This document shows positions 1 to 32,000 of a stretch of 32,000 nucleotides of DNA, piece after piece. The stretch is from Patescibacteria group bacterium. Its GTDB lineage: Bacteria > Patescibacteriota > Patescibacteriia > 2-01-FULL-39-33. The notes beneath the pieces are model-generated. The model searched no databases, had not been told where the DNA came from, and worked only from the letters and a program-made list of their open reading frames with translations. The stretch spans positions 180,001 through 212,000 of the forward strand of contig JBAZMW010000001.1 in NCBI GenBank assembly GCA_041649575.1, written 5' to 3'. The position numbers were made by a program, and so were the translations under genes. Within the stretch, counting starts at the first letter, position 1. Each line of letters starts with the position of its first letter.

Positions 1-342
1 CATTCTCATATCGGCCGCATGTTCCGCCTCATCTTCCTGTCTGGCTTGCGCGACCATTTCATCGGAGACTCTGGCTTTTGCTTCAGCGATTTTCTCCGCG
101 TCGCCGGTCGTCAGTTCTTCTATCTCGCCCGCCAAAGTCCTGGGGTTGATATAAGCCAGTTGTGGCTTTGTCATGCCCTCAAGCTCTTTGATCAGGTCTT
201 CCAGAAGAACCATTGAGACCCTGTCGATGATGGTTTCCGGGGTGTCTCCCTCTCGCAGGTTGATGTGGGCGTCACCGGGAGCGCCAACGCCCCCTACGCC
301 CACATTAATTGAGCTGATTGTCCGCGCGCTGTCGTCTGGCAT
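1..342 (-). CDS. hypothetical protein, N-terminal 114 codons only (ORF runs off the window start); G+C-rich orphan
   Basis: The minus-strand frame is open from ATG (342-340) to position 1 with no stop: MPDDSARTISSINVGVGGVGAPGDAHINLREGDTPETIIDRVSMVLLEDLIKELEGMTKPQLAYINPRTLAGEIEELTTGDAEKIAEAKARVSDEMVAQARQEDEAEHAADMRM... AAGGAGGG (349-356, minus) lies 6 nt upstream of the ATG. It is missing from the ORF track because no stop lies inside the window. No motif recognised. Confidence 0.6.
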   Translation of the reverse strand, partial: MPDDSARTISSINVGVGGVGAPGDAHINLREGDTPETIIDRVSMVLLEDLIKELEGMTKPQLAYINPRTLAGEIEELTTGDAEKIAEAKARVSDEMVAQARQEDEAEHAADMRM

Positions 343-390
343 AAGTAACCCTCCTTTCCAAGGACTAGCTATTTTATATCAGTTAACCGG

Positions 391-425
391 CAAAAAAGCA
401 AACACCCTGATAAACGGGTGCTTGT
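391..425 (-). terminator. rho-independent terminator of the PAP2-like gene
   Basis: On the minus strand: ACAAGCACCC-GUUUAUCA-GGGUGUUUGC followed by UUUUUUG. About 10-bp stem with 2 imperfect positions. Starts about 15 nt after the stop at 440. Confidence 0.6.
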
Positions 426-439
426 TGGTTTGATGGAGA

Positions 440-874
440 TTAAAGTATTATAAAAATCAAATAAAGCAAGATAGTCAGGCCGATGCCGATGCCCGTGCCG
501 ATAATTACTTCCATTAAGCCGTGGCCAACCCGTTCTGGCAGATAGGTGATCGTCTTTTTGTTTTTGAAAATTTCTTTGGCCAGACGATTGGTGAGAGCGG
601 CATTATCGCCGATTTCGCGGCGGAAACCGATAGCGTCCCGCACTACTATCACCCACAAGACAAAGGCAATGGCAAAGGCGGCGGAGTCAAATCTCTGGGT
701 CAGGCCGACAACAGTAGCCAGAGAAGTGACAAAAGCCGCATGAGAAGAAGGCATGCCGCCGTAATCTCTGACCAGGTGTTGCCAAGTCAAATTATTTGGT
801 ATACCATCAATAGAGAGTTTGATAATTTGAGTGGCGATACCCACTATAACGGGAATCAAGATTAACTCGAACAT
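440..874 (-). CDS. divergent PAP2 family membrane phosphatase (DUF212 / YuiD-like)
   Basis: 144 aa, ATG at 874. Multi-pass hydrophobic protein with the GGMPSSHAAF motif and a later RD...GH pattern typical of the divergent PAP2/acid-phosphatase family. Confidence 0.8.
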   Translation of the reverse strand: MFELILIPVIVGIATQIIKLSIDGIPNNLTWQHLVRDYGGMPSSHAAFVTSLATVVGLTQRFDSAAFAIAFVLWVIVVRDAIGFRREIGDNAALTNRLAKEIFKNKKTITYLPERVGHGLMEVIIGTGIGIGLTILLYLIFIIL

Positions 875-888
875 AGTTTTGATTTTTT

Positions 889-1737
889 ATGCAATATTTT
901 TTAGCAATTTTTGCCGGAGTTCTGCAGGGGCTGACTGAATTTTTACCGATTTCCAGCTCCGGACACCTGGTAATCTTTCATCAGATTTTTAAGGTTTCTT
1001 TTATTGGCGGTCCGGGCGCGGGCGAGAGCTTGTCGGGAGATTTATTGTTTGATGTGGTGCTGCATCTGGGAACTCTGGTGGCTCTCTTGGTCTTTTTTTT
1101 CCGTGATGTGGAAAAAATTGTTCGTGGTTTTTTCTCCAGCCTGACCAACTGGAACTGGGCCAATAATTTTAATCAACGCCTGGCTTGGCTGGTAATTATC
1201 GGCACGATTCCGGCGGCAATCCTGGGGTTTTTTCTGGAAGATTTAATAACTAATTACTCGCGTTCCGCTTTTTTAGTGGCTATAATGTTGATTGTGGTGG
1301 CGGTACTATTTTGGATTTTTGAAAAATATTCTTTGAAACAGAAAGATTTGCAAACCGCCAGTAGATGGGATTCCTTGATTATTGGTTGCGCTCAAGCCCT
1401 GGCTCTGATTCCCGGAGTTTCACGCAGCGGCATTACCATTATAGCAGGTCTGGGCAGAAAGATGAAGCGAATCGAGGCCGCTAGGTTTTCTTTTTTGCTG
1501 TCGATGCCGATAATTTTTGCCGCCGGCATCAAAAAAATATTAGAAATCGACAGCTTGGCCAATGTTAATTGGCTAATTTTGATTATTGGTTTTTTGACGG
1601 CCACCGTCTCTGGCTATTTGGTGATAAAATACTTTCTTAAATACCTGAATCGTCATTCTCTGAATATTTTTGCCTGGTATCGATTGATAATTGGCTGTTT
1701 GATATTGATTTGGTTGATTTTTTTCTTTGGCGCATAG
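889..1737 (+). CDS. uppP: undecaprenyl-diphosphate phosphatase (UppP/BacA)
   Basis: 282 aa polytopic protein. N-terminal LTEFLPISSSGHL signature and the later PGVSRSG motif are both characteristic of BacA/UppP. Confidence 0.93.
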   Translation: MQYFLAIFAGVLQGLTEFLPISSSGHLVIFHQIFKVSFIGGPGAGESLSGDLLFDVVLHLGTLVALLVFFFRDVEKIVRGFFSSLTNWNWANNFNQRLAWLVIIGTIPAAILGFFLEDLITNYSRSAFLVAIMLIVVAVLFWIFEKYSLKQKDLQTASRWDSLIIGCAQALALIPGVSRSGITIIAGLGRKMKRIEAARFSFLLSMPIIFAAGIKKILEIDSLANVNWLILIIGFLTATVSGYLVIKYFLKYLNRHSLNIFAWYRLIIGCLILIWLIFFFGA

Positions 1738-2438
1738 AGAATAAGGCAAAAGCCGACAAAAACCATCAGCAAATAATTGTTTAAGCGGTTGAGCTCTTCC
1801 AGGTTTTCCAGTCTGACCAGTTTTTGCCAAAAATCCTCGGGGTAAAAATAATTGGCAGCCGGCTTTTGGTCACTGGAGTCGGCAGCAGAATCGGTTTCGG
1901 TGTCGCCCAGGACTCGGCTGCCAAAAAGTTGCACCACCACTATGGCCGAGTGATTTTCAAACTTTCCTTTCAGAGCGGCCAGCCCGATTTCCTGGTATTG
2001 CGGCTTGACAATATTGTCTCGATGACTGGGGCTGTCAATCCAGGCGCGAAAAAGGTCTTGACTGTTATTAAAATCAATAGCCAGGTTTTCGCCAACGTAA
2101 AAATAATTGTAATTAATTTCTTTGATCCATTGAGAGAACTTTTTGCCGCTGGGTGAGGTGTGGCTGAAATATTGATTAGTCAAAAGATCACTGGCCTTGT
2201 TAACCGCCGCCTGTGTCAGACGAGCATTGACTTTTAGGGGATTGAGCCCCAGGCTAAGCCGGTAATTATTGGTTAAATCAATCAACTCTTGCGGCTTAAT
2301 GGCCGTTTCCTCGTTAAGATTCGGGTTTACCCGCGGATACAAGAAAATTGTCGTGGTTAAAGCGATTTTACTGATAATCAAGACTACCGTTAAAAACAAA
2401 ATTAGTTTTTTGAAAGACTGGAGACTCAAATTTAGCAA
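1653..2438 (-). CDS. CAP/SCP (YkwD-like) domain secreted or membrane-anchored protein
   Basis: 261 aa. N-terminal hydrophobic segment, then a CAP-domain pattern (YRLSLGLNPLKVNARLTQAA..., YFSHTSPSG, GENLA, W..SPSHRDNI). C-terminal hydrophobic segment. The start codon is TTG (2438-2436), so it is uncertain. The last 85 nt overlap the uppP 3' end. Confidence 0.72.
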   Translation of the reverse strand: MLNLSLQSFKKLILFLTVVLIISKIALTTTIFLYPRVNPNLNEETAIKPQELIDLTNNYRLSLGLNPLKVNARLTQAAVNKASDLLTNQYFSHTSPSGKKFSQWIKEINYNYFYVGENLAIDFNNSQDLFRAWIDSPSHRDNIVKPQYQEIGLAALKGKFENHSAIVVVQLFGSRVLGDTETDSAADSSDQKPAANYFYPEDFWQKLVRLENLEELNRLNNYLLMVFVGFCLILYAPKKKINQINIKQPIINRYQAKIFRE

Positions 2439-2517
2439 TTAAAAATTAATTAAAACTCACATATATTATAGCATAAATATTGTCTTAGCGGTTAGGTCAG
2501 GCTATTAAAAAACAGTT

Positions 2518-3525
2518 ATGGTTATAAAAATAAAATTAATAATAATTTTGGTTTTAATCGCGGCGCTAATCGGCGGTTTTTATCTGGCGAGTTTGATTTT
2601 GTCGCCGGCCAGCCGTGAGAGTAAGGTGACTTATTTTTCCATTGAAAGCGGCGAGACGGTGGAACAAATTGCCCAGGATTTAAAAGAGCAAAAATTAATA
2701 AAAAGCGAGCTGGCTTTCAAAGCCTATGTACGCTTTGTGGGCGCGGGTAAAAAATTTGCGGCTGGCCAGCATCAGCTTGGGACCAATATGAGCACAAGAG
2801 AAATAGTCGGAGCTTTAACCAGCAGCGACAATATAAGTAATGAGAAAAAAATTATTATTTTAGAGGGCTGGAGAGCCGAAGATATTGCTAGCTATTTGGC
2901 CCGGGCCAACCTGGTTGATAAAAAGGAGTTTCTCAAAGCCTTACGGCTCGCCCTTTGGCGCGATAAGTATGATTTTTTGAAAGAGGTGCCCGCTAATAAT
3001 TTGGAAGGATTTCTGTTTCCTGATACTTATCGTGTTTTTGCCGATGCCACCAGCAGCGAGATAATAAAAAAAATGTTGGATAATTTTAATCAGAAACTGA
3101 CGGAAAAAATGAGGGCGGACATTAAGCGGCAAAATGGGGATGTTTTCAGTGTGATAATACTGGCTTCAATTATTGAGCGCGAGGGCTTGTCCGATAATGA
3201 CAAAAAGATGATTGCCGATGTATTTATAAAAAGACTAGAGAAAGGAATAGGGTTGCAATCGGACGCCACTATAAATTATATTACGGGCAAAGGAGATCTG
3301 CGGCCAAGTTTGGCGGATTTGCAAATCGATTCACCATATAATACTTATAAATATCGTGGTCTGCCACCGGGCCCAATTTCCAATCCAGGACTGGTCTCGA
3401 TAATGGCGACAATTTATCCGCAGCAAAATGATTATTATTACTTCTTGACCGACAAGAATGGCAAAGCCATCTTTGCCAAGACCTACGAGGAGCATCAGGC
3501 AAACATCAGAAAATATTTAGAATAA
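2518..3525 (+). CDS. mltG: endolytic murein transglycosylase MltG (YceG-like)
   Basis: 335 aa. N-terminal TM helix and YceG-family motifs (LASIIEREG, QSDATINY, YNTYKYRGLPPGPISNPG). Confidence 0.9.
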   Translation: MVIKIKLIIILVLIAALIGGFYLASLILSPASRESKVTYFSIESGETVEQIAQDLKEQKLIKSELAFKAYVRFVGAGKKFAAGQHQLGTNMSTREIVGALTSSDNISNEKKIIILEGWRAEDIASYLARANLVDKKEFLKALRLALWRDKYDFLKEVPANNLEGFLFPDTYRVFADATSSEIIKKMLDNFNQKLTEKMRADIKRQNGDVFSVIILASIIEREGLSDNDKKMIADVFIKRLEKGIGLQSDATINYITGKGDLRPSLADLQIDSPYNTYKYRGLPPGPISNPGLVSIMATIYPQQNDYYYFLTDKNGKAIFAKTYEEHQANIRKYLE

Positions 3526-3530
3526 TTTTT

Positions 3531-4082
3531 ATGGATCAAGGGCATTACACTCGTGGTGAAAAAGAATTTTTGTTAAAGATCGTCAGAACTACGCTGGAGA
3601 AATATTTACAGACGGATGAAAAGTTTGAGCCCCAGACAGTGAACCAGAGACTTTGGGAGAAGCGAGGCGTATTTGTGACTTTGCACAAAAAAGGCGAGTT
3701 GCGTGGTTGCATTGGTTATATCGAGCCGGTTGAGCCCATAATGATGGCGGTACGCGATAACGCTATTGCGGCGGCTAATGATCCGCGTTTTTTACCATTG
3801 GCGGAAGAAGAATTAAAAGAAATAGAGATTGAGATTTCTATTTTGACGCCCTTGGAAAAAACGGTTTTGAGCGAAATAAAAAAGGGTGATGGCGTAATGA
3901 TTAAACGAGGCAGAGCCGGCGCTACTTATTTGCCTCAGGTTTGGGACGATTTACCCGAGCCAGAAGTATTTTTTGGCAGTTTATGTCAGAAAGCGGGACT
4001 AGAAAGAGAATGTTACAAAGATCAAAAGACAGAATTTTATAAATATTCGGCCATTGTTTTTAAAGAGGGGGAGATTTTGTAG
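3531..4082 (+). CDS. AMMECR1 domain protein
   Basis: 183 aa. GVFVTLHKKGELRGCIGY core, then DPRF and a YLPQV segment, all typical of AMMECR1. Confidence 0.85.
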   Translation: MDQGHYTRGEKEFLLKIVRTTLEKYLQTDEKFEPQTVNQRLWEKRGVFVTLHKKGELRGCIGYIEPVEPIMMAVRDNAIAAANDPRFLPLAEEELKEIEIEISILTPLEKTVLSEIKKGDGVMIKRGRAGATYLPQVWDDLPEPEVFFGSLCQKAGLERECYKDQKTEFYKYSAIVFKEGEIL

Positions 4083-4114
4083 GAGAAACGGGTGGAGTTA
4101 AAATTTTATTGCTG

Positions 4115-4142
4115 TTGACAAAATTTTTGTAGCTGCTATACT
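4115..4142 (+). promoter_or_regulatory. sigma70-type promoter of the rplJL operon
   Basis: TTGACA (4115-4120), 16-nt spacer, TATACT (4137-4142). Confidence 0.6.
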
Positions 4143-4149
4143 GTTATTA

Positions 4150-4290
4150 ACAATCAAATTTTCCACAGACAATGGGCGCCCAAAAGGCTTAATTTACCGC
4201 CAAAGCGGTAGACCTATCGAGGAAATAAGGCTAGAGAGCCATTTTTCGAGTCTGTGGAAAACCACGGATTTTTATTTTATAATCATAATT
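4150..4290 (+). promoter_or_regulatory. ribosomal protein L10 leader-like structured 5' UTR
   Basis: About 140-nt untranslated leader directly upstream of rplJ. A long-range stem CCACAGAC (4163-4170) / GTCTGTGG (4250-4257) encloses a G+C-richer core. Position and architecture fit autoregulatory L10 leaders. No covariance model was run. Confidence 0.5.
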
Positions 4291-4293
4291 TTT

Positions 4294-4821
4294 ATGCCAA
4301 AAACCAAAATTAAAAAGCAGGAGATTTTAAAAAGCTTGGAAGAGCAAATCGCTCAAGCCAAGTCGGTTGTTTTCGTTAATTTTTCTGGTATACCGGTAAA
4401 AGAGATTGATGCTCTAAGAAGTAAGGGTAAGGAACAAAAAATTTCTTATACGGTCACCAAAAAAACATTGCTAAAGAGGGTGTTAAAAGAGGGTGGCTAT
4501 AAGATTGAGGCAGATAATGATTTTTCAGGGGAGCTGGCCGCTGTTTTAGGTTTGGAGGATGAGGTGGCGCCAGCCAAGCTGGTGAACGACTTTGCTAAAA
4601 GTAATGACAAGTTAAAAATTATTGGTGGTATTTTGGAACACAATCTGATCGGCTCTGATAAAATAGTGGCCTTAGCTAAGCTGCCTTCCAAAAAAGAATT
4701 ATTGGCCAGGGCAGTTGGCAGTTTAGCCGCTCCGTTATCGGGATTGGTTAATGTTCTAGAGGGTAATTTGCGCGGTTTGATTTATGCCTTGGGCGCCATC
4801 AAAGACAAAAAGTCAGCTTAA
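4294..4821 (+). CDS. rplJ: 50S ribosomal protein L10
   Basis: 175 aa. Typical L10 N-terminus (KEEI...L....KSVVFVNFSGI.V.E...LR) and position upstream of rplL. Confidence 0.93.
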   Translation: MPKTKIKKQEILKSLEEQIAQAKSVVFVNFSGIPVKEIDALRSKGKEQKISYTVTKKTLLKRVLKEGGYKIEADNDFSGELAAVLGLEDEVAPAKLVNDFAKSNDKLKIIGGILEHNLIGSDKIVALAKLPSKKELLARAVGSLAAPLSGLVNVLEGNLRGLIYALGAIKDKKSA

Positions 4822-4851
4822 TTAAAAAAATAAATTAATAATTTAAAATCT

Positions 4852-5280
4852 ATGTCAGAAGAAAAACCTGTCTCGCCGAGCCAAGGCGGAGAAGTGATTG
4901 TTCCGGAAAGGTTCAAAACACTGGTAGAGCAAATCGAAAAACTAAGCGTTTTGGATTTATCGGAATTAGTTAAGGTGTTGGAAGAAAAATTTGGCGTGTC
5001 CGCCGCCGCTCCGGTAGCCATGATGGCTGCTGGCGCCGCCGCCGCTCCGGCCGAAGCTGTCGAAGAAAAGAGCAGTTTTGATATCGAGTTAACCGCCGCC
5101 GGAGAAAACAAGATTGCCGTCATCAAGGCGGTGCGGGTGGTCACCGAACTGGGCCTGAAAGAAGCCAAAGATTTGGTGGACGGAGCTCCTAAGATGGTTA
5201 AGGAAGGCGTCAAAAAAGAGGATGCCGAAAAGATCAAGAAAGAATTGGAAGCGGCCGGCGCCACCGTCACCCTAAAATAA
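4852..5280 (+). CDS. rplL: 50S ribosomal protein L7/L12 with an N-terminal extension
   Basis: 142 aa. [19 protein letters not shown] dimerisation helix, Ala-rich hinge, C-terminal [28 protein letters not shown]...[12 protein letters not shown]. About 15 extra N-terminal residues include the repeat at 4866-4890. Confidence 0.95.
4866..4890. repeat. 25-nt G+C-rich palindromic-element core, identical to 20151-20175 in dus
   Basis: ACCTGTCTCGCCGAGCCAAGGCGGA is present at both sites. It contains the imperfect hairpin TCTCGCC...GGCGGAGA. Here it is translated as PVSPSQGG. Confidence 0.85.
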
Positions 5281-5290
5281 AAGGGCTGAT

Positions 5291-5322
5291 AAAAACACCC
5301 CGAAAGATCTCGGGGTGTTTTT
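5291..5322. terminator. bidirectional rho-independent terminator (rplL / convergent 801-aa gene)
   Basis: AAAAACACCCCGA - AAGATC - TCGGGGTGTTTTT. Perfect 13-bp stem flanked by an A-run and a T-run. Confidence 0.85.
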
Positions 5323-5327
5323 GGTTT

Positions 5328-7733
5328 TTAGAAATTAATGTCGATTTGGTAAATTTTATTATCTGCCAGCAGGTAGATTTTTTTATCTTTTTCGGCCACC
5401 GACATGGCTTTTATTTCAGAAAAGTTTTTGGAAATGAATTGGGTCTTCAGGTTGCCTTTTTTGTCTACGACAACGATTCTTTTATTGGTTCGATTTAGCA
5501 GGTAAAGATAGTTAGAATCGGCTTCGGTTTGGATTTGGGCGATATCACTGAAGGCTGGGTCGAGCTTGATACTGAAAGATTCTTTTATTTTGCCGGCAGC
5601 CAAATAATTTATTTCCCCATTGTTTTTGGCGGTAAAAACACCGCCGTCGATAGCCAAGGCGGTGGCCTCCTTAACGCTGGTACCGTCTTTAATCCAGGGA
5701 CTACCGGAGTTGTAGACGTCATTACTGGGGTAGTGTTTGAAAATTTGATTTTTGGCGGTTTTGAGCGTATAGAGCTTGTCGCCATAAACAGCAAAATCTC
5801 TAATAGCAGTGTCGGCGGTGAGAACTTTCTCGGTGGTACCGCCGGAAAAATTGTGGCGGAAAAATTCCCGGTCGCCATTTAAAATTAAAACGCTATTATT
5901 TAAGGCGACGATCTTGGCCACTTGAGTTAAGGGGTTGTTGAGCTGGATAGGGATGGTTTGCGATTTATCCAAATCTATTTTATAGAGTTTTTGATTCTGG
6001 TTGTCGAAGGTAAACAGCAGACCGCCACTCTTTGCTAAACCGACCGTCTGGGAATCAGGGTTCTGATTTTTTAGATCGGCGACTACTTTAGGATTTTCCA
6101 AGTAAGAGACTTTTTGCAAAAGCTGATTCAGATCGGAGACTTTTTTGCCTAAATCGTCGCGGGTTTTTTTGTATTTGCGGGTCAAGGGAATTTTTCCCAA
6201 CAGCTCGCTGGCCTGGCTCAGGGAATTCTTGGCTCCCGCTTCGTCATTGAAAATATTTTGCGCTTCGGCGGAGTTGATGCTCTCCTCGATTTGTTTGGTC
6301 AGCTCATCAATATTTACTTGGGAGTTGGCCGTTGCCTCCCGTCCTTGCCAGACCAGACTTTGGCAAAACAAAAAAACCAAAACAAAGAGAGCGATTATTA
6401 GTATTTGCTTGGGTCGGCGAAGGTTGATAAATTTGGCGATTTGCCGGTTTAGCCAGTCGCTAATAGCCAAGAGCGGCCTGGGTCTTTTTTGAAAAGTTAT
6501 TATTTTTTTGTAATTATCCAGGTTGATCTGATCGGCGATTCTTTTTATTACCGCGGCCGGCCGGATAATCTTTGGCTCTCTTGTTTCGGCCAACTCGTTT
6601 GAGGCCAACGATTCATCGGCCATTCTTTTTTTAGCAACCTCGATTCTTGGCGGCTCGGCGGCGCTGGACAAGGCCTGCTCCGGAGCGGTTTCGTCAGCGA
6701 AAGAAAAATCTTCTGGAGTCGGCTTGACCTGGGGCCGGCGGGCAACAATTTTTTGTTTGAAACCAGAGAAAACGGCAGAAACTGCCAGGCCAATTTTTGC
6801 CAAACCAATTTTTAGATAACCAAATAATTTTTTTGTCGCTTTACCCAGAGCGGAAAAAATTATAATCAGCGCCTTCTTCCAATTAGGCAACAGGGAAGGG
6901 GTAAGATACTTTTCGGTTTTTTCCTGGGTGTCGAGTAGCCGGTTGATGGAGTGTTGGGGGTGGGCATTGGGTCCACTAAGAGCTCTGTCTGCTACCAGTC
7001 GTTGGCTTGTTTCTTTGGTGGCGGCTTCTTCCTCGGGGCCTGGCGATTGGATAATAACGGCATAAAAATTACCCTTGGCTCCTTGCATTTTCAGCACTTT
7101 TTCTATTTCACTGATAGTGGCCATGGAAGTGTTTTCAGCGGCAATCTCCATTAAGTTGCTTTGCGACAAATATTCTAGAATAGCGTTGTTACAAATCAGC
7201 AGGTCGTCTTTGGAAGTAATAGAGCCGCTGATAATATTGGAGAACATCTTTTCCGGATTGTGCTTGGATTTTTTTTCTCCCGCTTGGCTAAAAATGTCAA
7301 TGATTAAATGTTCGTAGCGTTTTTTGTAATGGAAGAGAAAGGCGTTGTTTTTGCCGATCTGGCTAAGATAGATTTTGTTTTTGTGGATCAGGCCGATTAA
7401 GGAATTAATGCCGCCCAGATCGATTTCGGCAATGGATTCCTGGATCATCCTGTAAAGCCGGCGGTTGGCTCGTTGCAGGCATTCCTCGAATCTTTTTTCC
7501 AGGCCGTATTCTATCTCGAAAGGCGGCAAATAATATTCTGTCTGTAAATCAGAAATAATTTCGGAAAATTTTTCCGTCACCTCGTCGGGTAGGCCGGAAA
7601 GTTCTATAATACCGAAAATCACGCCTAGTTTGTTTTTAAGCTCTTTATCGGTATCGGCGATGAAAGCGTCGCCCAGCACGTCCGGATCGGTCTCCCAGGC
7701 CAGCCGGCCAATTTTTATTGGAAAGTTAGTCAT
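5328..7733 (-). CDS. large membrane protein: N-terminal PPM/SpoIIE-like region, central TM segments, C-terminal beta-repeat (propeller-like) region
   Basis: 801 aa, ATG at 7733. Degenerate PP2C-like pattern (GVIFGIIE..., LIGLIHKNKIYLSQIGKNNAFLF). Hydrophobic stretches ALIIIFSALG... and ILIIALFVLVFLFCQSLVW. The C-terminal ~300 aa are short beta-strand repeats. The domain calls are inference only. Confidence 0.65.
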   Translation of the reverse strand: MTNFPIKIGRLAWETDPDVLGDAFIADTDKELKNKLGVIFGIIELSGLPDEVTEKFSEIISDLQTEYYLPPFEIEYGLEKRFEECLQRANRRLYRMIQESIAEIDLGGINSLIGLIHKNKIYLSQIGKNNAFLFHYKKRYEHLIIDIFSQAGEKKSKHNPEKMFSNIISGSITSKDDLLICNNAILEYLSQSNLMEIAAENTSMATISEIEKVLKMQGAKGNFYAVIIQSPGPEEEAATKETSQRLVADRALSGPNAHPQHSINRLLDTQEKTEKYLTPSLLPNWKKALIIIFSALGKATKKLFGYLKIGLAKIGLAVSAVFSGFKQKIVARRPQVKPTPEDFSFADETAPEQALSSAAEPPRIEVAKKRMADESLASNELAETREPKIIRPAAVIKRIADQINLDNYKKIITFQKRPRPLLAISDWLNRQIAKFINLRRPKQILIIALFVLVFLFCQSLVWQGREATANSQVNIDELTKQIEESINSAEAQNIFNDEAGAKNSLSQASELLGKIPLTRKYKKTRDDLGKKVSDLNQLLQKVSYLENPKVVADLKNQNPDSQTVGLAKSGGLLFTFDNQNQKLYKIDLDKSQTIPIQLNNPLTQVAKIVALNNSVLILNGDREFFRHNFSGGTTEKVLTADTAIRDFAVYGDKLYTLKTAKNQIFKHYPSNDVYNSGSPWIKDGTSVKEATALAIDGGVFTAKNNGEINYLAAGKIKESFSIKLDPAFSDIAQIQTEADSNYLYLLNRTNKRIVVVDKKGNLKTQFISKNFSEIKAMSVAEKDKKIYLLADNKIYQIDINF

Positions 7734-7844
7734 TTAAATAAATAATAAAGAAACAGAGAAGCTTAAATGATTTTACATTAAATCTACAATATTATACAAT
7801 ATTTAACAGAGTTAAGTCCAATATTACTTTACAGGACACAAGGC

Positions 7845-8468
7845 ATGCTTGAACAACTTTTTGGTTCAAAAACCAGAGTTTGTTTACTTCGGCTTTTTTT
7901 AAACAACCCGGAGAAATTTTTCTTTGTGCGAGAATTGTCCAGAAATTTAGAATTACAGCTCAACTCAATCCGCAGGGAACTGGAAAATCTGGAAAATATC
8001 GGCATCATTACCTGCCACACAAAAAGGGATTTGGAGAAGGAAGTGGAAAAAGAATTAAAGGACAACAAAAAGTATTACAAACTCAATAATAATTTTGTTT
8101 TTGTCGAGGAACTTCGTGTGCTGCTTATTAAGGCTCAGCTGATATTGGAAAAATCGCTGGTGGAAAAGGTGGAAAAACTGGGCAGCGTTCATTTCTTTTT
8201 GTTGTCGGGAATTTTTGTAGGTCGCAGTGACGCGCCGGCTGATTTATTGGTAGTCGGCAAAGTCAATCGCAGAAAGTTTCATAATTTGATCAAGGGATTT
8301 GAGAAAGAATTGGGCCAGTCGATAAATTATACCGTAATGACTAGAGCCGATTTTCAATATCGTCGCGATGTGACTGATAAGTTTTTATACGATTTGTTAG
8401 AAGGAAAAAACATGGTGATTATGGACAGGTTGCCGCCACAATCAACCAGAGTTTATAAAAAGCATTGA
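7845..8468 (+). CDS. winged-helix (ArsR-like) transcriptional regulator with an uncharacterised C-terminal domain
   Basis: 207 aa. The N-terminus LFGSKTRVCLLRLFLNNPEKFFFVRELSRNLELQLNSIRRELENLENIGII fits a wHTH fold. Confidence 0.7.
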   Translation: MLEQLFGSKTRVCLLRLFLNNPEKFFFVRELSRNLELQLNSIRRELENLENIGIITCHTKRDLEKEVEKELKDNKKYYKLNNNFVFVEELRVLLIKAQLILEKSLVEKVEKLGSVHFFLLSGIFVGRSDAPADLLVVGKVNRRKFHNLIKGFEKELGQSINYTVMTRADFQYRRDVTDKFLYDLLEGKNMVIMDRLPPQSTRVYKKH

Positions 8469-8487
8469 TTTTAGAAACTAAAAGTTT

Positions 8488-9885
8488 ATGAATAACAGAA
8501 TCGGTTGGCTGATTTTTGGGGGATTGTTTTTGGGAGGATTATTTTTTTTGCCACAATTGTCGCTGGCCGTGACACCAAAAATTTTACCGGAGATTAAAAT
8601 TTTTGACGCGCAAGGCGTTCTCAAAAAGAGTTTTTTGGTTTTCGGTAAAAATTATCAGGGGACAGCCGATTTGGCGGTTGTGGATTTGGGTGGCGATGGC
8701 ACCAAGGAAATCATAGTCGGCGCCGGCGGCGGCAACTGGCCGGCGGTGGAGGTTTGGCGCGGTGAGGGCAGTAAAATTTATGATTTTTTGGCTTATGATA
8801 AGAATTTTAAAGGCGGGGTTTTTGTCGGCGCTGGCGATATTGACGGTGACAAAAAAGAAGAGATCATCACGGGCGCCGGCTATGGCGGCGGGCCGCACGT
8901 TAGAATTTTTAAGGACAAGGAGCCGATTTTGAACTTTTTTGCCTTTAATAAAGACGATCGGCAAGGGACAAAAGTAACAGCAGCCGATTTGGGCGGCGAC
9001 GGCCGGGTAGAGATATTGGCCGGCTCCAGCTTCAATCAACAGCCAGAGTTGTTGCTTTTTGACAATCTGGGCGGCAAATTAAGCACCGGACAAAAATTTA
9101 ATTTTTCTTCGAATAGCGGACTAAATTTAAGCAAGCTGGACATTAACGGCGACAAGAAAAATGAGATTCTTTTGGCTTCAGGCTATGGCAATCCGCCGGA
9201 AGTTTTTATTTTGGATAATCGGCTTAAGGAAATAGGCAAATTTTTGGCGGCGGAAGCGAACTACCAGGGAGGCATTAATGTGGCCGGCGGGGATATTGAT
9301 AATGACGGCCAAGACGAGATAATCACCAGTATCAGTTTTGCCGGCCAGCCGAGAATAAAAATTTTCAAAGCCAATGGTGAATTAATCAAAGAGTTTTGGG
9401 CTTACGATACGGGCTACCGGGGCGGGGTCAAGGTGGCGGCGGGAGATGTCGACGGCGACGGTCGGCTGGAAATTATCACCCTGCCGGAGAGAATTTTCGG
9501 CAATTTAAGGACGGAATACAAATACATAGAAGTTGACTTAAAGCAACAGCGCTTAAAGTATTGGCAGGGCGGCTATCAGCTGGGTAGTTTTTTAATTTCT
9601 TCCGGTTTGGCCAAAACGCCAACACCGACAGGAGAGTTTGTGATTTATAACAAGCGTCCCAAGGTGACGATGAGCTGGTATTACGGACCCAACAATCCTA
9701 TGAATTATAATTTACCCGGCGTACCCTGGGTCTCGTCTTTTTCCGGCCATTATACCATTCATGGCACCTATTGGCATAATAATTTCGGCCACCCCATGAG
9801 CCATGGCTGCATTAATATGAAGACACCAGAAGCAAAAATAATTTATGACTGGGCGGATCTGGGAACTAAAGTGATTATTAACTGA
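8488..9885 (+). CDS. secreted FG-GAP/VCBS-repeat protein fused to a YkuD L,D-transpeptidase domain
   Basis: 465 aa. Signal/TM segment, then at least 6 repeats of the form DLGGDG..EII.G / GDIDGD..EEIITG. C-terminal YkuD catalytic pattern HGTYWHNNFGHPMSHGCINM (codons around 9798-9818). Confidence 0.85.
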   Translation: MNNRIGWLIFGGLFLGGLFFLPQLSLAVTPKILPEIKIFDAQGVLKKSFLVFGKNYQGTADLAVVDLGGDGTKEIIVGAGGGNWPAVEVWRGEGSKIYDFLAYDKNFKGGVFVGAGDIDGDKKEEIITGAGYGGGPHVRIFKDKEPILNFFAFNKDDRQGTKVTAADLGGDGRVEILAGSSFNQQPELLLFDNLGGKLSTGQKFNFSSNSGLNLSKLDINGDKKNEILLASGYGNPPEVFILDNRLKEIGKFLAAEANYQGGINVAGGDIDNDGQDEIITSISFAGQPRIKIFKANGELIKEFWAYDTGYRGGVKVAAGDVDGDGRLEIITLPERIFGNLRTEYKYIEVDLKQQRLKYWQGGYQLGSFLISSGLAKTPTPTGEFVIYNKRPKVTMSWYYGPNNPMNYNLPGVPWVSSFSGHYTIHGTYWHNNFGHPMSHGCINMKTPEAKIIYDWADLGTKVIIN

Positions 9886-9890
9886 TTTTT

Positions 9891-10292
9891 ATGATTCTAA
9901 TCATTAACACCGCTGGTAGCGATTTCTCGGAAATAATTTTGGCTAAAACCAAGGATAAGTTTTTGATCAAAAAAATAGCCGGACATGGCCGACAACAATC
10001 AGAAAAATTATTGGCAACAGTGGATGCTTTTTCAAAGAAAAATAAAGTAAAGCTGGCTCAGCTTAAAGCTATTGGGGTGGTGAGCGGTCCCGGAAGTTTT
10101 ACGGCGCTAAGAATAGGCGTTACAGCAGCCAATACCCTGGCTTATGCTTTAAAGTTGCCGCTCGTTGGCTTAAAATTAGGAGAATTTAACGACAGCAAAC
10201 AGCTGGTTGATAAAATTTTTAGAAAAATAGTAAAAACCAAACCAGGAAGAATCGTGTCTCCCTTCTATAACAAAGAACCCAATATAAGTTAG
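9891..10292 (+). CDS. tsaB: tRNA t6A biosynthesis protein TsaB (YeaZ), short form
   Basis: 133 aa. IGVVSGPGSFTALRIGVTAANTLAYALKLPLVG matches the TsaB GPGSFTGLRIG core. Shorter than typical TsaB proteins (about 230 aa). Confidence 0.75.
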   Translation: MILIINTAGSDFSEIILAKTKDKFLIKKIAGHGRQQSEKLLATVDAFSKKNKVKLAQLKAIGVVSGPGSFTALRIGVTAANTLAYALKLPLVGLKLGEFNDSKQLVDKIFRKIVKTKPGRIVSPFYNKEPNIS

Positions 10293-10338
10293 CTGGCCTT
10301 ATTTATCCCCAATTTATTAACTTATTGTCGAAATAATG

Positions 10339-10369
10339 AAAAAAATGGCTTAAAATCAGGCCATTTTTT
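10339..10369. terminator. possible terminator hairpin after tsaB
   Basis: AAAAAAATGGC - 10-nt loop - GCCATTTTTT. A/T-rich stem, so weak. Confidence 0.4.
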
Positions 10370-10395
10370 GTGTTTAAAAATAATTGACGCCAGTG

Positions 10396-10424
10396 TTGAA
10401 AAGTAAAATAAAGTGGTGTATAAT
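10396..10424 (+). promoter_or_regulatory. putative dcw (mraZ) promoter
   Basis: TTGAAA (10396-10401), 17-nt spacer, TATAAT (10419-10424). Confidence 0.5.
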
Positions 10425-10434
10425 AAATGATATA

Positions 10435-10454
10435 TGGGGAAAAGTGGGGAAAAC
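10435..10454 (+). promoter_or_regulatory. tandem TGGGGAAAA(G/C) direct repeats, candidate MraZ operator
   Basis: TGGGGAAAAG / TGGGGAAAAC lie back to back just downstream of the -10. A further GTGGTG sits at 10413-10418. This resembles the GTGGG-type direct repeats bound by MraZ upstream of mraZ in other bacteria. Confidence 0.45.
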
Positions 10455-10510
10455 CTGTTTGGTAAGAGGATAAATCCAATACAAAATTATAAAAAAGTCA
10501 ATTAAAGACC

Positions 10511-10939
10511 ATGTTTGTCGGCCAATATTCACACAATTTAGATAATAAAGGCAGGGTGGCGGTGCCAGCCAAGTTTCGTCAGGAATTGAAAAAAGCAGTG
10601 GTTACCAAGGGTTTGGATGACTGCCTTTTTTTATATCCCAAAAATGAGTGGGACAAAATTGCCACCAAGGTGGCTAATTTGCCCATGGATAAGCCGGAAA
10701 ATCGCGCTTTCGCCCGCTCGCTTCTGGCCGGCGCTTCGGAAACAGAGTTTGATAAGCAAGGAAGAATAATTCTGCCGGAGTATTTAAGGGAGTTTGCCGG
10801 CATCAATAAAAATGTCATCATAGTCGGTTTGTATAATCGTTTGGAAATCTGGGATGAAAAGAAATGGGATAATTATAGAAAGGAAAGCGACAGGAATTAT
10901 AACAACATCGCTAACGCGTTGAATGACTTAAGATCCTGA
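10511..10939 (+). CDS. mraZ: transcriptional regulator MraZ
   Basis: 142 aa. Two SpoVT/AbrB-like halves with LD.KGR...P motifs (NLDNKGRVAVPAKFR, FDKQGRIILPEYLR). Confidence 0.93.
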   Translation: MFVGQYSHNLDNKGRVAVPAKFRQELKKAVVTKGLDDCLFLYPKNEWDKIATKVANLPMDKPENRAFARSLLAGASETEFDKQGRIILPEYLREFAGINKNVIIVGLYNRLEIWDEKKWDNYRKESDRNYNNIANALNDLRS

Positions 10940-10945
10940 AAAATC

Positions 10946-11845
10946 ATGCTGGAAATCCAGAGCCTACATCAGCCAGTATTATTGAGAGAGGTTTTATCTT
11001 ATCTTAGTCCACAGCCCGGCAAAAATTTTGTGGACTGCACTTTTGGCGGCGCCGGACACGCTTTGGAAATTTTGGAGAAGATTAAGCCGCAGGGCAGATT
11101 AATCGGTATTGATTGGGACGATTCGGCGATTCTGACCAGCCGTAATGAGAATTTAATCTTAGTCAATGATAATTATAAAAATTTAAAAAAAATAATCAAT
11201 GATGCTGGAATTGATAAAATTAGCGGAATACTGCTGGACCTGGGGCTGTCTTCAAATCAGCTCGGCCGAGAGGATCGGGGATTTGGTTTCCAGAGCCAGG
11301 GACATCTTGACTTAAGATACAGCCAGCAGACCAACGGATTGACGGCGAGAGATATTTTAAAAAGTTACAGCGAGGAAGAGTTGTTTCAAATATTTAAAAA
11401 TTATGGAGAAGAGCCACTGTCTCGGCCAATCGCCAAGAAAATAATCGCGAAACGCCAAGAAGGTCGGGCCATTGAGACGGCTGAAATGCTTGTCCAGCTA
11501 GTCTCACAAGTCTACTCCCATTATTTTAAATCACGTTCGCGCCGTAATCCGGCCACCAGAGTTTTTCAGGCGCTAAGAATCGCTGTTAATGATGAATTTG
11601 GCAATCTGCGGAGTGTTTTGCCGCAAGCAGTGGAGGCCCTAGTTCCTGGCGGCCGGCTGGCGGTAATTTCCTTTCATTCTGGAGAGGATCGTATTGTCAA
11701 ACAGTTCTTCAGGCAGGAGGCCAAAAAAGATCGGCCGACAGTTAAAATTTTGACCAAAAAGCCGATAACAGCTTCGACTCAAGAGAGAGAAAAAAATCCC
11801 CGCAGCCGCAGCGCTAAACTAAGAGTAGTCGAAAAAATTAATTAA
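10946..11845 (+). CDS. rsmH: 16S rRNA (cytosine1402-N4)-methyltransferase RsmH (MraW)
   Basis: 299 aa. HQPVLL.EV, DCTFGGAGH, LLDLGLSS.Q, FHSGEDRIVK and NPRSRSAKLR motifs. Confidence 0.93.
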   Translation: MLEIQSLHQPVLLREVLSYLSPQPGKNFVDCTFGGAGHALEILEKIKPQGRLIGIDWDDSAILTSRNENLILVNDNYKNLKKIINDAGIDKISGILLDLGLSSNQLGREDRGFGFQSQGHLDLRYSQQTNGLTARDILKSYSEEELFQIFKNYGEEPLSRPIAKKIIAKRQEGRAIETAEMLVQLVSQVYSHYFKSRSRRNPATRVFQALRIAVNDEFGNLRSVLPQAVEALVPGGRLAVISFHSGEDRIVKQFFRQEAKKDRPTVKILTKKPITASTQEREKNPRSRSAKLRVVEKIN

Positions 11846-11873
11846 TAATAAAAGTGGCTAGCAAAACAAGTTT

Positions 11874-12245
11874 ATGTGCAAACTTTGGAAAAAAGAAGAG
11901 AGCAATCATCATTTTCCCGAACTGAACAAAAAAAAGAAAATCGTTTCCATAGTTAAAAGTTGTTTCGGTTGGAACAAGCTGAGTTTGGTTTTGGTGGCCC
12001 TAACCATCACGATCGGCCTGACTTATTTGTTTCAGACCAATGCCACGGTAGCCGACGGTTATAAAATTAAAGGATTGGAAGATAAAATCAACAGTTTAAA
12101 AGAGGAAAATAAAAAATTAAATTTAAAAAGCATTGAGTTGCAGTCAATGGCCAATATTTCCAGTCAAGTAGCCGACCTAAATTTAGTAACGACCAAAGAC
12201 ATCGAAATTATAACGCCAGTTGGTTCGGCCGTGGCCTTACGTTAA
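11874..12245 (+). CDS. ftsL: FtsL-like bitopic cell-division protein
   Basis: 123 aa. Single TM (LSLVLVALTITIGLTYLF) followed by a coiled coil (KGLEDKINSLKEENKKLNLKSIELQS). Sits between rsmH and ftsI. The call is by position and architecture. Confidence 0.6.
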   Translation: MCKLWKKEESNHHFPELNKKKKIVSIVKSCFGWNKLSLVLVALTITIGLTYLFQTNATVADGYKIKGLEDKINSLKEENKKLNLKSIELQSMANISSQVADLNLVTTKDIEIITPVGSAVALR

Positions 12246-12251
12246 AAAGAA

Positions 12252-14147
12252 ATGAGTTGGCGGCAAAACAAACCAGAAAAATCGGGAAACCATGGCGGCA
12301 GCAAGGTTAGAATCAGACTTCTAGCCATTTTTTTTATAGTTTTTGGATTTTTGGCGATAGTCCGGTTATTCGATCTGCAAATTTTAAAAGGCAGTTTTTA
12401 TACCGCCTTAGCTTCTGGTCAACATGAGTTGTATCAGCGGTTATTTCCCGAAAGGGGCTCGGTTTATGTGATAGAAAAAGAGGGCAACAAAGAAACGCTT
12501 TTCCCTTTGGTTACTAATCATGATCTATACATGCTTTATGCCATACCGAAAGAAATTGTCGATCCCGAGGAAACAGCCAAAAAAGTAATGGCTATCTTCG
12601 GTTTGCCGGAAGAGATTAATTTTAAGCAAGTGGAAAAAGAGTTGTTTGCCGATATCTCGGCCAGTACTAGTCCCAAGCTGGCGGCCGAAATAAAAGAGGA
12701 GAGAAAGAAGAAGTGGTACCAGGAGCAGCTGGATTTGGAAATAAAAAAATTAGCTGACAAATTTTCCAGAAAAGAAGATCCTTATGAGCCGATCAGGCAT
12801 AAATTAACGCCAGAGCAGGTGGAAGAGATCAAGGCATTGAATATTGATGGGCTGGCTTTTCAAAAAGAAGTTTGGCGATTTTACACGGAAAAAGGTTTGG
12901 GTGGCCATCTTTTTGGCTTTTGGGGTTTTGCCGGCGATAATCGTCAAGGAAAATATGGTTTGGAGGGTTATTTTGATCAAATTTTGGCGGGCAAATTCGG
13001 AGAAATTCACTCGGAACGCGATGCTTGGGGCAATATCATAGCGGTCGGTAAGAATTCGTTGGTAGAAAAGATTGATGGTTCTGATTTGGTTTTGACCATT
13101 GACAGGGCTGTTCAGTACAAGGCTTGCCAGGCGTTGTATCAGGCGGTAGATCATTTTGAGGCGGCTGGCGGAGCGGTGGTGGTGATGAATCCTAAAACCG
13201 GAGCCATTTTGGCTATGTGCGGGGCTCCCGACTACAACCCCGACGAATATAATAAAGTTGACGATATCCAAGTTTATAATAACCCGGCGATTTTCAAGGC
13301 CTATGAGCCAGGCTCGATTTTCAAAGTGATCACTATGGCGGCGGCTTTAGACGCTGGCAAGATAGAACCAACAACAACCTATGAAGATAAAGGAGAAGTG
13401 GTTTACGATCATTTTCATATCAAGAATTTCAATGACAAAATATATGGCCGCCAGACAATGATCGAGGTTTTGGAAAAATCAATAAACACCGGAGCCATTT
13501 ATGCCATGAAACAGACGACGGCCAAAGTTTTTACTAAATACGTGAAAGACTTCGGTTTCGGACAAAAGACCGGAATCGAATTGGATAAAGAGGTGGTTGG
13601 CGACATTTCCAATTTAGACAGAAGAGGCGAGATTTATGCGGCCACCGCTTCTTTTGGACAGGGTATTATGGTGACGCCGCTCCAGATGTTGACAGCGGTT
13701 TCGGCTATTGCCAATGAGGGAAAAATTATGAAGCCATATATCGTGTCTAAAATTATCAGCCACAACAAGGGCCAGGATGAGATTGAGGAGTTTCGGCCGC
13801 AGGAAGTGCGGCAGGTTATATCTCCTAAGGCGGCGGCCATGCTTTCCGGCATGATGGTGAGCGTGGTGGAAAGCGGCCATGGCAAACCGGCAGCAGTGCC
13901 CGGCTATCGAGTGGCCGGCAAGACCGGCACCGCCCAAATAGCCAACAAAAATAGCGGCGGTTATTCCTCGGCGGTTTATACTTCTTTTGTCGGTTTTGCT
14001 CCTTTCGCCGACCCCAGGATCGCTATAATTGTGAGCCTCGACAATCCGCAAAGAGGCCGAGAGGCGATGGTGGTGGCGGCGCCGGTTTTTGCCGACATTG
14101 CCAAATTTGCCCTGCAGTATTATAATGTGCCTTACGATAATAAATAA
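12252..14147 (+). CDS. ftsI: class B penicillin-binding protein (FtsI-type transpeptidase)
   Basis: 631 aa. N-terminal TM, PBP dimerisation region, and transpeptidase motifs SIFK (SxxK), SIN (SxN) and KTGTA (KTG). In dcw position. Confidence 0.9.
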   Translation: MSWRQNKPEKSGNHGGSKVRIRLLAIFFIVFGFLAIVRLFDLQILKGSFYTALASGQHELYQRLFPERGSVYVIEKEGNKETLFPLVTNHDLYMLYAIPKEIVDPEETAKKVMAIFGLPEEINFKQVEKELFADISASTSPKLAAEIKEERKKKWYQEQLDLEIKKLADKFSRKEDPYEPIRHKLTPEQVEEIKALNIDGLAFQKEVWRFYTEKGLGGHLFGFWGFAGDNRQGKYGLEGYFDQILAGKFGEIHSERDAWGNIIAVGKNSLVEKIDGSDLVLTIDRAVQYKACQALYQAVDHFEAAGGAVVVMNPKTGAILAMCGAPDYNPDEYNKVDDIQVYNNPAIFKAYEPGSIFKVITMAAALDAGKIEPTTTYEDKGEVVYDHFHIKNFNDKIYGRQTMIEVLEKSINTGAIYAMKQTTAKVFTKYVKDFGFGQKTGIELDKEVVGDISNLDRRGEIYAATASFGQGIMVTPLQMLTAVSAIANEGKIMKPYIVSKIISHNKGQDEIEEFRPQEVRQVISPKAAAMLSGMMVSVVESGHGKPAAVPGYRVAGKTGTAQIANKNSGGYSSAVYTSFVGFAPFADPRIAIIVSLDNPQRGREAMVVAAPVFADIAKFALQYYNVPYDNK

Positions 14148-14187
14148 GGAAAACGCGGTTTATCAAATTTAATAACAGGAAAGAAAA

Positions 14188-15474
14188 ATGAAATTTTTTA
14201 AAAAGATTGTCCAAAAAATTTTACGGCTGTTGGCGCGGCTGATTTTGAATAAATACCAGCCGGAGATCATTGGTATCACCGGCAGCTTTGGCAAGACTTC
14301 GACCAAGGAAGCGATTTACACCGTTTTATCAAAAAGATTTAACGTGCGAGAGAACATCAAAAATTACAACAACGAAATCGGTTTGCCTTTGACAATTATT
14401 GGCGCCGGTAGCGGCGGTCGTTCGGTGTGGGGCTGGGTAGGAGTATTTGCCAAGGCGTTAGTGTTGTTGATTTGGAAAGACAAAAGATACCCGGAAATTT
14501 TGGTTTTGGAAATGGCAGTCGATCGGGTGGGTGATATGAAGTATCTGACCGATTTGGCGCCTTGTAAAATAGGAGTGGTCACCAATATCGGCCCGGTGCA
14601 TCTGGAGTTTTTCAAAACCCTAGAGAGAATCGCCAAGGAAAAATCAGTGATTGTCTCGCAACTGACCACCAACGGCTGGGCGATCTTAAATGCCGATAAT
14701 GATTATGTGCGGCAGATGGCCGAAGAGACCAAAGCCAGAATCATGACTTATGGTATTTTAGAAAAAGATACAAGTATCAGGGCATCGGAAATCATTATTT
14801 CACAGAATAATCAAGAAGAGATCGCGGGTTTGAGTTTTAAACTCTCATACCGTGGCAGTACGGTGCCGGTTTTCCTGCCTAATATTTTGGGCGAACATTT
14901 GATTTACGCGGCGCTGGCGGCAGCGGCCATCGGCCTGGTTTATGAAATGAATTTGCTGGAAATTTCCGAGGCTTTGCGACTGTTTAAAGCGCCAAGCGGC
15001 CGCATGAACTTGCTGGTAGGAATCAAGCAGACAAAGATCATTGACGATAGCTATAATGCCGGTCCGGATTCGATGCTGGCGGCTTTGAAGGTTTTGGGAA
15101 AAATTAATGGCGGTGGCAGAAAAATAGCGGTTTTGGGCGATATGTTGGAACTGGGCGATTATACCGACGAAGGACACCGTCAGGTAGGGGCGGAAGTGGT
15201 TAAGAATAAGATAGATATTTTAATTACAGTGGGCGAGAGAGCGAGAACAATCGCGGCCGAATCGCAAAGACAAGGCCTGGACAGTGATCTGATTTTTAAT
15301 TTTTCCGACACGGAAAGAGCCGGATCTTTTTTGCAGGAAAGAATGGAAGAAGGCGACCTGGTTTTGGTCAAAGGGTCGCAAGGAATGCGAATGGAGAAGA
15401 TTGTCAAAGAAATAATGGCCGAGCCGCTTAGAGCCAAAGAACTTTTAGTACGCCAGGAAAAGCCCTGGAATTAG
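14188..15474 (+). CDS. murF: UDP-N-acetylmuramoyl-tripeptide--D-alanyl-D-alanine ligase
   Basis: 428 aa. Mur ligase P-loop GITGSFGKTSTKE, NYNNEIGLPLT, DDSYNA and a C-terminal LVKGSQGMRME pattern. Confidence 0.88.
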   Translation: MKFFKKIVQKILRLLARLILNKYQPEIIGITGSFGKTSTKEAIYTVLSKRFNVRENIKNYNNEIGLPLTIIGAGSGGRSVWGWVGVFAKALVLLIWKDKRYPEILVLEMAVDRVGDMKYLTDLAPCKIGVVTNIGPVHLEFFKTLERIAKEKSVIVSQLTTNGWAILNADNDYVRQMAEETKARIMTYGILEKDTSIRASEIIISQNNQEEIAGLSFKLSYRGSTVPVFLPNILGEHLIYAALAAAAIGLVYEMNLLEISEALRLFKAPSGRMNLLVGIKQTKIIDDSYNAGPDSMLAALKVLGKINGGGRKIAVLGDMLELGDYTDEGHRQVGAEVVKNKIDILITVGERARTIAAESQRQGLDSDLIFNFSDTERAGSFLQERMEEGDLVLVKGSQGMRMEKIVKEIMAEPLRAKELLVRQEKPWN

Positions 15475-15547
15475 GTTTGCTAAAAATTCTAGAAAATTTT
15501 AAAATTATCATATTAATAATTAAACAGATGGCTGTAATCGAGGATTT

Positions 15548-16975
15548 ATGCCAAAAATTTATAACACCTTAACTCGCAAAAAAGAAGAATTTGAACCACT
15601 TAAAGACAAAGTGGTTACTTTTTATCAATGCGGTCCGACGGTTTATTGGACACAGCATATCGGCAATATGCGAGCCATGGTTTTGGCGGATTTGATTAGG
15701 CGTTCGCTGGAATATTTGGGTTATAAAGTGAAGTTTGCCAGAAATTATACCGATGTCGGCCACTTGACCAGCGATGAAGACGAAGGCGAGGATAAAATGG
15801 CCAAGGCCGCTAGTAGGGAAAAATTAACGCCGGAAGAAATCGCGGATAAATATATTGGAATTTTTGAACAGGACGTGAAGGCCCTGAATTGCGAGGAGCC
15901 AACTTATGAGCCACAAGCCACCAAGTATATAAAAGAGATGCAAAAAATGGTGCAAACCTTGATTGACAGGGGCTATGCTTATGCCACTGATTTGGCGATT
16001 TATTTTGATGTTAATTATTATATTGAAAAAGGCGGGGATTATACTGGTCTGTCCGGCCAGGATTTAGAAAAAAATATTACTAATGCCGGCAAGGGCGAAG
16101 TAAGTGACAAGCAAAAAAAGAAGCCGCAGGATTTTGCAATCTGGTTTTTTAAAGTCGGTGAACACCAAAATGCTTTGCAGACTTGGGACAGCGAGTTCAA
16201 ATTGCCTGACGGGCAAAGCATAAAAAAAGAAGGTTTTCCGGGCTGGCATTTGGAATGTTCGGCGATGAACAAGGCGCTATTTGGCGATACGATTGATATT
16301 CACATGGGCGGCATTGAACATGTTCCGGTGCATCACACCAATGAGATTGCCCAGAGCGAGGCGGCCAACGGCAAGAGGTTTGTAAATTATTGGCTGCATA
16401 ATGAGCATTTGACGATTGACGGTGGAAAGATGTCTAAATCTGAAGGCACAGCCTATTCTTTGGCAGATATTAGAGCCAAGGGACTTGACTCGCTGGTTTT
16501 GAGATACTTCTTTTTGCAGGCGCATTATCGCAGCAAACAAAATTTTACTTGGAAGGCATTGGAGTCGGCCAGTGTGGCTTTGAATAATTTAAAGAATGTC
16601 ATTGCGAGGAGCAAAGCGACGAAGCAATCCCGTGGCAATATAAGCGAAGAGTTTAAACAAAAATTTACTGCCGTTTTGGGTGATGATTTCAATATTCCGC
16701 AGGCCTTATCTATTGTTTGGGAAATATTAAAATCGAATTTGCATGATGAGGACAAGGTGGCGACTATTTTGGATTTTGATAAAGTTTTGGGCTTAGGACT
16801 TGATAAAATTAAGGCAGAAGAGATTCCGCAGGCGGTAATTGATTTGGCCGAGGAGAGACTGAAAGTCAGGCAGGACAAGGATTTTAAAAAATCTGATGAG
16901 TTGAGAGAGAAGATGAAAGAGACGGGTTGGGAGATAGAGGATGAGAAGGAAGGATATAAATTAAAGAAGTTATAA
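15548..16975 (+). CDS. cysS: cysteine--tRNA ligase
   Basis: 475 aa. HIGN (HIGH) and KMSKS motifs, GWHLECSAM zinc/cysteine-binding region. Confidence 0.93.
   Translation: MPKIYNTLTRKKEEFEPLKDKVVTFYQCGPTVYWTQHIGNMRAMVLADLIRRSLEYLGYKVKFARNYTDVGHLTSDEDEGEDKMAKAASREKLTPEEIADKYIGIFEQDVKALNCEEPTYEPQATKYIKEMQKMVQTLIDRGYAYATDLAIYFDVNYYIEKGGDYTGLSGQDLEKNITNAGKGEVSDKQKKKPQDFAIWFFKVGEHQNALQTWDSEFKLPDGQSIKKEGFPGWHLECSAMNKALFGDTIDIHMGGIEHVPVHHTNEIAQSEAANGKRFVNYWLHNEHLTIDGGKMSKSEGTAYSLADIRAKGLDSLVLRYFFLQAHYRSKQNFTWKALESASVALNNLKNVIARSKATKQSRGNISEEFKQKFTAVLGDDFNIPQALSIVWEILKSNLHDEDKVATILDFDKVLGLGLDKIKAEEIPQAVIDLAEERLKVRQDKDFKKSDELREKMKETGWEIEDEKEGYKLKKL
16597..16634. repeat. short palindromic element inserted in-frame in cysS (same family as 20135-20194)
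   Basis: TGTCATTGCGAG-GAGCAAAGCGACGAA-GCAATCCCGTG. The 12-nt and 11-nt termini are identical to those of the reverse complement of the dus element. Translated as VIARSKATKQSRG. Confidence 0.8.
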
Positions 16976-16983
16976 ATAAAATT

Positions 16984-17031
16984 TTTAGACAAATTTAATA
17001 CCGGAAAGTCGCTGGCGCAACCTTCCAGTAT
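16984..17031 (-). repeat. 48-nt hairpin module R1, 3' of the 122-aa ORF
   Basis: TTTAGACAAATTTAATACCGGAAAGTCGCTGGCGCAACCTTCCAGTAT. 43/48 identical to R2. As minus-strand RNA it forms a 12-bp stem (12/12 paired including 3 G-U) with a GCCA loop, followed by a U-rich tail. Confidence 0.85.
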
Positions 17032-17058
17032 AGTGTTTACCGTGCATTATAATCCAGC

Positions 17059-17427
17059 TCACTCTACTTGAGCATTGATTTCTGCTGTAATGCCGGAGTA
17101 CAACTTGTGGCGTTCCGGCCCCACGATAAATGAGAGAGCGACAAACCCCAGTACAGTTTTATTATGTTTGTATCGAATGTTCCGGCAAAGCCTTTTCATG
17201 ATGCCATGTAAGTACACTGGGTGAGAGCGAATCAAGGCACGGCGAGTGCGTGGGTCCTGCCATTCTTTCAACACCTCCCATGCTTTTTGTTCGTCGTATT
17301 TTTGACTTTCTTGTAATGCCTGGCGTAATTCGTCCGCATAGTCGCGGCGAAAGTTGTCGATCTCTGCGATCGACAAGACTATTGGCACCCCATCATCCAT
17401 TTCCCCGTTTCCACTTTCCGTTCCCAT
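17059..17427 (-). CDS. hypothetical protein (122 aa), island cassette 2
   Basis: ATG 17427-17425 preceded by AGGAGGG (17434-17440, minus) at 6-nt spacing. No motif recognised. Confidence 0.65.
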   Translation of the reverse strand: MGTESGNGEMDDGVPIVLSIAEIDNFRRDYADELRQALQESQKYDEQKAWEVLKEWQDPRTRRALIRSHPVYLHGIMKRLCRNIRYKHNKTVLGFVALSFIVGPERHKLYSGITAEINAQVE

Positions 17428-17494
17428 GACGATCCCTCCTGTTGTAGGTACTGTTTTTAGTCTATCAGATGGTTTTAAAATAGTAAAATTTATA

Positions 17495-17542
17495 TTTAGA
17501 CAAATTTAATACCGGAGGGTCGCTTGCGCAACCTCCCGGTAT
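17495..17542 (-). repeat. 48-nt hairpin module R2, 3' of the 475-aa ORF
   Basis: TTTAGACAAATTTAATACCGGAGGGTCGCTTGCGCAACCTCCCGGTAT. As minus-strand RNA it forms a 12-bp stem (11/12 paired) with a GCAA (GNRA) tetraloop and a U-rich tail. Confidence 0.85.
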
Positions 17543-17568
17543 GTTGATGTACGATCGCCTGACGGCGA

Positions 17569-18996
17569 TTAGTTGAGAGCGACTGCCTCCTGCCTGCCCT
17601 CGGTGCTCAGGACCACATGGTCCTCCTCGAGCCTTAGCACGGCGATGGCGGCGCTGCCCGCGCTCTCATAGGCGTGGTTCTCGTAGATCAGCCGCGGCTC
17701 CTGGCCCGGCACCATGACATAGAGCTCATAGCGTAGTTGCGGGTCGGCGATGCGGTGATCGATCTGCTCCTCGGCCACGAAGACCGCCAGGCCCAGTCGC
17801 GCGCTTATGATCCTGTGCCGTACCGACGGCGTGCGGTAGGACACTTGGCCGGGAGTCCCCATCGGCATCTGTATGACTACGCCGTACTTCTGATCCCCGT
17901 AGTCTTGGTACATCTTTGGCTTCAGGCGCCAAGATGCCATCTTTTGCGCCAGGATCTGGGCGATCGCCGCGTCCACCTCGCCCTCAAAGGCGGCCTGCTC
18001 GGTCTCGTTGAGCTTGGGCGGACTCGGAGTCGCTTCAGTCGGCTCGAAGACAAACTCGGCGATGCGGTTGCCGTACTCCTCGTTGACGAGTTCGACGGTG
18101 ATTTTCACCTGGCCGCCCCTTTCGTCAATTTGGATTTGCCCCAGGTCGTTGATGCACAAATCGTGCCGGTCGGCGCTACTGCTGTAGCGGTTGCGCCACT
18201 GCCATTCTTGCATCTGGTCTCGGCCGTGGTGGTAGATCACCACTTGATCGAAGTAGCCGATGCCGCCACTGCCACCCCACTCGCTTCGGGCTACCAGAAA
18301 CACGGCCGTGTCGGGATCGAGCACCCTGACCTTCCCGATACTGCACCGCTCCATCTTCATCAACTCCTCAATGAACAACCGGAGCCGTGCCGACACTTCT
18401 TGCCCGCCGAGTACCTCGGCCAATGCCTCCTCATGACTCAACCGCGAGTCATCCTCCAGCAATGCTTTGACGCTGGCGGCGGCTTCGGCCAGCTCTTCCC
18501 GCTTCTGCTGGATTTGGCTGGCAAACTCTTCGCCACCGAGAAGAGCCAGCGCTTGGTGTGCGTCGGAGTAGGATTGCCGCCCGATCTCGTAAGTTTCCCG
18601 CGGGAAGTTGTCGGGGGGGAGCTCTTGTACCAAACTCCTGATGCCCAACTCATCGGTCAGGGCCAGGAACTTTTCCGTGAGCTTTCTTTCACAGCAACCA
18701 CAACCATTCATGGTCGGGTCGATTGCACTGAAGGCCTCGGCGATCGCCAGCCGGACCAGGGGATCGGGCTGGGCATTGATGGCCTTGACGATCCGCCCCC
18801 GTTCCTCGGCCGGCAATTCGCGGAGGCGTTGCACATACTTCCCGCCGCGCTGGCCATCGGCCATGGTCACAGGGATGCCGGTGACCTGCTGGGCAACTTG
18901 TAGGCAGACAGACAATTCCAACTGCCGCAGTTGTCGGCCAATCTCTTCCTCCACTTTCCGCGCTTCTTTCAGCGCTCTTTCTCTTTCCTTGTTCAT
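17569..18996 (-). CDS. hypothetical protein (475 aa), island cassette 1
   Basis: I place the start at the internal ATG 18996-18994 (MNKERERALKEARK...), because GGAGGAG (19003-19009, minus) sits 6 nt upstream and the upstream ORF stops at 19019. The track's longer 509-aa form would overlap that gene. Charged coiled-coil-like N-terminus, a CGCCERK cluster and a beta-rich C-terminal half. No family recognised. Confidence 0.75.
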   Translation of the reverse strand: MNKERERALKEARKVEEEIGRQLRQLELSVCLQVAQQVTGIPVTMADGQRGGKYVQRLRELPAEERGRIVKAINAQPDPLVRLAIAEAFSAIDPTMNGCGCCERKLTEKFLALTDELGIRSLVQELPPDNFPRETYEIGRQSYSDAHQALALLGGEEFASQIQQKREELAEAAASVKALLEDDSRLSHEEALAEVLGGQEVSARLRLFIEELMKMERCSIGKVRVLDPDTAVFLVARSEWGGSGGIGYFDQVVIYHHGRDQMQEWQWRNRYSSSADRHDLCINDLGQIQIDERGGQVKITVELVNEEYGNRIAEFVFEPTEATPSPPKLNETEQAAFEGEVDAAIAQILAQKMASWRLKPKMYQDYGDQKYGVVIQMPMGTPGQVSYRTPSVRHRIISARLGLAVFVAEEQIDHRIADPQLRYELYVMVPGQEPRLIYENHAYESAGSAAIAVLRLEEDHVVLSTEGRQEAVALN

Positions 18997-19018
18997 TGTT
19001 GTCTCCTCCGTTCGTCGC

Positions 19019-19315
19019 CTAGTGCGCGAACGCGTTGAGAAACTTTGCCAGCTCCCTCGGCTCTTTCTTGGAATGCCGAAGGAATCTGACGCACGCACCC
19101 ACTAACTCTGCTCCGAAATTCTCTTCCCGGCAGGCGATAGCGTACCACCTGGCTGCCAGCGCCTTTTTGCGTTTGCCGGTCCTGGCTAGGACCAGATTAT
19201 ACGCCTTGGAAGGACTGGTAGCAGACTCGGTGAGGTTGAGCAGTTCGGGTACGGCCCAAACCGCCTTGGCGCGTGCCAATAACTCGATCAGACGCTTGAC
19301 GTCTTTTGGTGTCAT
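19019..19315 (-). CDS. hypothetical small protein (98 aa), first gene of the island operon
   Basis: Start moved to ATG 19315-19313 (MTPKDVKRLIELL...), with AAGGAG (19322-19327, minus) 6 nt upstream. Predicted helical and basic. No family recognised. Confidence 0.65.
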   Translation of the reverse strand: MTPKDVKRLIELLARAKAVWAVPELLNLTESATSPSKAYNLVLARTGKRKKALAARWYAIACREENFGAELVGACVRFLRHSKKEPRELAKFLNAFAH

Positions 19316-19371
19316 GGCTTGCTCCTTTCCTCTGTAAGGTGCTATCAAGCTGATTGCCAGCTTAACTAATA

Positions 19372-19400
19372 ATTATATCATATTATAACATAATTGTCAA
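19372..19400 (-). promoter_or_regulatory. consensus sigma70 promoter driving the island operon
   Basis: On the minus strand: TTGACA (19400-19395), exactly 17 nt, TATAAT (19377-19372). This matches the consensus at 12 of 12 positions. Confidence 0.65.
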
Positions 19401-19483
19401 TGGTATTTTGTTATTTTATTTAAATTTAGCCAAAAATAATAAGTATTTTTGCCAAAAGTAGCAATTTGAATTAAAATATAGTT

Positions 19484-20563
19484 ATGAATTTTTGGAAAAA
19501 AATAAAAAAGCCCTGCCTATCCGGCAGGCAGGCGATTTTGGCTCTAGCCCCAATGGCTGGGGTTTCTGATTCGGCTTTTCGACAGGTCTGCAGAGAGTAT
19601 GGCGCCGATGTAGTCTATACCGAAATGGTATCGGCCGACGGCCTTTTTTATGATTCCAAAAAAACTTTGGAATTTTTAAAATTCAATAAAAAAGAACATC
19701 CGGTGGTAATTCAGCTGTTTGGCAAACAGTCTGAAAGATTCACTAAGGCCGCGCAAATTTGCGAGCAAGCCGGCTTTGACGGTATTGATATTAATTTTGG
19801 TTGTCCGGCCAAAAAAGTTGCTGGCCATGGCGGCGGAGTGACGCTGATGCGCGATTTGCCAAAGTGTCGAGAAATCATTGAGGCGGTTTTGGCTGGCACC
19901 AAGTTGCCGGTATCGGTGAAGTTGAGATCTAGTATTAATGTCAGGGGTTTGCCATGGCAAACCCCTGCATGCGGCAACCTGGTGACAGCTTTGGATTTTA
20001 TAAAATTTATGAAAGATTTGCCGCTCTCGGCAGTGATGATTCATGGCCGGCCATACGAAAACCCTTTCAATGCCGAAATAGATTATGAGATGATTAAGAA
20101 ATGCGTTGAATTTATAAAAAATAATTATTATTTAATGACACGGGATTGCCACCTGTCTCGCCGAGCCAAGGCGGACGCTCCGCTCGCAATGACAGCGCCA
20201 ATAGTTTTGGGTAATGGCGGTATTAAGACACCAGAAGATGCAAAAAGAATGTTGGAACAAACCGGCGCCGATGGTGTTGGGCTGGCTCGCGGGCTTTATG
20301 GCCGGCCGTGGCTGTTTCGGCAAATTAAAGACTATTTAAAGAAAGGAAAATACAGTAATCTAAAACTAGAAGAGATAAAAAAAATTATTTTAGAGCATGC
20401 TAAATTGGCTTTTGAAAACAAGGATAAACACGGCATAGTGGAATTAAGGAAGCATTTGGCTTGGTATATTACTGGCCAGCCTGGCGCCAGAGAGTTAAGG
20501 GCTAAGTTGGTACGGGTGGAAGATGTAAAAGAAATAAAAGCGATTTTAAAGTATTTAAAATAA
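19484..20563 (+). CDS. dus: tRNA-dihydrouridine synthase carrying three in-frame palindromic insertions
   Basis: 359 aa. LAPMAGVSDSAFR, INFGCPAKKV, VSVKLR and HGR motifs, plus a C-terminal helical domain. About 37 extra residues come from the insertions at 19512-19528, 19942-19967 and 20135-20194. Confidence 0.88.
   Translation: MNFWKKIKKPCLSGRQAILALAPMAGVSDSAFRQVCREYGADVVYTEMVSADGLFYDSKKTLEFLKFNKKEHPVVIQLFGKQSERFTKAAQICEQAGFDGIDINFGCPAKKVAGHGGGVTLMRDLPKCREIIEAVLAGTKLPVSVKLRSSINVRGLPWQTPACGNLVTALDFIKFMKDLPLSAVMIHGRPYENPFNAEIDYEMIKKCVEFIKNNYYLMTRDCHLSRRAKADAPLAMTAPIVLGNGGIKTPEDAKRMLEQTGADGVGLARGLYGRPWLFRQIKDYLKKGKYSNLKLEEIKKIILEHAKLAFENKDKHGIVELRKHLAWYITGQPGARELRAKLVRVEDVKEIKAILKYLK
19512..19528. 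repeat. small G+C-rich hairpin insertion near the dus N-terminus
   Basis: CCTGCC-TATCC-GGCAGG. Encodes part of PCLSGRQA, which interrupts the usual short N-terminus before LAPMAG. Confidence 0.65.
19942..19967. repeat. perfect 26-nt palindrome inside dus
   Basis: CAGGGGTTTGCCATGGCAAACCCCTG equals its own reverse complement. Translated in-frame as (V)RGLPWQTPA. Confidence 0.9.
20135..20194. repeat. 60-nt nested palindromic element inside dus (long form of the cysS element)
   Basis: ATGACACGGGATTGC...GCAATGACA. Its reverse complement starts TGTCATTGCGAG and ends GCAATCCCGTG, as in cysS 16597-16634. The core 20151-20175 is identical to rplL 4866-4890. Confidence 0.85.
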
Positions 20564-20580
20564 TTTATTTTATTAATCTA

Positions 20581-20609
20581 AAAATACCGGCCGTTAAGAC
20601 CGGTATTTT
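20581..20609. terminator. bidirectional terminator between dus and corA
   Basis: AAAATACCGG - CCGTTAAGA - CCGGTATTTT. 10-bp stem flanked by A and T runs. Confidence 0.75.
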
Positions 20610-20621
20610 TAAAGGAAATTA

Positions 20622-21563
20622 TTACAACAATTTTTTTTTCTTGAAGATAAATAACAGGAAAAGGACGGTTAGGAGCATCAGAATGATAACCCCCCAAAAG
20701 CCGGCTTGATTATCAAGAAAGGGCATGCCAATGACAGTATTCATGCCGAAGATGCCGGAGATTAAAGACAAGGGGAGAATTAAAACCGAGAAGACGGTCA
20801 AAGTTCTCATAATATCGTTAAGCTTGAAATAAACCAAAGAGCCGTTGGTGTCCTCCAAGGCCTCGATCATTTCTTTGTGGCTGTTAAGCAAATCCCAAAT
20901 ATTTTTGGTGTGTTCAATCAGGTTATTATAATAGGCCTTTTGTTTGTTGACAGGAAAATACTCAACTCCTTCGTGGATGATTTTCTGAATGACATTTTTG
21001 TGGTTTTCCATGATTTTGCGGAAATTCAAAATATTTCTTTTGATGTTTAGGATTTCGGTGACCATGCGCCGTTCGTGCCCGGCGAAGATGTTTTTTTCGA
21101 TGTTTTTGACATCCAAACTGATATGGTCGAGGATGGGATAGCAGTATTCTTGCAAGCGGACAATGATTTCGTAAAGCAAGGCGGCGTTGTTGCCGGTCAG
21201 GTATTGGCGGCAATAAAACTCGTCGCTGGAACAAAGATTGAAGATTTCGGTCAGCGGCGGCAGGTTGTTTTTGTGTACGGTGATAACAAAATCTCGGCCG
21301 ATGAAAAAATCAACTTCTTCCGGCTCGATGGAGCGGCTCTTGCTGTTGTAGAAAGGAAATTGCAGAATTAGGAAGCAGTAATTTTGGCGTTGGTAAAATT
21401 TGGGCCGCTGGGCATATTGCGAGGCGAAAGAATCCTTTAAATCCAATTCGTTAAACTTGTATTTTCTTCTTAGATATTCGATTTCTTTTTTTTGGGCGCT
21501 AATGATATTAATCCAGGCAAGATTGCCGGTCGGGGATTTTAGGGTGGTGATATTTTTGTTCAT
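20622..21563 (-). CDS. corA: CorA-family magnesium/cobalt transporter
   Basis: 313 aa. Cytoplasmic N-domain and two C-terminal TM helices with the GMN motif (GIFGMNTV). Confidence 0.88.
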   Translation of the reverse strand: MNKNITTLKSPTGNLAWINIISAQKKEIEYLRRKYKFNELDLKDSFASQYAQRPKFYQRQNYCFLILQFPFYNSKSRSIEPEEVDFFIGRDFVITVHKNNLPPLTEIFNLCSSDEFYCRQYLTGNNAALLYEIIVRLQEYCYPILDHISLDVKNIEKNIFAGHERRMVTEILNIKRNILNFRKIMENHKNVIQKIIHEGVEYFPVNKQKAYYNNLIEHTKNIWDLLNSHKEMIEALEDTNGSLVYFKLNDIMRTLTVFSVLILPLSLISGIFGMNTVIGMPFLDNQAGFWGVIILMLLTVLFLLFIFKKKKLL

Positions 21564-21616
21564 TTGAAGCCAGGTTAGTAATTACCTTTTTATTATAGCA
21601 TAAAAATATTGTTTTG

Positions 21617-21625
21617 TGCTATAAT
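21617..21625 (+). promoter_or_regulatory. extended -10 promoter element (TGcTATAAT)
   Basis: TG at 21617-21618, TATAAT at 20620+1000-1005 i.e. 21620-21625. It lies inside the TTG-started version of the ORF in the track, which argues for a downstream start. Confidence 0.45.
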
Positions 21626-21655
21626 AAAAATGAAATAATTACTCCGTCAAACCAA

Positions 21656-22183
21656 ATGGTTGATTCGCAAAAAATGAAAAAAGTGGAGCAAGAACCCTTG
21701 GGTACGGCCGATTTCAAGCCGGAGGCTTTCAGGCTGCCCCAAAAAGAAAAAGCTCCTTTGCCGGTGCCAGAGAAACCGCAACTGGAGTCCGGGGACAATC
21801 TGGAATCCTCCAGGCTGTCCAACCAGTCGGAGATGGTGCAGGCGGGGGAATTGATTCAGCGCCATGCTCTGCCGCCAACCGCCAGCCTTTACGAAGAAGA
21901 CTACCGGCGCATCGAGAAGGTGCTGGAGGAGAATTTGAGTGATTTTTATTTTCGTCTCTCGCCCTTGGAACAACAGAAGTTCAAGCAAAAAGGCGAGGAG
22001 ACAACGGTGGCAATTTTAAGGATTATTTCCAAGCCTAGATTCAAAATAAGAAGAATAGTGGAGCTGATAAAAAATTGGCTGAAGCTGTTGCCGGGAATCA
22101 ACCGTTTTTTTCTGGAGCAAACAGCCAAGATTAAAGCCGATAAAATCATAGTGGAAGTCACCAGAAAAAGACCATATTTTTGA
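21656..22183 (+). CDS. hypothetical protein (175 aa) translationally coupled to the T4CP-like ATPase
   Basis: First ATG downstream of the putative promoter (MVDSQKMKKVEQ...; ATG 21674 is an alternative). Pro/Glu-rich, probably disordered N-half and helical C-half. The stop TGA (22181-22183) lies 2 nt before the next ATG. Confidence 0.55.
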   Translation: MVDSQKMKKVEQEPLGTADFKPEAFRLPQKEKAPLPVPEKPQLESGDNLESSRLSNQSEMVQAGELIQRHALPPTASLYEEDYRRIEKVLEENLSDFYFRLSPLEQQKFKQKGEETTVAILRIISKPRFKIRRIVELIKNWLKLLPGINRFFLEQTAKIKADKIIVEVTRKRPYF

Positions 22184-22185
22184 TT

Positions 22186-24747
22186 ATGGATCTGACTCTT
22201 AATCAAACAACCGCGGTATTGCCGGAGCTGGTAAACCAAATTGCTTTTTGGCTGGTTTTTGGCTTGGCCCTAGCGCTGGCGGTGGTTTTAATTTTGTTGA
22301 CTTTGAGAAAGATTTTGCGTTCTTATAAAATTTATGCGGCGGTTTTTGAAAATAAAATTTTTCGGCTGACGCTGCCCAAAAGAACAATCGAAAAAGAAGA
22401 AGAACGCAAAACTGTCAAAGAAATGCTCTCCGGCGTGGAAAATCTCTATGCCAATTTGGGAGGACTAAGGGCGTCGCGCGGTTTCAAGACCTGGCTGTTC
22501 GGCCGCTATGATCATTGGGCGCTGGAGATCGTGGTGGGCGAGGACCAGCTGATCACTTTTTATCTGGCGGTGCCCAAATATTTGGAAGATTATTTAAAAC
22601 AGCAGTTTTTGTCGCAGTATCCGTATTGTCAAATTGAAGAAGTTGAAGATTACAATATTTTCAAGCCCCAAGGCTATGTGGCGGTTGGCCACTTAAAGAC
22701 GATAAAAAACAAAATGTTTCCCATTCTGACCTATAAACAGATGGAGATCGATCCTTTGGTGGCGGTTTTGAGCTCGCTGGCCAAGCTGCCACCGGGGCAG
22801 ACGGCCGCTATCCAGCTGGTGATGCGTTCGGCCAGAGGCGAATGGCGCAACCAGGGAATCAAAGTCGCTTCCCAAATGCAGCAGGGCAAAAATTTAAAAC
22901 AAGCCCTGGGCGCGGTCAGTTCCAAAGGAGTTTCCGGCGCTCTAGGCAAGCCGGCAGACTGGTTTTATGCCGCCGGCACCGGCAAAAACAAGTCGCAACA
23001 ACTTAACAAGCAACCGGAGCTATATCGCTTGTCGCCGATGGAAGAGCAAGTGGTCAAATCTCTGGAAGAAAAGGCTTCCAAGGCCGGGTTGGACGTCAAT
23101 ATCAGAATCGTGGCCTTTGCTCCGCTGGAAAATCAGGCCAAAGAGATTTTGCGGCGGATTTGCAACTCTTTCGCCCAGTATTCCAGCTACGAATATGCCA
23201 ATGGCTTTAAGGCCGTAATCAAGGGTACGGGCAGAAAATTGATCGGCGATTTCATTTACCGTCATTTTGACGAAAGCATCAACATGATTTTAAATACCGA
23301 GGAACTGACTTCTTTGTGGCACTTGCCGCTACCCAATACCGAAGTGCCCAATATTCTTTGGCTCCAGGCCAGAAAGCTGCCGCCGCCGGTCAATATGCCG
23401 CCAGAGGGAATAATTTTGGGAGAAAATGTTTACCGCGGCCAGCAGACAATCGTTAGAATGAAAGACGCGGATCGCCGGCGCCATATGTATATTATTGGTA
23501 TGACCGGCACCGGCAAATCGACAACCATGGCCACCATGGCCATTCAGGATATCAGAGCCGGCAAGGGCGTCTGTGTCATTGATCCGCACGGCAGCCTGAT
23601 GGAAGAAATTATTCCCCATATTCCCGAAGAAAGGTTTGAAGACGTGATTATTTTTGATCCCGCCGACGTCGAGCGGCCGCTGGGGCTTAATATGCTGGAG
23701 GCCAAGAGCTCCTACGAAATGGACACGGCGGCTCAAGAAATGATCACTATTTTTTATAAATTATTGCCGGATCCGGCCATGGCTGGCCCGATGTTTGAGC
23801 ATTATATGAGAAACGCGCTTTTGGCGTTGATGGCCGATCAGGATGATCCTGGCACCTTGGTGGAACTGGCCAGAATTTTTACCGACGAGCCGTTCCGCAA
23901 AAAGAAATTGGAGCATGTCAAGGATATTTTAGTCAAGGATTTTTGGGAAAGAGAATACACGGCCTCGCAAAAGGGATCGACCGGCGCCGACATGCTTTCT
24001 TATGTCATTTCCAAAACCGGCCGTTTTGTGGAAAACGAGCTGATGAGAAATATCATTGGTCAGTCGAAATCAGGCATCAACTTTCGCGAGGCGATGGACC
24101 GGCAAAAAATACTGCTGATGAATTTATCCAAAGGAAAAATCGGCGACACCAATAGTAATCTATTGGGGCTGATCGCCGTTTCCAAACTGCAAATGGCGGC
24201 TTTAGCCAGAGCCGACATGCCTGAGAGCCAGCGTAAAGATTTTTATCTGTATATCGATGAGTTTCAGAATTTCATTACCGACAGCATTTCTGTAATTTTA
24301 TCGGAGGCCAGAAAATACAAACTCAATTTGGTGATGGCTCACCAGTACATCGCCCAATTAGTGCAGAACAACGATACGCGGGTTAAGGACGCGGTTTTTG
24401 GCAATGTGGGTACGATAGTCTGCTACCGCATCGGCGTGGACGACTCCGAGGTGATGGCCAAACAACTGGCTCCGCAAGTCAATGAGTTTGACGTGATGAA
24501 TATTGAAAAATACCATGCCTATGTCAGGCTGTTGATAGATAACACCGCCTCGGAAACTTTCAATATGCTGGCTTATCCGCCAGACAAAGTGGCGGCCAGC
24601 TCGGCGGATCCGGAAATCGTCAAGCCGCTGAAAGAGCTGTCCCGGCTGAAATACGGCCGTGACCGCAACTTGGTGATAAGAGAAATAATAGAGCGGTCGA
24701 AAATCGGGCAGCTGGGCGTCAAGCCGCCTAGCCCGCTTGGCAAATAA
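22186..24747 (+). CDS. membrane-anchored TraD/VirD4-like (type IV coupling protein / DUF87-type) P-loop ATPase
   Basis: About 853 aa from ATG 22186. N-terminal TM (IAFWLVFGLALALAVVLILLTL), Walker A GMTGTGKST (23497-23520), Walker B-like YLYIDEFQNF (around 24256-24267), then ARKYKLNLVMAHQY, typical of the TraG/TraD C-terminal region. Confidence 0.8.
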   Translation: MDLTLNQTTAVLPELVNQIAFWLVFGLALALAVVLILLTLRKILRSYKIYAAVFENKIFRLTLPKRTIEKEEERKTVKEMLSGVENLYANLGGLRASRGFKTWLFGRYDHWALEIVVGEDQLITFYLAVPKYLEDYLKQQFLSQYPYCQIEEVEDYNIFKPQGYVAVGHLKTIKNKMFPILTYKQMEIDPLVAVLSSLAKLPPGQTAAIQLVMRSARGEWRNQGIKVASQMQQGKNLKQALGAVSSKGVSGALGKPADWFYAAGTGKNKSQQLNKQPELYRLSPMEEQVVKSLEEKASKAGLDVNIRIVAFAPLENQAKEILRRICNSFAQYSSYEYANGFKAVIKGTGRKLIGDFIYRHFDESINMILNTEELTSLWHLPLPNTEVPNILWLQARKLPPPVNMPPEGIILGENVYRGQQTIVRMKDADRRRHMYIIGMTGTGKSTTMATMAIQDIRAGKGVCVIDPHGSLMEEIIPHIPEERFEDVIIFDPADVERPLGLNMLEAKSSYEMDTAAQEMITIFYKLLPDPAMAGPMFEHYMRNALLALMADQDDPGTLVELARIFTDEPFRKKKLEHVKDILVKDFWEREYTASQKGSTGADMLSYVISKTGRFVENELMRNIIGQSKSGINFREAMDRQKILLMNLSKGKIGDTNSNLLGLIAVSKLQMAALARADMPESQRKDFYLYIDEFQNFITDSISVILSEARKYKLNLVMAHQYIAQLVQNNDTRVKDAVFGNVGTIVCYRIGVDDSEVMAKQLAPQVNEFDVMNIEKYHAYVRLLIDNTASETFNMLAYPPDKVAASSADPEIVKPLKELSRLKYGRDRNLVIREIIERSKIGQLGVKPPSPLGK

Positions 24748-24808
24748 ATTAAATTGTGATATATCAAATATTGCTAGGGAGCGTCTAACTTGGGAAGGAG
24801 GAAACACC

Positions 24809-25069
24809 ATGATTACGACCGTGACCCTGACAAAGCCTTTACAGGTGGCGGATTTTTCCGGCAGTGACTGGAAGTTTCGGACTCTGCCACAAGGAGAGTA
24901 CCAGGTGGAGGATGTGGCCAATCCCTTGGGTCTGGCAGGCGAAGACGATCATTGGCTGGTGCTGGCAGGCACCCAGGAAGGCATGAGAGAAAGCGTCTGG
25001 CGACGGCACTGCTGCAGGGGGCAGAAGCGGAGCTGGCTAAAGACTTTGCCAGAGCCGTGTCCGGCGTAG
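24809..25069 (+). CDS. small G+C-rich orphan protein (86 aa); the 3' part is possibly frameshifted
   Basis: ATG 24809 preceded by AAGGAGG (24795-24801) at 7-nt spacing. MITTVTLTKPLQVADFSGSDWKFRTLPQGEYQVEDVANPLGLAGEDDHWLVLAGTQEGM... The track's earlier start lacks an SD. It has its own terminator downstream. Confidence 0.5.
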   Translation: MITTVTLTKPLQVADFSGSDWKFRTLPQGEYQVEDVANPLGLAGEDDHWLVLAGTQEGMRESVWRRHCCRGQKRSWLKTLPEPCPA

Positions 25070-25098
25070 GACTCGTGGAGGACTAGTATTAGAGACGG

Positions 25099-25137
25099 CC
25101 GTTTAACCGAGGCAACCGGTTAGACGGCTCGATTTTT
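25099..25137 (+). terminator. rho-independent terminator after the small orphan gene
   Basis: CCGTTTAACCG - AGGCAAC - CGGTTAGACGG (11-bp stem, one G-T), followed by CTCGATTTTTA. Confidence 0.6.
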
Positions 25138-25144
25138 ATCTAAG

Positions 25145-25173
25145 TTGCCGAAAACCAAGCCTTGGCCTATAAT
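25145..25173 (+). promoter_or_regulatory. putative dnaX promoter
   Basis: TTGCCG (25145-25150), 17-nt spacer, TATAAT (25168-25173). Confidence 0.55.
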
Positions 25174-25198
25174 TAAAGAAAAGAAAACACGGGTTTTT

Positions 25199-26929
25199 AT
25201 GTCGACTTTATACCGCAAATACCGGCCGCAAACTTTCAAGGACTTAATCGGCCAGAATCATATAAAAATCACTCTGCAGCATGAGCTGGAGCTGTATCAG
25301 ATCGGCCACGCTTATCTTTTTTGCGGGCCCAGGGGTCTGGGCAAAACCAGTGCGGCGCGGTTGTTTGCCAAGGCGGTTAATTGTCAAAACATAAAAGAAG
25401 GCGAGAGCGAGCCCTGCAATGTTTGCGAATCTTGCCTGGCGATTACCAGCAGTCGAGCGCTGGATATTATAGAAATCGACGCGGCCAGCCATACGGGCGT
25501 AGATCAGGTGCGGGAAAACATTATCGAGAACGTGCGCTTTACCCCCAGCGGCAGCAAATACAAAGTTTTTATCATTGACGAGGTGCACATGCTGTCGATT
25601 TCGGCCTTTAACGCTTTGCTAAAAACACTGGAGGAGCCGCCGGCGCACGCCATTTTTATTTTGTGCACCACCGAGATCCACAAAGTGCCGCAGACGATCA
25701 TTTCCCGCTGCCAGCGTTTTGATTTTAGAAAAGTTTCTAAAGCCGATTTGTTAAAAAGATTAAAATATATTGTTAAGGCAGAAAATAAGCAGGTGGCCGA
25801 CAAGGTGTTGGAGAACATTATTATTTATTCCGAAGGCTGTGTGCGCGATGCGGAGAGCCTGCTGGGTAAGATTTTGACTTTGGGCGATGATATTAGCGAA
25901 GAGATGGCCGAGATAGTTCTGCCGCATTCTGATTTCAGCCTGATTGTTTCTTTTTTGGATTTTATTCTGGAGAAAAATACCACCGGCGCCATAGAATTAA
26001 TCAATAAGCTGGTCACCGACGGCGTTGATTTGCAAATTTTCACCGACAGTCTGGTTGAATTTTTGCGTAAGGTTTTGTTATTGAAGGCGGGCGGCAGTTT
26101 GGGAGAATTCGGCATCGAACTGGACGAAGCAACAGAAGCCGCGGCGGCCAGACTGGCGGAAAGGTTCGACTACGCCAAACTACTTTCGGTAATAGAGTTA
26201 TTCTTGGCTAAAAAGCAGGAACTGAAAACCGCTTTTATCCAGCAGTTGCCTTTGGAAACGGCGGCGGTGCAGCTAAGCGAAGAAGTGATTTGCCGGCGGG
26301 ATGACGATTCTGAAAATAAGGATTCCGGCGCCGGCGGCTGTCCGGAAGGTTTTAAAAAGGAAAAACAAGAAGACAAGGAAGCGGCAGAGAAAAAAATCAA
26401 AGAAAAGATAAAAGATCGGCTGGCGCGTTTTAGCCATTTAAAAAGCAAGGAGGCGGCGCCGGAAACAGCAGAGAGCCAGGCAGCCAGCGATCAGCCAGAA
26501 AGTAAAACCGATGAAAACCAAAAAATAGTTAGTTTTGAAGAAATAACAGAAAGTTGGCAAAAAATAATCGAAGTCTTATTGAAAAAAAACTACACTTTGG
26601 GCTCGCTACTGAAAATCAGCCGGCCATTGGAGTGCCAAGACAACATCTTGGAAATCGGCCTGAAGAGCAAGTTTTATAAAGATCGTCTGGAGGATTTGAA
26701 AAACAAGAAGCTGATTGGCGACGTAGTTTCGGAAGTAGTAGCGGCGGCGGTGGTTGTCAGGGGAGTGATAAAAGAAGACGTTGAGCCGTTGATGGCGGGG
26801 CAGCAGAGCGGGCCGGCTGCCGGCGCCGAGGCTCTCGATGCCAAAATCGAAAGCGCTGCAATTAGTATTGAACCGATAAAAATCCAAAAATCAGGCGATG
26901 TGGCCCAGGAAGTGATAGCCATGTTTTAG
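25199..26929 (+). CDS. dnaX: DNA polymerase III subunit gamma/tau
   Basis: Start set at ATG 25199 (MSTLYRKYRPQTF.DLIGQ), since the track's TTG at 25145 coincides with the promoter -35. Walker A GPRGLGKTS, a zinc module CQN...C.VC.SC, DEVHML, and SRCQRFDF. Confidence 0.9.
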   Translation: MSTLYRKYRPQTFKDLIGQNHIKITLQHELELYQIGHAYLFCGPRGLGKTSAARLFAKAVNCQNIKEGESEPCNVCESCLAITSSRALDIIEIDAASHTGVDQVRENIIENVRFTPSGSKYKVFIIDEVHMLSISAFNALLKTLEEPPAHAIFILCTTEIHKVPQTIISRCQRFDFRKVSKADLLKRLKYIVKAENKQVADKVLENIIIYSEGCVRDAESLLGKILTLGDDISEEMAEIVLPHSDFSLIVSFLDFILEKNTTGAIELINKLVTDGVDLQIFTDSLVEFLRKVLLLKAGGSLGEFGIELDEATEAAAARLAERFDYAKLLSVIELFLAKKQELKTAFIQQLPLETAAVQLSEEVICRRDDDSENKDSGAGGCPEGFKKEKQEDKEAAEKKIKEKIKDRLARFSHLKSKEAAPETAESQAASDQPESKTDENQKIVSFEEITESWQKIIEVLLKKNYTLGSLLKISRPLECQDNILEIGLKSKFYKDRLEDLKNKKLIGDVVSEVVAAAVVVRGVIKEDVEPLMAGQQSGPAAGAEALDAKIESAAISIEPIKIQKSGDVAQEVIAMF

Positions 26930-26979
26930 CTTGATTTTTTTGCTTTTTTTTGTTAAATTAATTATTCGATTATTTTTAT

Positions 26980-27053
26980 TGCGGGATCGTCTAATGGTAG
27001 GACACGCCCCTCTGGAGGGCGGTATCATGGTTCGAGTCCATGTCCCGCAGCCA
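26980..27053 (+). tRNA. tRNA-Gln (anticodon CUG), CCA encoded
   Basis: Manual cloverleaf: acceptor TGCGGGA/TCCCGCA (U1-A72), D arm GTCT-AATGGTA-GGAC, anticodon arm CGCCC-CTCTGGA-GGGCG, variable loop GTAT, T arm CATGG-TTCGAGT-CCATG, discriminator G, then CCA. Confidence 0.9.
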
Positions 27054-27111
27054 ATTGCGTTTTTCTGGTTATTTCCTATAATAAAGTCAGAATTACCTAA
27101 CTAAAAAACAT

Positions 27112-30100
27112 ATGAAAAAAGGCAAACTAATATTTGTTGGTTTGGCTTTATTTTTTTGTTTGATTGGTATTTATAAGCTGGTTTTGGCGCAAACCAGCTG
27201 TTATTTCAAGGGCCCTGAGACTTCGCCGGATCTTTTGCGTCTAAGCAGCCTTGATATTAGCGGTAACGGCAATTTGCTAGTTGGGGATACGGTGACGGTC
27301 GGTTTTAATTTGCAAAATTATGGCCAAAGCGATATCAAGCTTGGTTCAAAGGGAATCTTTGCCGCTGGATTCGATCCCAGCAGTTCCGACGCCTCGTTTG
27401 GCTTTTCTTACGCCAATGCCATCTTAAAGCCGGGGCAAACAGTTTCTTTCAAGGCTTCAAGAGTTTTGGATAAAGAGGGGGTTTGGACAATCTGGCCGTC
27501 ATATCAGATTGTTAGCGGCAAGACGGAAAAACTAGGGCCAGACAATTGGCGCGCCTGTCCTTTAAGCGTAGCGGCGGCTCAAAAAGACTCCGACCAGGAT
27601 GGCGTTTATGACGAAAGCGATAATTGTCCCAGCGCTTATAATCCCAATCAGGAAGATATTGATGGCGACAAAATTGGCGATGCCTGCGATGGTTGCGATG
27701 ACAGGGATTGGGATCAGGATAAGATTAAGAACTGCTCCGACAAATGTCCCGATCAGCCAGAGATTTTTAATCAATATCAAGATGAAGACGGCTGCCCCGA
27801 CGAAAAGCCGCAGGAAACCAAAGACAGCGATCAAGATGGAGTTGATGACAGCAAAGATAATTGTCCGAACGCTTATAATCCCGATCAAAAAGACGGTAAC
27901 AGTAATAACCAGGGCGACGCTTGCGAACAAAGAACAGACGGACAAGATTTACCGGAAGAGAACAAAGAATCGCCGGTTTCACTAGTTACCGGTTTGCCAG
28001 CCGAGACTGCCGGCAATGTTAATTTAAATATCAATGCTTCGCGAGTCCCGACAGAAGAAATAAGCGTCCCTTGCGACCTTTCGGGAACGATTTGGAATTT
28101 TAAATATTTGTCAAAAACCTTAAAGGTGAGGATTTGCGAAGCCGAAAGAATCGGTGGCGGCTGTCTGCCAACCCCGCCGTTTACCTGCACTGGTGGCGCT
28201 GTCAGTTGTAAAGAAGGTGGCGCCAGTTGGCTAGAAAATGTCAGTCGGGTTTGGACCGGAGAGGAAGCCTACCGTAATCCCGGGCCGCTGTCTTACCGGG
28301 CCAGGGTCGGTTGTGGCAGTAGTTATTTGATTACGCCGAGCTACGAACCATTCGAACAAGAATGCCAGTGGCAGGGACGTTTTAGCCCAACCAGAAGCAA
28401 TTTTGTCAATATGAGCGGCACCAGCCAGACGGGTTATGATTTTAATTTCACTGCCAACGAACTCACGCCACCCAGTGTTAACATGATAAGTGACGATGTC
28501 AGGCGGCCGGCTACCTTTAAGGGCGAAGGTAATTTTAAGGTTTTGGTTAACGCTTTTGACGCCAGCGGTATCAAAAACATAAAGATAACCGGCAGCTATA
28601 CGGTGAAGTATTTTTCAGCCGATGAAACCGGGCCGTTGGAAACTGGCCGCGGTGATGAGACGGTGACAGTGGACAGAAGTTGCAGCATTTCTCCCTGCGA
28701 TGTGTTTTTGCCTTATTATGCTGGAGGCAAACAAATCAGCTTTGATTTGCATATTAGCGCCTGCGACAACAACGGCAATAAAATTGAAACCACTTATAAC
28801 CATGTTTTTCCCGATAATTCGGGCGATCTTGTTGTCGCCGCCACCGATCCGGTGCAAGTGATTTATGACGCGCCTTTGGTCAAAAATAAGAACACGGCTT
28901 TTCGGATTAAGGTCAATTCAACTTTTCCTTATCCGACAGAAGCCAAGTTTCGTCTTGATTTGCCGCCGGATAAATGGAGCATGACCAGCCGTAGCGGCAG
29001 TTATCTTTTGGGGTTTACTCCAGGTTGGCGCTATAAAGATCTGTGGGGGCCGATAAAAATTCCGGCCAACGCCAGGAATCATGAGATCATGTTGCCGATA
29101 ATTGCCGATTGGCAAAAAGAACTCGATTATGACAGTACCGCTGACAGGGAAGGCAAGGTGTTGCGCGGACGCGAGGTTAGCGGCGTTTGGGGACTGGATG
29201 TCCGATTATTGCCCATTCCCGCGGCTGACAGAGTAAATTATTCCGTCAGTATTGATCCGGAAAACCAAATTTCCGAAACTAACGAGAGAAATAATATTAT
29301 TAATTCCGTTGAATATTCGACAGCCAAAACTAAGGCTTGGCGGTTTTTGTTCATTCCTTATCGTGATGGTTCTGGCGGCGGTATGTGCGCGCCAACCGAG
29401 GGCATGCGTCAAGGTGGAGCCAAAAGACAACTGGAATATGTGCTGGCCACGTTCCCAATCGCTGAAAACAAAATTGAATATGGTTTTTCTTATACCAATT
29501 TTTCCCTTGGTTGCGGCGGCGATCCTGACGGCCAGTGCGAATATGCGCGGGCTTTTAATGTCAGCCGCGGTGAATTTTTGAGGTGGATGGCGCGTTTGGC
29601 TCTGGACGAGGGTTATGATTTCGGCGTGGCTATTGGCTGCGGCGGCGGTGGCGGCGCCGGCGGATCAGATAAGGCCGTGTTTATCGGGGCAGACGGAAAT
29701 GAAGCGCTGCTGGCGCATGAGTTTAATCATGTGGTATCGCCGGTCAGCGACGTTTATTCTCGGGATTGCTATAGCAGCTGGAATGAAAGCTACTGTGAGA
29801 AGCCGGATGGCCAACGTTTCTACTGCTGCTGGCAGGATTACAACGACGAGAAAGACCGCCGTGAAAGCAATGGAGTCGATCCAATGGAAGGCTGCACGGT
29901 TGACTGCGGCCAAAACGAGACTTCGGGTTGTGATGGAGCTTGCTGCCACGCCCGCTGTCAGCCGGGTTGCGCTGCGGCCGGTGGTGTTAATTATTACGCA
30001 CCGGATTTACGGATTGATCTGCCGGCCACTAACGGTTTTTGGGCCAATGAATGGCAGAAAAAAGAAAGCAAGCAATATTTTATGGACGGTCCAAGAGGTG

Positions 30101-30939
30101 ATAACTGGATGACGGCCCGAAGCGTGCGGGACAGCGGTTTCAGCTTTTGTCCCAGCCCGGATATCAATGTTGATTATGATGGTTACCTGAATTTATTAAA
30201 CAACCCTCGTTTCAAGAGCGCTAGCGACCCCCAGGGCTTATTAGTCAGCGGTACGATTAATAAAAATGGCACAGTTAAATTTGACCCGTTTGTCTATTTG
30301 CCAGAAACCTTTCTTGATTTAGAACCAAATAGTGGGGGTGACTACCAGTTTGTTTTACTCGATGAAAACAAAAAGGAATTAAGCAAGTCGGGTTTTGATG
30401 TTTATTTTTATCAGTATGATCCCGGTGGCGGGCCGCTGGAGGAGACTTCTTTTGCCTACCGGATTGAGTGGAAGGAAGGAACTAGCTTGATAGAATTACG
30501 CAACAAAGCCGGTCAGGTTTTGGCTAGCCGGCAGGTATCAAAGAACAAGCCGGAAATCGAAGTGGTTTATCCCAACGGCGGTGAGGTTTTTAAGATTGGC
30601 AAAAAAATAGAGCTTAATTGGCAAGCGAGCGATGCCGACGGCGACGAATTGTTTTATTCTTTGGCCGTAAGCTCGGATGGCGGCAAAAGTTGGCTACCCG
30701 TGGACATGGATTTGAAAACGACAAGCTATGAACTTAATACCGCCGCTTTAAGGCCGGGCGATTATCTACTTAAAGTCAAGGCCAGTGACGGTGTAAATAC
30801 ATCACAGGATGTTTCTGACAAGACTTTTGAAGTTAAGGCTGTAAAAAAAATCAAAAATTTGTATTTTTTGGCTTGGGGCGTGGCGATGCTGATTTTATTG
30901 GGGATTTTATGGAAGAAAAAGTTTGTCCGAAAGAAATAG
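27112..30939 (+). CDS. giant secreted/surface protein: thrombospondin type-3 (calcium-binding) repeats, HExxH metalloprotease-like region, Ig-like C-terminal domain, C-terminal TM anchor
   Basis: 1275 aa. Signal peptide MKKGKLIFVGLALFFCLIGIYKLVLA. DxDxDGxxDxxDNCPxxYNPxQxDxDxDxxGDACD repeats (about 27585-27930). AHEFNH (29716-29730) followed by a Cys-rich stretch. C-terminal YFLAWGVAMLILLGILW plus a KKKFVRKK tail. Confidence 0.85.
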   Translation: MKKGKLIFVGLALFFCLIGIYKLVLAQTSCYFKGPETSPDLLRLSSLDISGNGNLLVGDTVTVGFNLQNYGQSDIKLGSKGIFAAGFDPSSSDASFGFSYANAILKPGQTVSFKASRVLDKEGVWTIWPSYQIVSGKTEKLGPDNWRACPLSVAAAQKDSDQDGVYDESDNCPSAYNPNQEDIDGDKIGDACDGCDDRDWDQDKIKNCSDKCPDQPEIFNQYQDEDGCPDEKPQETKDSDQDGVDDSKDNCPNAYNPDQKDGNSNNQGDACEQRTDGQDLPEENKESPVSLVTGLPAETAGNVNLNINASRVPTEEISVPCDLSGTIWNFKYLSKTLKVRICEAERIGGGCLPTPPFTCTGGAVSCKEGGASWLENVSRVWTGEEAYRNPGPLSYRARVGCGSSYLITPSYEPFEQECQWQGRFSPTRSNFVNMSGTSQTGYDFNFTANELTPPSVNMISDDVRRPATFKGEGNFKVLVNAFDASGIKNIKITGSYTVKYFSADETGPLETGRGDETVTVDRSCSISPCDVFLPYYAGGKQISFDLHISACDNNGNKIETTYNHVFPDNSGDLVVAATDPVQVIYDAPLVKNKNTAFRIKVNSTFPYPTEAKFRLDLPPDKWSMTSRSGSYLLGFTPGWRYKDLWGPIKIPANARNHEIMLPIIADWQKELDYDSTADREGKVLRGREVSGVWGLDVRLLPIPAADRVNYSVSIDPENQISETNERNNIINSVEYSTAKTKAWRFLFIPYRDGSGGGMCAPTEGMRQGGAKRQLEYVLATFPIAENKIEYGFSYTNFSLGCGGDPDGQCEYARAFNVSRGEFLRWMARLALDEGYDFGVAIGCGGGGGAGGSDKAVFIGADGNEALLAHEFNHVVSPVSDVYSRDCYSSWNESYCEKPDGQRFYCCWQDYNDEKDRRESNGVDPMEGCTVDCGQNETSGCDGACCHARCQPGCAAAGGVNYYAPDLRIDLPATNGFWANEWQKKESKQYFMDGPRGDNWMTARSVRDSGFSFCPSPDINVDYDGYLNLLNNPRFKSASDPQGLLVSGTINKNGTVKFDPFVYLPETFLDLEPNSGGDYQFVLLDENKKELSKSGFDVYFYQYDPGGGPLEETSFAYRIEWKEGTSLIELRNKAGQVLASRQVSKNKPEIEVVYPNGGEVFKIGKKIELNWQASDADGDELFYSLAVSSDGGKSWLPVDMDLKTTSYELNTAALRPGDYLLKVKASDGVNTSQDVSDKTFEVKAVKKIKNLYFLAWGVAMLILLGILWKKKFVRKK

Positions 30940-30947
30940 CTTATAAT

Positions 30948-30981
30948 AAAAACACCCCCGATAATTTTCGGGGGTGTTTTT
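30948..30981. terminator. bidirectional rho-independent terminator
   Basis: AAAAACACCCCCG - ATAATTTT - CGGGGGTGTTTTT. Perfect 13-bp stem between convergent genes. Confidence 0.85.
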
Positions 30982-30994
30982 TTACAAATAAGCT

Positions 30995-32000
30995 TTAATA
31001 CAGGGGACAAGTTTGAGATAAAATTGGTTTATTGGCGGTAGTGCCGCAATTATTAATATCTAGACAATTCCGGTATCTTTGACCGTCTAAATAGCAGACG
31101 CTCCAGGCAGTGCAGGACCAATTTTCAGTGCAGAGGCAGGCTTGGCTGGTGCTGGGTCGGTAGTAATAAGTGCCGCAGCTGTTGCTGTCGGTACAGGAGC
31201 GGTATTGCTGGCCGCCTTGGCAGACGCCCCAATTATTACAAGTCCAATTTTCAACGCAAGAAAAACAAGATTGGCTTTCCGGAGGTTTATTATCATTTAC
31301 ACCGCAGCGATTACTGTCAGTGCAGGTGCGGTATTGTCTATTGTAAACGCAAGAAGACCAGCTGTTACAGGTCCAGTTAGGATTGCAATGATAATTCAGG
31401 CTGACGCTGATTTTGGTCAGGGCATCTTCGCGGTTGTAGATTGTCGATCCATTGGGGTAGGTCATTGAAGGATCCACGTCGAGAATCACCGATTCGAAAC
31501 GAAAATTATTACTGGTAAAGCCACTGTCGGTCACCAGTCGTTTTTGGCCGTTTTGGATGTAGTAAGTATCAAAAGAATTTTTATAGCGCAGCAGCGTGCC
31601 GTCTGGCAGTTTTTGATTGGAAGTGATATCACAAACGCCGTCATTGTAGTAACTAGATTCAAAGCCGGCGGGAATAACCAAAGCGCGGTTATATTGGTAG
31701 TTGCCATAATGAGCAGGAGCGCGGCAAAGTCTTCCGTTGGGCAGTACGGCGTACATCTTTAGGCTGCTGCCAAACCGCACCAGAGCATAGCCAGGGCGAA
31801 CCGTGACGTTTTTTCCGACAAGCAGCTGGTTAAACTCTGATTCCGAAACGGTGATAACCGACTGGTTTTTCCAAGAGCCGGTATACCAACTGAAGAAAGT
31901 TGATTCGGTCGGAAAGAGATGGCGTCGATCATTGGCATCCACATAATAAACACTGGGGTTGTTGCGGATTTTAATCAGATCACCATCGCTCGGATAATAA
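30995..32000 (-). CDS. secreted repeat protein, C-terminal part (ORF continues beyond the window end), ending in three Cys-rich ~42-aa modules
   Basis: The frame stays open upstream of the track's GTG start up to position 32000 (...YYPSDGDLIKIRNNPSVYYVDANDRRHLF...). The C-terminus carries three tandem C-x2-NW-x-C-x2-W-x2-C-x4-6-(Q/R)-Y-R-x-C-x-D-x-N-x-CG modules (30998-31387). Confidence 0.75.
   Translation of the reverse strand, partial: YYPSDGDLIKIRNNPSVYYVDANDRRHLFPTESTFFSWYTGSWKNQSVITVSESEFNQLLVGKNVTVRPGYALVRFGSSLKMYAVLPNGRLCRAPAHYGNYQYNRALVIPAGFESSYYNDGVCDITSNQKLPDGTLLRYKNSFDTYYIQNGQKRLVTDSGFTSNNFRFESVILDVDPSMTYPNGSTIYNREDALTKISVSLNYHCNPNWTCNSWSSCVYNRQYRTCTDSNRCGVNDNKPPESQSCFSCVENWTCNNWGVCQGGQQYRSCTDSNSCGTYYYRPSTSQACLCTENWSCTAWSVCYLDGQRYRNCLDINNCGTTANKPILSQTCPLY

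Follow-up and report, generated by a model that had tools for sequence, protein, structure and literature searches.

GC-rich accessory genes led by Shine-Dalgarno sites among SD-poor core genes in a Patescibacteria genome

Two gene classes in a Patescibacteria genome

The 32,000 nt stretch of DNA analysed here (the window) probably samples a Patescibacteria (CPR) genome whose genes are organised throughout in two classes. GC-rich genes were split from the low-GC bulk in their use of Shine-Dalgarno (SD) sites, had a unit architecture, were accessory, had Patescibacterial homologs and persisted at two loci, and they resemble recent arrivals from a host bacterium less than a separately organised, long-lived flexible pool common to Patescibacteria.

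SD sites in the window

All five SD sites recorded in the first-pass annotation were present at canonical spacing (6–7 nt before the ATG):

356-349, minus strand: SD AAGGAGGG, 6 nt upstream of ATG 342, read in the sequence and scored as an 8-mer match
17440-17434, minus strand: SD AGGAGGG, 6 nt upstream of ATG 17427
19009-19003, minus strand: SD GGAGGAG, 6 nt upstream of ATG 18996, with the SD kept at the equivalent place in L003, an independent Patescibacteria MAG
19327-19322, minus strand: SD AAGGAG, within GAGGAAAGGAG, 6 nt upstream of ATG 19315, identical in L003
24795-24801, plus strand: SD AAGGAGG, 7 nt upstream of ATG 24809

The accompanying count of "4 of 4 G+C-rich ORFs" needs amending, as five ORFs were listed, at three loci, and one of these, the 122-aa ORF, has a GC content of just 48%. 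The statement that host genes mostly lack an SD held, since none of the 22 other window genes had an SD match of at least 5 nt and weak 4-mers were found in 3/22; the split between listed ORFs (5/5) and other called genes (0/22) was significant (Fisher p = 1.2e-5). The gene names given for the host background (uppP, mltG, AMMECR1, rplJ, rplL, LDT, Mur ligase and cysS) were backed by Pfam.

Genome-wide coupling of SD sites to GC content

Genes and starts were called over the 920 kb genome with a crude finder of our own, which took the first ATG and worked without curated annotation; genes with a GC content of at least 0.53 formed the GC-rich class (n = 80) and those below 0.50 the low-GC bulk (n = 666). 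An SD was present in 62/80 GC-rich genes versus 36/666 low-GC genes (odds ratio 60, p = 3.6e-48), the latter rate matching the chance level of about 7% found at internal ATGs in both classes, and shuffled upstream regions contained an SD in 16% of GC-rich and 2.6% of low-GC genes. The spacing peaked at 6–9 nt, and the split was seen both with an upstream gap of at least 80 nt (47/62 GC-rich versus 19/278 low-GC genes) and with a gap of <30 nt (9/9 versus 7/283). The first-pass proposal of a shared signature of composition and initiation signal was thus borne out for the islets of GC-rich genes across the genome. The 16S rRNA, with the 3′ end GGATCACCTCCTTTCT, retains the canonical anti-SD (CCUCC), which can pair with the SDs of the GC-rich genes, making their translation by classical SD pairing probable. 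The genome also encodes a four-domain S1 protein.

The coupling recurs, with different genes, in a second genome of the same family (G004), and at six loci from outside the genome an SD leads 19/26 GC-elevated genes versus 11/93 others; the searched literature on Bacteroidota and CPR contained no description of a coupling between SD, GC content and accessory genes. The GC-rich genes are grouped in 51 islets of 0.3–7 kb, which lie between core genes inside five large contigs. Although the genome is a metagenome-type assembly, this embedding, the recurrence of the dus-islet-cysS junctions in an independent assembly, the same pattern in G004 and six other independent contigs, and a contamination estimate of 1.09% make it extremely improbable that chimeric assembly or binning mixed in fragments of a higher-GC, SD-using organism.

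Composition and architecture of the two classes

Gene GC content fell into a bimodal distribution that peaked at 0.44 and 0.56, and the classes differed at all codon positions (GC1/GC2/GC3 of.60/.44/.69 in GC-rich versus.49/.35/.48 in bulk genes), with two-fold codon preferences reversed and Lys, Asn and Ile depleted in the GC-rich genes. Regions upstream of bulk genes were about 85% A+T, with 6–10% G and T at −1, and G made up 40–57% at positions −13 to −8 of GC-rich genes. Most GC-rich islets combined a promoter-like box with a long leader and closed in a strong terminator; the TATAAT box peaked at −45 to −26 in bulk versus −110 to −66 in GC-rich genes, and the minimum free energy (MFE) was −9.8 versus −4.7 kcal/mol in the start regions of GC-rich and bulk genes, with median values of −21.9 versus −10.4 kcal/mol for the 70 nt past the stop. 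The 3′ hairpins of the islets were each unique in sequence, with a T-run after most of them.

We propose that the first class, with about 88% of the genes, mostly core and of about 44% GC, has short, A/U-rich, G-depleted leaders or none, with SD sites not above chance, and presumably starts translation on unstructured mRNA, independently of an SD. The second class (about 80 genes in 51 islets, 53–68% GC) is made up mostly of units complete in themselves: a promoter-like box comes first, then a long leader that is often structured and a canonical SD 6–9 nt before the start, and a strong hairpin terminator ends the unit. This class is probably translated by classical SD pairing. Its SDs may be needed because its start regions carry roughly as much structure as the interiors of bulk genes.

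A canonical 16S anti-SD combined with SDs in just a few per cent of genes, an A-rich, G-poor stretch directly before the start and a handful of core genes that keep an SD are also found in the "group B" genomes of GeneMarkS-2, which are SD-poor with a retained anti-SD, such as Bacteroides ovatus and Flavobacterium (PMC6028130). In contrast to those genomes, the present one has a further class, about 10% of its genes, which is nearly all SD-led, 10–15 GC points richer and accessory. In Flavobacteria the anti-SD is sequestered.

GC-rich units of the window

The GC-rich units of the window comprise the following features, of which the first is the 5′ part of an ORF extending 80 nt past the window start:

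1..342, minus strand: 140-aa GC-rich orphan ORF, 5′ part (55% GC), from the ORF list and the sequence
16984..17031, minus strand: hairpin module R1, a stem-loop with invariant tail GGTATTAAATTTGTCTAAA, which closes the 122-aa unit
17059..17427, minus strand: 122-aa orphan ORF (48% GC), a single-gene unit placed between hairpin modules R2 and R1
17495..17542, minus strand: hairpin module R2, which closes the 98-aa + 475-aa unit
17569..18996, minus strand: 475-aa orphan gene (60.6% GC, GC3 0.77), an ORF of the 98-aa + 475-aa islet
19019..19315, minus strand: 98-aa GC-rich orphan gene (56.6% GC), the first gene of the islet
19347..19363, minus strand: leader hairpin AAGCTG-gcaat-CAGCTT, in the 5′ UTR (about 55 nt) of the 98-aa gene
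19372..19400, minus strand: sigma-70-type consensus promoter (TTGACA, 17 nt, TG-TATAAT), a 12/12 match and the top of the scanned region, kept in L003
24809..25069, plus strand: 86-aa small GC-rich gene (54% GC), between a T4SS-like gene and dnaX
25097..25139, plus strand: intrinsic terminator for the 86-aa unit, with a T-run after its 13-bp stem

No match to the 140-aa ORF was obtained in Pfam, PHROG, PADLOC and NCBIfam, nor to the 122-aa ORF in protein family searches, and both ORFs lacked homologs in the 33 other family genomes. Homologs of the 86-aa gene are distributed patchily, in 7/33 of these genomes; the five inspected (34–45% identity) were all SD-led, with the SD conserved across genera. 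Both the 122-aa and the 86-aa unit are missing from the syntenic loci in L003, where the gap matching the latter is just 67 nt.

The hairpin module occurs only twice in the whole genome, on either side of the 122-aa unit, and L003 has a single copy, located after the 459-aa homolog of the 475-aa gene; alignment of the three copies showed compensatory changes in the stem and an invariant tail. This arrangement resembles the ORF-attC organisation of integron cassettes and CALINs, and the islets might accordingly be read as integron-like cassettes with attC-like 3′ hairpins, their SDs making them translatable at any landing site. We regard such an origin as very unlikely, as the other islet hairpins are mostly unrelated and resemble ordinary terminators with T-runs, most units have their own promoter-like boxes, the islets are dispersed singletons and not arrays, and neither an integrase (IntI) nor attI was found in or near the window. 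Contig C2 carries the only two tyrosine recombinases of the genome, and no vehicle or recombinase could be linked to most islets.

Phage "morons" are autonomous promoter-ORF-terminator units, and the islets share with them the single-gene units with promoter-like box, SD and terminator among unrelated genes, as well as a composition differing from the surroundings. Unlike morons, the islets are flanked by chromosomal core genes and not by prophage, and PHROG, phage and IMG/VR searches gave no matches.

Conservation of the 98-aa + 475-aa islet

The 98-aa + 475-aa islet occupies the same position between cysS and dus in L003, with flanking genes 42–73% identical, and promoter, leader hairpin, SDs and terminator module are all kept. 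The equivalent L003 hairpin (AAGCCG-atggt-CGGCTT) has changes in both stem arms; no matching Rfam family was found for the hairpin. The 98-aa protein is 72% identical to its L003 homolog (dS 0.54), and the syntenic 475-aa gene has a dN of 0.33 and a dS of 1.56. These dS values lie below those of the saturated flanks, so the islet may have been exchanged laterally at a later time instead of residing there continuously, and dN/dS of the islet (0.2–0.4) exceeds that of the flanks. A search of 5.8 billion proteins gave only four homologs of the 475-aa protein, the closest of which is 57% identical and comes from a Patescibacteria MAG, and the AF2 model of the 475-aa protein (pLDDT 79) gave no match in a PDB fold search.

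This conservation, together with the SD kept in the 86-aa family, the elevated dN/dS and the few core low-GC genes with an SD conserved in both the window genome and G004, might suggest native, vertically inherited genes kept GC-rich and SD-dependent by selection, for instance as a translational regulon under separate control, with absences due to fast evolution. We consider this improbable, because just 6/80 GC-rich genes had a reciprocal best match in G004 versus 459/666 bulk genes, leaving 74/80 without an ortholog, and 65/80 had no BLAST match there at all; this accessory status fits gain by transfer. Further arguments against native inheritance are the patchiness of the 86-aa family, the absence of the 86-aa and 122-aa units from L003, and the GC-rich HisRS, accompanied by a tRNA-His of its own, and DnaA, both of them extra copies beside native low-GC ones, as is typical of acquisition.

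Origin and persistence of the GC-rich class

The first-pass annotation had favoured repeated acquisition from an SD-using, high-GC host bacterium or its phages. Fairly recent imports from such a non-CPR donor, with an unameliorated signature, would account for the accessory status of the class, for the shifts in amino acid usage and in composition at each codon position, as expected when genes have long evolved in a GC-rich background, and for the lack of relatives of the 122-aa and 140-aa ORFs in the family. Taxonomic placement, which covered four GC-rich genes (475-aa, HisRS, Kef and DnaA2), nevertheless makes this origin unlikely, as three had their nearest homologs in Patescibacteria and not in host bacteria, namely the sole named homolog of the 475-aa protein and the closest named homologs of HisRS and Kef. 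These homologs again lie in GC-elevated, SD-led islets, in hosts of 35–45% GC, so that the GC excess is relative to each host and not one fixed donor value. A phage donor is also disfavoured by the absence of matches to the 475-aa protein in IMG/VR, phage and plasmid collections, and recent import by the synteny of its islet with L003 despite the divergence of the flanks. In the related Kef islet (L209/L210), synonymous sites are saturated and the genes are still 8 to 11 GC points above their flanks, which speaks against unameliorated recent import and, as GC held after saturation, agrees with native inheritance; the signature is therefore not adequately described as merely foreign. The second DnaA (DnaA2) has no close relative, with best matches of ≤42% identity in Hydrogenedentota and Omnitrophota, and some import across phyla is thus possible. 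About half of the GC-rich class are orphans without traceable origin.

Lawrence and Ochman reportedly introduced the amelioration model for acquired genes of atypical composition. The islets resemble those considered in that model in having atypical GC at all codon positions, a patchy distribution, extra housekeeping copies and locations between core genes. Accessory DNA is usually AT-richer than its host, whereas the islets are GC-richer, with an excess that survives saturation of synonymous sites and varies in step with host GC, and their traceable donors lie within the same phylum. In the proposed long-lived pool, members turn over among relatives, presumably by transfer, and some stay at fixed loci long-term with both GC excess and SD kept, the former perhaps by selection or gene flow. 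In 29 other Patescibacteria, distant homologs of Kef have native composition and lack an SD, indicating that membership of the class is not fixed to a protein family.

Shine-Dalgarno sites track G+C content

All five Shine-Dalgarno (SD) sites named in the first-pass annotation were confirmed, at a spacing of 6–7 nt from the ATG. Its statement that four of four GC-rich ORFs carry an SD held for the sites but not for the number of ORFs, as those listed come to five, located at three loci:

1-342 (-), one SD-led ORF
17059-19315 (-), three SD-led ORFs
24809-25069 (+), one SD-led ORF

The claim that most host genes lack an SD was likewise upheld, with none of the 22 other genes in the window matching the consensus over 5 nt or more, and weak 4-mers present in three (5/5 versus 0/22, Fisher p = 1.2e-5). 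Pfam supported the host gene names uppP, mltG, AMMECR1, rplJ, rplL, L,D-transpeptidase (8488-9885), a Mur ligase and cysS.

The genome containing the window (C1:180001-212000 of G000) comprises 920 kb in five contigs (C1 to C5), with ~44.5% GC, a completeness of 97.9% and a contamination of 1.1%. Genes were called using a codon-bias score with the first ATG as start, so gene starts are heuristic, and an SD was called from a match of 5 nt or more located 4–13 nt upstream of the start. The distribution of gene GC has two modes, 0.44 and 0.56, separated by a trough at 0.50–0.52, and genes were classed as GC-rich (GC of at least 0.53) or low-GC (<0.50). Scoring of the whole genome extended the split seen in the window, as 62 of 80 GC-rich genes (77.5%) were SD-led versus 36 of 666 low-GC genes (5.4%; odds ratio 60, p = 3.6e-48), with the SD-to-start spacing showing a maximum at 6–9 nt.

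An SD arising as a side-effect of G-rich upstream sequence was ruled out, since internal ATG codons had an SD rate of ~7% in GC-rich and low-GC genes alike, and shuffled upstream regions gave 16% (GC-rich) and 2.6% (low-GC), so that the controls reached 7–16% versus the 77.5% observed. Operon position was also excluded as the cause, since the split was present both with an upstream gap of at least 80 nt (47/62 GC-rich versus 19/278 low-GC genes) and with a gap of <30 nt (9/9 versus 7/283). Finally, the SD is not a general mark of accessory genes: low-GC genes were equally SD-poor without (12/207) or with (24/459) an ortholog in a relative, and the SD thus tracks the GC-rich class, rather than accessory status as such.

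Two gene architectures

The two classes differ in leader, start region, 3′ end and codon position composition, and two-fold codon choice is opposite, with AAG, TTC, TAC, AAC and ATC preferred in GC-rich genes and AAA, TTT, TAT, AAT and ATT in the bulk of low-GC, mostly core genes. Proteins of the GC-rich class are depleted in Lys, Asn and Ile and enriched in Ala, Arg, Pro and Trp. Their genes are followed by hairpins with long G+C-rich stems, mostly preceding T-runs and each of different sequence. The minimum free energy (MFE) of bulk-gene interiors (-10.9 kcal/mol) is about equal to that of GC-rich start regions, and GC-rich genes may plausibly need an SD because their start regions are structured like the interior of bulk genes.

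Table. Features of bulk and GC-rich genes
Feature; bulk genes; GC-rich genes
Upstream region (-20 to -1 for bulk genes); ~85% A+T, 6–10% G, T at -1 in 62%; G 40–57% at -13 to -8, C at -1 in 50%
TATAAT position; -45 to -26 (leaders of ~20–35 nt), plus a small leaderless group; -110 to -66 (leaders of ~55–100 nt)
Start-region MFE; -4.7 kcal/mol; -9.8 kcal/mol
Median MFE, 70 nt past the stop codon; -10.4 kcal/mol; -21.9 kcal/mol
GC1/GC2/GC3;.49/.35/.48;.60/.44/.69

The anti-SD and initiation in bulk genes

To our knowledge, experimental study of translation initiation in CPR/Patescibacteria is essentially nil. Inspection of the 16S rRNA 3′ end, suggested in the first-pass annotation, showed that the single 16S gene of G000 ends in GGATCACCTCCTTTCT, a canonical anti-SD. 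A few core genes of low GC also carry an SD, which is conserved in a relative, and use of the anti-SD is therefore not limited to the GC-rich islets. Besides the T at -1 (62%), low-GC genes contain 44–53% A and 6–12% G at positions -19 to -4, and the genome encodes a four-domain S1 protein. In Flavobacteria the anti-SD is sequestered on the ribosome in a pocket of bS21, bS18 and bS6, and bS21 status may bear on anti-SD accessibility. A short ORF just 3′ of the native HisRS gene (C3:138343-138498 (-)) gave a sub-threshold bS21 match (23.6 bits, cut-off 27).

The GeneMarkS-2 'group B' example Bacteroides ovatus combines a standard anti-SD with an A-rich upstream motif, and ~3% of its genes are SD-led (PMC6028130). 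The bulk of G000 is similar in keeping a canonical anti-SD, with an SD on 5.4% of low-GC genes and an A-rich non-SD upstream signal, but unlike a plain SD-poor genome, G000 has an SD-led class comprising ~10% of all its genes. Within CPR, absence of the anti-SD motif has been reported for a subset of Parcubacteria (PMC9297842). Literature searches covering open-access papers and bioRxiv preprints yielded no account of an accessory class that is both GC-rich and SD-led. In other Patescibacteria (L209, L210 and several of the loci L180-L208), many native genes carry a TATAAT-like box whose end lies 6–9 nt upstream of the ATG, a position that suggests leaderless mRNAs, whereas most G000 bulk genes have leaders of 20–35 nt, as judged from the TATAAT position.

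GC-rich genes are patchily distributed

The GC-rich genes are grouped in 51 islets, each with one to five genes, are present on all five contigs and are mostly not paralogs of each other. Pfam domains were found in 13 of the 20 largest, and the named set includes a second DnaA, a second HisRS, a Kef-type cation/proton antiporter, an MFS transporter and a ComM-like ATPase, as well as PilM, a T2SSE ATPase, a DinG-like helicase, a radical-SAM enzyme and Ig-domain surface proteins. The remaining genes are orphans, including all five window ORFs, which had no match beyond chance level in Pfam, PHROGs, PADLOC or NCBIfam; a PADLOC match of the 122-aa ORF (E = 0.005) was rejected as being at chance level. 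One islet (L008, C1:151352-156714) consists of three genes of 396, 381 and 831 aa encoding surface proteins with Ig-domains and TSP3-repeats, all three with an SD, and these may act as adhesins in an epibiotic cell.

The coupling was also present in G004, the whole genome of a family member from another genus (903 kb, 40.5% GC), where an SD was found on 28/49 genes with a GC at least 0.08 above the median, and on ~5% of those whose GC lies within 0.04 of the median or below it. Median GC in G004 was 0.481 for genes led by an SD of 6 nt or longer versus 0.402 for genes without SD. Only 6/80 GC-rich genes of G000 had a reciprocal best match in G004, versus 459/666 low-GC genes. The GC-SD coupling is thus common to both genomes, while the member genes differ, and the GC-rich genes resemble horizontally acquired islets in their non-host composition, codon usage and patchy presence in relatives.

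Islets of the window

The islets in the window contain the following features:

19400-17495 (-), unit of the 98-aa and 475-aa genes
19347-19363 (-), hairpin in the 5′ UTR of the 98-aa gene
17495-17542 (-), hairpin module copy R2
17427-16984, unit of the 122-aa gene
16984-17031 (-), hairpin module copy R1
24795-25139, unit of the 86-aa gene

The first unit has a perfect predicted promoter (TTGACA-17-TGnTATAAT, matching 12/12 consensus positions), a leader hairpin, two SDs and R2 as closing module. The same unit is present at the equivalent site of an independent MAG (L003, GCA_041650015.1), in the order dnaX, T4SS-like gene, small ORF, corA, dus, islet, cysS, where both SDs and promoter are kept and the large gene is followed by the same terminal module. 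The leader hairpin is conserved as well (L003:7625-7641), and changes on both arms in a compensatory manner (AAGCTG/CAGCTT in G000, AAGCCG/CGGCTT in L003), while a search of the islets against Rfam, leader hairpin included, gave no family. The L003 islet has a GC of 53–60%, versus 40–45% in its flanks. Protein identity between G000 and L003 was 42–73% for the flanks, and 72% and 57% for the islet proteins. The dS of the islet genes (17569-19315 versus L003:7676-9380) was 0.54 and 1.56, with the flanks being saturated (2.1 to undefined), while dN of the islet genes was similar to that of the flanks. Such a low dS could reflect either exchange of the unit between the lineages after their split, or constraint on synonymous sites. 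The AF2 model of the 475-aa protein was confident (pLDDT 79), with no fold match in the PDB (best TM 0.17).

The 122-aa unit lies between R2 and R1. These two 48 nt copies, the only ones in the genome, bracket the 122-aa ORF, and each consists of a 12–13-bp hairpin and the tail GGTATTAAATTTGTCTAAA. A third copy is located 3′ of the 459-aa homolog in L003 (L003:9410-9460); all three copies share an identical tail, with compensatory changes in the stems. The module may be a terminator which doubles as insertion or recombination site. The 122-aa unit is absent at L003, and homologs of its ORF were found in none of 33 other genomes of the taxonomic family (0/33). The 140-aa ORF, with which the window begins, likewise had no detectable relatives (0/33). 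Homologs of the 86-aa ORF were found in 7/33 genomes; all five that were inspected are SD-led, at an identity of only 34–45%. The 86-aa unit fills a gap of 398 nt, which in L003 measures only 67 nt.

Origin of the GC-rich genes

Taxonomic placement covered four GC-rich genes: the 475-aa gene, HisRS, Kef and DnaA2. The suggestion in the first-pass annotation that high-GC host bacteria or their phages were the donor was not borne out, since the nearest named homologs of both HisRS and Kef, and the single named homolog of the 475-aa protein, are from Patescibacteria. A search of 5.8 billion proteins gave four homologs of the 475-aa protein, of which the best (57% identity) is from an NCBI MAG labelled Patescibacteria; the protein was found in 0/40 relatives, and had no match in IMG/VR or in phage and plasmid collections. 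HisRS is 60–73% identical to proteins of Falkowbacteria, Buchananbacteria and other Patescibacteria, and Kef 46–58% to those of Paceibacterota/Patescibacteria, followed by DPANN archaea at 38% or less. For DnaA2 there was no relative above 42% identity among species-representative genomes, its matches being generic DnaA proteins (33–42%), and no donor can be named. From these homology searches, the traceable gene pool is internal to the phylum.

On the contigs of the closest homologs, the homolog is again GC-elevated and SD-led.

Table. GC of closest homologs and of their hosts
Gene; locus; gene GC; host background
HisRS; L044; 0.45; 0.35
Kef; L209; 0.52; 0.45
Kef; L210; 0.55; 0.44
Kef; L211; 0.44; 0.35

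As the homologs are GC-elevated against their own hosts, the GC excess is relative to each host, and does not reflect one absolute donor value. In six outside loci an SD was present on 19/26 GC-elevated genes versus 11/93 others (p = 3e-9, with relatives being non-independent samples); gene calls at these loci are those of the collection, and some slight bias comes from picking each locus via an islet homolog. More distant Kef homologs (~35% identity), from 29 other Patescibacteria, have native composition and mostly lack an SD (27/29); in several, a -10 box located 6–9 nt upstream of the ATG points to leaderless transcripts.

The GC-rich HisRS gene (C5:67194-68680, L041/L221) has its own tRNA-His(GUG) 21 nt downstream, in addition to the native HisRS of low GC (C3:138536-139963) and another tRNA-His (C4:9917-9993) elsewhere in the genome. 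From this arrangement the GC-rich HisRS and its tRNA-His look like a pair gained as one unit. DnaA2 (C3:13961-15364, L019) is full-length, with N-terminal, ATPase and C-terminal HTH domains, and is an extra GC-rich copy beside the native low-GC DnaA (C4:72691-74082).

Persistence of the GC excess

In the syntenic relatives L209 and L210, the Kef islet is located between cysS and dnaB, and flanks and islet are all saturated at synonymous sites. The islet GC is 0.52 in L209 and 0.55 in L210, versus 0.40–0.45 in most flanking genes (0.49–0.50 in dnaB), and is thus still 8 to 11 GC points above the flanks, with a GC3 of 0.64 and 0.71. The amelioration model predicts drift to host composition with time, which is not seen in the Kef and G000/L003 islets, these being two loci only. 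Since the Kef islet is GC-rich despite saturated dS, simple amelioration of an import is a poor description, for this one locus pair together with G000/L003. If the GC excess truly outlasts synonymous saturation, equating atypical composition with recent import is misleading in this phylum, and a maintained GC excess would bear on the detection of horizontal gene transfer, on binning and decontamination filters based on GC outliers, and on gene callers using one RBS model per genome.

Comparison with known mobile elements and proposed mechanism

Phage morons are autonomous units with promoter and terminator, and the G000 islets, which contain consensus boxes and strong hairpins by sequence, may be autonomous as well. 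Unlike morons, which are located within a prophage, the window islets are flanked by cysS, dus, dnaX and a T4SS-like gene, and had no PHROG match. Integron cassettes end in an attC-type site. In G000 the 122-aa unit is flanked by a shared hairpin module, and the 3′ hairpins of the other islets differ from each other in sequence; an attC-like element shared by all islets was rejected for this reason. Integrons further have IntI, attI and Pc beside an array of promoterless cassettes, while the 98-aa and 475-aa islet has its own predicted promoter (12/12 consensus positions). No tyrosine recombinase was found in or near the window, the only two in the genome being on C2, and linkage of a recombinase to every islet was rejected, as most islets are not accompanied by one.

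The genome thus contains two sequence architectures, with an anti-SD able to pair with the SDs of the GC-rich class, and this class is accessory. For three of the four genes tested the closest homologs are in Patescibacteria, and some units persist with their signals intact. We infer that bulk genes initiate without SD pairing, on unstructured A/U-rich leaders, and that GC-rich genes, with their more structured start regions, would depend on SD pairing. GC-rich units may spread among Patescibacteria as self-sufficient expression modules, for which DNA uptake followed by homologous recombination through conserved flanks is a candidate route. The GC excess may be kept up by selection, by biased gene conversion where genes recombine often, or by repeated replacement of genes out of a mobile reservoir richer in GC. 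The coupling provides a reason for anti-SD retention and marks the accessory genome by a simple sequence signature, and, with an odds ratio of 60 between gene composition and SD use, it predicts for each gene whether the anti-SD would be needed. We consider it rather unlikely that Patescibacteria operate two parallel initiation systems, namely an SD-independent core and a circulating accessory pool using the SD mode, with GC and SD maintained by selection or gene flow. Were this the case, accessory genes could be controlled separately by the cell or the mobile pool, for instance via anti-SD availability, and the upkeep of the anti-SD in genomes whose core genes ignore it would be explained.

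Other features of the window

Two ordinary features were also detected:

4145-4284 (+), Rfam L10 leader upstream of rplJ
26980-27050 (+), tRNA gene between dnaX and the 1275-aa gene

What the first reader, a model, noticed from the sequence alone, without database searches (positions are those of the whole stretch)
16976..19483. G+C-rich three-gene orphan island wedged between cysS and dus
The composition changes abruptly here. A single-line spot count gives about 62% G+C at 18001-18060, against about 42-45% at 8101-8160 and 11101-11160.

Three co-directional minus-strand ORFs fill the interval: 98 aa (19019-19315), 475 aa (17569-18996) and 122 aa (17059-17427). I recognise no catalytic or structural family in any of them. 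The 475-aa protein has a charged coiled-coil-like N-terminus, a CGCCERK cysteine cluster and a beta-rich C-terminal half.

The 98-aa stop and the 475-aa ATG are 22 nt apart, which suggests an operon. Each ORF has a consensus SD at 6-nt spacing, a feature almost absent from the surrounding genes. There is no integrase, transposase or tRNA at the borders.

In a window that is otherwise core housekeeping, this is the clearest candidate for a horizontally acquired accessory module of unknown function. Defence, host interaction or a selfish cassette are all open possibilities.
Basis: partly seen in the sequence, partly recalled or inferred. Interest (0 to 1): 0.78.

Follow-up and report, generated by a model that had tools for sequence, protein, structure and literature searches.

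The report
Self-expressed foreign gene cassette in Patescibacteria
Between two housekeeping genes of an ultra-small groundwater bacterium sits a real, foreign-looking gene cassette that carries its own promoter, ribosome-binding sites and terminator. It belongs to a previously undescribed family of such cassettes, built from a constant small protein plus a swappable partner, whose biochemical job is still unknown.

Summary
Window 17.5-19.0 kb is 59-62% G+C against about 43% elsewhere. ORF2's GC3 is 0.76, against 0.50±0.06 for host genes. The three minus-strand ORFs carry 5-6/6 Shine-Dalgarno matches, while 21 host genes score 4/6 or less. Three independent assemblies are 100% identical across both junctions, so it is not a chimera.

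It is not a uniform three-gene orphan island. The core is a two-gene cassette with five parts:
- a perfect sigma-70 promoter
- a conserved leader
- ORF1, a 98-aa basic all-alpha protein with 17 relatives
- ORF2, a 475-aa protein whose family has 242 representatives in an exhaustive search
- a 15-bp hairpin terminator

ORF3 is a host-composition singleton that was added together with a duplicated 51-nt terminator.

ORF1 recurs at unrelated sites in other Patescibacteria, always ahead of a variable partner. The consensus promoter, the leader, SD use and excess GC3 recur in most of these loci. ORF2-family genes recur next to single-domain receiver (REC) proteins and TrmB regulators. Two modules lie beside large serine recombinases. 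The cysS-dus slot is empty or differently filled in relatives.

No Pfam, NCBIfam, PHROG, PADLOC, PDB or viral match exists for any of the proteins.

Verdict: a laterally spread accessory cassette, a new variant of a known kind. Its function is unresolved.

The parts
19372..19400 (-). Promoter of the cassette: TTGACA, 17-nt spacer, TG-n-TATAAT (12/12 consensus with an extended -10).
   Evidence: The same perfect -35 box plus extended -10 lies upstream of ORF1 homologs in 7 of 11 loci.
19316..19366 (-). 5' leader. It has a 5'-terminal hairpin (19344-19366), a conserved GCACCTT block (19336-19342) and the SD AAGGAGC (19321-19327).
   Evidence: The block ...GCAC(C/A)TT..ACAGGAAAGGAGCACGCCATG is conserved in 9 loci from different genomes. 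Pairing of GCACCTT with the SD is possible, but the controls do not support it statistically.
19019..19315 (-). ORF1, 98 aa. Basic (about +10 net charge by residue count), all-alpha, with an invariant TGKRKKALAARW motif. It is the constant component of the cassette family.
   Evidence: The AF2 model has pLDDT 92.2 and pTM 0.83, with 6-7 helices. No PDB fold match (best E 1.5). No Pfam hit in any of 18 members.
17569..18996 (-). ORF2, 475 aa. It has a helical N-terminal half (aa 1-about 200, with the CGCC cluster) and a conserved beta-rich C-terminal core.
   Evidence: The family has 242 representatives with E<=1e-3 and many stand-alone C-domain forms of 256-284 aa. There is no Pfam domain in 74 members, no PDB match and no viral fold match.
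17572..18396 (-). Conserved core domain of the ORF2 family (aa about 200-475). Motifs: SRSEWGGSGGIGYFDQV, EWQWRDRY, EEQIDHR and DPQxRYELYV.
   Evidence: Alignments A1 and A3. Residues at least 90% conserved are R237, G245, E264, D276, F337, Y387, P390, G402, E410, Q411, I412, D413, Q420 and Y443.
17492..17542 (-). Terminator copy 2 (after ORF2): a 15-bp G+C-rich hairpin with a GCAA loop, followed by the tail TATTAAATTTGTCTAAA.
   Evidence: It folds at -23.7 kcal/mol on the minus strand (z=-3.8). The 3' arm plus tail is identical in L001.
17059..17427 (-). ORF3, 122 aa. A singleton with host-like composition but a perfect AGGAGG SD. It is absent from L001.
   Evidence: only itself among 5.8 billion proteins; a clean 511-nt indel against L001.
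16981..17031 (-). Terminator copy 1 (after ORF3, next to the cysS stop). It is 88% identical to copy 2, and the two copies bracket ORF3 as a direct repeat.
   Evidence: It folds at -23.7 kcal/mol on the minus strand (z=-5.2) but only -12.1 kcal/mol on the plus strand, because three G-U pairs become C-A mismatches there.

Best explanation
The core of the island is one member of a family of self-contained expression cassettes that spread laterally among Patescibacteria. Each cassette has five parts in order: its own near-consensus sigma-70 promoter, a conserved leader with a strong Shine-Dalgarno site, a small and highly conserved basic helical protein (ORF1), an interchangeable downstream 'cargo' gene, and an intrinsic terminator. 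Here the cargo is an ORF2-family protein.

ORF1 is the constant subunit. I infer that it is a nucleic-acid-binding regulator or adaptor for the cassette. The basis is its basic charge and a helix-turn(TGK)-helix-like segment with an invariant putative recognition helix, KRKKALAARW.

The ORF2 C-terminal domain is the effector. It recurs next to single-domain receiver (REC) proteins and TrmB regulators, and is possibly fused to a REC-like domain in one case. I therefore infer a cytoplasmic effector or output protein controlled by phospho-signalling. Its nearly invariant acidic cluster (EEQIDH, D276, E264) fits a metal-dependent enzyme.

ORF3 is a later, lineage-specific addition that entered, or was retained, together with a second copy of the terminator.

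Shown: the anatomy, recurrence, composition, expression signals, slot variability and neighbourhood associations.
Inferred: the ORF1 and ORF2 biochemical roles, and the route of transfer. The likely route is DNA uptake plus recombination, sometimes as cargo of serine-recombinase elements.
For: Anatomy of the cassette:
- Perfect promoter.
- Conserved leader.
- ORF1 and ORF2 separated by 22 nt.
- Hairpin terminator that folds well only on the cassette strand.

Recurrence:
- ORF1 homologs are always followed by a co-directional partner.
- The partner is ORF2-family in the window, L001, L007, L036, L037 and L044.
- It is an unrelated protein of 141, 142, 239, 183 or 71 aa elsewhere.
- These modules sit at different chromosomal sites.

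Foreign signature, family-wide:
- Module GC3 exceeds host GC3 in 17 of 19 loci, for example 0.59 against 0.19 in L046.
- Module genes have an SD of 5/6 or better in 17 of 26 cases, against 9 of 124 host genes (p=5e-10).
- Highly expressed host genes (L10, L20, L35, IF3) are not GC3-rich, so codon adaptation is not the cause.

Slot variability:
- cysS and dus are adjacent (6-62 nt apart) in L017-L019.
- Other genes fill the slot in L009, L012, L015 and L016.

Mobility context:
- Large serine recombinases lie 1.7-2.6 kb from the module in L005/L006 and L036.
- HGT between Patescibacteria is documented as frequent (PMC12455944).

REC and TrmB link:
- Pfam-supported REC proteins are adjacent in L022 and L023 (above Pfam threshold) and in L039 and L044 (below threshold), plus one precomputed Pfam REC hit on the contig carrying P0003.
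- TrmB regulators lie divergently upstream in L031, L038, L039 and the P0003 contig.

Not an artefact: three assemblies are 100% identical across both junctions.
Against: - No recombinase, tRNA or outer direct repeats flank the window's island.
- No relative of ORF1 or ORF2 occurs on IMG/VR viral contigs, GenBank phages or PLSDB plasmids. No vehicle is therefore identified.
- L001 carries the pair in the same slot, with divergence equal to that of the flanking core genes. This argues for long residence. If so, the persistent GC3 excess cannot be left-over donor composition and needs another cause.
- ORF1's HTH-like reading is not backed by any fold match.
- The window's own module has no REC or TrmB neighbour.
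- REC-likeness of the L004 partner and of the L036 N-terminus is weak.
- Host gene starts in the SD census are taken from longest ORFs. This may understate host SD use.
Confidence: 0.55

Rival explanations
1. An ancient, vertically inherited, lineage-specific operon. ORF1-ORF2 entered or arose once in an ancestor of the window genome and L001. It has since behaved as a normal chromosomal operon. Its high GC3, SDs and consensus promoter are maintained by selection for unusually strong or specially regulated expression, not by ongoing transfer.
For: - The module sits in the same slot and orientation, with the same promoter layout and an identical terminator tail, in L001.
- Module divergence (72% and 57% aa identity) matches that of the flanking genes (63-72%).
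- Window and L001 group together in the cysS tree.
- There are no mobility genes in the window.
Against: - Modules occupy unrelated sites in other genomes and carry swapped partners.
- Two are adjacent to serine recombinases.
- Window and L001 are not sisters in the virB4, dus or corA trees.
- The slot is empty or differently filled in equally related genomes.
- Highly expressed host genes do not have high GC3.
Confidence: 0.2
2. A toxin-antitoxin-like or anti-phage conflict module. ORF1 is a small DNA-binding antitoxin or regulator. The variable downstream gene (here ORF2) is a toxic or defensive effector. REC proteins act as sensors in some versions.
For: - The layout is a small conserved gene followed by a variable partner.
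- The distribution is patchy, the composition is foreign and the slots are variable.
- In L036 the neighbours are a serine recombinase and two small minus-strand ORFs that look toxin/antitoxin-like by eye only.
- The REC proteins also match the cREC_REC model, which Pfam describes as a cyclic-phosphate processing receiver domain.
Against: - No PADLOC model and no Pfam toxin or antitoxin domain matches ORF1, ORF2, ORF3 or any alternative partner.
- ORF2 is large and well conserved, and its family often occurs without ORF1.
- No defence genes neighbour the window's island.
Confidence: 0.15
3. A remnant of an integrated mobile element, equivalent to a phage 'moron'. It would be the regulatory or cargo end of a serine-recombinase element or prophage whose other genes have been lost from this site.
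For: - Promoter-to-terminator autonomy and distinct composition.
- In L005/L006 and L036 the module sits at the edge of a block containing a large serine recombinase.
- The contig carrying P0003 has an ORF6N (phage antirepressor-type) gene nearby.
Against: - No phage or plasmid homologs exist at sequence level.
- There is no viral fold match.
- No element remnants or att repeats occur around the window's island.
- The same minimal pair is present in L001 without other element genes.
Confidence: 0.1
4. An assembly chimera or a contaminating fragment from a higher-GC organism.
For: Only the abrupt composition change.
Against: - Three independent assemblies from different samples are 100% identical across both junctions. 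They are JGI/NCBI (245 kb), ENA (126 kb) and a Logan single-run contig (3 kb).
- A second genome has the same arrangement.
- The promoter region and terminator tail are AT-rich and continuous with the host intergenic DNA.
Confidence: 0.01

Closest known systems
Phage 'morons': autonomous promoter-gene-terminator units inserted between conserved genes. The concept is from Hendrix and colleagues and is recalled from memory, not checked here.
   Same: The unit has its own strong promoter, its own intrinsic terminator and a nucleotide composition unlike its neighbours. It is inserted between two conserved genes without disrupting them and without its own recombinase.
   Different: It sits in a bacterial chromosome between housekeeping genes, not in a prophage. 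No phage homologs were found. It is also defined by a constant first gene (ORF1) with a variable second gene, which morons are not.
Two-gene cassettes of a small regulator or antitoxin plus a variable effector (type II toxin-antitoxin systems and regulator-led defence operons).
   Same: A small, conserved, basic protein is encoded first, followed by a variable larger partner. The promoter is strong and possibly autoregulated. The distribution is patchy and the composition foreign.
   Different: No known antitoxin, toxin or defence domain matches (Pfam, PADLOC). ORF1's fold has no PDB counterpart. The ORF2 family is large and is often found without ORF1.
Integron gene cassettes (an ORF followed by an attC hairpin).
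   Same: ORF2 and ORF3 are each followed by a homologous imperfect hairpin with a conserved 3' flank and variable, partly compensated stems. ORF3 plus one hairpin behaves as an insertable unit.
   Different: The window has no IntI integrase and no attI. The hairpin tail (GTCTAAA) does not fit the attC core GTTRRRY. There are only two units. The hairpin plus U-rich tail reads as an ordinary intrinsic terminator.
Genomic islands and individually transferred genes in Patescibacteria (PMC12455944).
   Same: Intra-phylum HGT of small gene sets into streamlined genomes, detected by atypical composition.
   Different: This specific cassette family, its constant ORF1, its conserved leader and its SD anomaly are not described there.
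Single-domain response regulators (CheY-like REC) acting on separate effector proteins.
   Same: ORF2-family genes are adjacent to stand-alone REC genes in five loci. In one locus (L036) the N-terminus is weakly REC-like and may be a fusion.
   Different: There is no REC gene in the window's cassette. No histidine kinase was seen in any locus. The effector domain is uncharacterised.

Membership tests
Classical genomic island or integrative element | Integrase or recombinase at or near a border | tested here: not met
   The flanks are cysS, murF, dus and corA. Pfam scans of ten other window proteins found no recombinase. Serine recombinases occur only at relatives' loci, L005/L006 and L036.
Classical genomic island or integrative element | Insertion at a tRNA or tmRNA gene with flanking att direct repeats | tested here: not met
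   The only tRNA is tRNA-Gln at 26980. The only long direct repeat is internal and brackets ORF3.
Classical genomic island or integrative element | Atypical composition and patchy phylogenetic distribution | tested here: met
   GC3 z-scores are +3.0 and +4.5. The slot is empty or differently filled in relatives.
Integron gene cassette | IntI tyrosine integrase and attI with the Pc promoter nearby | tested here: not met
   None was found among the window ORFs scanned. The search was limited to the 32-kb window.
Integron gene cassette | attC with R''/L''-L'/R' boxes and the GTTRRRY core | tested here: not met
   The hairpin is followed by ...TTGTCTAAA, and no GTTRRRY lies at the junction. This was judged by reading the sequence; no attC covariance model was run.
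Toxin-antitoxin or known anti-phage defence systems | Match to a known toxin, antitoxin or defence protein model | tested here: not met
   The best PADLOC E-values were 0.005-0.039, on unrelated models. Pfam found nothing for the three ORFs or for the alternative partners.
Toxin-antitoxin or known anti-phage defence systems | Toxicity of the effector and neutralisation by the small partner | not testable with these tools
   This needs expression experiments.
Phage moron | Own promoter and own intrinsic terminator around the gene(s), with composition unlike the neighbours | tested here: met
Phage moron | Located within a phage or prophage genome | tested here: not met
   There are no phage genes in the window. 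There are no relatives in IMG/VR, GenBank phages or BFVD.
Two-component or REC-based signalling module | Receiver domain (PF00072) in or adjacent to the module | tested here: inconclusive
   It is absent from the window's three proteins. It is present next to ORF2-family genes in L022 and L023 (above Pfam threshold), in L039 and L044 (below threshold), and on the contig carrying P0003. The L036 fusion and the L004 partner are only weakly REC-like.
Helix-turn-helix DNA-binding regulators (for ORF1) | Recognisable HTH fold or family match | tested here: not met
   No Pfam hit in any of 18 members. The best Foldseek PDB hit has E 1.5 and TM about 0.3. The HTH reading rests only on the secondary-structure pattern of H35-46, turn TGK, H49-64.

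The most novel reading that the evidence does not exclude
ORF1-led cassettes would be a previously unrecognised, Patescibacteria-specific class of integrase-independent, promoter-to-terminator gene cassettes. Their conserved ends (the leader with the 5' part of ORF1, and the terminator tail) would act as handles for cassette exchange by DNA uptake and recombination. ORF1 would be a dedicated factor, with a new fold, that licenses expression of the SD-led cargo in hosts whose own genes largely lack Shine-Dalgarno sites. ORF2 would found a new REC-coupled effector enzyme family with a new fold.
Probability: 0.15. Interest if true: 0.8.

Novelty: new variant of a known kind. Interest (0 to 1): 0.55.

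Why it matters
Patescibacteria have tiny genomes full of unannotated genes. How they acquire and express new functions is poorly understood.

This locus exposes a recurrent, recognisable cassette architecture: a constant ORF1, a swappable partner, a consensus promoter, a conserved leader and strong SD sites. It stands out from its hosts in both composition and translation signals. Its hosts belong to a group in which about half the lineages are reported to lack the 16S anti-SD motif (PMC9297842).

It also defines two protein families with confident structure models but no Pfam or PDB counterpart. One of them is tied by gene neighbourhood to receiver-domain signalling.

If the cassette proves to be a mobile expression unit, it gives a handle on gene flow in the phylum. 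It may also supply working promoter, leader and terminator parts for genetics in these organisms.

Tried and rejected
- **Family libraries.** Pfam, PHROGs, PADLOC and NCBIfam on the three proteins gave nothing significant. Pfam on 10 long and then 74 ORF2-family members, looking for fused domains, gave nothing.
- **PDB by sequence.** Profiles A1, A2 and A3 gave nothing.
- **Rfam.** Nothing in the island.
- **Mobile-element collections.** IMG/VR, GenBank phages and PLSDB plasmids hold no relatives of ORF1 or ORF2.
- **Broad alignment A3 as a locus query.** It was too diverse to yield search patterns.
- **Codon adaptation as the cause of high GC3.** Rejected, because the ribosomal and IF3 genes of the hosts have low GC3.
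- **SD-sequestering leader helix (GCACCTT pairing with AAGGAGC).** It is 85% paired, but only one pair covaries and 40-79 of 500 shuffles reach the observed values. It is not supported.
- **REC identity of ORF1's L004 partner and of the L036 N-terminus.** Weak and inconclusive.
- **L005 partner against the ORF2 profile.** Unrelated.
- **Hairpin as a dispersed REP-like repeat.** Only the two copies occur in 32 kb, and one copy in L001.
- **Sister relationship of the window genome and L001.** The NJ trees are star-like and leave it unresolved.
- **Literature.** Searches found no description of these families.
Full report
**Observation.**
The composition shift is real. The 500-nt bins covering 17501-19000 are 0.62, 0.60 and 0.59 G+C, against 0.38-0.47 on either side. 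The shift is a nucleotide and codon effect. GC3 is 0.76 for ORF2 and 0.68 for ORF1. Twenty-six other ORFs in the window average 0.50±0.06, with a maximum of 0.62 and 0.42 for the L10 gene. ORF3 is host-like, at 48% G+C and GC3 0.52. The Shine-Dalgarno remark is also correct. The three ORFs match AGGAGG at 5, 5 and 6 of 6 positions with 5-8 nt spacing. All 21 host genes checked score 4/6 or less and have A/T-rich leaders.

A 12/12 sigma-70 promoter with an extended -10 (TTGACA, 17 nt, TG-n-TATAAT) lies at 19400-19372 on the minus strand. A leader of about 50 nt follows. After ORF2 and again after ORF3 there is a 51-nt direct repeat, at 17492-17542 and 16981-17031, with 88% identity. On the minus strand each copy forms a 15-bp hairpin at -23.7 kcal/mol (z=-3.8 and -5.2), followed by TATTAAATTTGTCTAAA. 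On the plus strand the copy-1 hairpin is poor, because three G-U pairs become C-A mismatches there. This reads as the cassette's own intrinsic terminator, present twice and bracketing ORF3.

**Not an artefact.**
The same arrangement, corA-dus-ORF1-ORF2-ORF3-cysS-murF, is found in an ENA contig of 126 kb and in a Logan single-run contig of 3 kb. Both are 100% identical to the window across both junctions. This is in addition to the 245-kb JGI/NCBI contig.

**What the proteins are.**
- None of the three proteins matches Pfam, PHROGs, PADLOC or NCBIfam.
- ORF3 has no relative at all among 5.8 billion proteins.
- ORF1 has 17 relatives at 46-73% identity, with an invariant TGKRKKALAARW motif.
- ORF2 looked nearly orphan in the word-indexed search, with 4 relatives. 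An exhaustive HMMER scan found 242 representatives at 50% identity, 178 of them with E<=1e-10.
- The conserved part of ORF2 is the C-terminal region of about 270 aa, and many members consist of that domain alone.
- AlphaFold2 gives a usable ORF2 model (pLDDT 79.6): a helical N-terminal half, then two beta-sheet units separated by a long helix.
- The ORF1 model is very confident (pLDDT 92.2, pTM 0.83) and all-alpha.
- Foldseek finds no convincing counterpart for either model in the PDB. The best E-values are 0.016 and 1.5, with TM of about 0.3 or less. ORF2 has no counterpart in BFVD either.

**The slot.**
The host is a Patescibacteria MAG. Its relatives by Dus are Buchananbacteria-like.
- One other genome (L001, GCA_041650015.1) has ORF1 and ORF2 in the same cysS-dus slot and the same orientation. 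It has the same promoter layout, a leader hairpin with a compensatory change and one terminator copy with an identical 3' arm and tail. It has no ORF3.
- L001 is not a close relative. Its Dus, CysS, CorA and VirD4-like proteins are 63-72% identical to the window's. ORF1 is 72% identical and ORF2 57%. L001's pair is also GC3-rich, at 0.59-0.62 for ORF1 and 0.68 for ORF2, against a host mean of 0.47.
- In other genomes cysS and dus are adjacent, 6-62 nt apart (L017-L019).
- Elsewhere the gap holds unrelated genes (L009, L012, L015, L016).
- In L008, L011 and L014 a UvrB-like gene replaces cysS, again with small lineage-specific minus-strand ORFs before dus. The UvrB call rests on N-terminal motifs only.
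- Single-gene NJ trees are star-like. They do not pair the window with L001 except for CysS.

The site is therefore a variable slot. The data do not decide between one ancient insertion and site-preferential insertion.

**The cassette family.**
Every ORF1 homolog with context is followed at once by a co-directional partner.
- The partner is ORF2-family in the window, L001, L007 (34% identity, E=1e-79, at a site near mraY and murD), L036, L037 and L044 (distant, E=9e-11).
- The partner is an unrelated protein of 141, 142, 239, 183 or 71 aa in L004, L005/L006, L042/L043, L045 and L046.
- Seven of eleven loci have a perfect TTGACA with an extended -10.
- Nine loci share a leader ending GCAC(C/A)TT..ACAGGAAAGGAGCACGCCATG.

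The foreign signature is family-wide.
- Module GC3 exceeds host GC3 in 17 of 19 loci, across host baselines of 0.19 to 0.55. This includes the unrelated partners.
- Module genes have an SD of 5/6 or better in 17 of 26 cases, against 9 of 124 host genes (Fisher p=5e-10).
- A published survey reports that about half of Parcubacteria lack the 16S anti-SD motif (PMC9297842). This makes the contrast notable. I could not read this host's 16S.

**Neighbourhood clues to function.**
About 15 ORF2-family loci have a usable flank.
- Six have ORF1 upstream.
- Five have an adjacent stand-alone receiver protein. L022 and L023 are above the Pfam threshold. L039 and L044 are below it. The contig carrying P0003 has a precomputed Pfam REC hit.
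- Four have a divergent TrmB regulator.
- L044 carries REC, ORF1 and an ORF2-like gene in one array.
- L036 may fuse a REC-like N-terminus to the ORF2 core. That evidence and the REC-likeness of L004's partner are weak.
- Large serine recombinases lie 1.7-2.6 kb from the module in L005/L006 and L036.
- No relatives occur on IMG/VR contigs, GenBank phages or PLSDB plasmids.

**Interpretation.**
The best-supported reading is a self-contained, laterally spread expression cassette (confidence 0.55). ORF1 is the constant part and the second gene is interchangeable. The whole unit travels with its promoter, leader and terminator.

The following are inferences, not results:
- ORF1 is a nucleic-acid-binding regulator or adaptor. 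The basis is its net charge of about +10 and the pattern H35-46, turn TGK, H49-64, with an invariant second helix.
- The ORF2 core is a REC-controlled cytoplasmic effector, possibly a metal-dependent enzyme. The basis is the nearly invariant E264, D276, E410, Q411 and D413.
- ORF3 plus a terminator copy is a clean 511-nt indel relative to L001. It was either added by recombination at the terminator or lost from L001 by recombination between the repeats.

One unexplained tension remains. If the pair has resided at this site since the window and L001 lineages split, the retained GC3 excess cannot be left-over donor composition. Possible causes are repeated replacement from a G+C-richer cassette pool through the conserved ends, or selection on the mRNA.

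**Rivals.**
- An ancient vertical operon with selected expression signals (0.2).
- A toxin-antitoxin-like or defence module (0.15). This overlaps in form with the main model, but no known domain supports it.
- A remnant of a serine-recombinase element or prophage (0.1).
- An assembly chimera (refuted).

**Comparison and novelty.**
The unit works like a phage 'moron' and like regulator-plus-variable-effector cassettes. Its repeated ORF-plus-hairpin units recall integron cassettes. It fails the defining tests of each: it is not in a prophage, it matches no toxin or defence model, and it has no IntI or attC core. HGT islands are known to be common in Patescibacteria (PMC12455944), but I found no description of this cassette family. 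I rate it a new variant of a known kind, with interest 0.55.

**Dead ends.**
- The candidate SD-sequestering helix in the leader is not supported by the controls.
- Rfam finds nothing in the island.
- The hairpin is not a dispersed repeat.
- Codon adaptation does not explain the GC3 excess.

Noticed in passing
window, whole; for example the leaders of genes at 889, 4294, 12252 and 19484: Host genes essentially lack Shine-Dalgarno motifs, scoring 4/6 or less against AGGAGG in 21 of 21 genes, and have A/T-rich leaders. This fits the report that about half of Parcubacteria lack the 16S anti-SD motif (PMC9297842). The host's 16S is not in the window, so the anti-SD itself could not be checked.
   Followed up: partly
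window 19512-19532 (minus strand), inside the first codons of dus (19484-20563): A G+C-rich hairpin plus T-run (CCTGCCTGCCGGATAGGCAGG GCTTTTTTAT) reads as a minus-strand terminator. It coincides with a 7-aa insertion (CLSGRQA) in the Dus N-terminus. Several relatives have other short insertions at the same spot, so its meaning is unclear. It could insulate the cassette promoter from antisense transcription.
   Followed up: partly
L012, L017, L018 and L019 compared with the window, L001, L015 and L016 (cysS next to dus): The CysS encoded next to dus falls into two deeply split types. One type is about 65-70% identical to the window's and the other about 46-50%. This split does not follow the dus, virB4 and corA similarity pattern: L018 is close by those genes but has the distant CysS. 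It suggests xenologous replacement of cysS at this recombination-prone junction.
   Followed up: no
L005 3800-7317, L006 1203-5111, L036 1695-4766: Large serine recombinases (Resolvase, Recombinase and Zn_ribbon_recom domains) lie next to ORF1 modules. With them are small accessory genes, DUF5659 in L005/L006 and two small minus-strand ORFs in L036 that look toxin/antitoxin-like by eye. These are candidate integrative elements of Patescibacteria that carry the cassette.
   Followed up: partly
window 4145-4284 (L10 leader) and 2518-4082: The Rfam L10 leader and rplJ are preceded by a YceG/MltG gene and a 183-aa ORF, rather than by the usual rplK-rplA pair. This may tie in with the uL1-lacking Parcubacteria subgroup mentioned in PMC9297842.
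   Followed up: no
window 5328-7733 (minus strand): An 801-aa ORF has no Pfam domain at E<=1e-3. It is another large uncharacterised protein in an otherwise housekeeping neighbourhood.
   Followed up: no
window 21614-24747, conserved in L001 and in L008-L011, L013-L016 and L018: A VirD4/TraG-like coupling ATPase (855 aa; TrwB_AAD_bind, T4SS-DNA_transf) lies next to corA-dus across this clade. In most of these genomes a 189-aa partner with no Pfam hit precedes it. It behaves as a core gene rather than as part of a conjugative element.
   Followed up: partly
L016 7930-7995: A hairpin followed by GTTAAAATTGTCTTAAAT lies downstream of dus in a related genome. It resembles the tail of the cassette terminator (TATTAAATTTGTCTAAA). 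The TTGTCT(A/T)AA tail may be a clade-typical terminator feature rather than something specific to the cassette.
   Followed up: no

Follow-up and report, generated by a model that had tools for sequence, protein, structure and literature searches.

Small RNAs derived from 3′ UTRs usually consist of a conserved single strand, a terminator hairpin and a U-rich end. HUH nucleases act at nic sites that comprise a hairpin with a 4-nt loop, which may vary, and a single-stranded recognition sequence on its 3′ side (PMC4176350). For bidirectional terminators between convergent genes, the expected layout is an A/C-rich 5′ flank and an A/U-rich 3′ flank (10.1101/2022.10.23.513370), as is the case for the element that we describe here. 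This element, a hairpin with a conserved tail, occurs twice in a 32-kb stretch of DNA from a Patescibacteria genome, which was analysed as a whole and is referred to below as the window. We propose, with a probability of roughly 0.6, that the module is a lineage-specific, probably bidirectional, putative intrinsic terminator that delimits an antisense expression slot on its 3′ side. The original prediction, which regarded it as the 3′ RNA element of inserted cassettes, overlooked the simplest reading, a terminator between the last gene of the slot and cysS.

The slot is the interval between its two anchors, cysS (15548–16975, plus strand) and dus (19484–20563, plus strand); its genes lie on the minus strand, so that cysS is convergent with this island. 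Read along the minus strand, the order is promoter, 98-aa ORF, 475-aa ORF, R2, 122-aa ORF, R1 and then the cysS stop codon. The promoter (19372–19400, minus strand) is divergent from dus and reads TTGACA-17-TATAAT with an extended TG, matching the sigma-70 consensus at 12 of 12 positions. It precedes the 98-aa gene (19019–19315) and the 475-aa gene (17569–18996), which are genes 1 and 2 of an operon that we call type B. There follow, again on the minus strand, the R2 hairpin (17509–17542), the R2 invariant tail (17495–17511), the 122-aa gene (17059–17427) with its own AGGAGG ribosome-binding site, the R1 hairpin (16998–17031) and the R1 invariant tail (16984–17000), which ends 8 nt from the cysS stop codon. 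The R2 hairpin forms the 3′ end of the 98-aa and 475-aa operon, and the R1 hairpin forms that of the 122-aa transcription unit. Upstream of the 122-aa gene, reading from the sequence gave a weak promoter-like TTTACT-17-TAGACT (17487–17459), which falls below the threshold of the promoter scan. The minus strand also has two smaller hairpins. One of them, AUCGCC-GUCA-GGCGAU, is stop-proximal in the 3′ UTR of the 475-aa gene (17545–17568), and the L001 orthologue has a differing one, GUCGCU-AGUCG-AGCGAC, at the same place (7381–7400). The 5′ UTR of the 98-aa gene carries the small stem-loop AAGCUG-GCAAU-CAGCUU (19347–19363), whose counterpart in L001 (about 5627–5645), AAGCCGA-UGG-UCGGCUU, has matching changes on both arms.

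Several features outside the slot were recorded in passing. Three in-frame insertions in dus (19510–19532, 19942–19967 and about 20135–20200) are missing from the closest relatives. The first two contain G+C-rich palindromes, the one at 19942–19967 being a perfect 26-bp palindrome, and the dus of L032 has an unrelated, longer insertion at the site of the second; these insertions are reminiscent of palindromic elements whose entry into genes keeps the reading frame. Positions 22180–24747, which lie about 1.6 kb past dus, encode an 855-aa homologue of TrwB/TraG-like coupling proteins. It has syntenic counterparts in L001 and L030, in which Pfam reports DUF8128 as well. The window showed no relaxase and no other gene for conjugation. 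Rfam matches were ordinary: a ribosomal protein L10 leader and one tRNA (4145–4284 and 26980–27050).

R1 (16984–17031) and R2 (17495–17542) are direct repeats, and their predicted identity at 43 of 48 positions was borne out, the match extending to 51 nt at 88%. A 21-mer that they share, TTTAGACAAATTTAATACCGG, has exactly two occurrences in the window even when three mismatches are tolerated (0.00 occurrences expected). The original prediction also placed the start of each module correctly, at about 25 nt past a stop codon: R1 begins 27 nt after the 122-aa ORF and R2 begins 26 nt after the 475-aa ORF. It was likewise right that all five differences between R1 and R2 lie inside the hairpin, where each arm has two and the loop has one. 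The minus-strand RNA has a 15-bp stem, of which the 12 bp described originally are the core. Within this core we recovered the same pairing counts, 12 of 12 for R1 (three G-U) and 11 of 12 for R2 (two G-U and one A·C mismatch), and the same plus-strand A·C mismatches, three in R1 and two in R2. The minus-strand folds reach −23.2 kcal/mol for R1 (z −6.2) and −23.7 kcal/mol for R2 (z −5.2), and 0 of 200 shuffled sequences did as well; the corresponding plus-strand values are −12.1 kcal/mol (z −1.8) and −19.3 kcal/mol (z −2.9). DNA folding parameters ranked the strands in the same way, with the minus strand better than the plus strand.

Two details of the predicted hairpin required revision. The loops had been described as GNRA; this is true of GCAA in R2 but not of GCCA in R1, and the loops in other genomes are CAGCA and GAAGA. 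Because these four loops differ, no loop motif is conserved. The strand asymmetry of pairing had been read as evidence of selection on the island transcripts. The four differences between the R1 and R2 stems are all one-sided; pairing is kept through G-U wobble in three cases and broken in one. With so few events (about 4:1, P of about 0.2 by our estimate), the asymmetry between R1 and R2 is suggestive and does not reach significance.

Four further copies were found in related Patescibacteria (L001, L014, L029 and L031), which brings the total to six copies in five genomes. The L001 locus has the order dus, promoter, 98-aa gene, 459-aa gene and cysS, with one copy of the module and no 122-aa gene. 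A third population (L014, L020 and L028) has the same promoter and module around genes for a 162-aa membrane protein and a 195-aa lipoprotein-like protein. A covariance model was built on the four sequences known before the L031 and L029 copies; it scores R1 at 78.9 bits and R2 at 79.7 bits, and it retrieved these last two. The L031 copy (E 6e-11) follows the orthologous membrane-plus-lipoprotein operon, away from cysS, and the L029 copy (E 1e-7) lies between a partial gene and a 55-aa gene, with a canonical terminator between the end of the latter and cysS. We dropped the assignment of the L029 partial gene as a type A lipoprotein (defined below), since only its low-complexity Pro/Ala tail matches. 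After the L029 module (3209–3279, minus strand) there is a good promoter-like TTGACT-16-TAAAGT, the 55-aa membrane-protein gene and that gene's own canonical terminator, a layout that parallels R2, the 122-aa gene and R1 in the window, with the second terminator differing.

The position of the module is consistent among copies. All six lie 20–40 nt 3′ of an island-sense stop codon, inside the cysS–dus interval. Four are in a convergent gap, 8–28 nt from a plus-sense stop codon, which belongs to cysS in three cases and to a 257-aa gene in L031; the R2 and L029 copies lie between co-directional genes. The minus-strand hairpins of R1, R2 and the relatives fold at −23 to −30 kcal/mol (z −5 to −8). 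We could also confirm that the module closes unrelated island gene sets, namely the 98-aa and 475-aa operon, the 122-aa gene and the operon for the membrane protein and the lipoprotein. The module is not a terminator of a generic kind spread over the genome, an outcome that the original prediction had named as its own refutation: the exact tail 19-mer has one match in the 508,581 bp of the L001 contig. Scanning a genome collection with this 19-mer gave chance matches only, whereas a metagenome collection yielded the L001 contig and the third population. Across the genome and metagenome scans there were 6 and 12 matches outside the related loci, all without a hairpin, which are due to chance; the source contig is in neither collection, and the once-only count refers to the 508-kb sister contig. 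Viral contigs and phage records gave no match, and no Rfam family covered the modules at the gathering threshold or at E up to 10. A REP/BIME repeat was rejected, since there are two copies in the window against tens to hundreds per genome and the 19-mer occurs once in 508,581 bp, and copy number also rules out a DNA-uptake sequence.

Alignment of the six copies supports the stem. It is 94.4% paired, with double-sided changes at the adjacent pairs 8–27, 9–26 and 10–25, and the lower stem occurs as the alleles GGAAGG/CCUUCC, GGAAAG/CUUUCC, GGAGGG/CCCUCC and GGGAGG/CCUCCC. Only 13–18 of 500 shuffles reached the observed values, and slid controls were 34–51% paired. Because the alignment was fitted to the covariance model, these pairing counts lean towards structure; the compensated arm alleles are plain in the raw sequences without the model. 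The three double-sided compensatory pairs supply the covariation on more copies by which the stem was to be judged, and we conclude from the aligned sequences that the hairpin is a real, selected structure. Four copies have U·G at pair 13–22; of the other two, one has C-G and the other has U-A. The U·G would correspond to a long-lived A·C mismatch on the plus strand, and this favours folding of the island-sense strand, although the independent events are few. The R1 and R2 stems are both imperfect and resemble mixtures of the arm alleles of other copies.

The end of the 3′ arm together with the tail (CCGGUAUUAAAUUUGUCUAA) is identical in five of the six copies, in backbone DNA that is only 55–85% identical, and the invariant stretch after the stem is 17–21 nt long. 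The tail of R1, UAUUAAAUUUGUCUAAA, is identical to that of R2 and has a 28-nt exact match to L014; the L029 copy has 4–5 changes in its tail. When the window is compared with L001 or with L014, tail and 3′ arm form the third-longest exact match in either case, and they are the sole non-coding match among the longest matches listed, on a par with codons of the cysS and dus catalytic cores. Conservation of a non-coding 17–21-mer to the level of catalytic-core codons suggests a partner that binds it specifically. The tail holds no more than four U in its first 8 nt after the stem and about 8 in 14 overall. The degenerate, hairpin-less copy of the tail that had been reported near the promoter exists (TATTATTTTTGGCTAAA, 19425–19441, minus strand, upstream of the slot promoter, 14 of 17 identical), but its significance is doubtful: such a match is at chance level (0.28 expected per window), and the covariance model gives it an E of about 1.3. 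In L014 the equivalent block holds the palindrome CTAAATTTAG, and we rejected it as a true copy of the tail; because the block matches the tail weakly in both orientations, we treat it as low-complexity similarity. Just past the dus stop codon, TATTTTATTAATCTAAAAAT (20566–20585, plus strand) matches the island-sense tail at 16 of 20 positions, inverted relative to the R1 tail; in this A/T-rich region the match may be due to chance.

Comparison of related loci indicates what the module delimits. The cysS–dus interval is a conserved antisense expression slot, with a near-consensus promoter beside dus and gene sets that are unrelated from genome to genome. The promoter, TTGACA-17-TGnTAnAAT, is conserved in all loci with a readable intergenic region (the window, L001, L014, L031, L032 and L033). 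Judged by CysS and Dus identities, the window and L014 are sisters (81% and 78%), as are L001 and L031 (73% and 85%), and the rest are at about 65–76%. The type B operon, encoding the 98-aa and 475-aa proteins, is present in the window and L001 (identities 72% and 59%), and a type A operon, encoding the membrane protein and the lipoprotein, is present in L014 and L031 (identities 51% and 56%); both operon types are present within each sister pair. Small hydrophobic proteins are encoded in the slots of L032, L033 and L034. L030 and L036 have no slot and nothing between cysS and dus, since the cysS stop codon overlaps the dus start codon. Homology between the window and L014 stops just past the promoter and resumes only near the R1 module, and the edges of the module coincide with the breakpoints of the change in gene content.

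The proteins encoded in the slot are poorly represented elsewhere. The 475-aa gene has a G+C content of about 60%, against about 42–45% in its surroundings. Its product (P0001) has nine homologues, found among 5.8 billion clusters, and so belongs to a tiny family of 10 clusters; the homologue in L001 (GCA_041650015.1) has 459 aa and 57–59% identity. In Pfam, PHROGs and PADLOC the three island proteins drew no credible match, only weak hits far below threshold, and a Pfam search with the slot proteins of the other loci gave no credible match either. A structure model of the 475-aa protein (pLDDT 82.5) had no fold match in a Foldseek search of the PDB (TM of about 0.1). More distant members of its family (L002 and L005) sit directly 3′ of a gene for a receiver domain (Response_reg), a neighbour that hints at a signalling role. 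A word-based search with the 122-aa protein returned only the protein itself; its single remote homologue is P0132 (37% identity, E 2e-9), which is encoded on a contig that is rich in G+C and lacks the module. We take the 122-aa ORF to be a real gene.

The original prediction had two cassettes inserted in tandem at one A/T-rich target, each bringing its own 3′ RNA element. The hairpin differences do not agree with this: R1 and R2 differ from each other at 5 positions, from L014 at 3 and 2 positions, respectively, and from L001 at 10 and 9. Both are closest to the single L014 copy, whereas the L001 copy, located after the orthologue of the 475-aa gene, is distant from them, so duplication of a resident element is more parsimonious than import. 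The idea of a common A/T-rich target is not supported either, since the two empty sites (L030 and L036), with their overlapping cysS and dus, lack the tail. As for mobility, no integrase, transposase, recombinase or HUH gene was found in the 32-kb window, and the hallmarks of integron attC sites are missing. We infer that the resident module may have been duplicated in this genome when the 122-aa gene was added, probably by recombination through the ~50-nt module itself. The R2 5′ flank is homologous to L001 (score 13, P < 0.0005) and the R1 3′ flank is the end of cysS; similarity of the R1 5′ flank to L014 and of the R2 3′ flank to L001 was rejected by a shuffle test (P 0.14 and 0.89). The internal flanks of the 122-aa unit are unique and match nothing else, which is compatible with insertion by recombination through the module and does not reveal the enzyme.

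A canonical hairpin and U-run terminator abuts the cysS stop codon in L029, L032, L033 and L034, and the R1, L014 and L001 modules occupy the same cysS-adjacent place as the terminators of these four relatives, two of which share the ACCGG...CCGGU base of the module. The distant homologues of the 475-aa gene (L002 and L005) are likewise followed by canonical terminators. A stable G+C-rich stem-loop just past the stop codon, as expected of an intrinsic terminator, was found in six of six copies. An intrinsic-terminator scan that looks for at least five U in 8 nt called neither R1 nor R2, as their U-tracts fall short of this. The island-sense 5′ flanks vary in sequence and are always A/C-rich, which gives the convergent gene a U/G-rich tract, and the 3′ flank is A/U-rich.

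Under this reading, the promoter beside dus would fire towards the 3′ end of the essential cysS gene, and a consensus promoter so aimed would provide a selective reason for a strong insulator. The G+C-rich 13–15-bp hairpin and the A/U-rich stretch would stop and stabilise island transcripts, and they would shield cysS from antisense read-through. Since the A-rich island-sense 5′ flank is a U-rich tract on the plus strand, the hairpin could end cysS transcripts too. A terminator role does not account for everything. Conservation of the tail is unlike that of ordinary terminators, half of the conserved stretch would lie beyond the normal termination point, and a terminator role alone leaves the coincidence of breakpoints with module edges unaccounted for.

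The tail might itself be the functional part, a sequence-specific RNA or DNA recognition element for which the hairpin is a scaffold; for example, it could be the seed of a 3′-UTR sRNA of the plus-strand gene, could determine the processing or stability of island transcripts that read through, or could bind a protein that acts as a roadblock, and a terminator role on top would be compatible with any such function. The invariant single-stranded 17–21 nt, the compensated stem changes and the variable outer flanks are as this explanation would have them. On the plus strand, moreover, four of the six copies come right after a plus-sense stop codon with conserved sequence, hairpin and U/G-rich flank in that order, an arrangement that matches the one usual for 3′-UTR-derived sRNAs, and plus-strand hairpins are still stable in L014 (−23.7 kcal/mol) and L001 (−32 kcal/mol). 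A plus-strand sRNA is, however, at odds with the G-U wobbles, which favour island-sense folding and leave an A·C on the plus strand at pair 13–22, and the R2 and L029 copies have no upstream plus-sense gene. No complement that could serve as a target of the tail was found in the window, no Rfam family matched, and the L029 copy tolerates 4–5 tail changes. We regard a tail-centred function as unlikely. It is scarcely credible that the repeat arose by a recent, neutral duplication in place or by an error of assembly and does nothing by itself. There are only two copies in the window, and the source is a metagenome-assembled genome; however, the module is kept in four other genomes whose CysS is only 70–81% identical, and it shows compensatory changes. 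Because R1 and R2 differ at 5 positions and their flanks differ, they are not a collapsed or duplicated assembly repeat, and the cross-genome conservation of the sequence already contradicts the neutral explanation.

The module might alternatively be a recombination or capture site, its folded single strand being recognised by a recombinase or HUH nuclease encoded elsewhere. Cassettes would then be inserted or swapped at the module, and the 122-aa gene would be a cassette that integrated at the resident site and duplicated it. Direct repeats of about 50 nt do bracket this single gene, whose internal flanks match nothing else; sister genomes have different operons between the same promoter and the module (B in the window and A in L014, B in L001 and A in L031), with the homology of the window and L014 breaking just past the promoter until near R1; the invariant single-stranded tail beside a co-varying hairpin resembles HUH nic sites (PMC4176350); and both window stems are imperfect, like mixtures of arm alleles found elsewhere. 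Nevertheless, we judge a capture site distinctly unlikely. The 32-kb window encodes no integrase, transposase or HUH protein, and the exact tail 19-mer gives no sign of a cassette pool, with one occurrence in the 508-kb sister contig and none elsewhere among the relevant public genomes and metagenomes. The tail is absent from empty sites, R1 and R2 resemble the copy of the sister genome rather than separate donors, and two perfect parent hairpins would not give the window stems as reciprocal products. The features of attC are lacking too: neither the six aligned copies nor their flanks conserve RYYYAAC ... GTTRRRY core boxes; an enclosing outer helix is present in only two of the six (R1 and L001); and no extrahelical base is conserved, the L014 and L001 stems having no unpaired bases and the L031 stem having a small internal loop at a position that no other copy shares. 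There is no adjacent intI/attI or attC cluster, the gene divergent from the promoter being dus, with at most two copies of the module per locus. A narrower claim would be that Patescibacteria have a gene-capture system that is undescribed and distinct from integrons, with hairpin and tail as its attachment or nic site; this is, in our view, improbable. If true, a single-strand-specific enzyme encoded elsewhere would insert or swap promoter-dependent gene units at one highly expressed slot, which would account for the invariance of the tail, the strand bias of the wobbles, the ~50-nt duplication and the alternative operons of the sisters.

Three further candidates were rejected. An IS200/IS605 element or miniature derivative does not fit the solo hairpins in relatives, and no transposase was found nearby. 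For a dif/Xer site of the IMEX type, the window has no lasting change of GC-skew sign and no ATAA-N6-TTAT core; cumulative GC skew rises steadily across it, with a slight dip over the minus-strand island. An inverted match between 17576–17598 and 19523–19545 rests on a 10-mer and is at chance level.

We conclude that a putative, probably bidirectional terminator at the end of an antisense slot is the reading to be preferred. If it is true, the locus offers a natural example of a conserved expression slot, with a consensus promoter and its own terminator-insulator, in the reduced genomes of Patescibacteria, in which unrelated accessory operons are exchanged right beside an essential gene. The slot would show where these genomes keep flexible genes, and the module would help to annotate where transcription units end in a phylum for which transcript data are almost lacking.

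Set beside known systems, the module resembles bidirectional intrinsic terminators in its G+C-rich hairpin, short convergent gap, A-rich and U-rich flanks and position 20–40 nt after the stop codon. It differs from them in its 3′ tract, which has no U-run and is invariant across a backbone of 55–85% identity, and in that the R2 and L029 copies lie between co-directional genes. With integron attC sites and CALIN arrays it shares a single promoter, units of the same orientation that each carry a related imperfect palindrome, a strand-biased fold and gene content that varies at a fixed locus, but the R″/R′ core boxes, conserved extrahelical base, paired outer box and integrase of those systems are absent. 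Like HUH sites (the R388 TrwC nic site, IS200/IS605 ends and REP/RAYT), it has a hairpin, whose loop has 4 nt, and after it, on one of the strands, conserved single-stranded sequence; in contrast to them, no HUH gene was found nearby. REP elements occur in far more copies. Both arms of the module co-vary, whereas the nic-adjacent arm of the TrwC site is fixed, and relatives keep a solo hairpin at the same site, which precise excision of an IS200/IS605 element would not leave. Finally, the locus resembles replacement-type flexible genomic islands, in that the operons which sister genomes have between a shared promoter and a shared 3′ element are unrelated, but its conserved arms are very short (a promoter region of about 150 nt and a module of about 50 nt) and are the expression signals themselves.

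Follow-up and report, generated by a model that had tools for sequence, protein, structure and literature searches.

How can a gene carry three hairpin-like segments, all of them in frame, and still be intact? This question is raised by the tRNA-dihydrouridine synthase gene (dus) present in the 32,000-nt stretch of DNA that we analysed (hereafter the window; contig JBAZMW010000001.1, positions 180,001 to 212,000) from a Patescibacteria group bacterium. The host genome (G000) is assembled into 5 contigs that total 920 kb, at a G+C content of about 44% and a completeness of 97.9%; dus sits on a 245-kb contig, and its nearest homologues carry the names Patescibacteria or Buchananbacteria. The ORF is open and intact, encodes 359 aa, and its product matches the Dus family of Pfam (PF01207, E 2e-64). 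A preliminary description had proposed that three G+C-rich palindromic segments interrupt this gene, and we found the three sequences at the coordinates claimed for them. The gene and the segments, called here e1, e2 and e3, are the following.

19484 to 20563, plus strand: dus, from the ORF list, the Pfam Dus match, an AF2 model (mean pLDDT 85.7) and Foldseek matches to Dus structures.
19512 to 19533, plus strand: e1, a 22-nt hairpin unit CCTGCCTATCCGGCAGGCAGGC with the stem-loop CCTGCC-TATCC-GGCAGG at 19512-19528.
19938 to 19970, plus strand: e2, a hairpin whose core at 19942-19967, CAGGGGTTTGCCATGGCAAACCCCTG, is a perfect 26-nt palindrome, as had been reported.
20132 to 20194, plus strand: e3, a 63-nt insertion with borders known to ±3 nt, encoding residues ~L217-T237.

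Immediately 5' of dus, an island of 58-63% G+C (17569-19348) stands out from the ~44% of the genome. It holds two minus-strand ORFs of 509 and 109 aa, neither with a Pfam match, and looks foreign because of this high G+C content and of these ORFs.

The dus product was aligned with its orthologues, firstly with 27 and then with 120 sequences. In comparison to the 120 orthologues it has 7, 9 and 21 additional residues at three sites, that is 21, 27 and 63 nt. As claimed in the preliminary description, all three lengths keep the reading frame and removal of the segments leaves a protein of about 322 aa (359-37 = 322). At the first site, between NFWxK and ILALAPMAG, 13 residues are present instead of a median of 6. 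The net insertion corresponds to seven codons, CLSGRQA (~19514-19534), placed between KKP and ILALAPMAG ahead of strand beta-1, and when these 21 nt are taken out the orthologue consensus KKPILALAP is restored exactly; e1 is missing in the closest orthologues, and likewise in 117 of the 120. The second site, after PVSVKLRSSI, has 16 residues instead of a median of 7, with a net insertion of VRGLPWQTP in the loop that follows strand beta-5 (PVSVKLR). At the third site, before IVLGNGG, we counted 38 residues instead of 12 or 17, and this long form is found in no other protein among the 120; e3 is placed between the helix 201-214 and strand beta-7. The matches obtained with this Dus in 30 related genomes stop at residues 208-213 and restart at 237-241. 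The closest orthologues have none of the three segments, and an A/T run immediately precedes each of the three inserts.

The second site is a hot spot. Inserts are present there in 32 of the 120 orthologues, with up to 59 residues and with quite different sequences, among them other repeat types such as TGTCAT arms reading NVIAS... or VIPAKAGIQ. The orthologue of G007 carries a head-to-head arm dimer at this site, and in a relative of another family (L020, G030:C10) the loop occupied here by e2 contains, in frame, a palindrome of 41 nt that is near-perfect and unrelated (TACAAGGGGCACCCTTGTCG/TCGACAAGGGTGCCCCTTGTA).

Each segment belongs to a repeat family, as described below, and each is also a length difference from the orthologues, so that chance does not account for them. 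Comparison with orthologues and genomes shows that the dus segments are insertions, each coming from a different dispersed repeat family. The palindromic segments of the preliminary description are indeed repeat elements, but they belong to three families and not to one. The alignments show e2 and e3 as insertions and not as lineage-typical Dus sequence, and e1 as absent from nearly all orthologues.

The largest of the three segments belongs to a family dispersed through the genome. By BLAST and nhmmer searches on the genome, we observed that positions 20136-20194 are one arm of a TGTCAT/ATGACA-tagged repeat family (GGGATTGCC...CTCGCAATGACA), whose arm form is GGGATTGC...CTCGCAATGACA or, more generally, GGGAT[TC]GC...CTCGC[AG]ATGACA. 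A leave-one-out nhmmer profile made from 7 other copies scored e3 with E 3.4e-14. The family has about 28 genomic copies: 12 are intergenic and occupy short inter-ORF spacers, and 16 are in frame in 13 genes, which encode a methyltransferase, FemAB, UvrA, CysS, a radical-SAM enzyme, two GT4 glycosyltransferases, PheT, Tgt, WecG, the CCA-adding enzyme, PolA and Dus. All 16 intragenic copies are open in the frame of their host gene, and no gene broken by a copy was seen among the ~28. The peptides that recur in the arms are GIATS...LPRND and RDCH or LPPVS...SLAMT, with VIA[SR]...KQS on the opposite strand.

An arm consists of a (C/T)GTCAT tag (TGTC in most copies, CGTC in one, at C2:19564), a stem ATTGC/GCAAT whose first pairs are A-T, a loop of at least 12 nt that can hold nested mini-hairpins, and a tail CCC or CCA. 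The 12 nt that adjoin the ATGACA tag contain 76% A+T, in comparison to a background of 55.5%. Arms also form head-to-head dimers (C1:226454-226535, C1:173868-173960 and C5:38119-38219), which end in TGTCAT...ATGACA; e3 is a single arm. A MITE would have terminal inverted repeats together with a target-site duplication, and the latter is not established for e3. A 7-nt direct repeat, AATGACA, is present at 20134-20140 and 20188-20194, but its right copy belongs to the consensus of the element and we therefore make no such claim. In addition to the arm in dus, the window contains the following related features.

20151 to 20175, plus strand: inner mini-hairpin module ACCTGTCTCGCCGAGCCAAGGCGGA, 25 nt, nested in the e3 arm.
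4866 to 4890, plus strand: free copy of this inner module, detected by nhmmer; it falls within the N-terminal codons of rplL (4852-5280) and encodes PVSPSQGG in frame.
16597 to 16631, minus strand: arm of the e3 family that cysS (15548-16975) carries in frame, reading NVIARSKATKQSR.

The rplL ORF encodes ribosomal protein L7/L12 (Pfam Ribosomal_L12/L12_N). The cysS product, a cysteinyl-tRNA synthetase, matches tRNA-synt_1e (E 2e-83), and the arm lies in opposite orientation just past the catalytic domain. The 25-nt module is also found alone at C2:219153 and C4:128221/35641, as well as inside 8 other arms. The opposite-strand intragenic arms of the genome, five out of five, share one reading frame (VIAS/VIAR/VIPS). 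All three frames are stop-free in these arms, and the shared frame hints that a bias of frame or of target may exist.

The genome contains two single-domain ORFs of 96 aa with a GIY-YIG domain (PF01541 above cut-off), at C2:91603-91893 and C1:11955-12245. The nearest PDB relatives of their products are the UPF0213 proteins 1zg2 and 1ywl, and NCBIfam has no name for them. Both ORFs are flanked by inverted arms of the e3 family. The same layout was observed in relatives: when we looked for [TC]GTCA[TC] upstream and for its complement downstream, each at a distance of at most 130 nt, tags were present on both sides of 15 of the 22 GIY-YIG homologues (at least 46% identity) and at 0 of 807 control positions. 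The stems of the arms near GIY-YIG genes vary by lineage, for example TGTCATTCCCGCG...GGGAATCC. In the genomes compared, these results show that the e3 family is tied to small GIY-YIG genes, in an SsnA/NTS-like layout. As a side observation, the units made of an arm, a GIY-YIG ORF and a second arm are compact in the host genome (374-429 bp; C1:11867-12295 and C2:91549-91922). At C1, the N-terminus of a radical-SAM gene is encoded by the left arm of the unit, and a methyltransferase gene starts with the ATG within the CAATGACA of the right arm.

The e1 unit recurs as well. A second e1 core (CCTGCCTNNCCGGCAGGCAGGC) is present in polA of the same genome (C4:66070-66091), in frame and reading LPAGKAG, and CCTGCC-N(2-8)-GGCAGG hairpins are found at 6 loci, in comparison to ~0.15 expected by an estimate from composition. 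Of 121 class genomes searched with at most one mismatch, 22 contain the core, and a single genome can have as many as 11 copies; a control with the reversed pattern gave 0. Some copies are nested within TGTCAT arms. Since the sequences around the copies are unrelated to each other, it is the hairpin itself that makes up the unit, and these counts show that this 22-nt hairpin is dispersed through the class.

Two distant orthologues, P0080 and P0085, carry an e1-type insertion at the identical nucleotide position, and in a tree of 120 sequences they are not sister to this Dus. In one of the two, the stem has changed on both sides in a compensatory way, from CCTGCC/GGCAGG to CCGGCC/GGTCGG, and the peptide is altered. 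Random insertion with subsequent selection fits e1 poorly, because two distant orthologues that are not sister to this Dus have exactly the same site; the shared site points either to repeated insertion at the same place or to recombination.

For e2, a second copy was found neither in the host genome nor in 300 genomes of the class, where up to 3 mismatches were allowed. Its 20-nt core GGGTTTGCCATGGCAAACCC is present in other phyla: we counted 47 stretches with it in the species-genome collection and at least 80 in metagenomes; the chance expectation for the genome collection was estimated at ~1 match. About 30 of the metagenome contigs with this core are from one Anaerolineae genome and the rest from Melainabacteria, Deinococcales, Chitinivibrionales and others. 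In Anaerolineae bacterium F18_66 (L062-L106), we observed that the core is included in a repeat of ~100 nt (GATTTTTAGGGTCAGATAGGCATGATGTAG-core-CCCGCAACCAACCGTAAAAATCGGGCTTGCC), which is present on ~30 contigs, often at contig ends.

In other phyla, most cores have the flanks TGTAG...CTACA, by which GTAG REPs are recognised. The flanks of e2 in dus are TGTCAG...CTGCA and those of the Melainabacteria copy (L070) are GCAG...CTGC; 30 identical bases are common to these two copies. Judged from these matches, e2 is a GTAG-REP-like palindrome that recurs in other phyla. GTAG-tagged REPs and REPINs are mobilised by RAYT transposases (Bertels & Rainey 2011, PMC3116915; Di Nocera 2013, PMC3733652), and intragenic GTAG REPs are documented (PMC3733652). 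The likeness lies in the GC-rich palindrome of 26-33 nt and in the GTAG...CTAC tag of the cores from other phyla. Unlike the GTAG REP/REPIN-RAYT system, the e2 of dus has a tag that is not GTAG...CTAC and is single in its genome, in which a search for Y1_Tnp/RAYT (PF01797) gave no match (97.9% completeness). In four genomes of other phyla that contain the e2 core, Y1_Tnp genes are present and none of them is flanked by the core. A genome-wide census of perfect hairpins was also carried out; it gave mostly terminator-like hairpins flanked by A/T and was of no help in explaining e2. The genome-wide counts thus bear out the idea of repeated elements for e3, with its ~28 copies, and for e1, with polA and the class genomes. 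For e2 no second copy exists in this genome, but its core is repeated in other phyla.

The folding of the three segments was compared with that of shuffled sequences. Only e2 folds better than the shuffles (z -3.5, 0/200 shuffles), with a predicted RNA hairpin of -23.5 kcal/mol, which is very stable; for e1 (z -0.74) and e3 (z +0.26) there was no such advantage. Hairpin stability was therefore dropped as a criterion for e1 and e3. The term "nested palindrome", used for e3 in the preliminary description, is accurate as far as short nested inverted repeats are concerned, but it is an overstatement since e3 is weakly palindromic and shows no folding excess.

The segments were also mapped on a structure, as had been suggested. 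In the AF2 model of Dus, generated from the alignment, confidence is high outside the segments, and the stretches of low pLDDT are the segments themselves: residues 11-13 (e1, pLDDT below 50), ~151-165 (e2) and 215-238 (e3, 50-68). Each falls between regular elements of secondary structure. The best Foldseek matches of the model are the solved Dus structures 1vhn, 3b0v and 6ei9. From the topology of the TIM barrel, we take e1 and e3 to adjoin the N-terminal ends of strands, remote from the active site, and e2 to be in the beta5-alpha5 loop, presumably on the catalytic face of the barrel. This loop is the one that varies most among orthologues. Most likely, the segments are translated as floppy surface loops, which is proposed from the open frames and the integrity of the gene.

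Taken together, dus was probably hit three times by GC-rich, stop-free hairpin repeats of three families, which were kept as tolerated loops. The gene survives since each insertion is a whole number of codons within a tolerant loop. Arms of the e3 family would spread as non-autonomous derivatives of the GIY-YIG unit, via single-stranded DNA cut adjacent to the tag, with SsnA-like nucleases as candidates for the cut. Insertions that break the frame or add a stop would be purged by selection. The surviving copies would be transcribed and translated into disordered surface loops of the TIM barrel, e1 before beta-1, e2 between beta5 and alpha5 and e3 between alpha6 and beta7, which would have no needed function of their own.

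Could the segments be ordinary, lineage-typical and variable GC-rich Dus sequence that was never inserted? The lengths of sites 1 and 2 do vary among orthologues and the e1 peptide PCLSGRQA is also found in P0080 and P0085; however, every segment matches a repeat family outside dus, the closest orthologues have none of the three, e3 is in this protein only among 120, and P0080 and P0085 are not sisters of this Dus, so that this assumption is largely refuted and very improbable. An artefact of assembly or binning, with chimeric reads joined at repeats, would agree with the frequent position of repeat cores at contig ends in other assemblies. It is next to impossible here, since the gene lies intact on a 245-kb contig and keeps its frame through all three segments. 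The sequences on either side of each segment align with orthologues, and the inserts have similar in-frame counterparts in 12 other genes and in independently assembled orthologues.

If, on the other hand, the segments were removed by RNA excision, translational bypass or protein splicing, a Dus of normal size, 322 aa, would result. The very stable RNA hairpin of e2 is in favour of this reading, but segments of 21-63 nt are far too short for group I/II introns or inteins. No ribozyme or splicing domain is recognisable in segments that encode only 7-21 aa, and an Rfam search of the whole window gave no match in dus. In addition, each of the 16 intragenic e3-family copies is open in frame and none was seen to break a frame, which is expected only if they are translated. 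We consider such a removal hardly to be expected. That the hairpins were co-opted at the DNA or RNA level (pausing of transcription or translation, mRNA stability, SsnA-type control of recombination at dus), or that the loops modify Dus, is distinctly unlikely. Distant orthologues have retained the e1 hairpin at one and the same site through a compensatory change that alters the peptide, SsnA/NTS pairs modulate transformation in Neisseria (PMC11893778), and e2 presumably lies on the catalytic face. Yet the inserts of site 2 differ wholly in sequence and length among orthologues (0-52 additional residues), e3 is unique to the dus of this genome, and the same families occur in many unrelated genes and spacers; as for the lone compensatory change, it may reflect a different family variant that was inserted independently.

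It is possible, though unlikely, that the insertions were targeted and not random, very short hairpin units (~22-60 nt) of unrelated families going into preferred positions of single-stranded AT-rich DNA, perhaps by the action of SsnA-type nucleases. Targeting fits e1 at an identical position in non-sister dus lineages and the inserts of site 2 in 32 of 120 orthologues; it also fits the A/T runs before all three inserts and the 76% A+T next to the tag of the arms. Another fitting observation is e2, an orphan REP that has 30 identical nt in Melainabacteria and occurs in a genome without RAYT match; it hints that foreign hairpin DNA may have been taken up.

How do these elements compare with known ones? 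SsnA is a single-domain GIY-YIG ssDNA nuclease whose gene is flanked by its own hairpin repeats, NTS (CGTCATTCCCGCGMAVGCGGGAATCYRG), and a site-specific ssDNA nuclease activity was demonstrated for such SsnA-like GIY-YIG proteins in 2025 (PMC11893778). NTS and the other Ssn-related motifs (SRM) are equivalent to the CGTC-tagged REPs of Di Nocera et al. 2013. These REPs, which include dRS3 of Neisseria and RPE-4/-6 of R. conorii, have CGTC at one end, a stem whose first two pairs are A-T and a CCA-like tail; they are mostly head-to-head dimers and are without a dedicated transposase, and intragenic copies of both CGTC and GTAG REPs are on record (PMC3733652). The arms resemble these elements: they are short oriented hairpins with a (C/T)GTCAT tag, A-T first pairs and a CC(C/A) tail, they frequently form head-to-head dimers, they are found as inverted copies around a gene of ~96 aa for a GIY-YIG protein, and their copies are both intergenic and in frame within housekeeping genes. 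They differ by a tag that is mostly TGTC and not CGTC, by a stem ATTGC/GCAAT with a loop of at least 12 nt instead of the published 8-9-bp stem and 4-5-nt loop, and by the proportion of intragenic arms (16/28, more than half). The host also differs, since Patescibacteria are unmentioned in PMC11893778, and the nuclease is here a putative one. The published SRM pattern HGTCWYN(0-2)YYVSBRHN(0-5)WNVSBRGN(0-2)RNCYNB is not enriched in the host genome (3 matches vs 0-5 in shuffled genomes), and none of its matches in this genome is at an arm. The arms are therefore treated as a divergent variant.

The preliminary description had also drawn a parallel with Rickettsia palindromic elements (RPEs), which is apt. 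RPEs have been placed in the CGTC-tagged REP superfamily (PMC3733652), which e3 resembles. They are dispersed palindromic repeats that have entered numerous unrelated genes of a reduced genome without loss of the reading frame (Ogata et al. 2000, cited in PMC3733652 and PMC10969869). In the same way, the e3 family is in frame in many unrelated ORFs (16 copies in 13 genes) with none disrupted, and palindromic repeats dispersed in a reduced genome are read through as extra peptide. RPEs have a length of 100-150 bp and are not known outside Rickettsia. The units described here, which are compared with RPEs by their published descriptions, have 21-63 nt and belong to three families and to another phylum. 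No publication on palindromic repeats of this in-frame kind in Patescibacteria came up in our literature search. This dus is a new host and a variant of the known REP/RPE phenomenon.

Proteins of Patescibacteria often differ from those of their relatives by unexplained extra loops. With one gene, we can see that such loops can derive from at least three distinct families of hairpin repeats. To our knowledge, there is so far no known mobilising enzyme for CGTC-type REPs and RPEs. For this reason, and since more than half of the copies are intragenic, this tiny genome is well suited to testing the GIY-YIG link. If the insertions are indeed targeted, this could be the long-missing route of mobilisation for CGTC-type REPs and for RPE-like in-frame elements. 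Masking such units would improve the annotation, alignment and structure prediction of CPR proteins.
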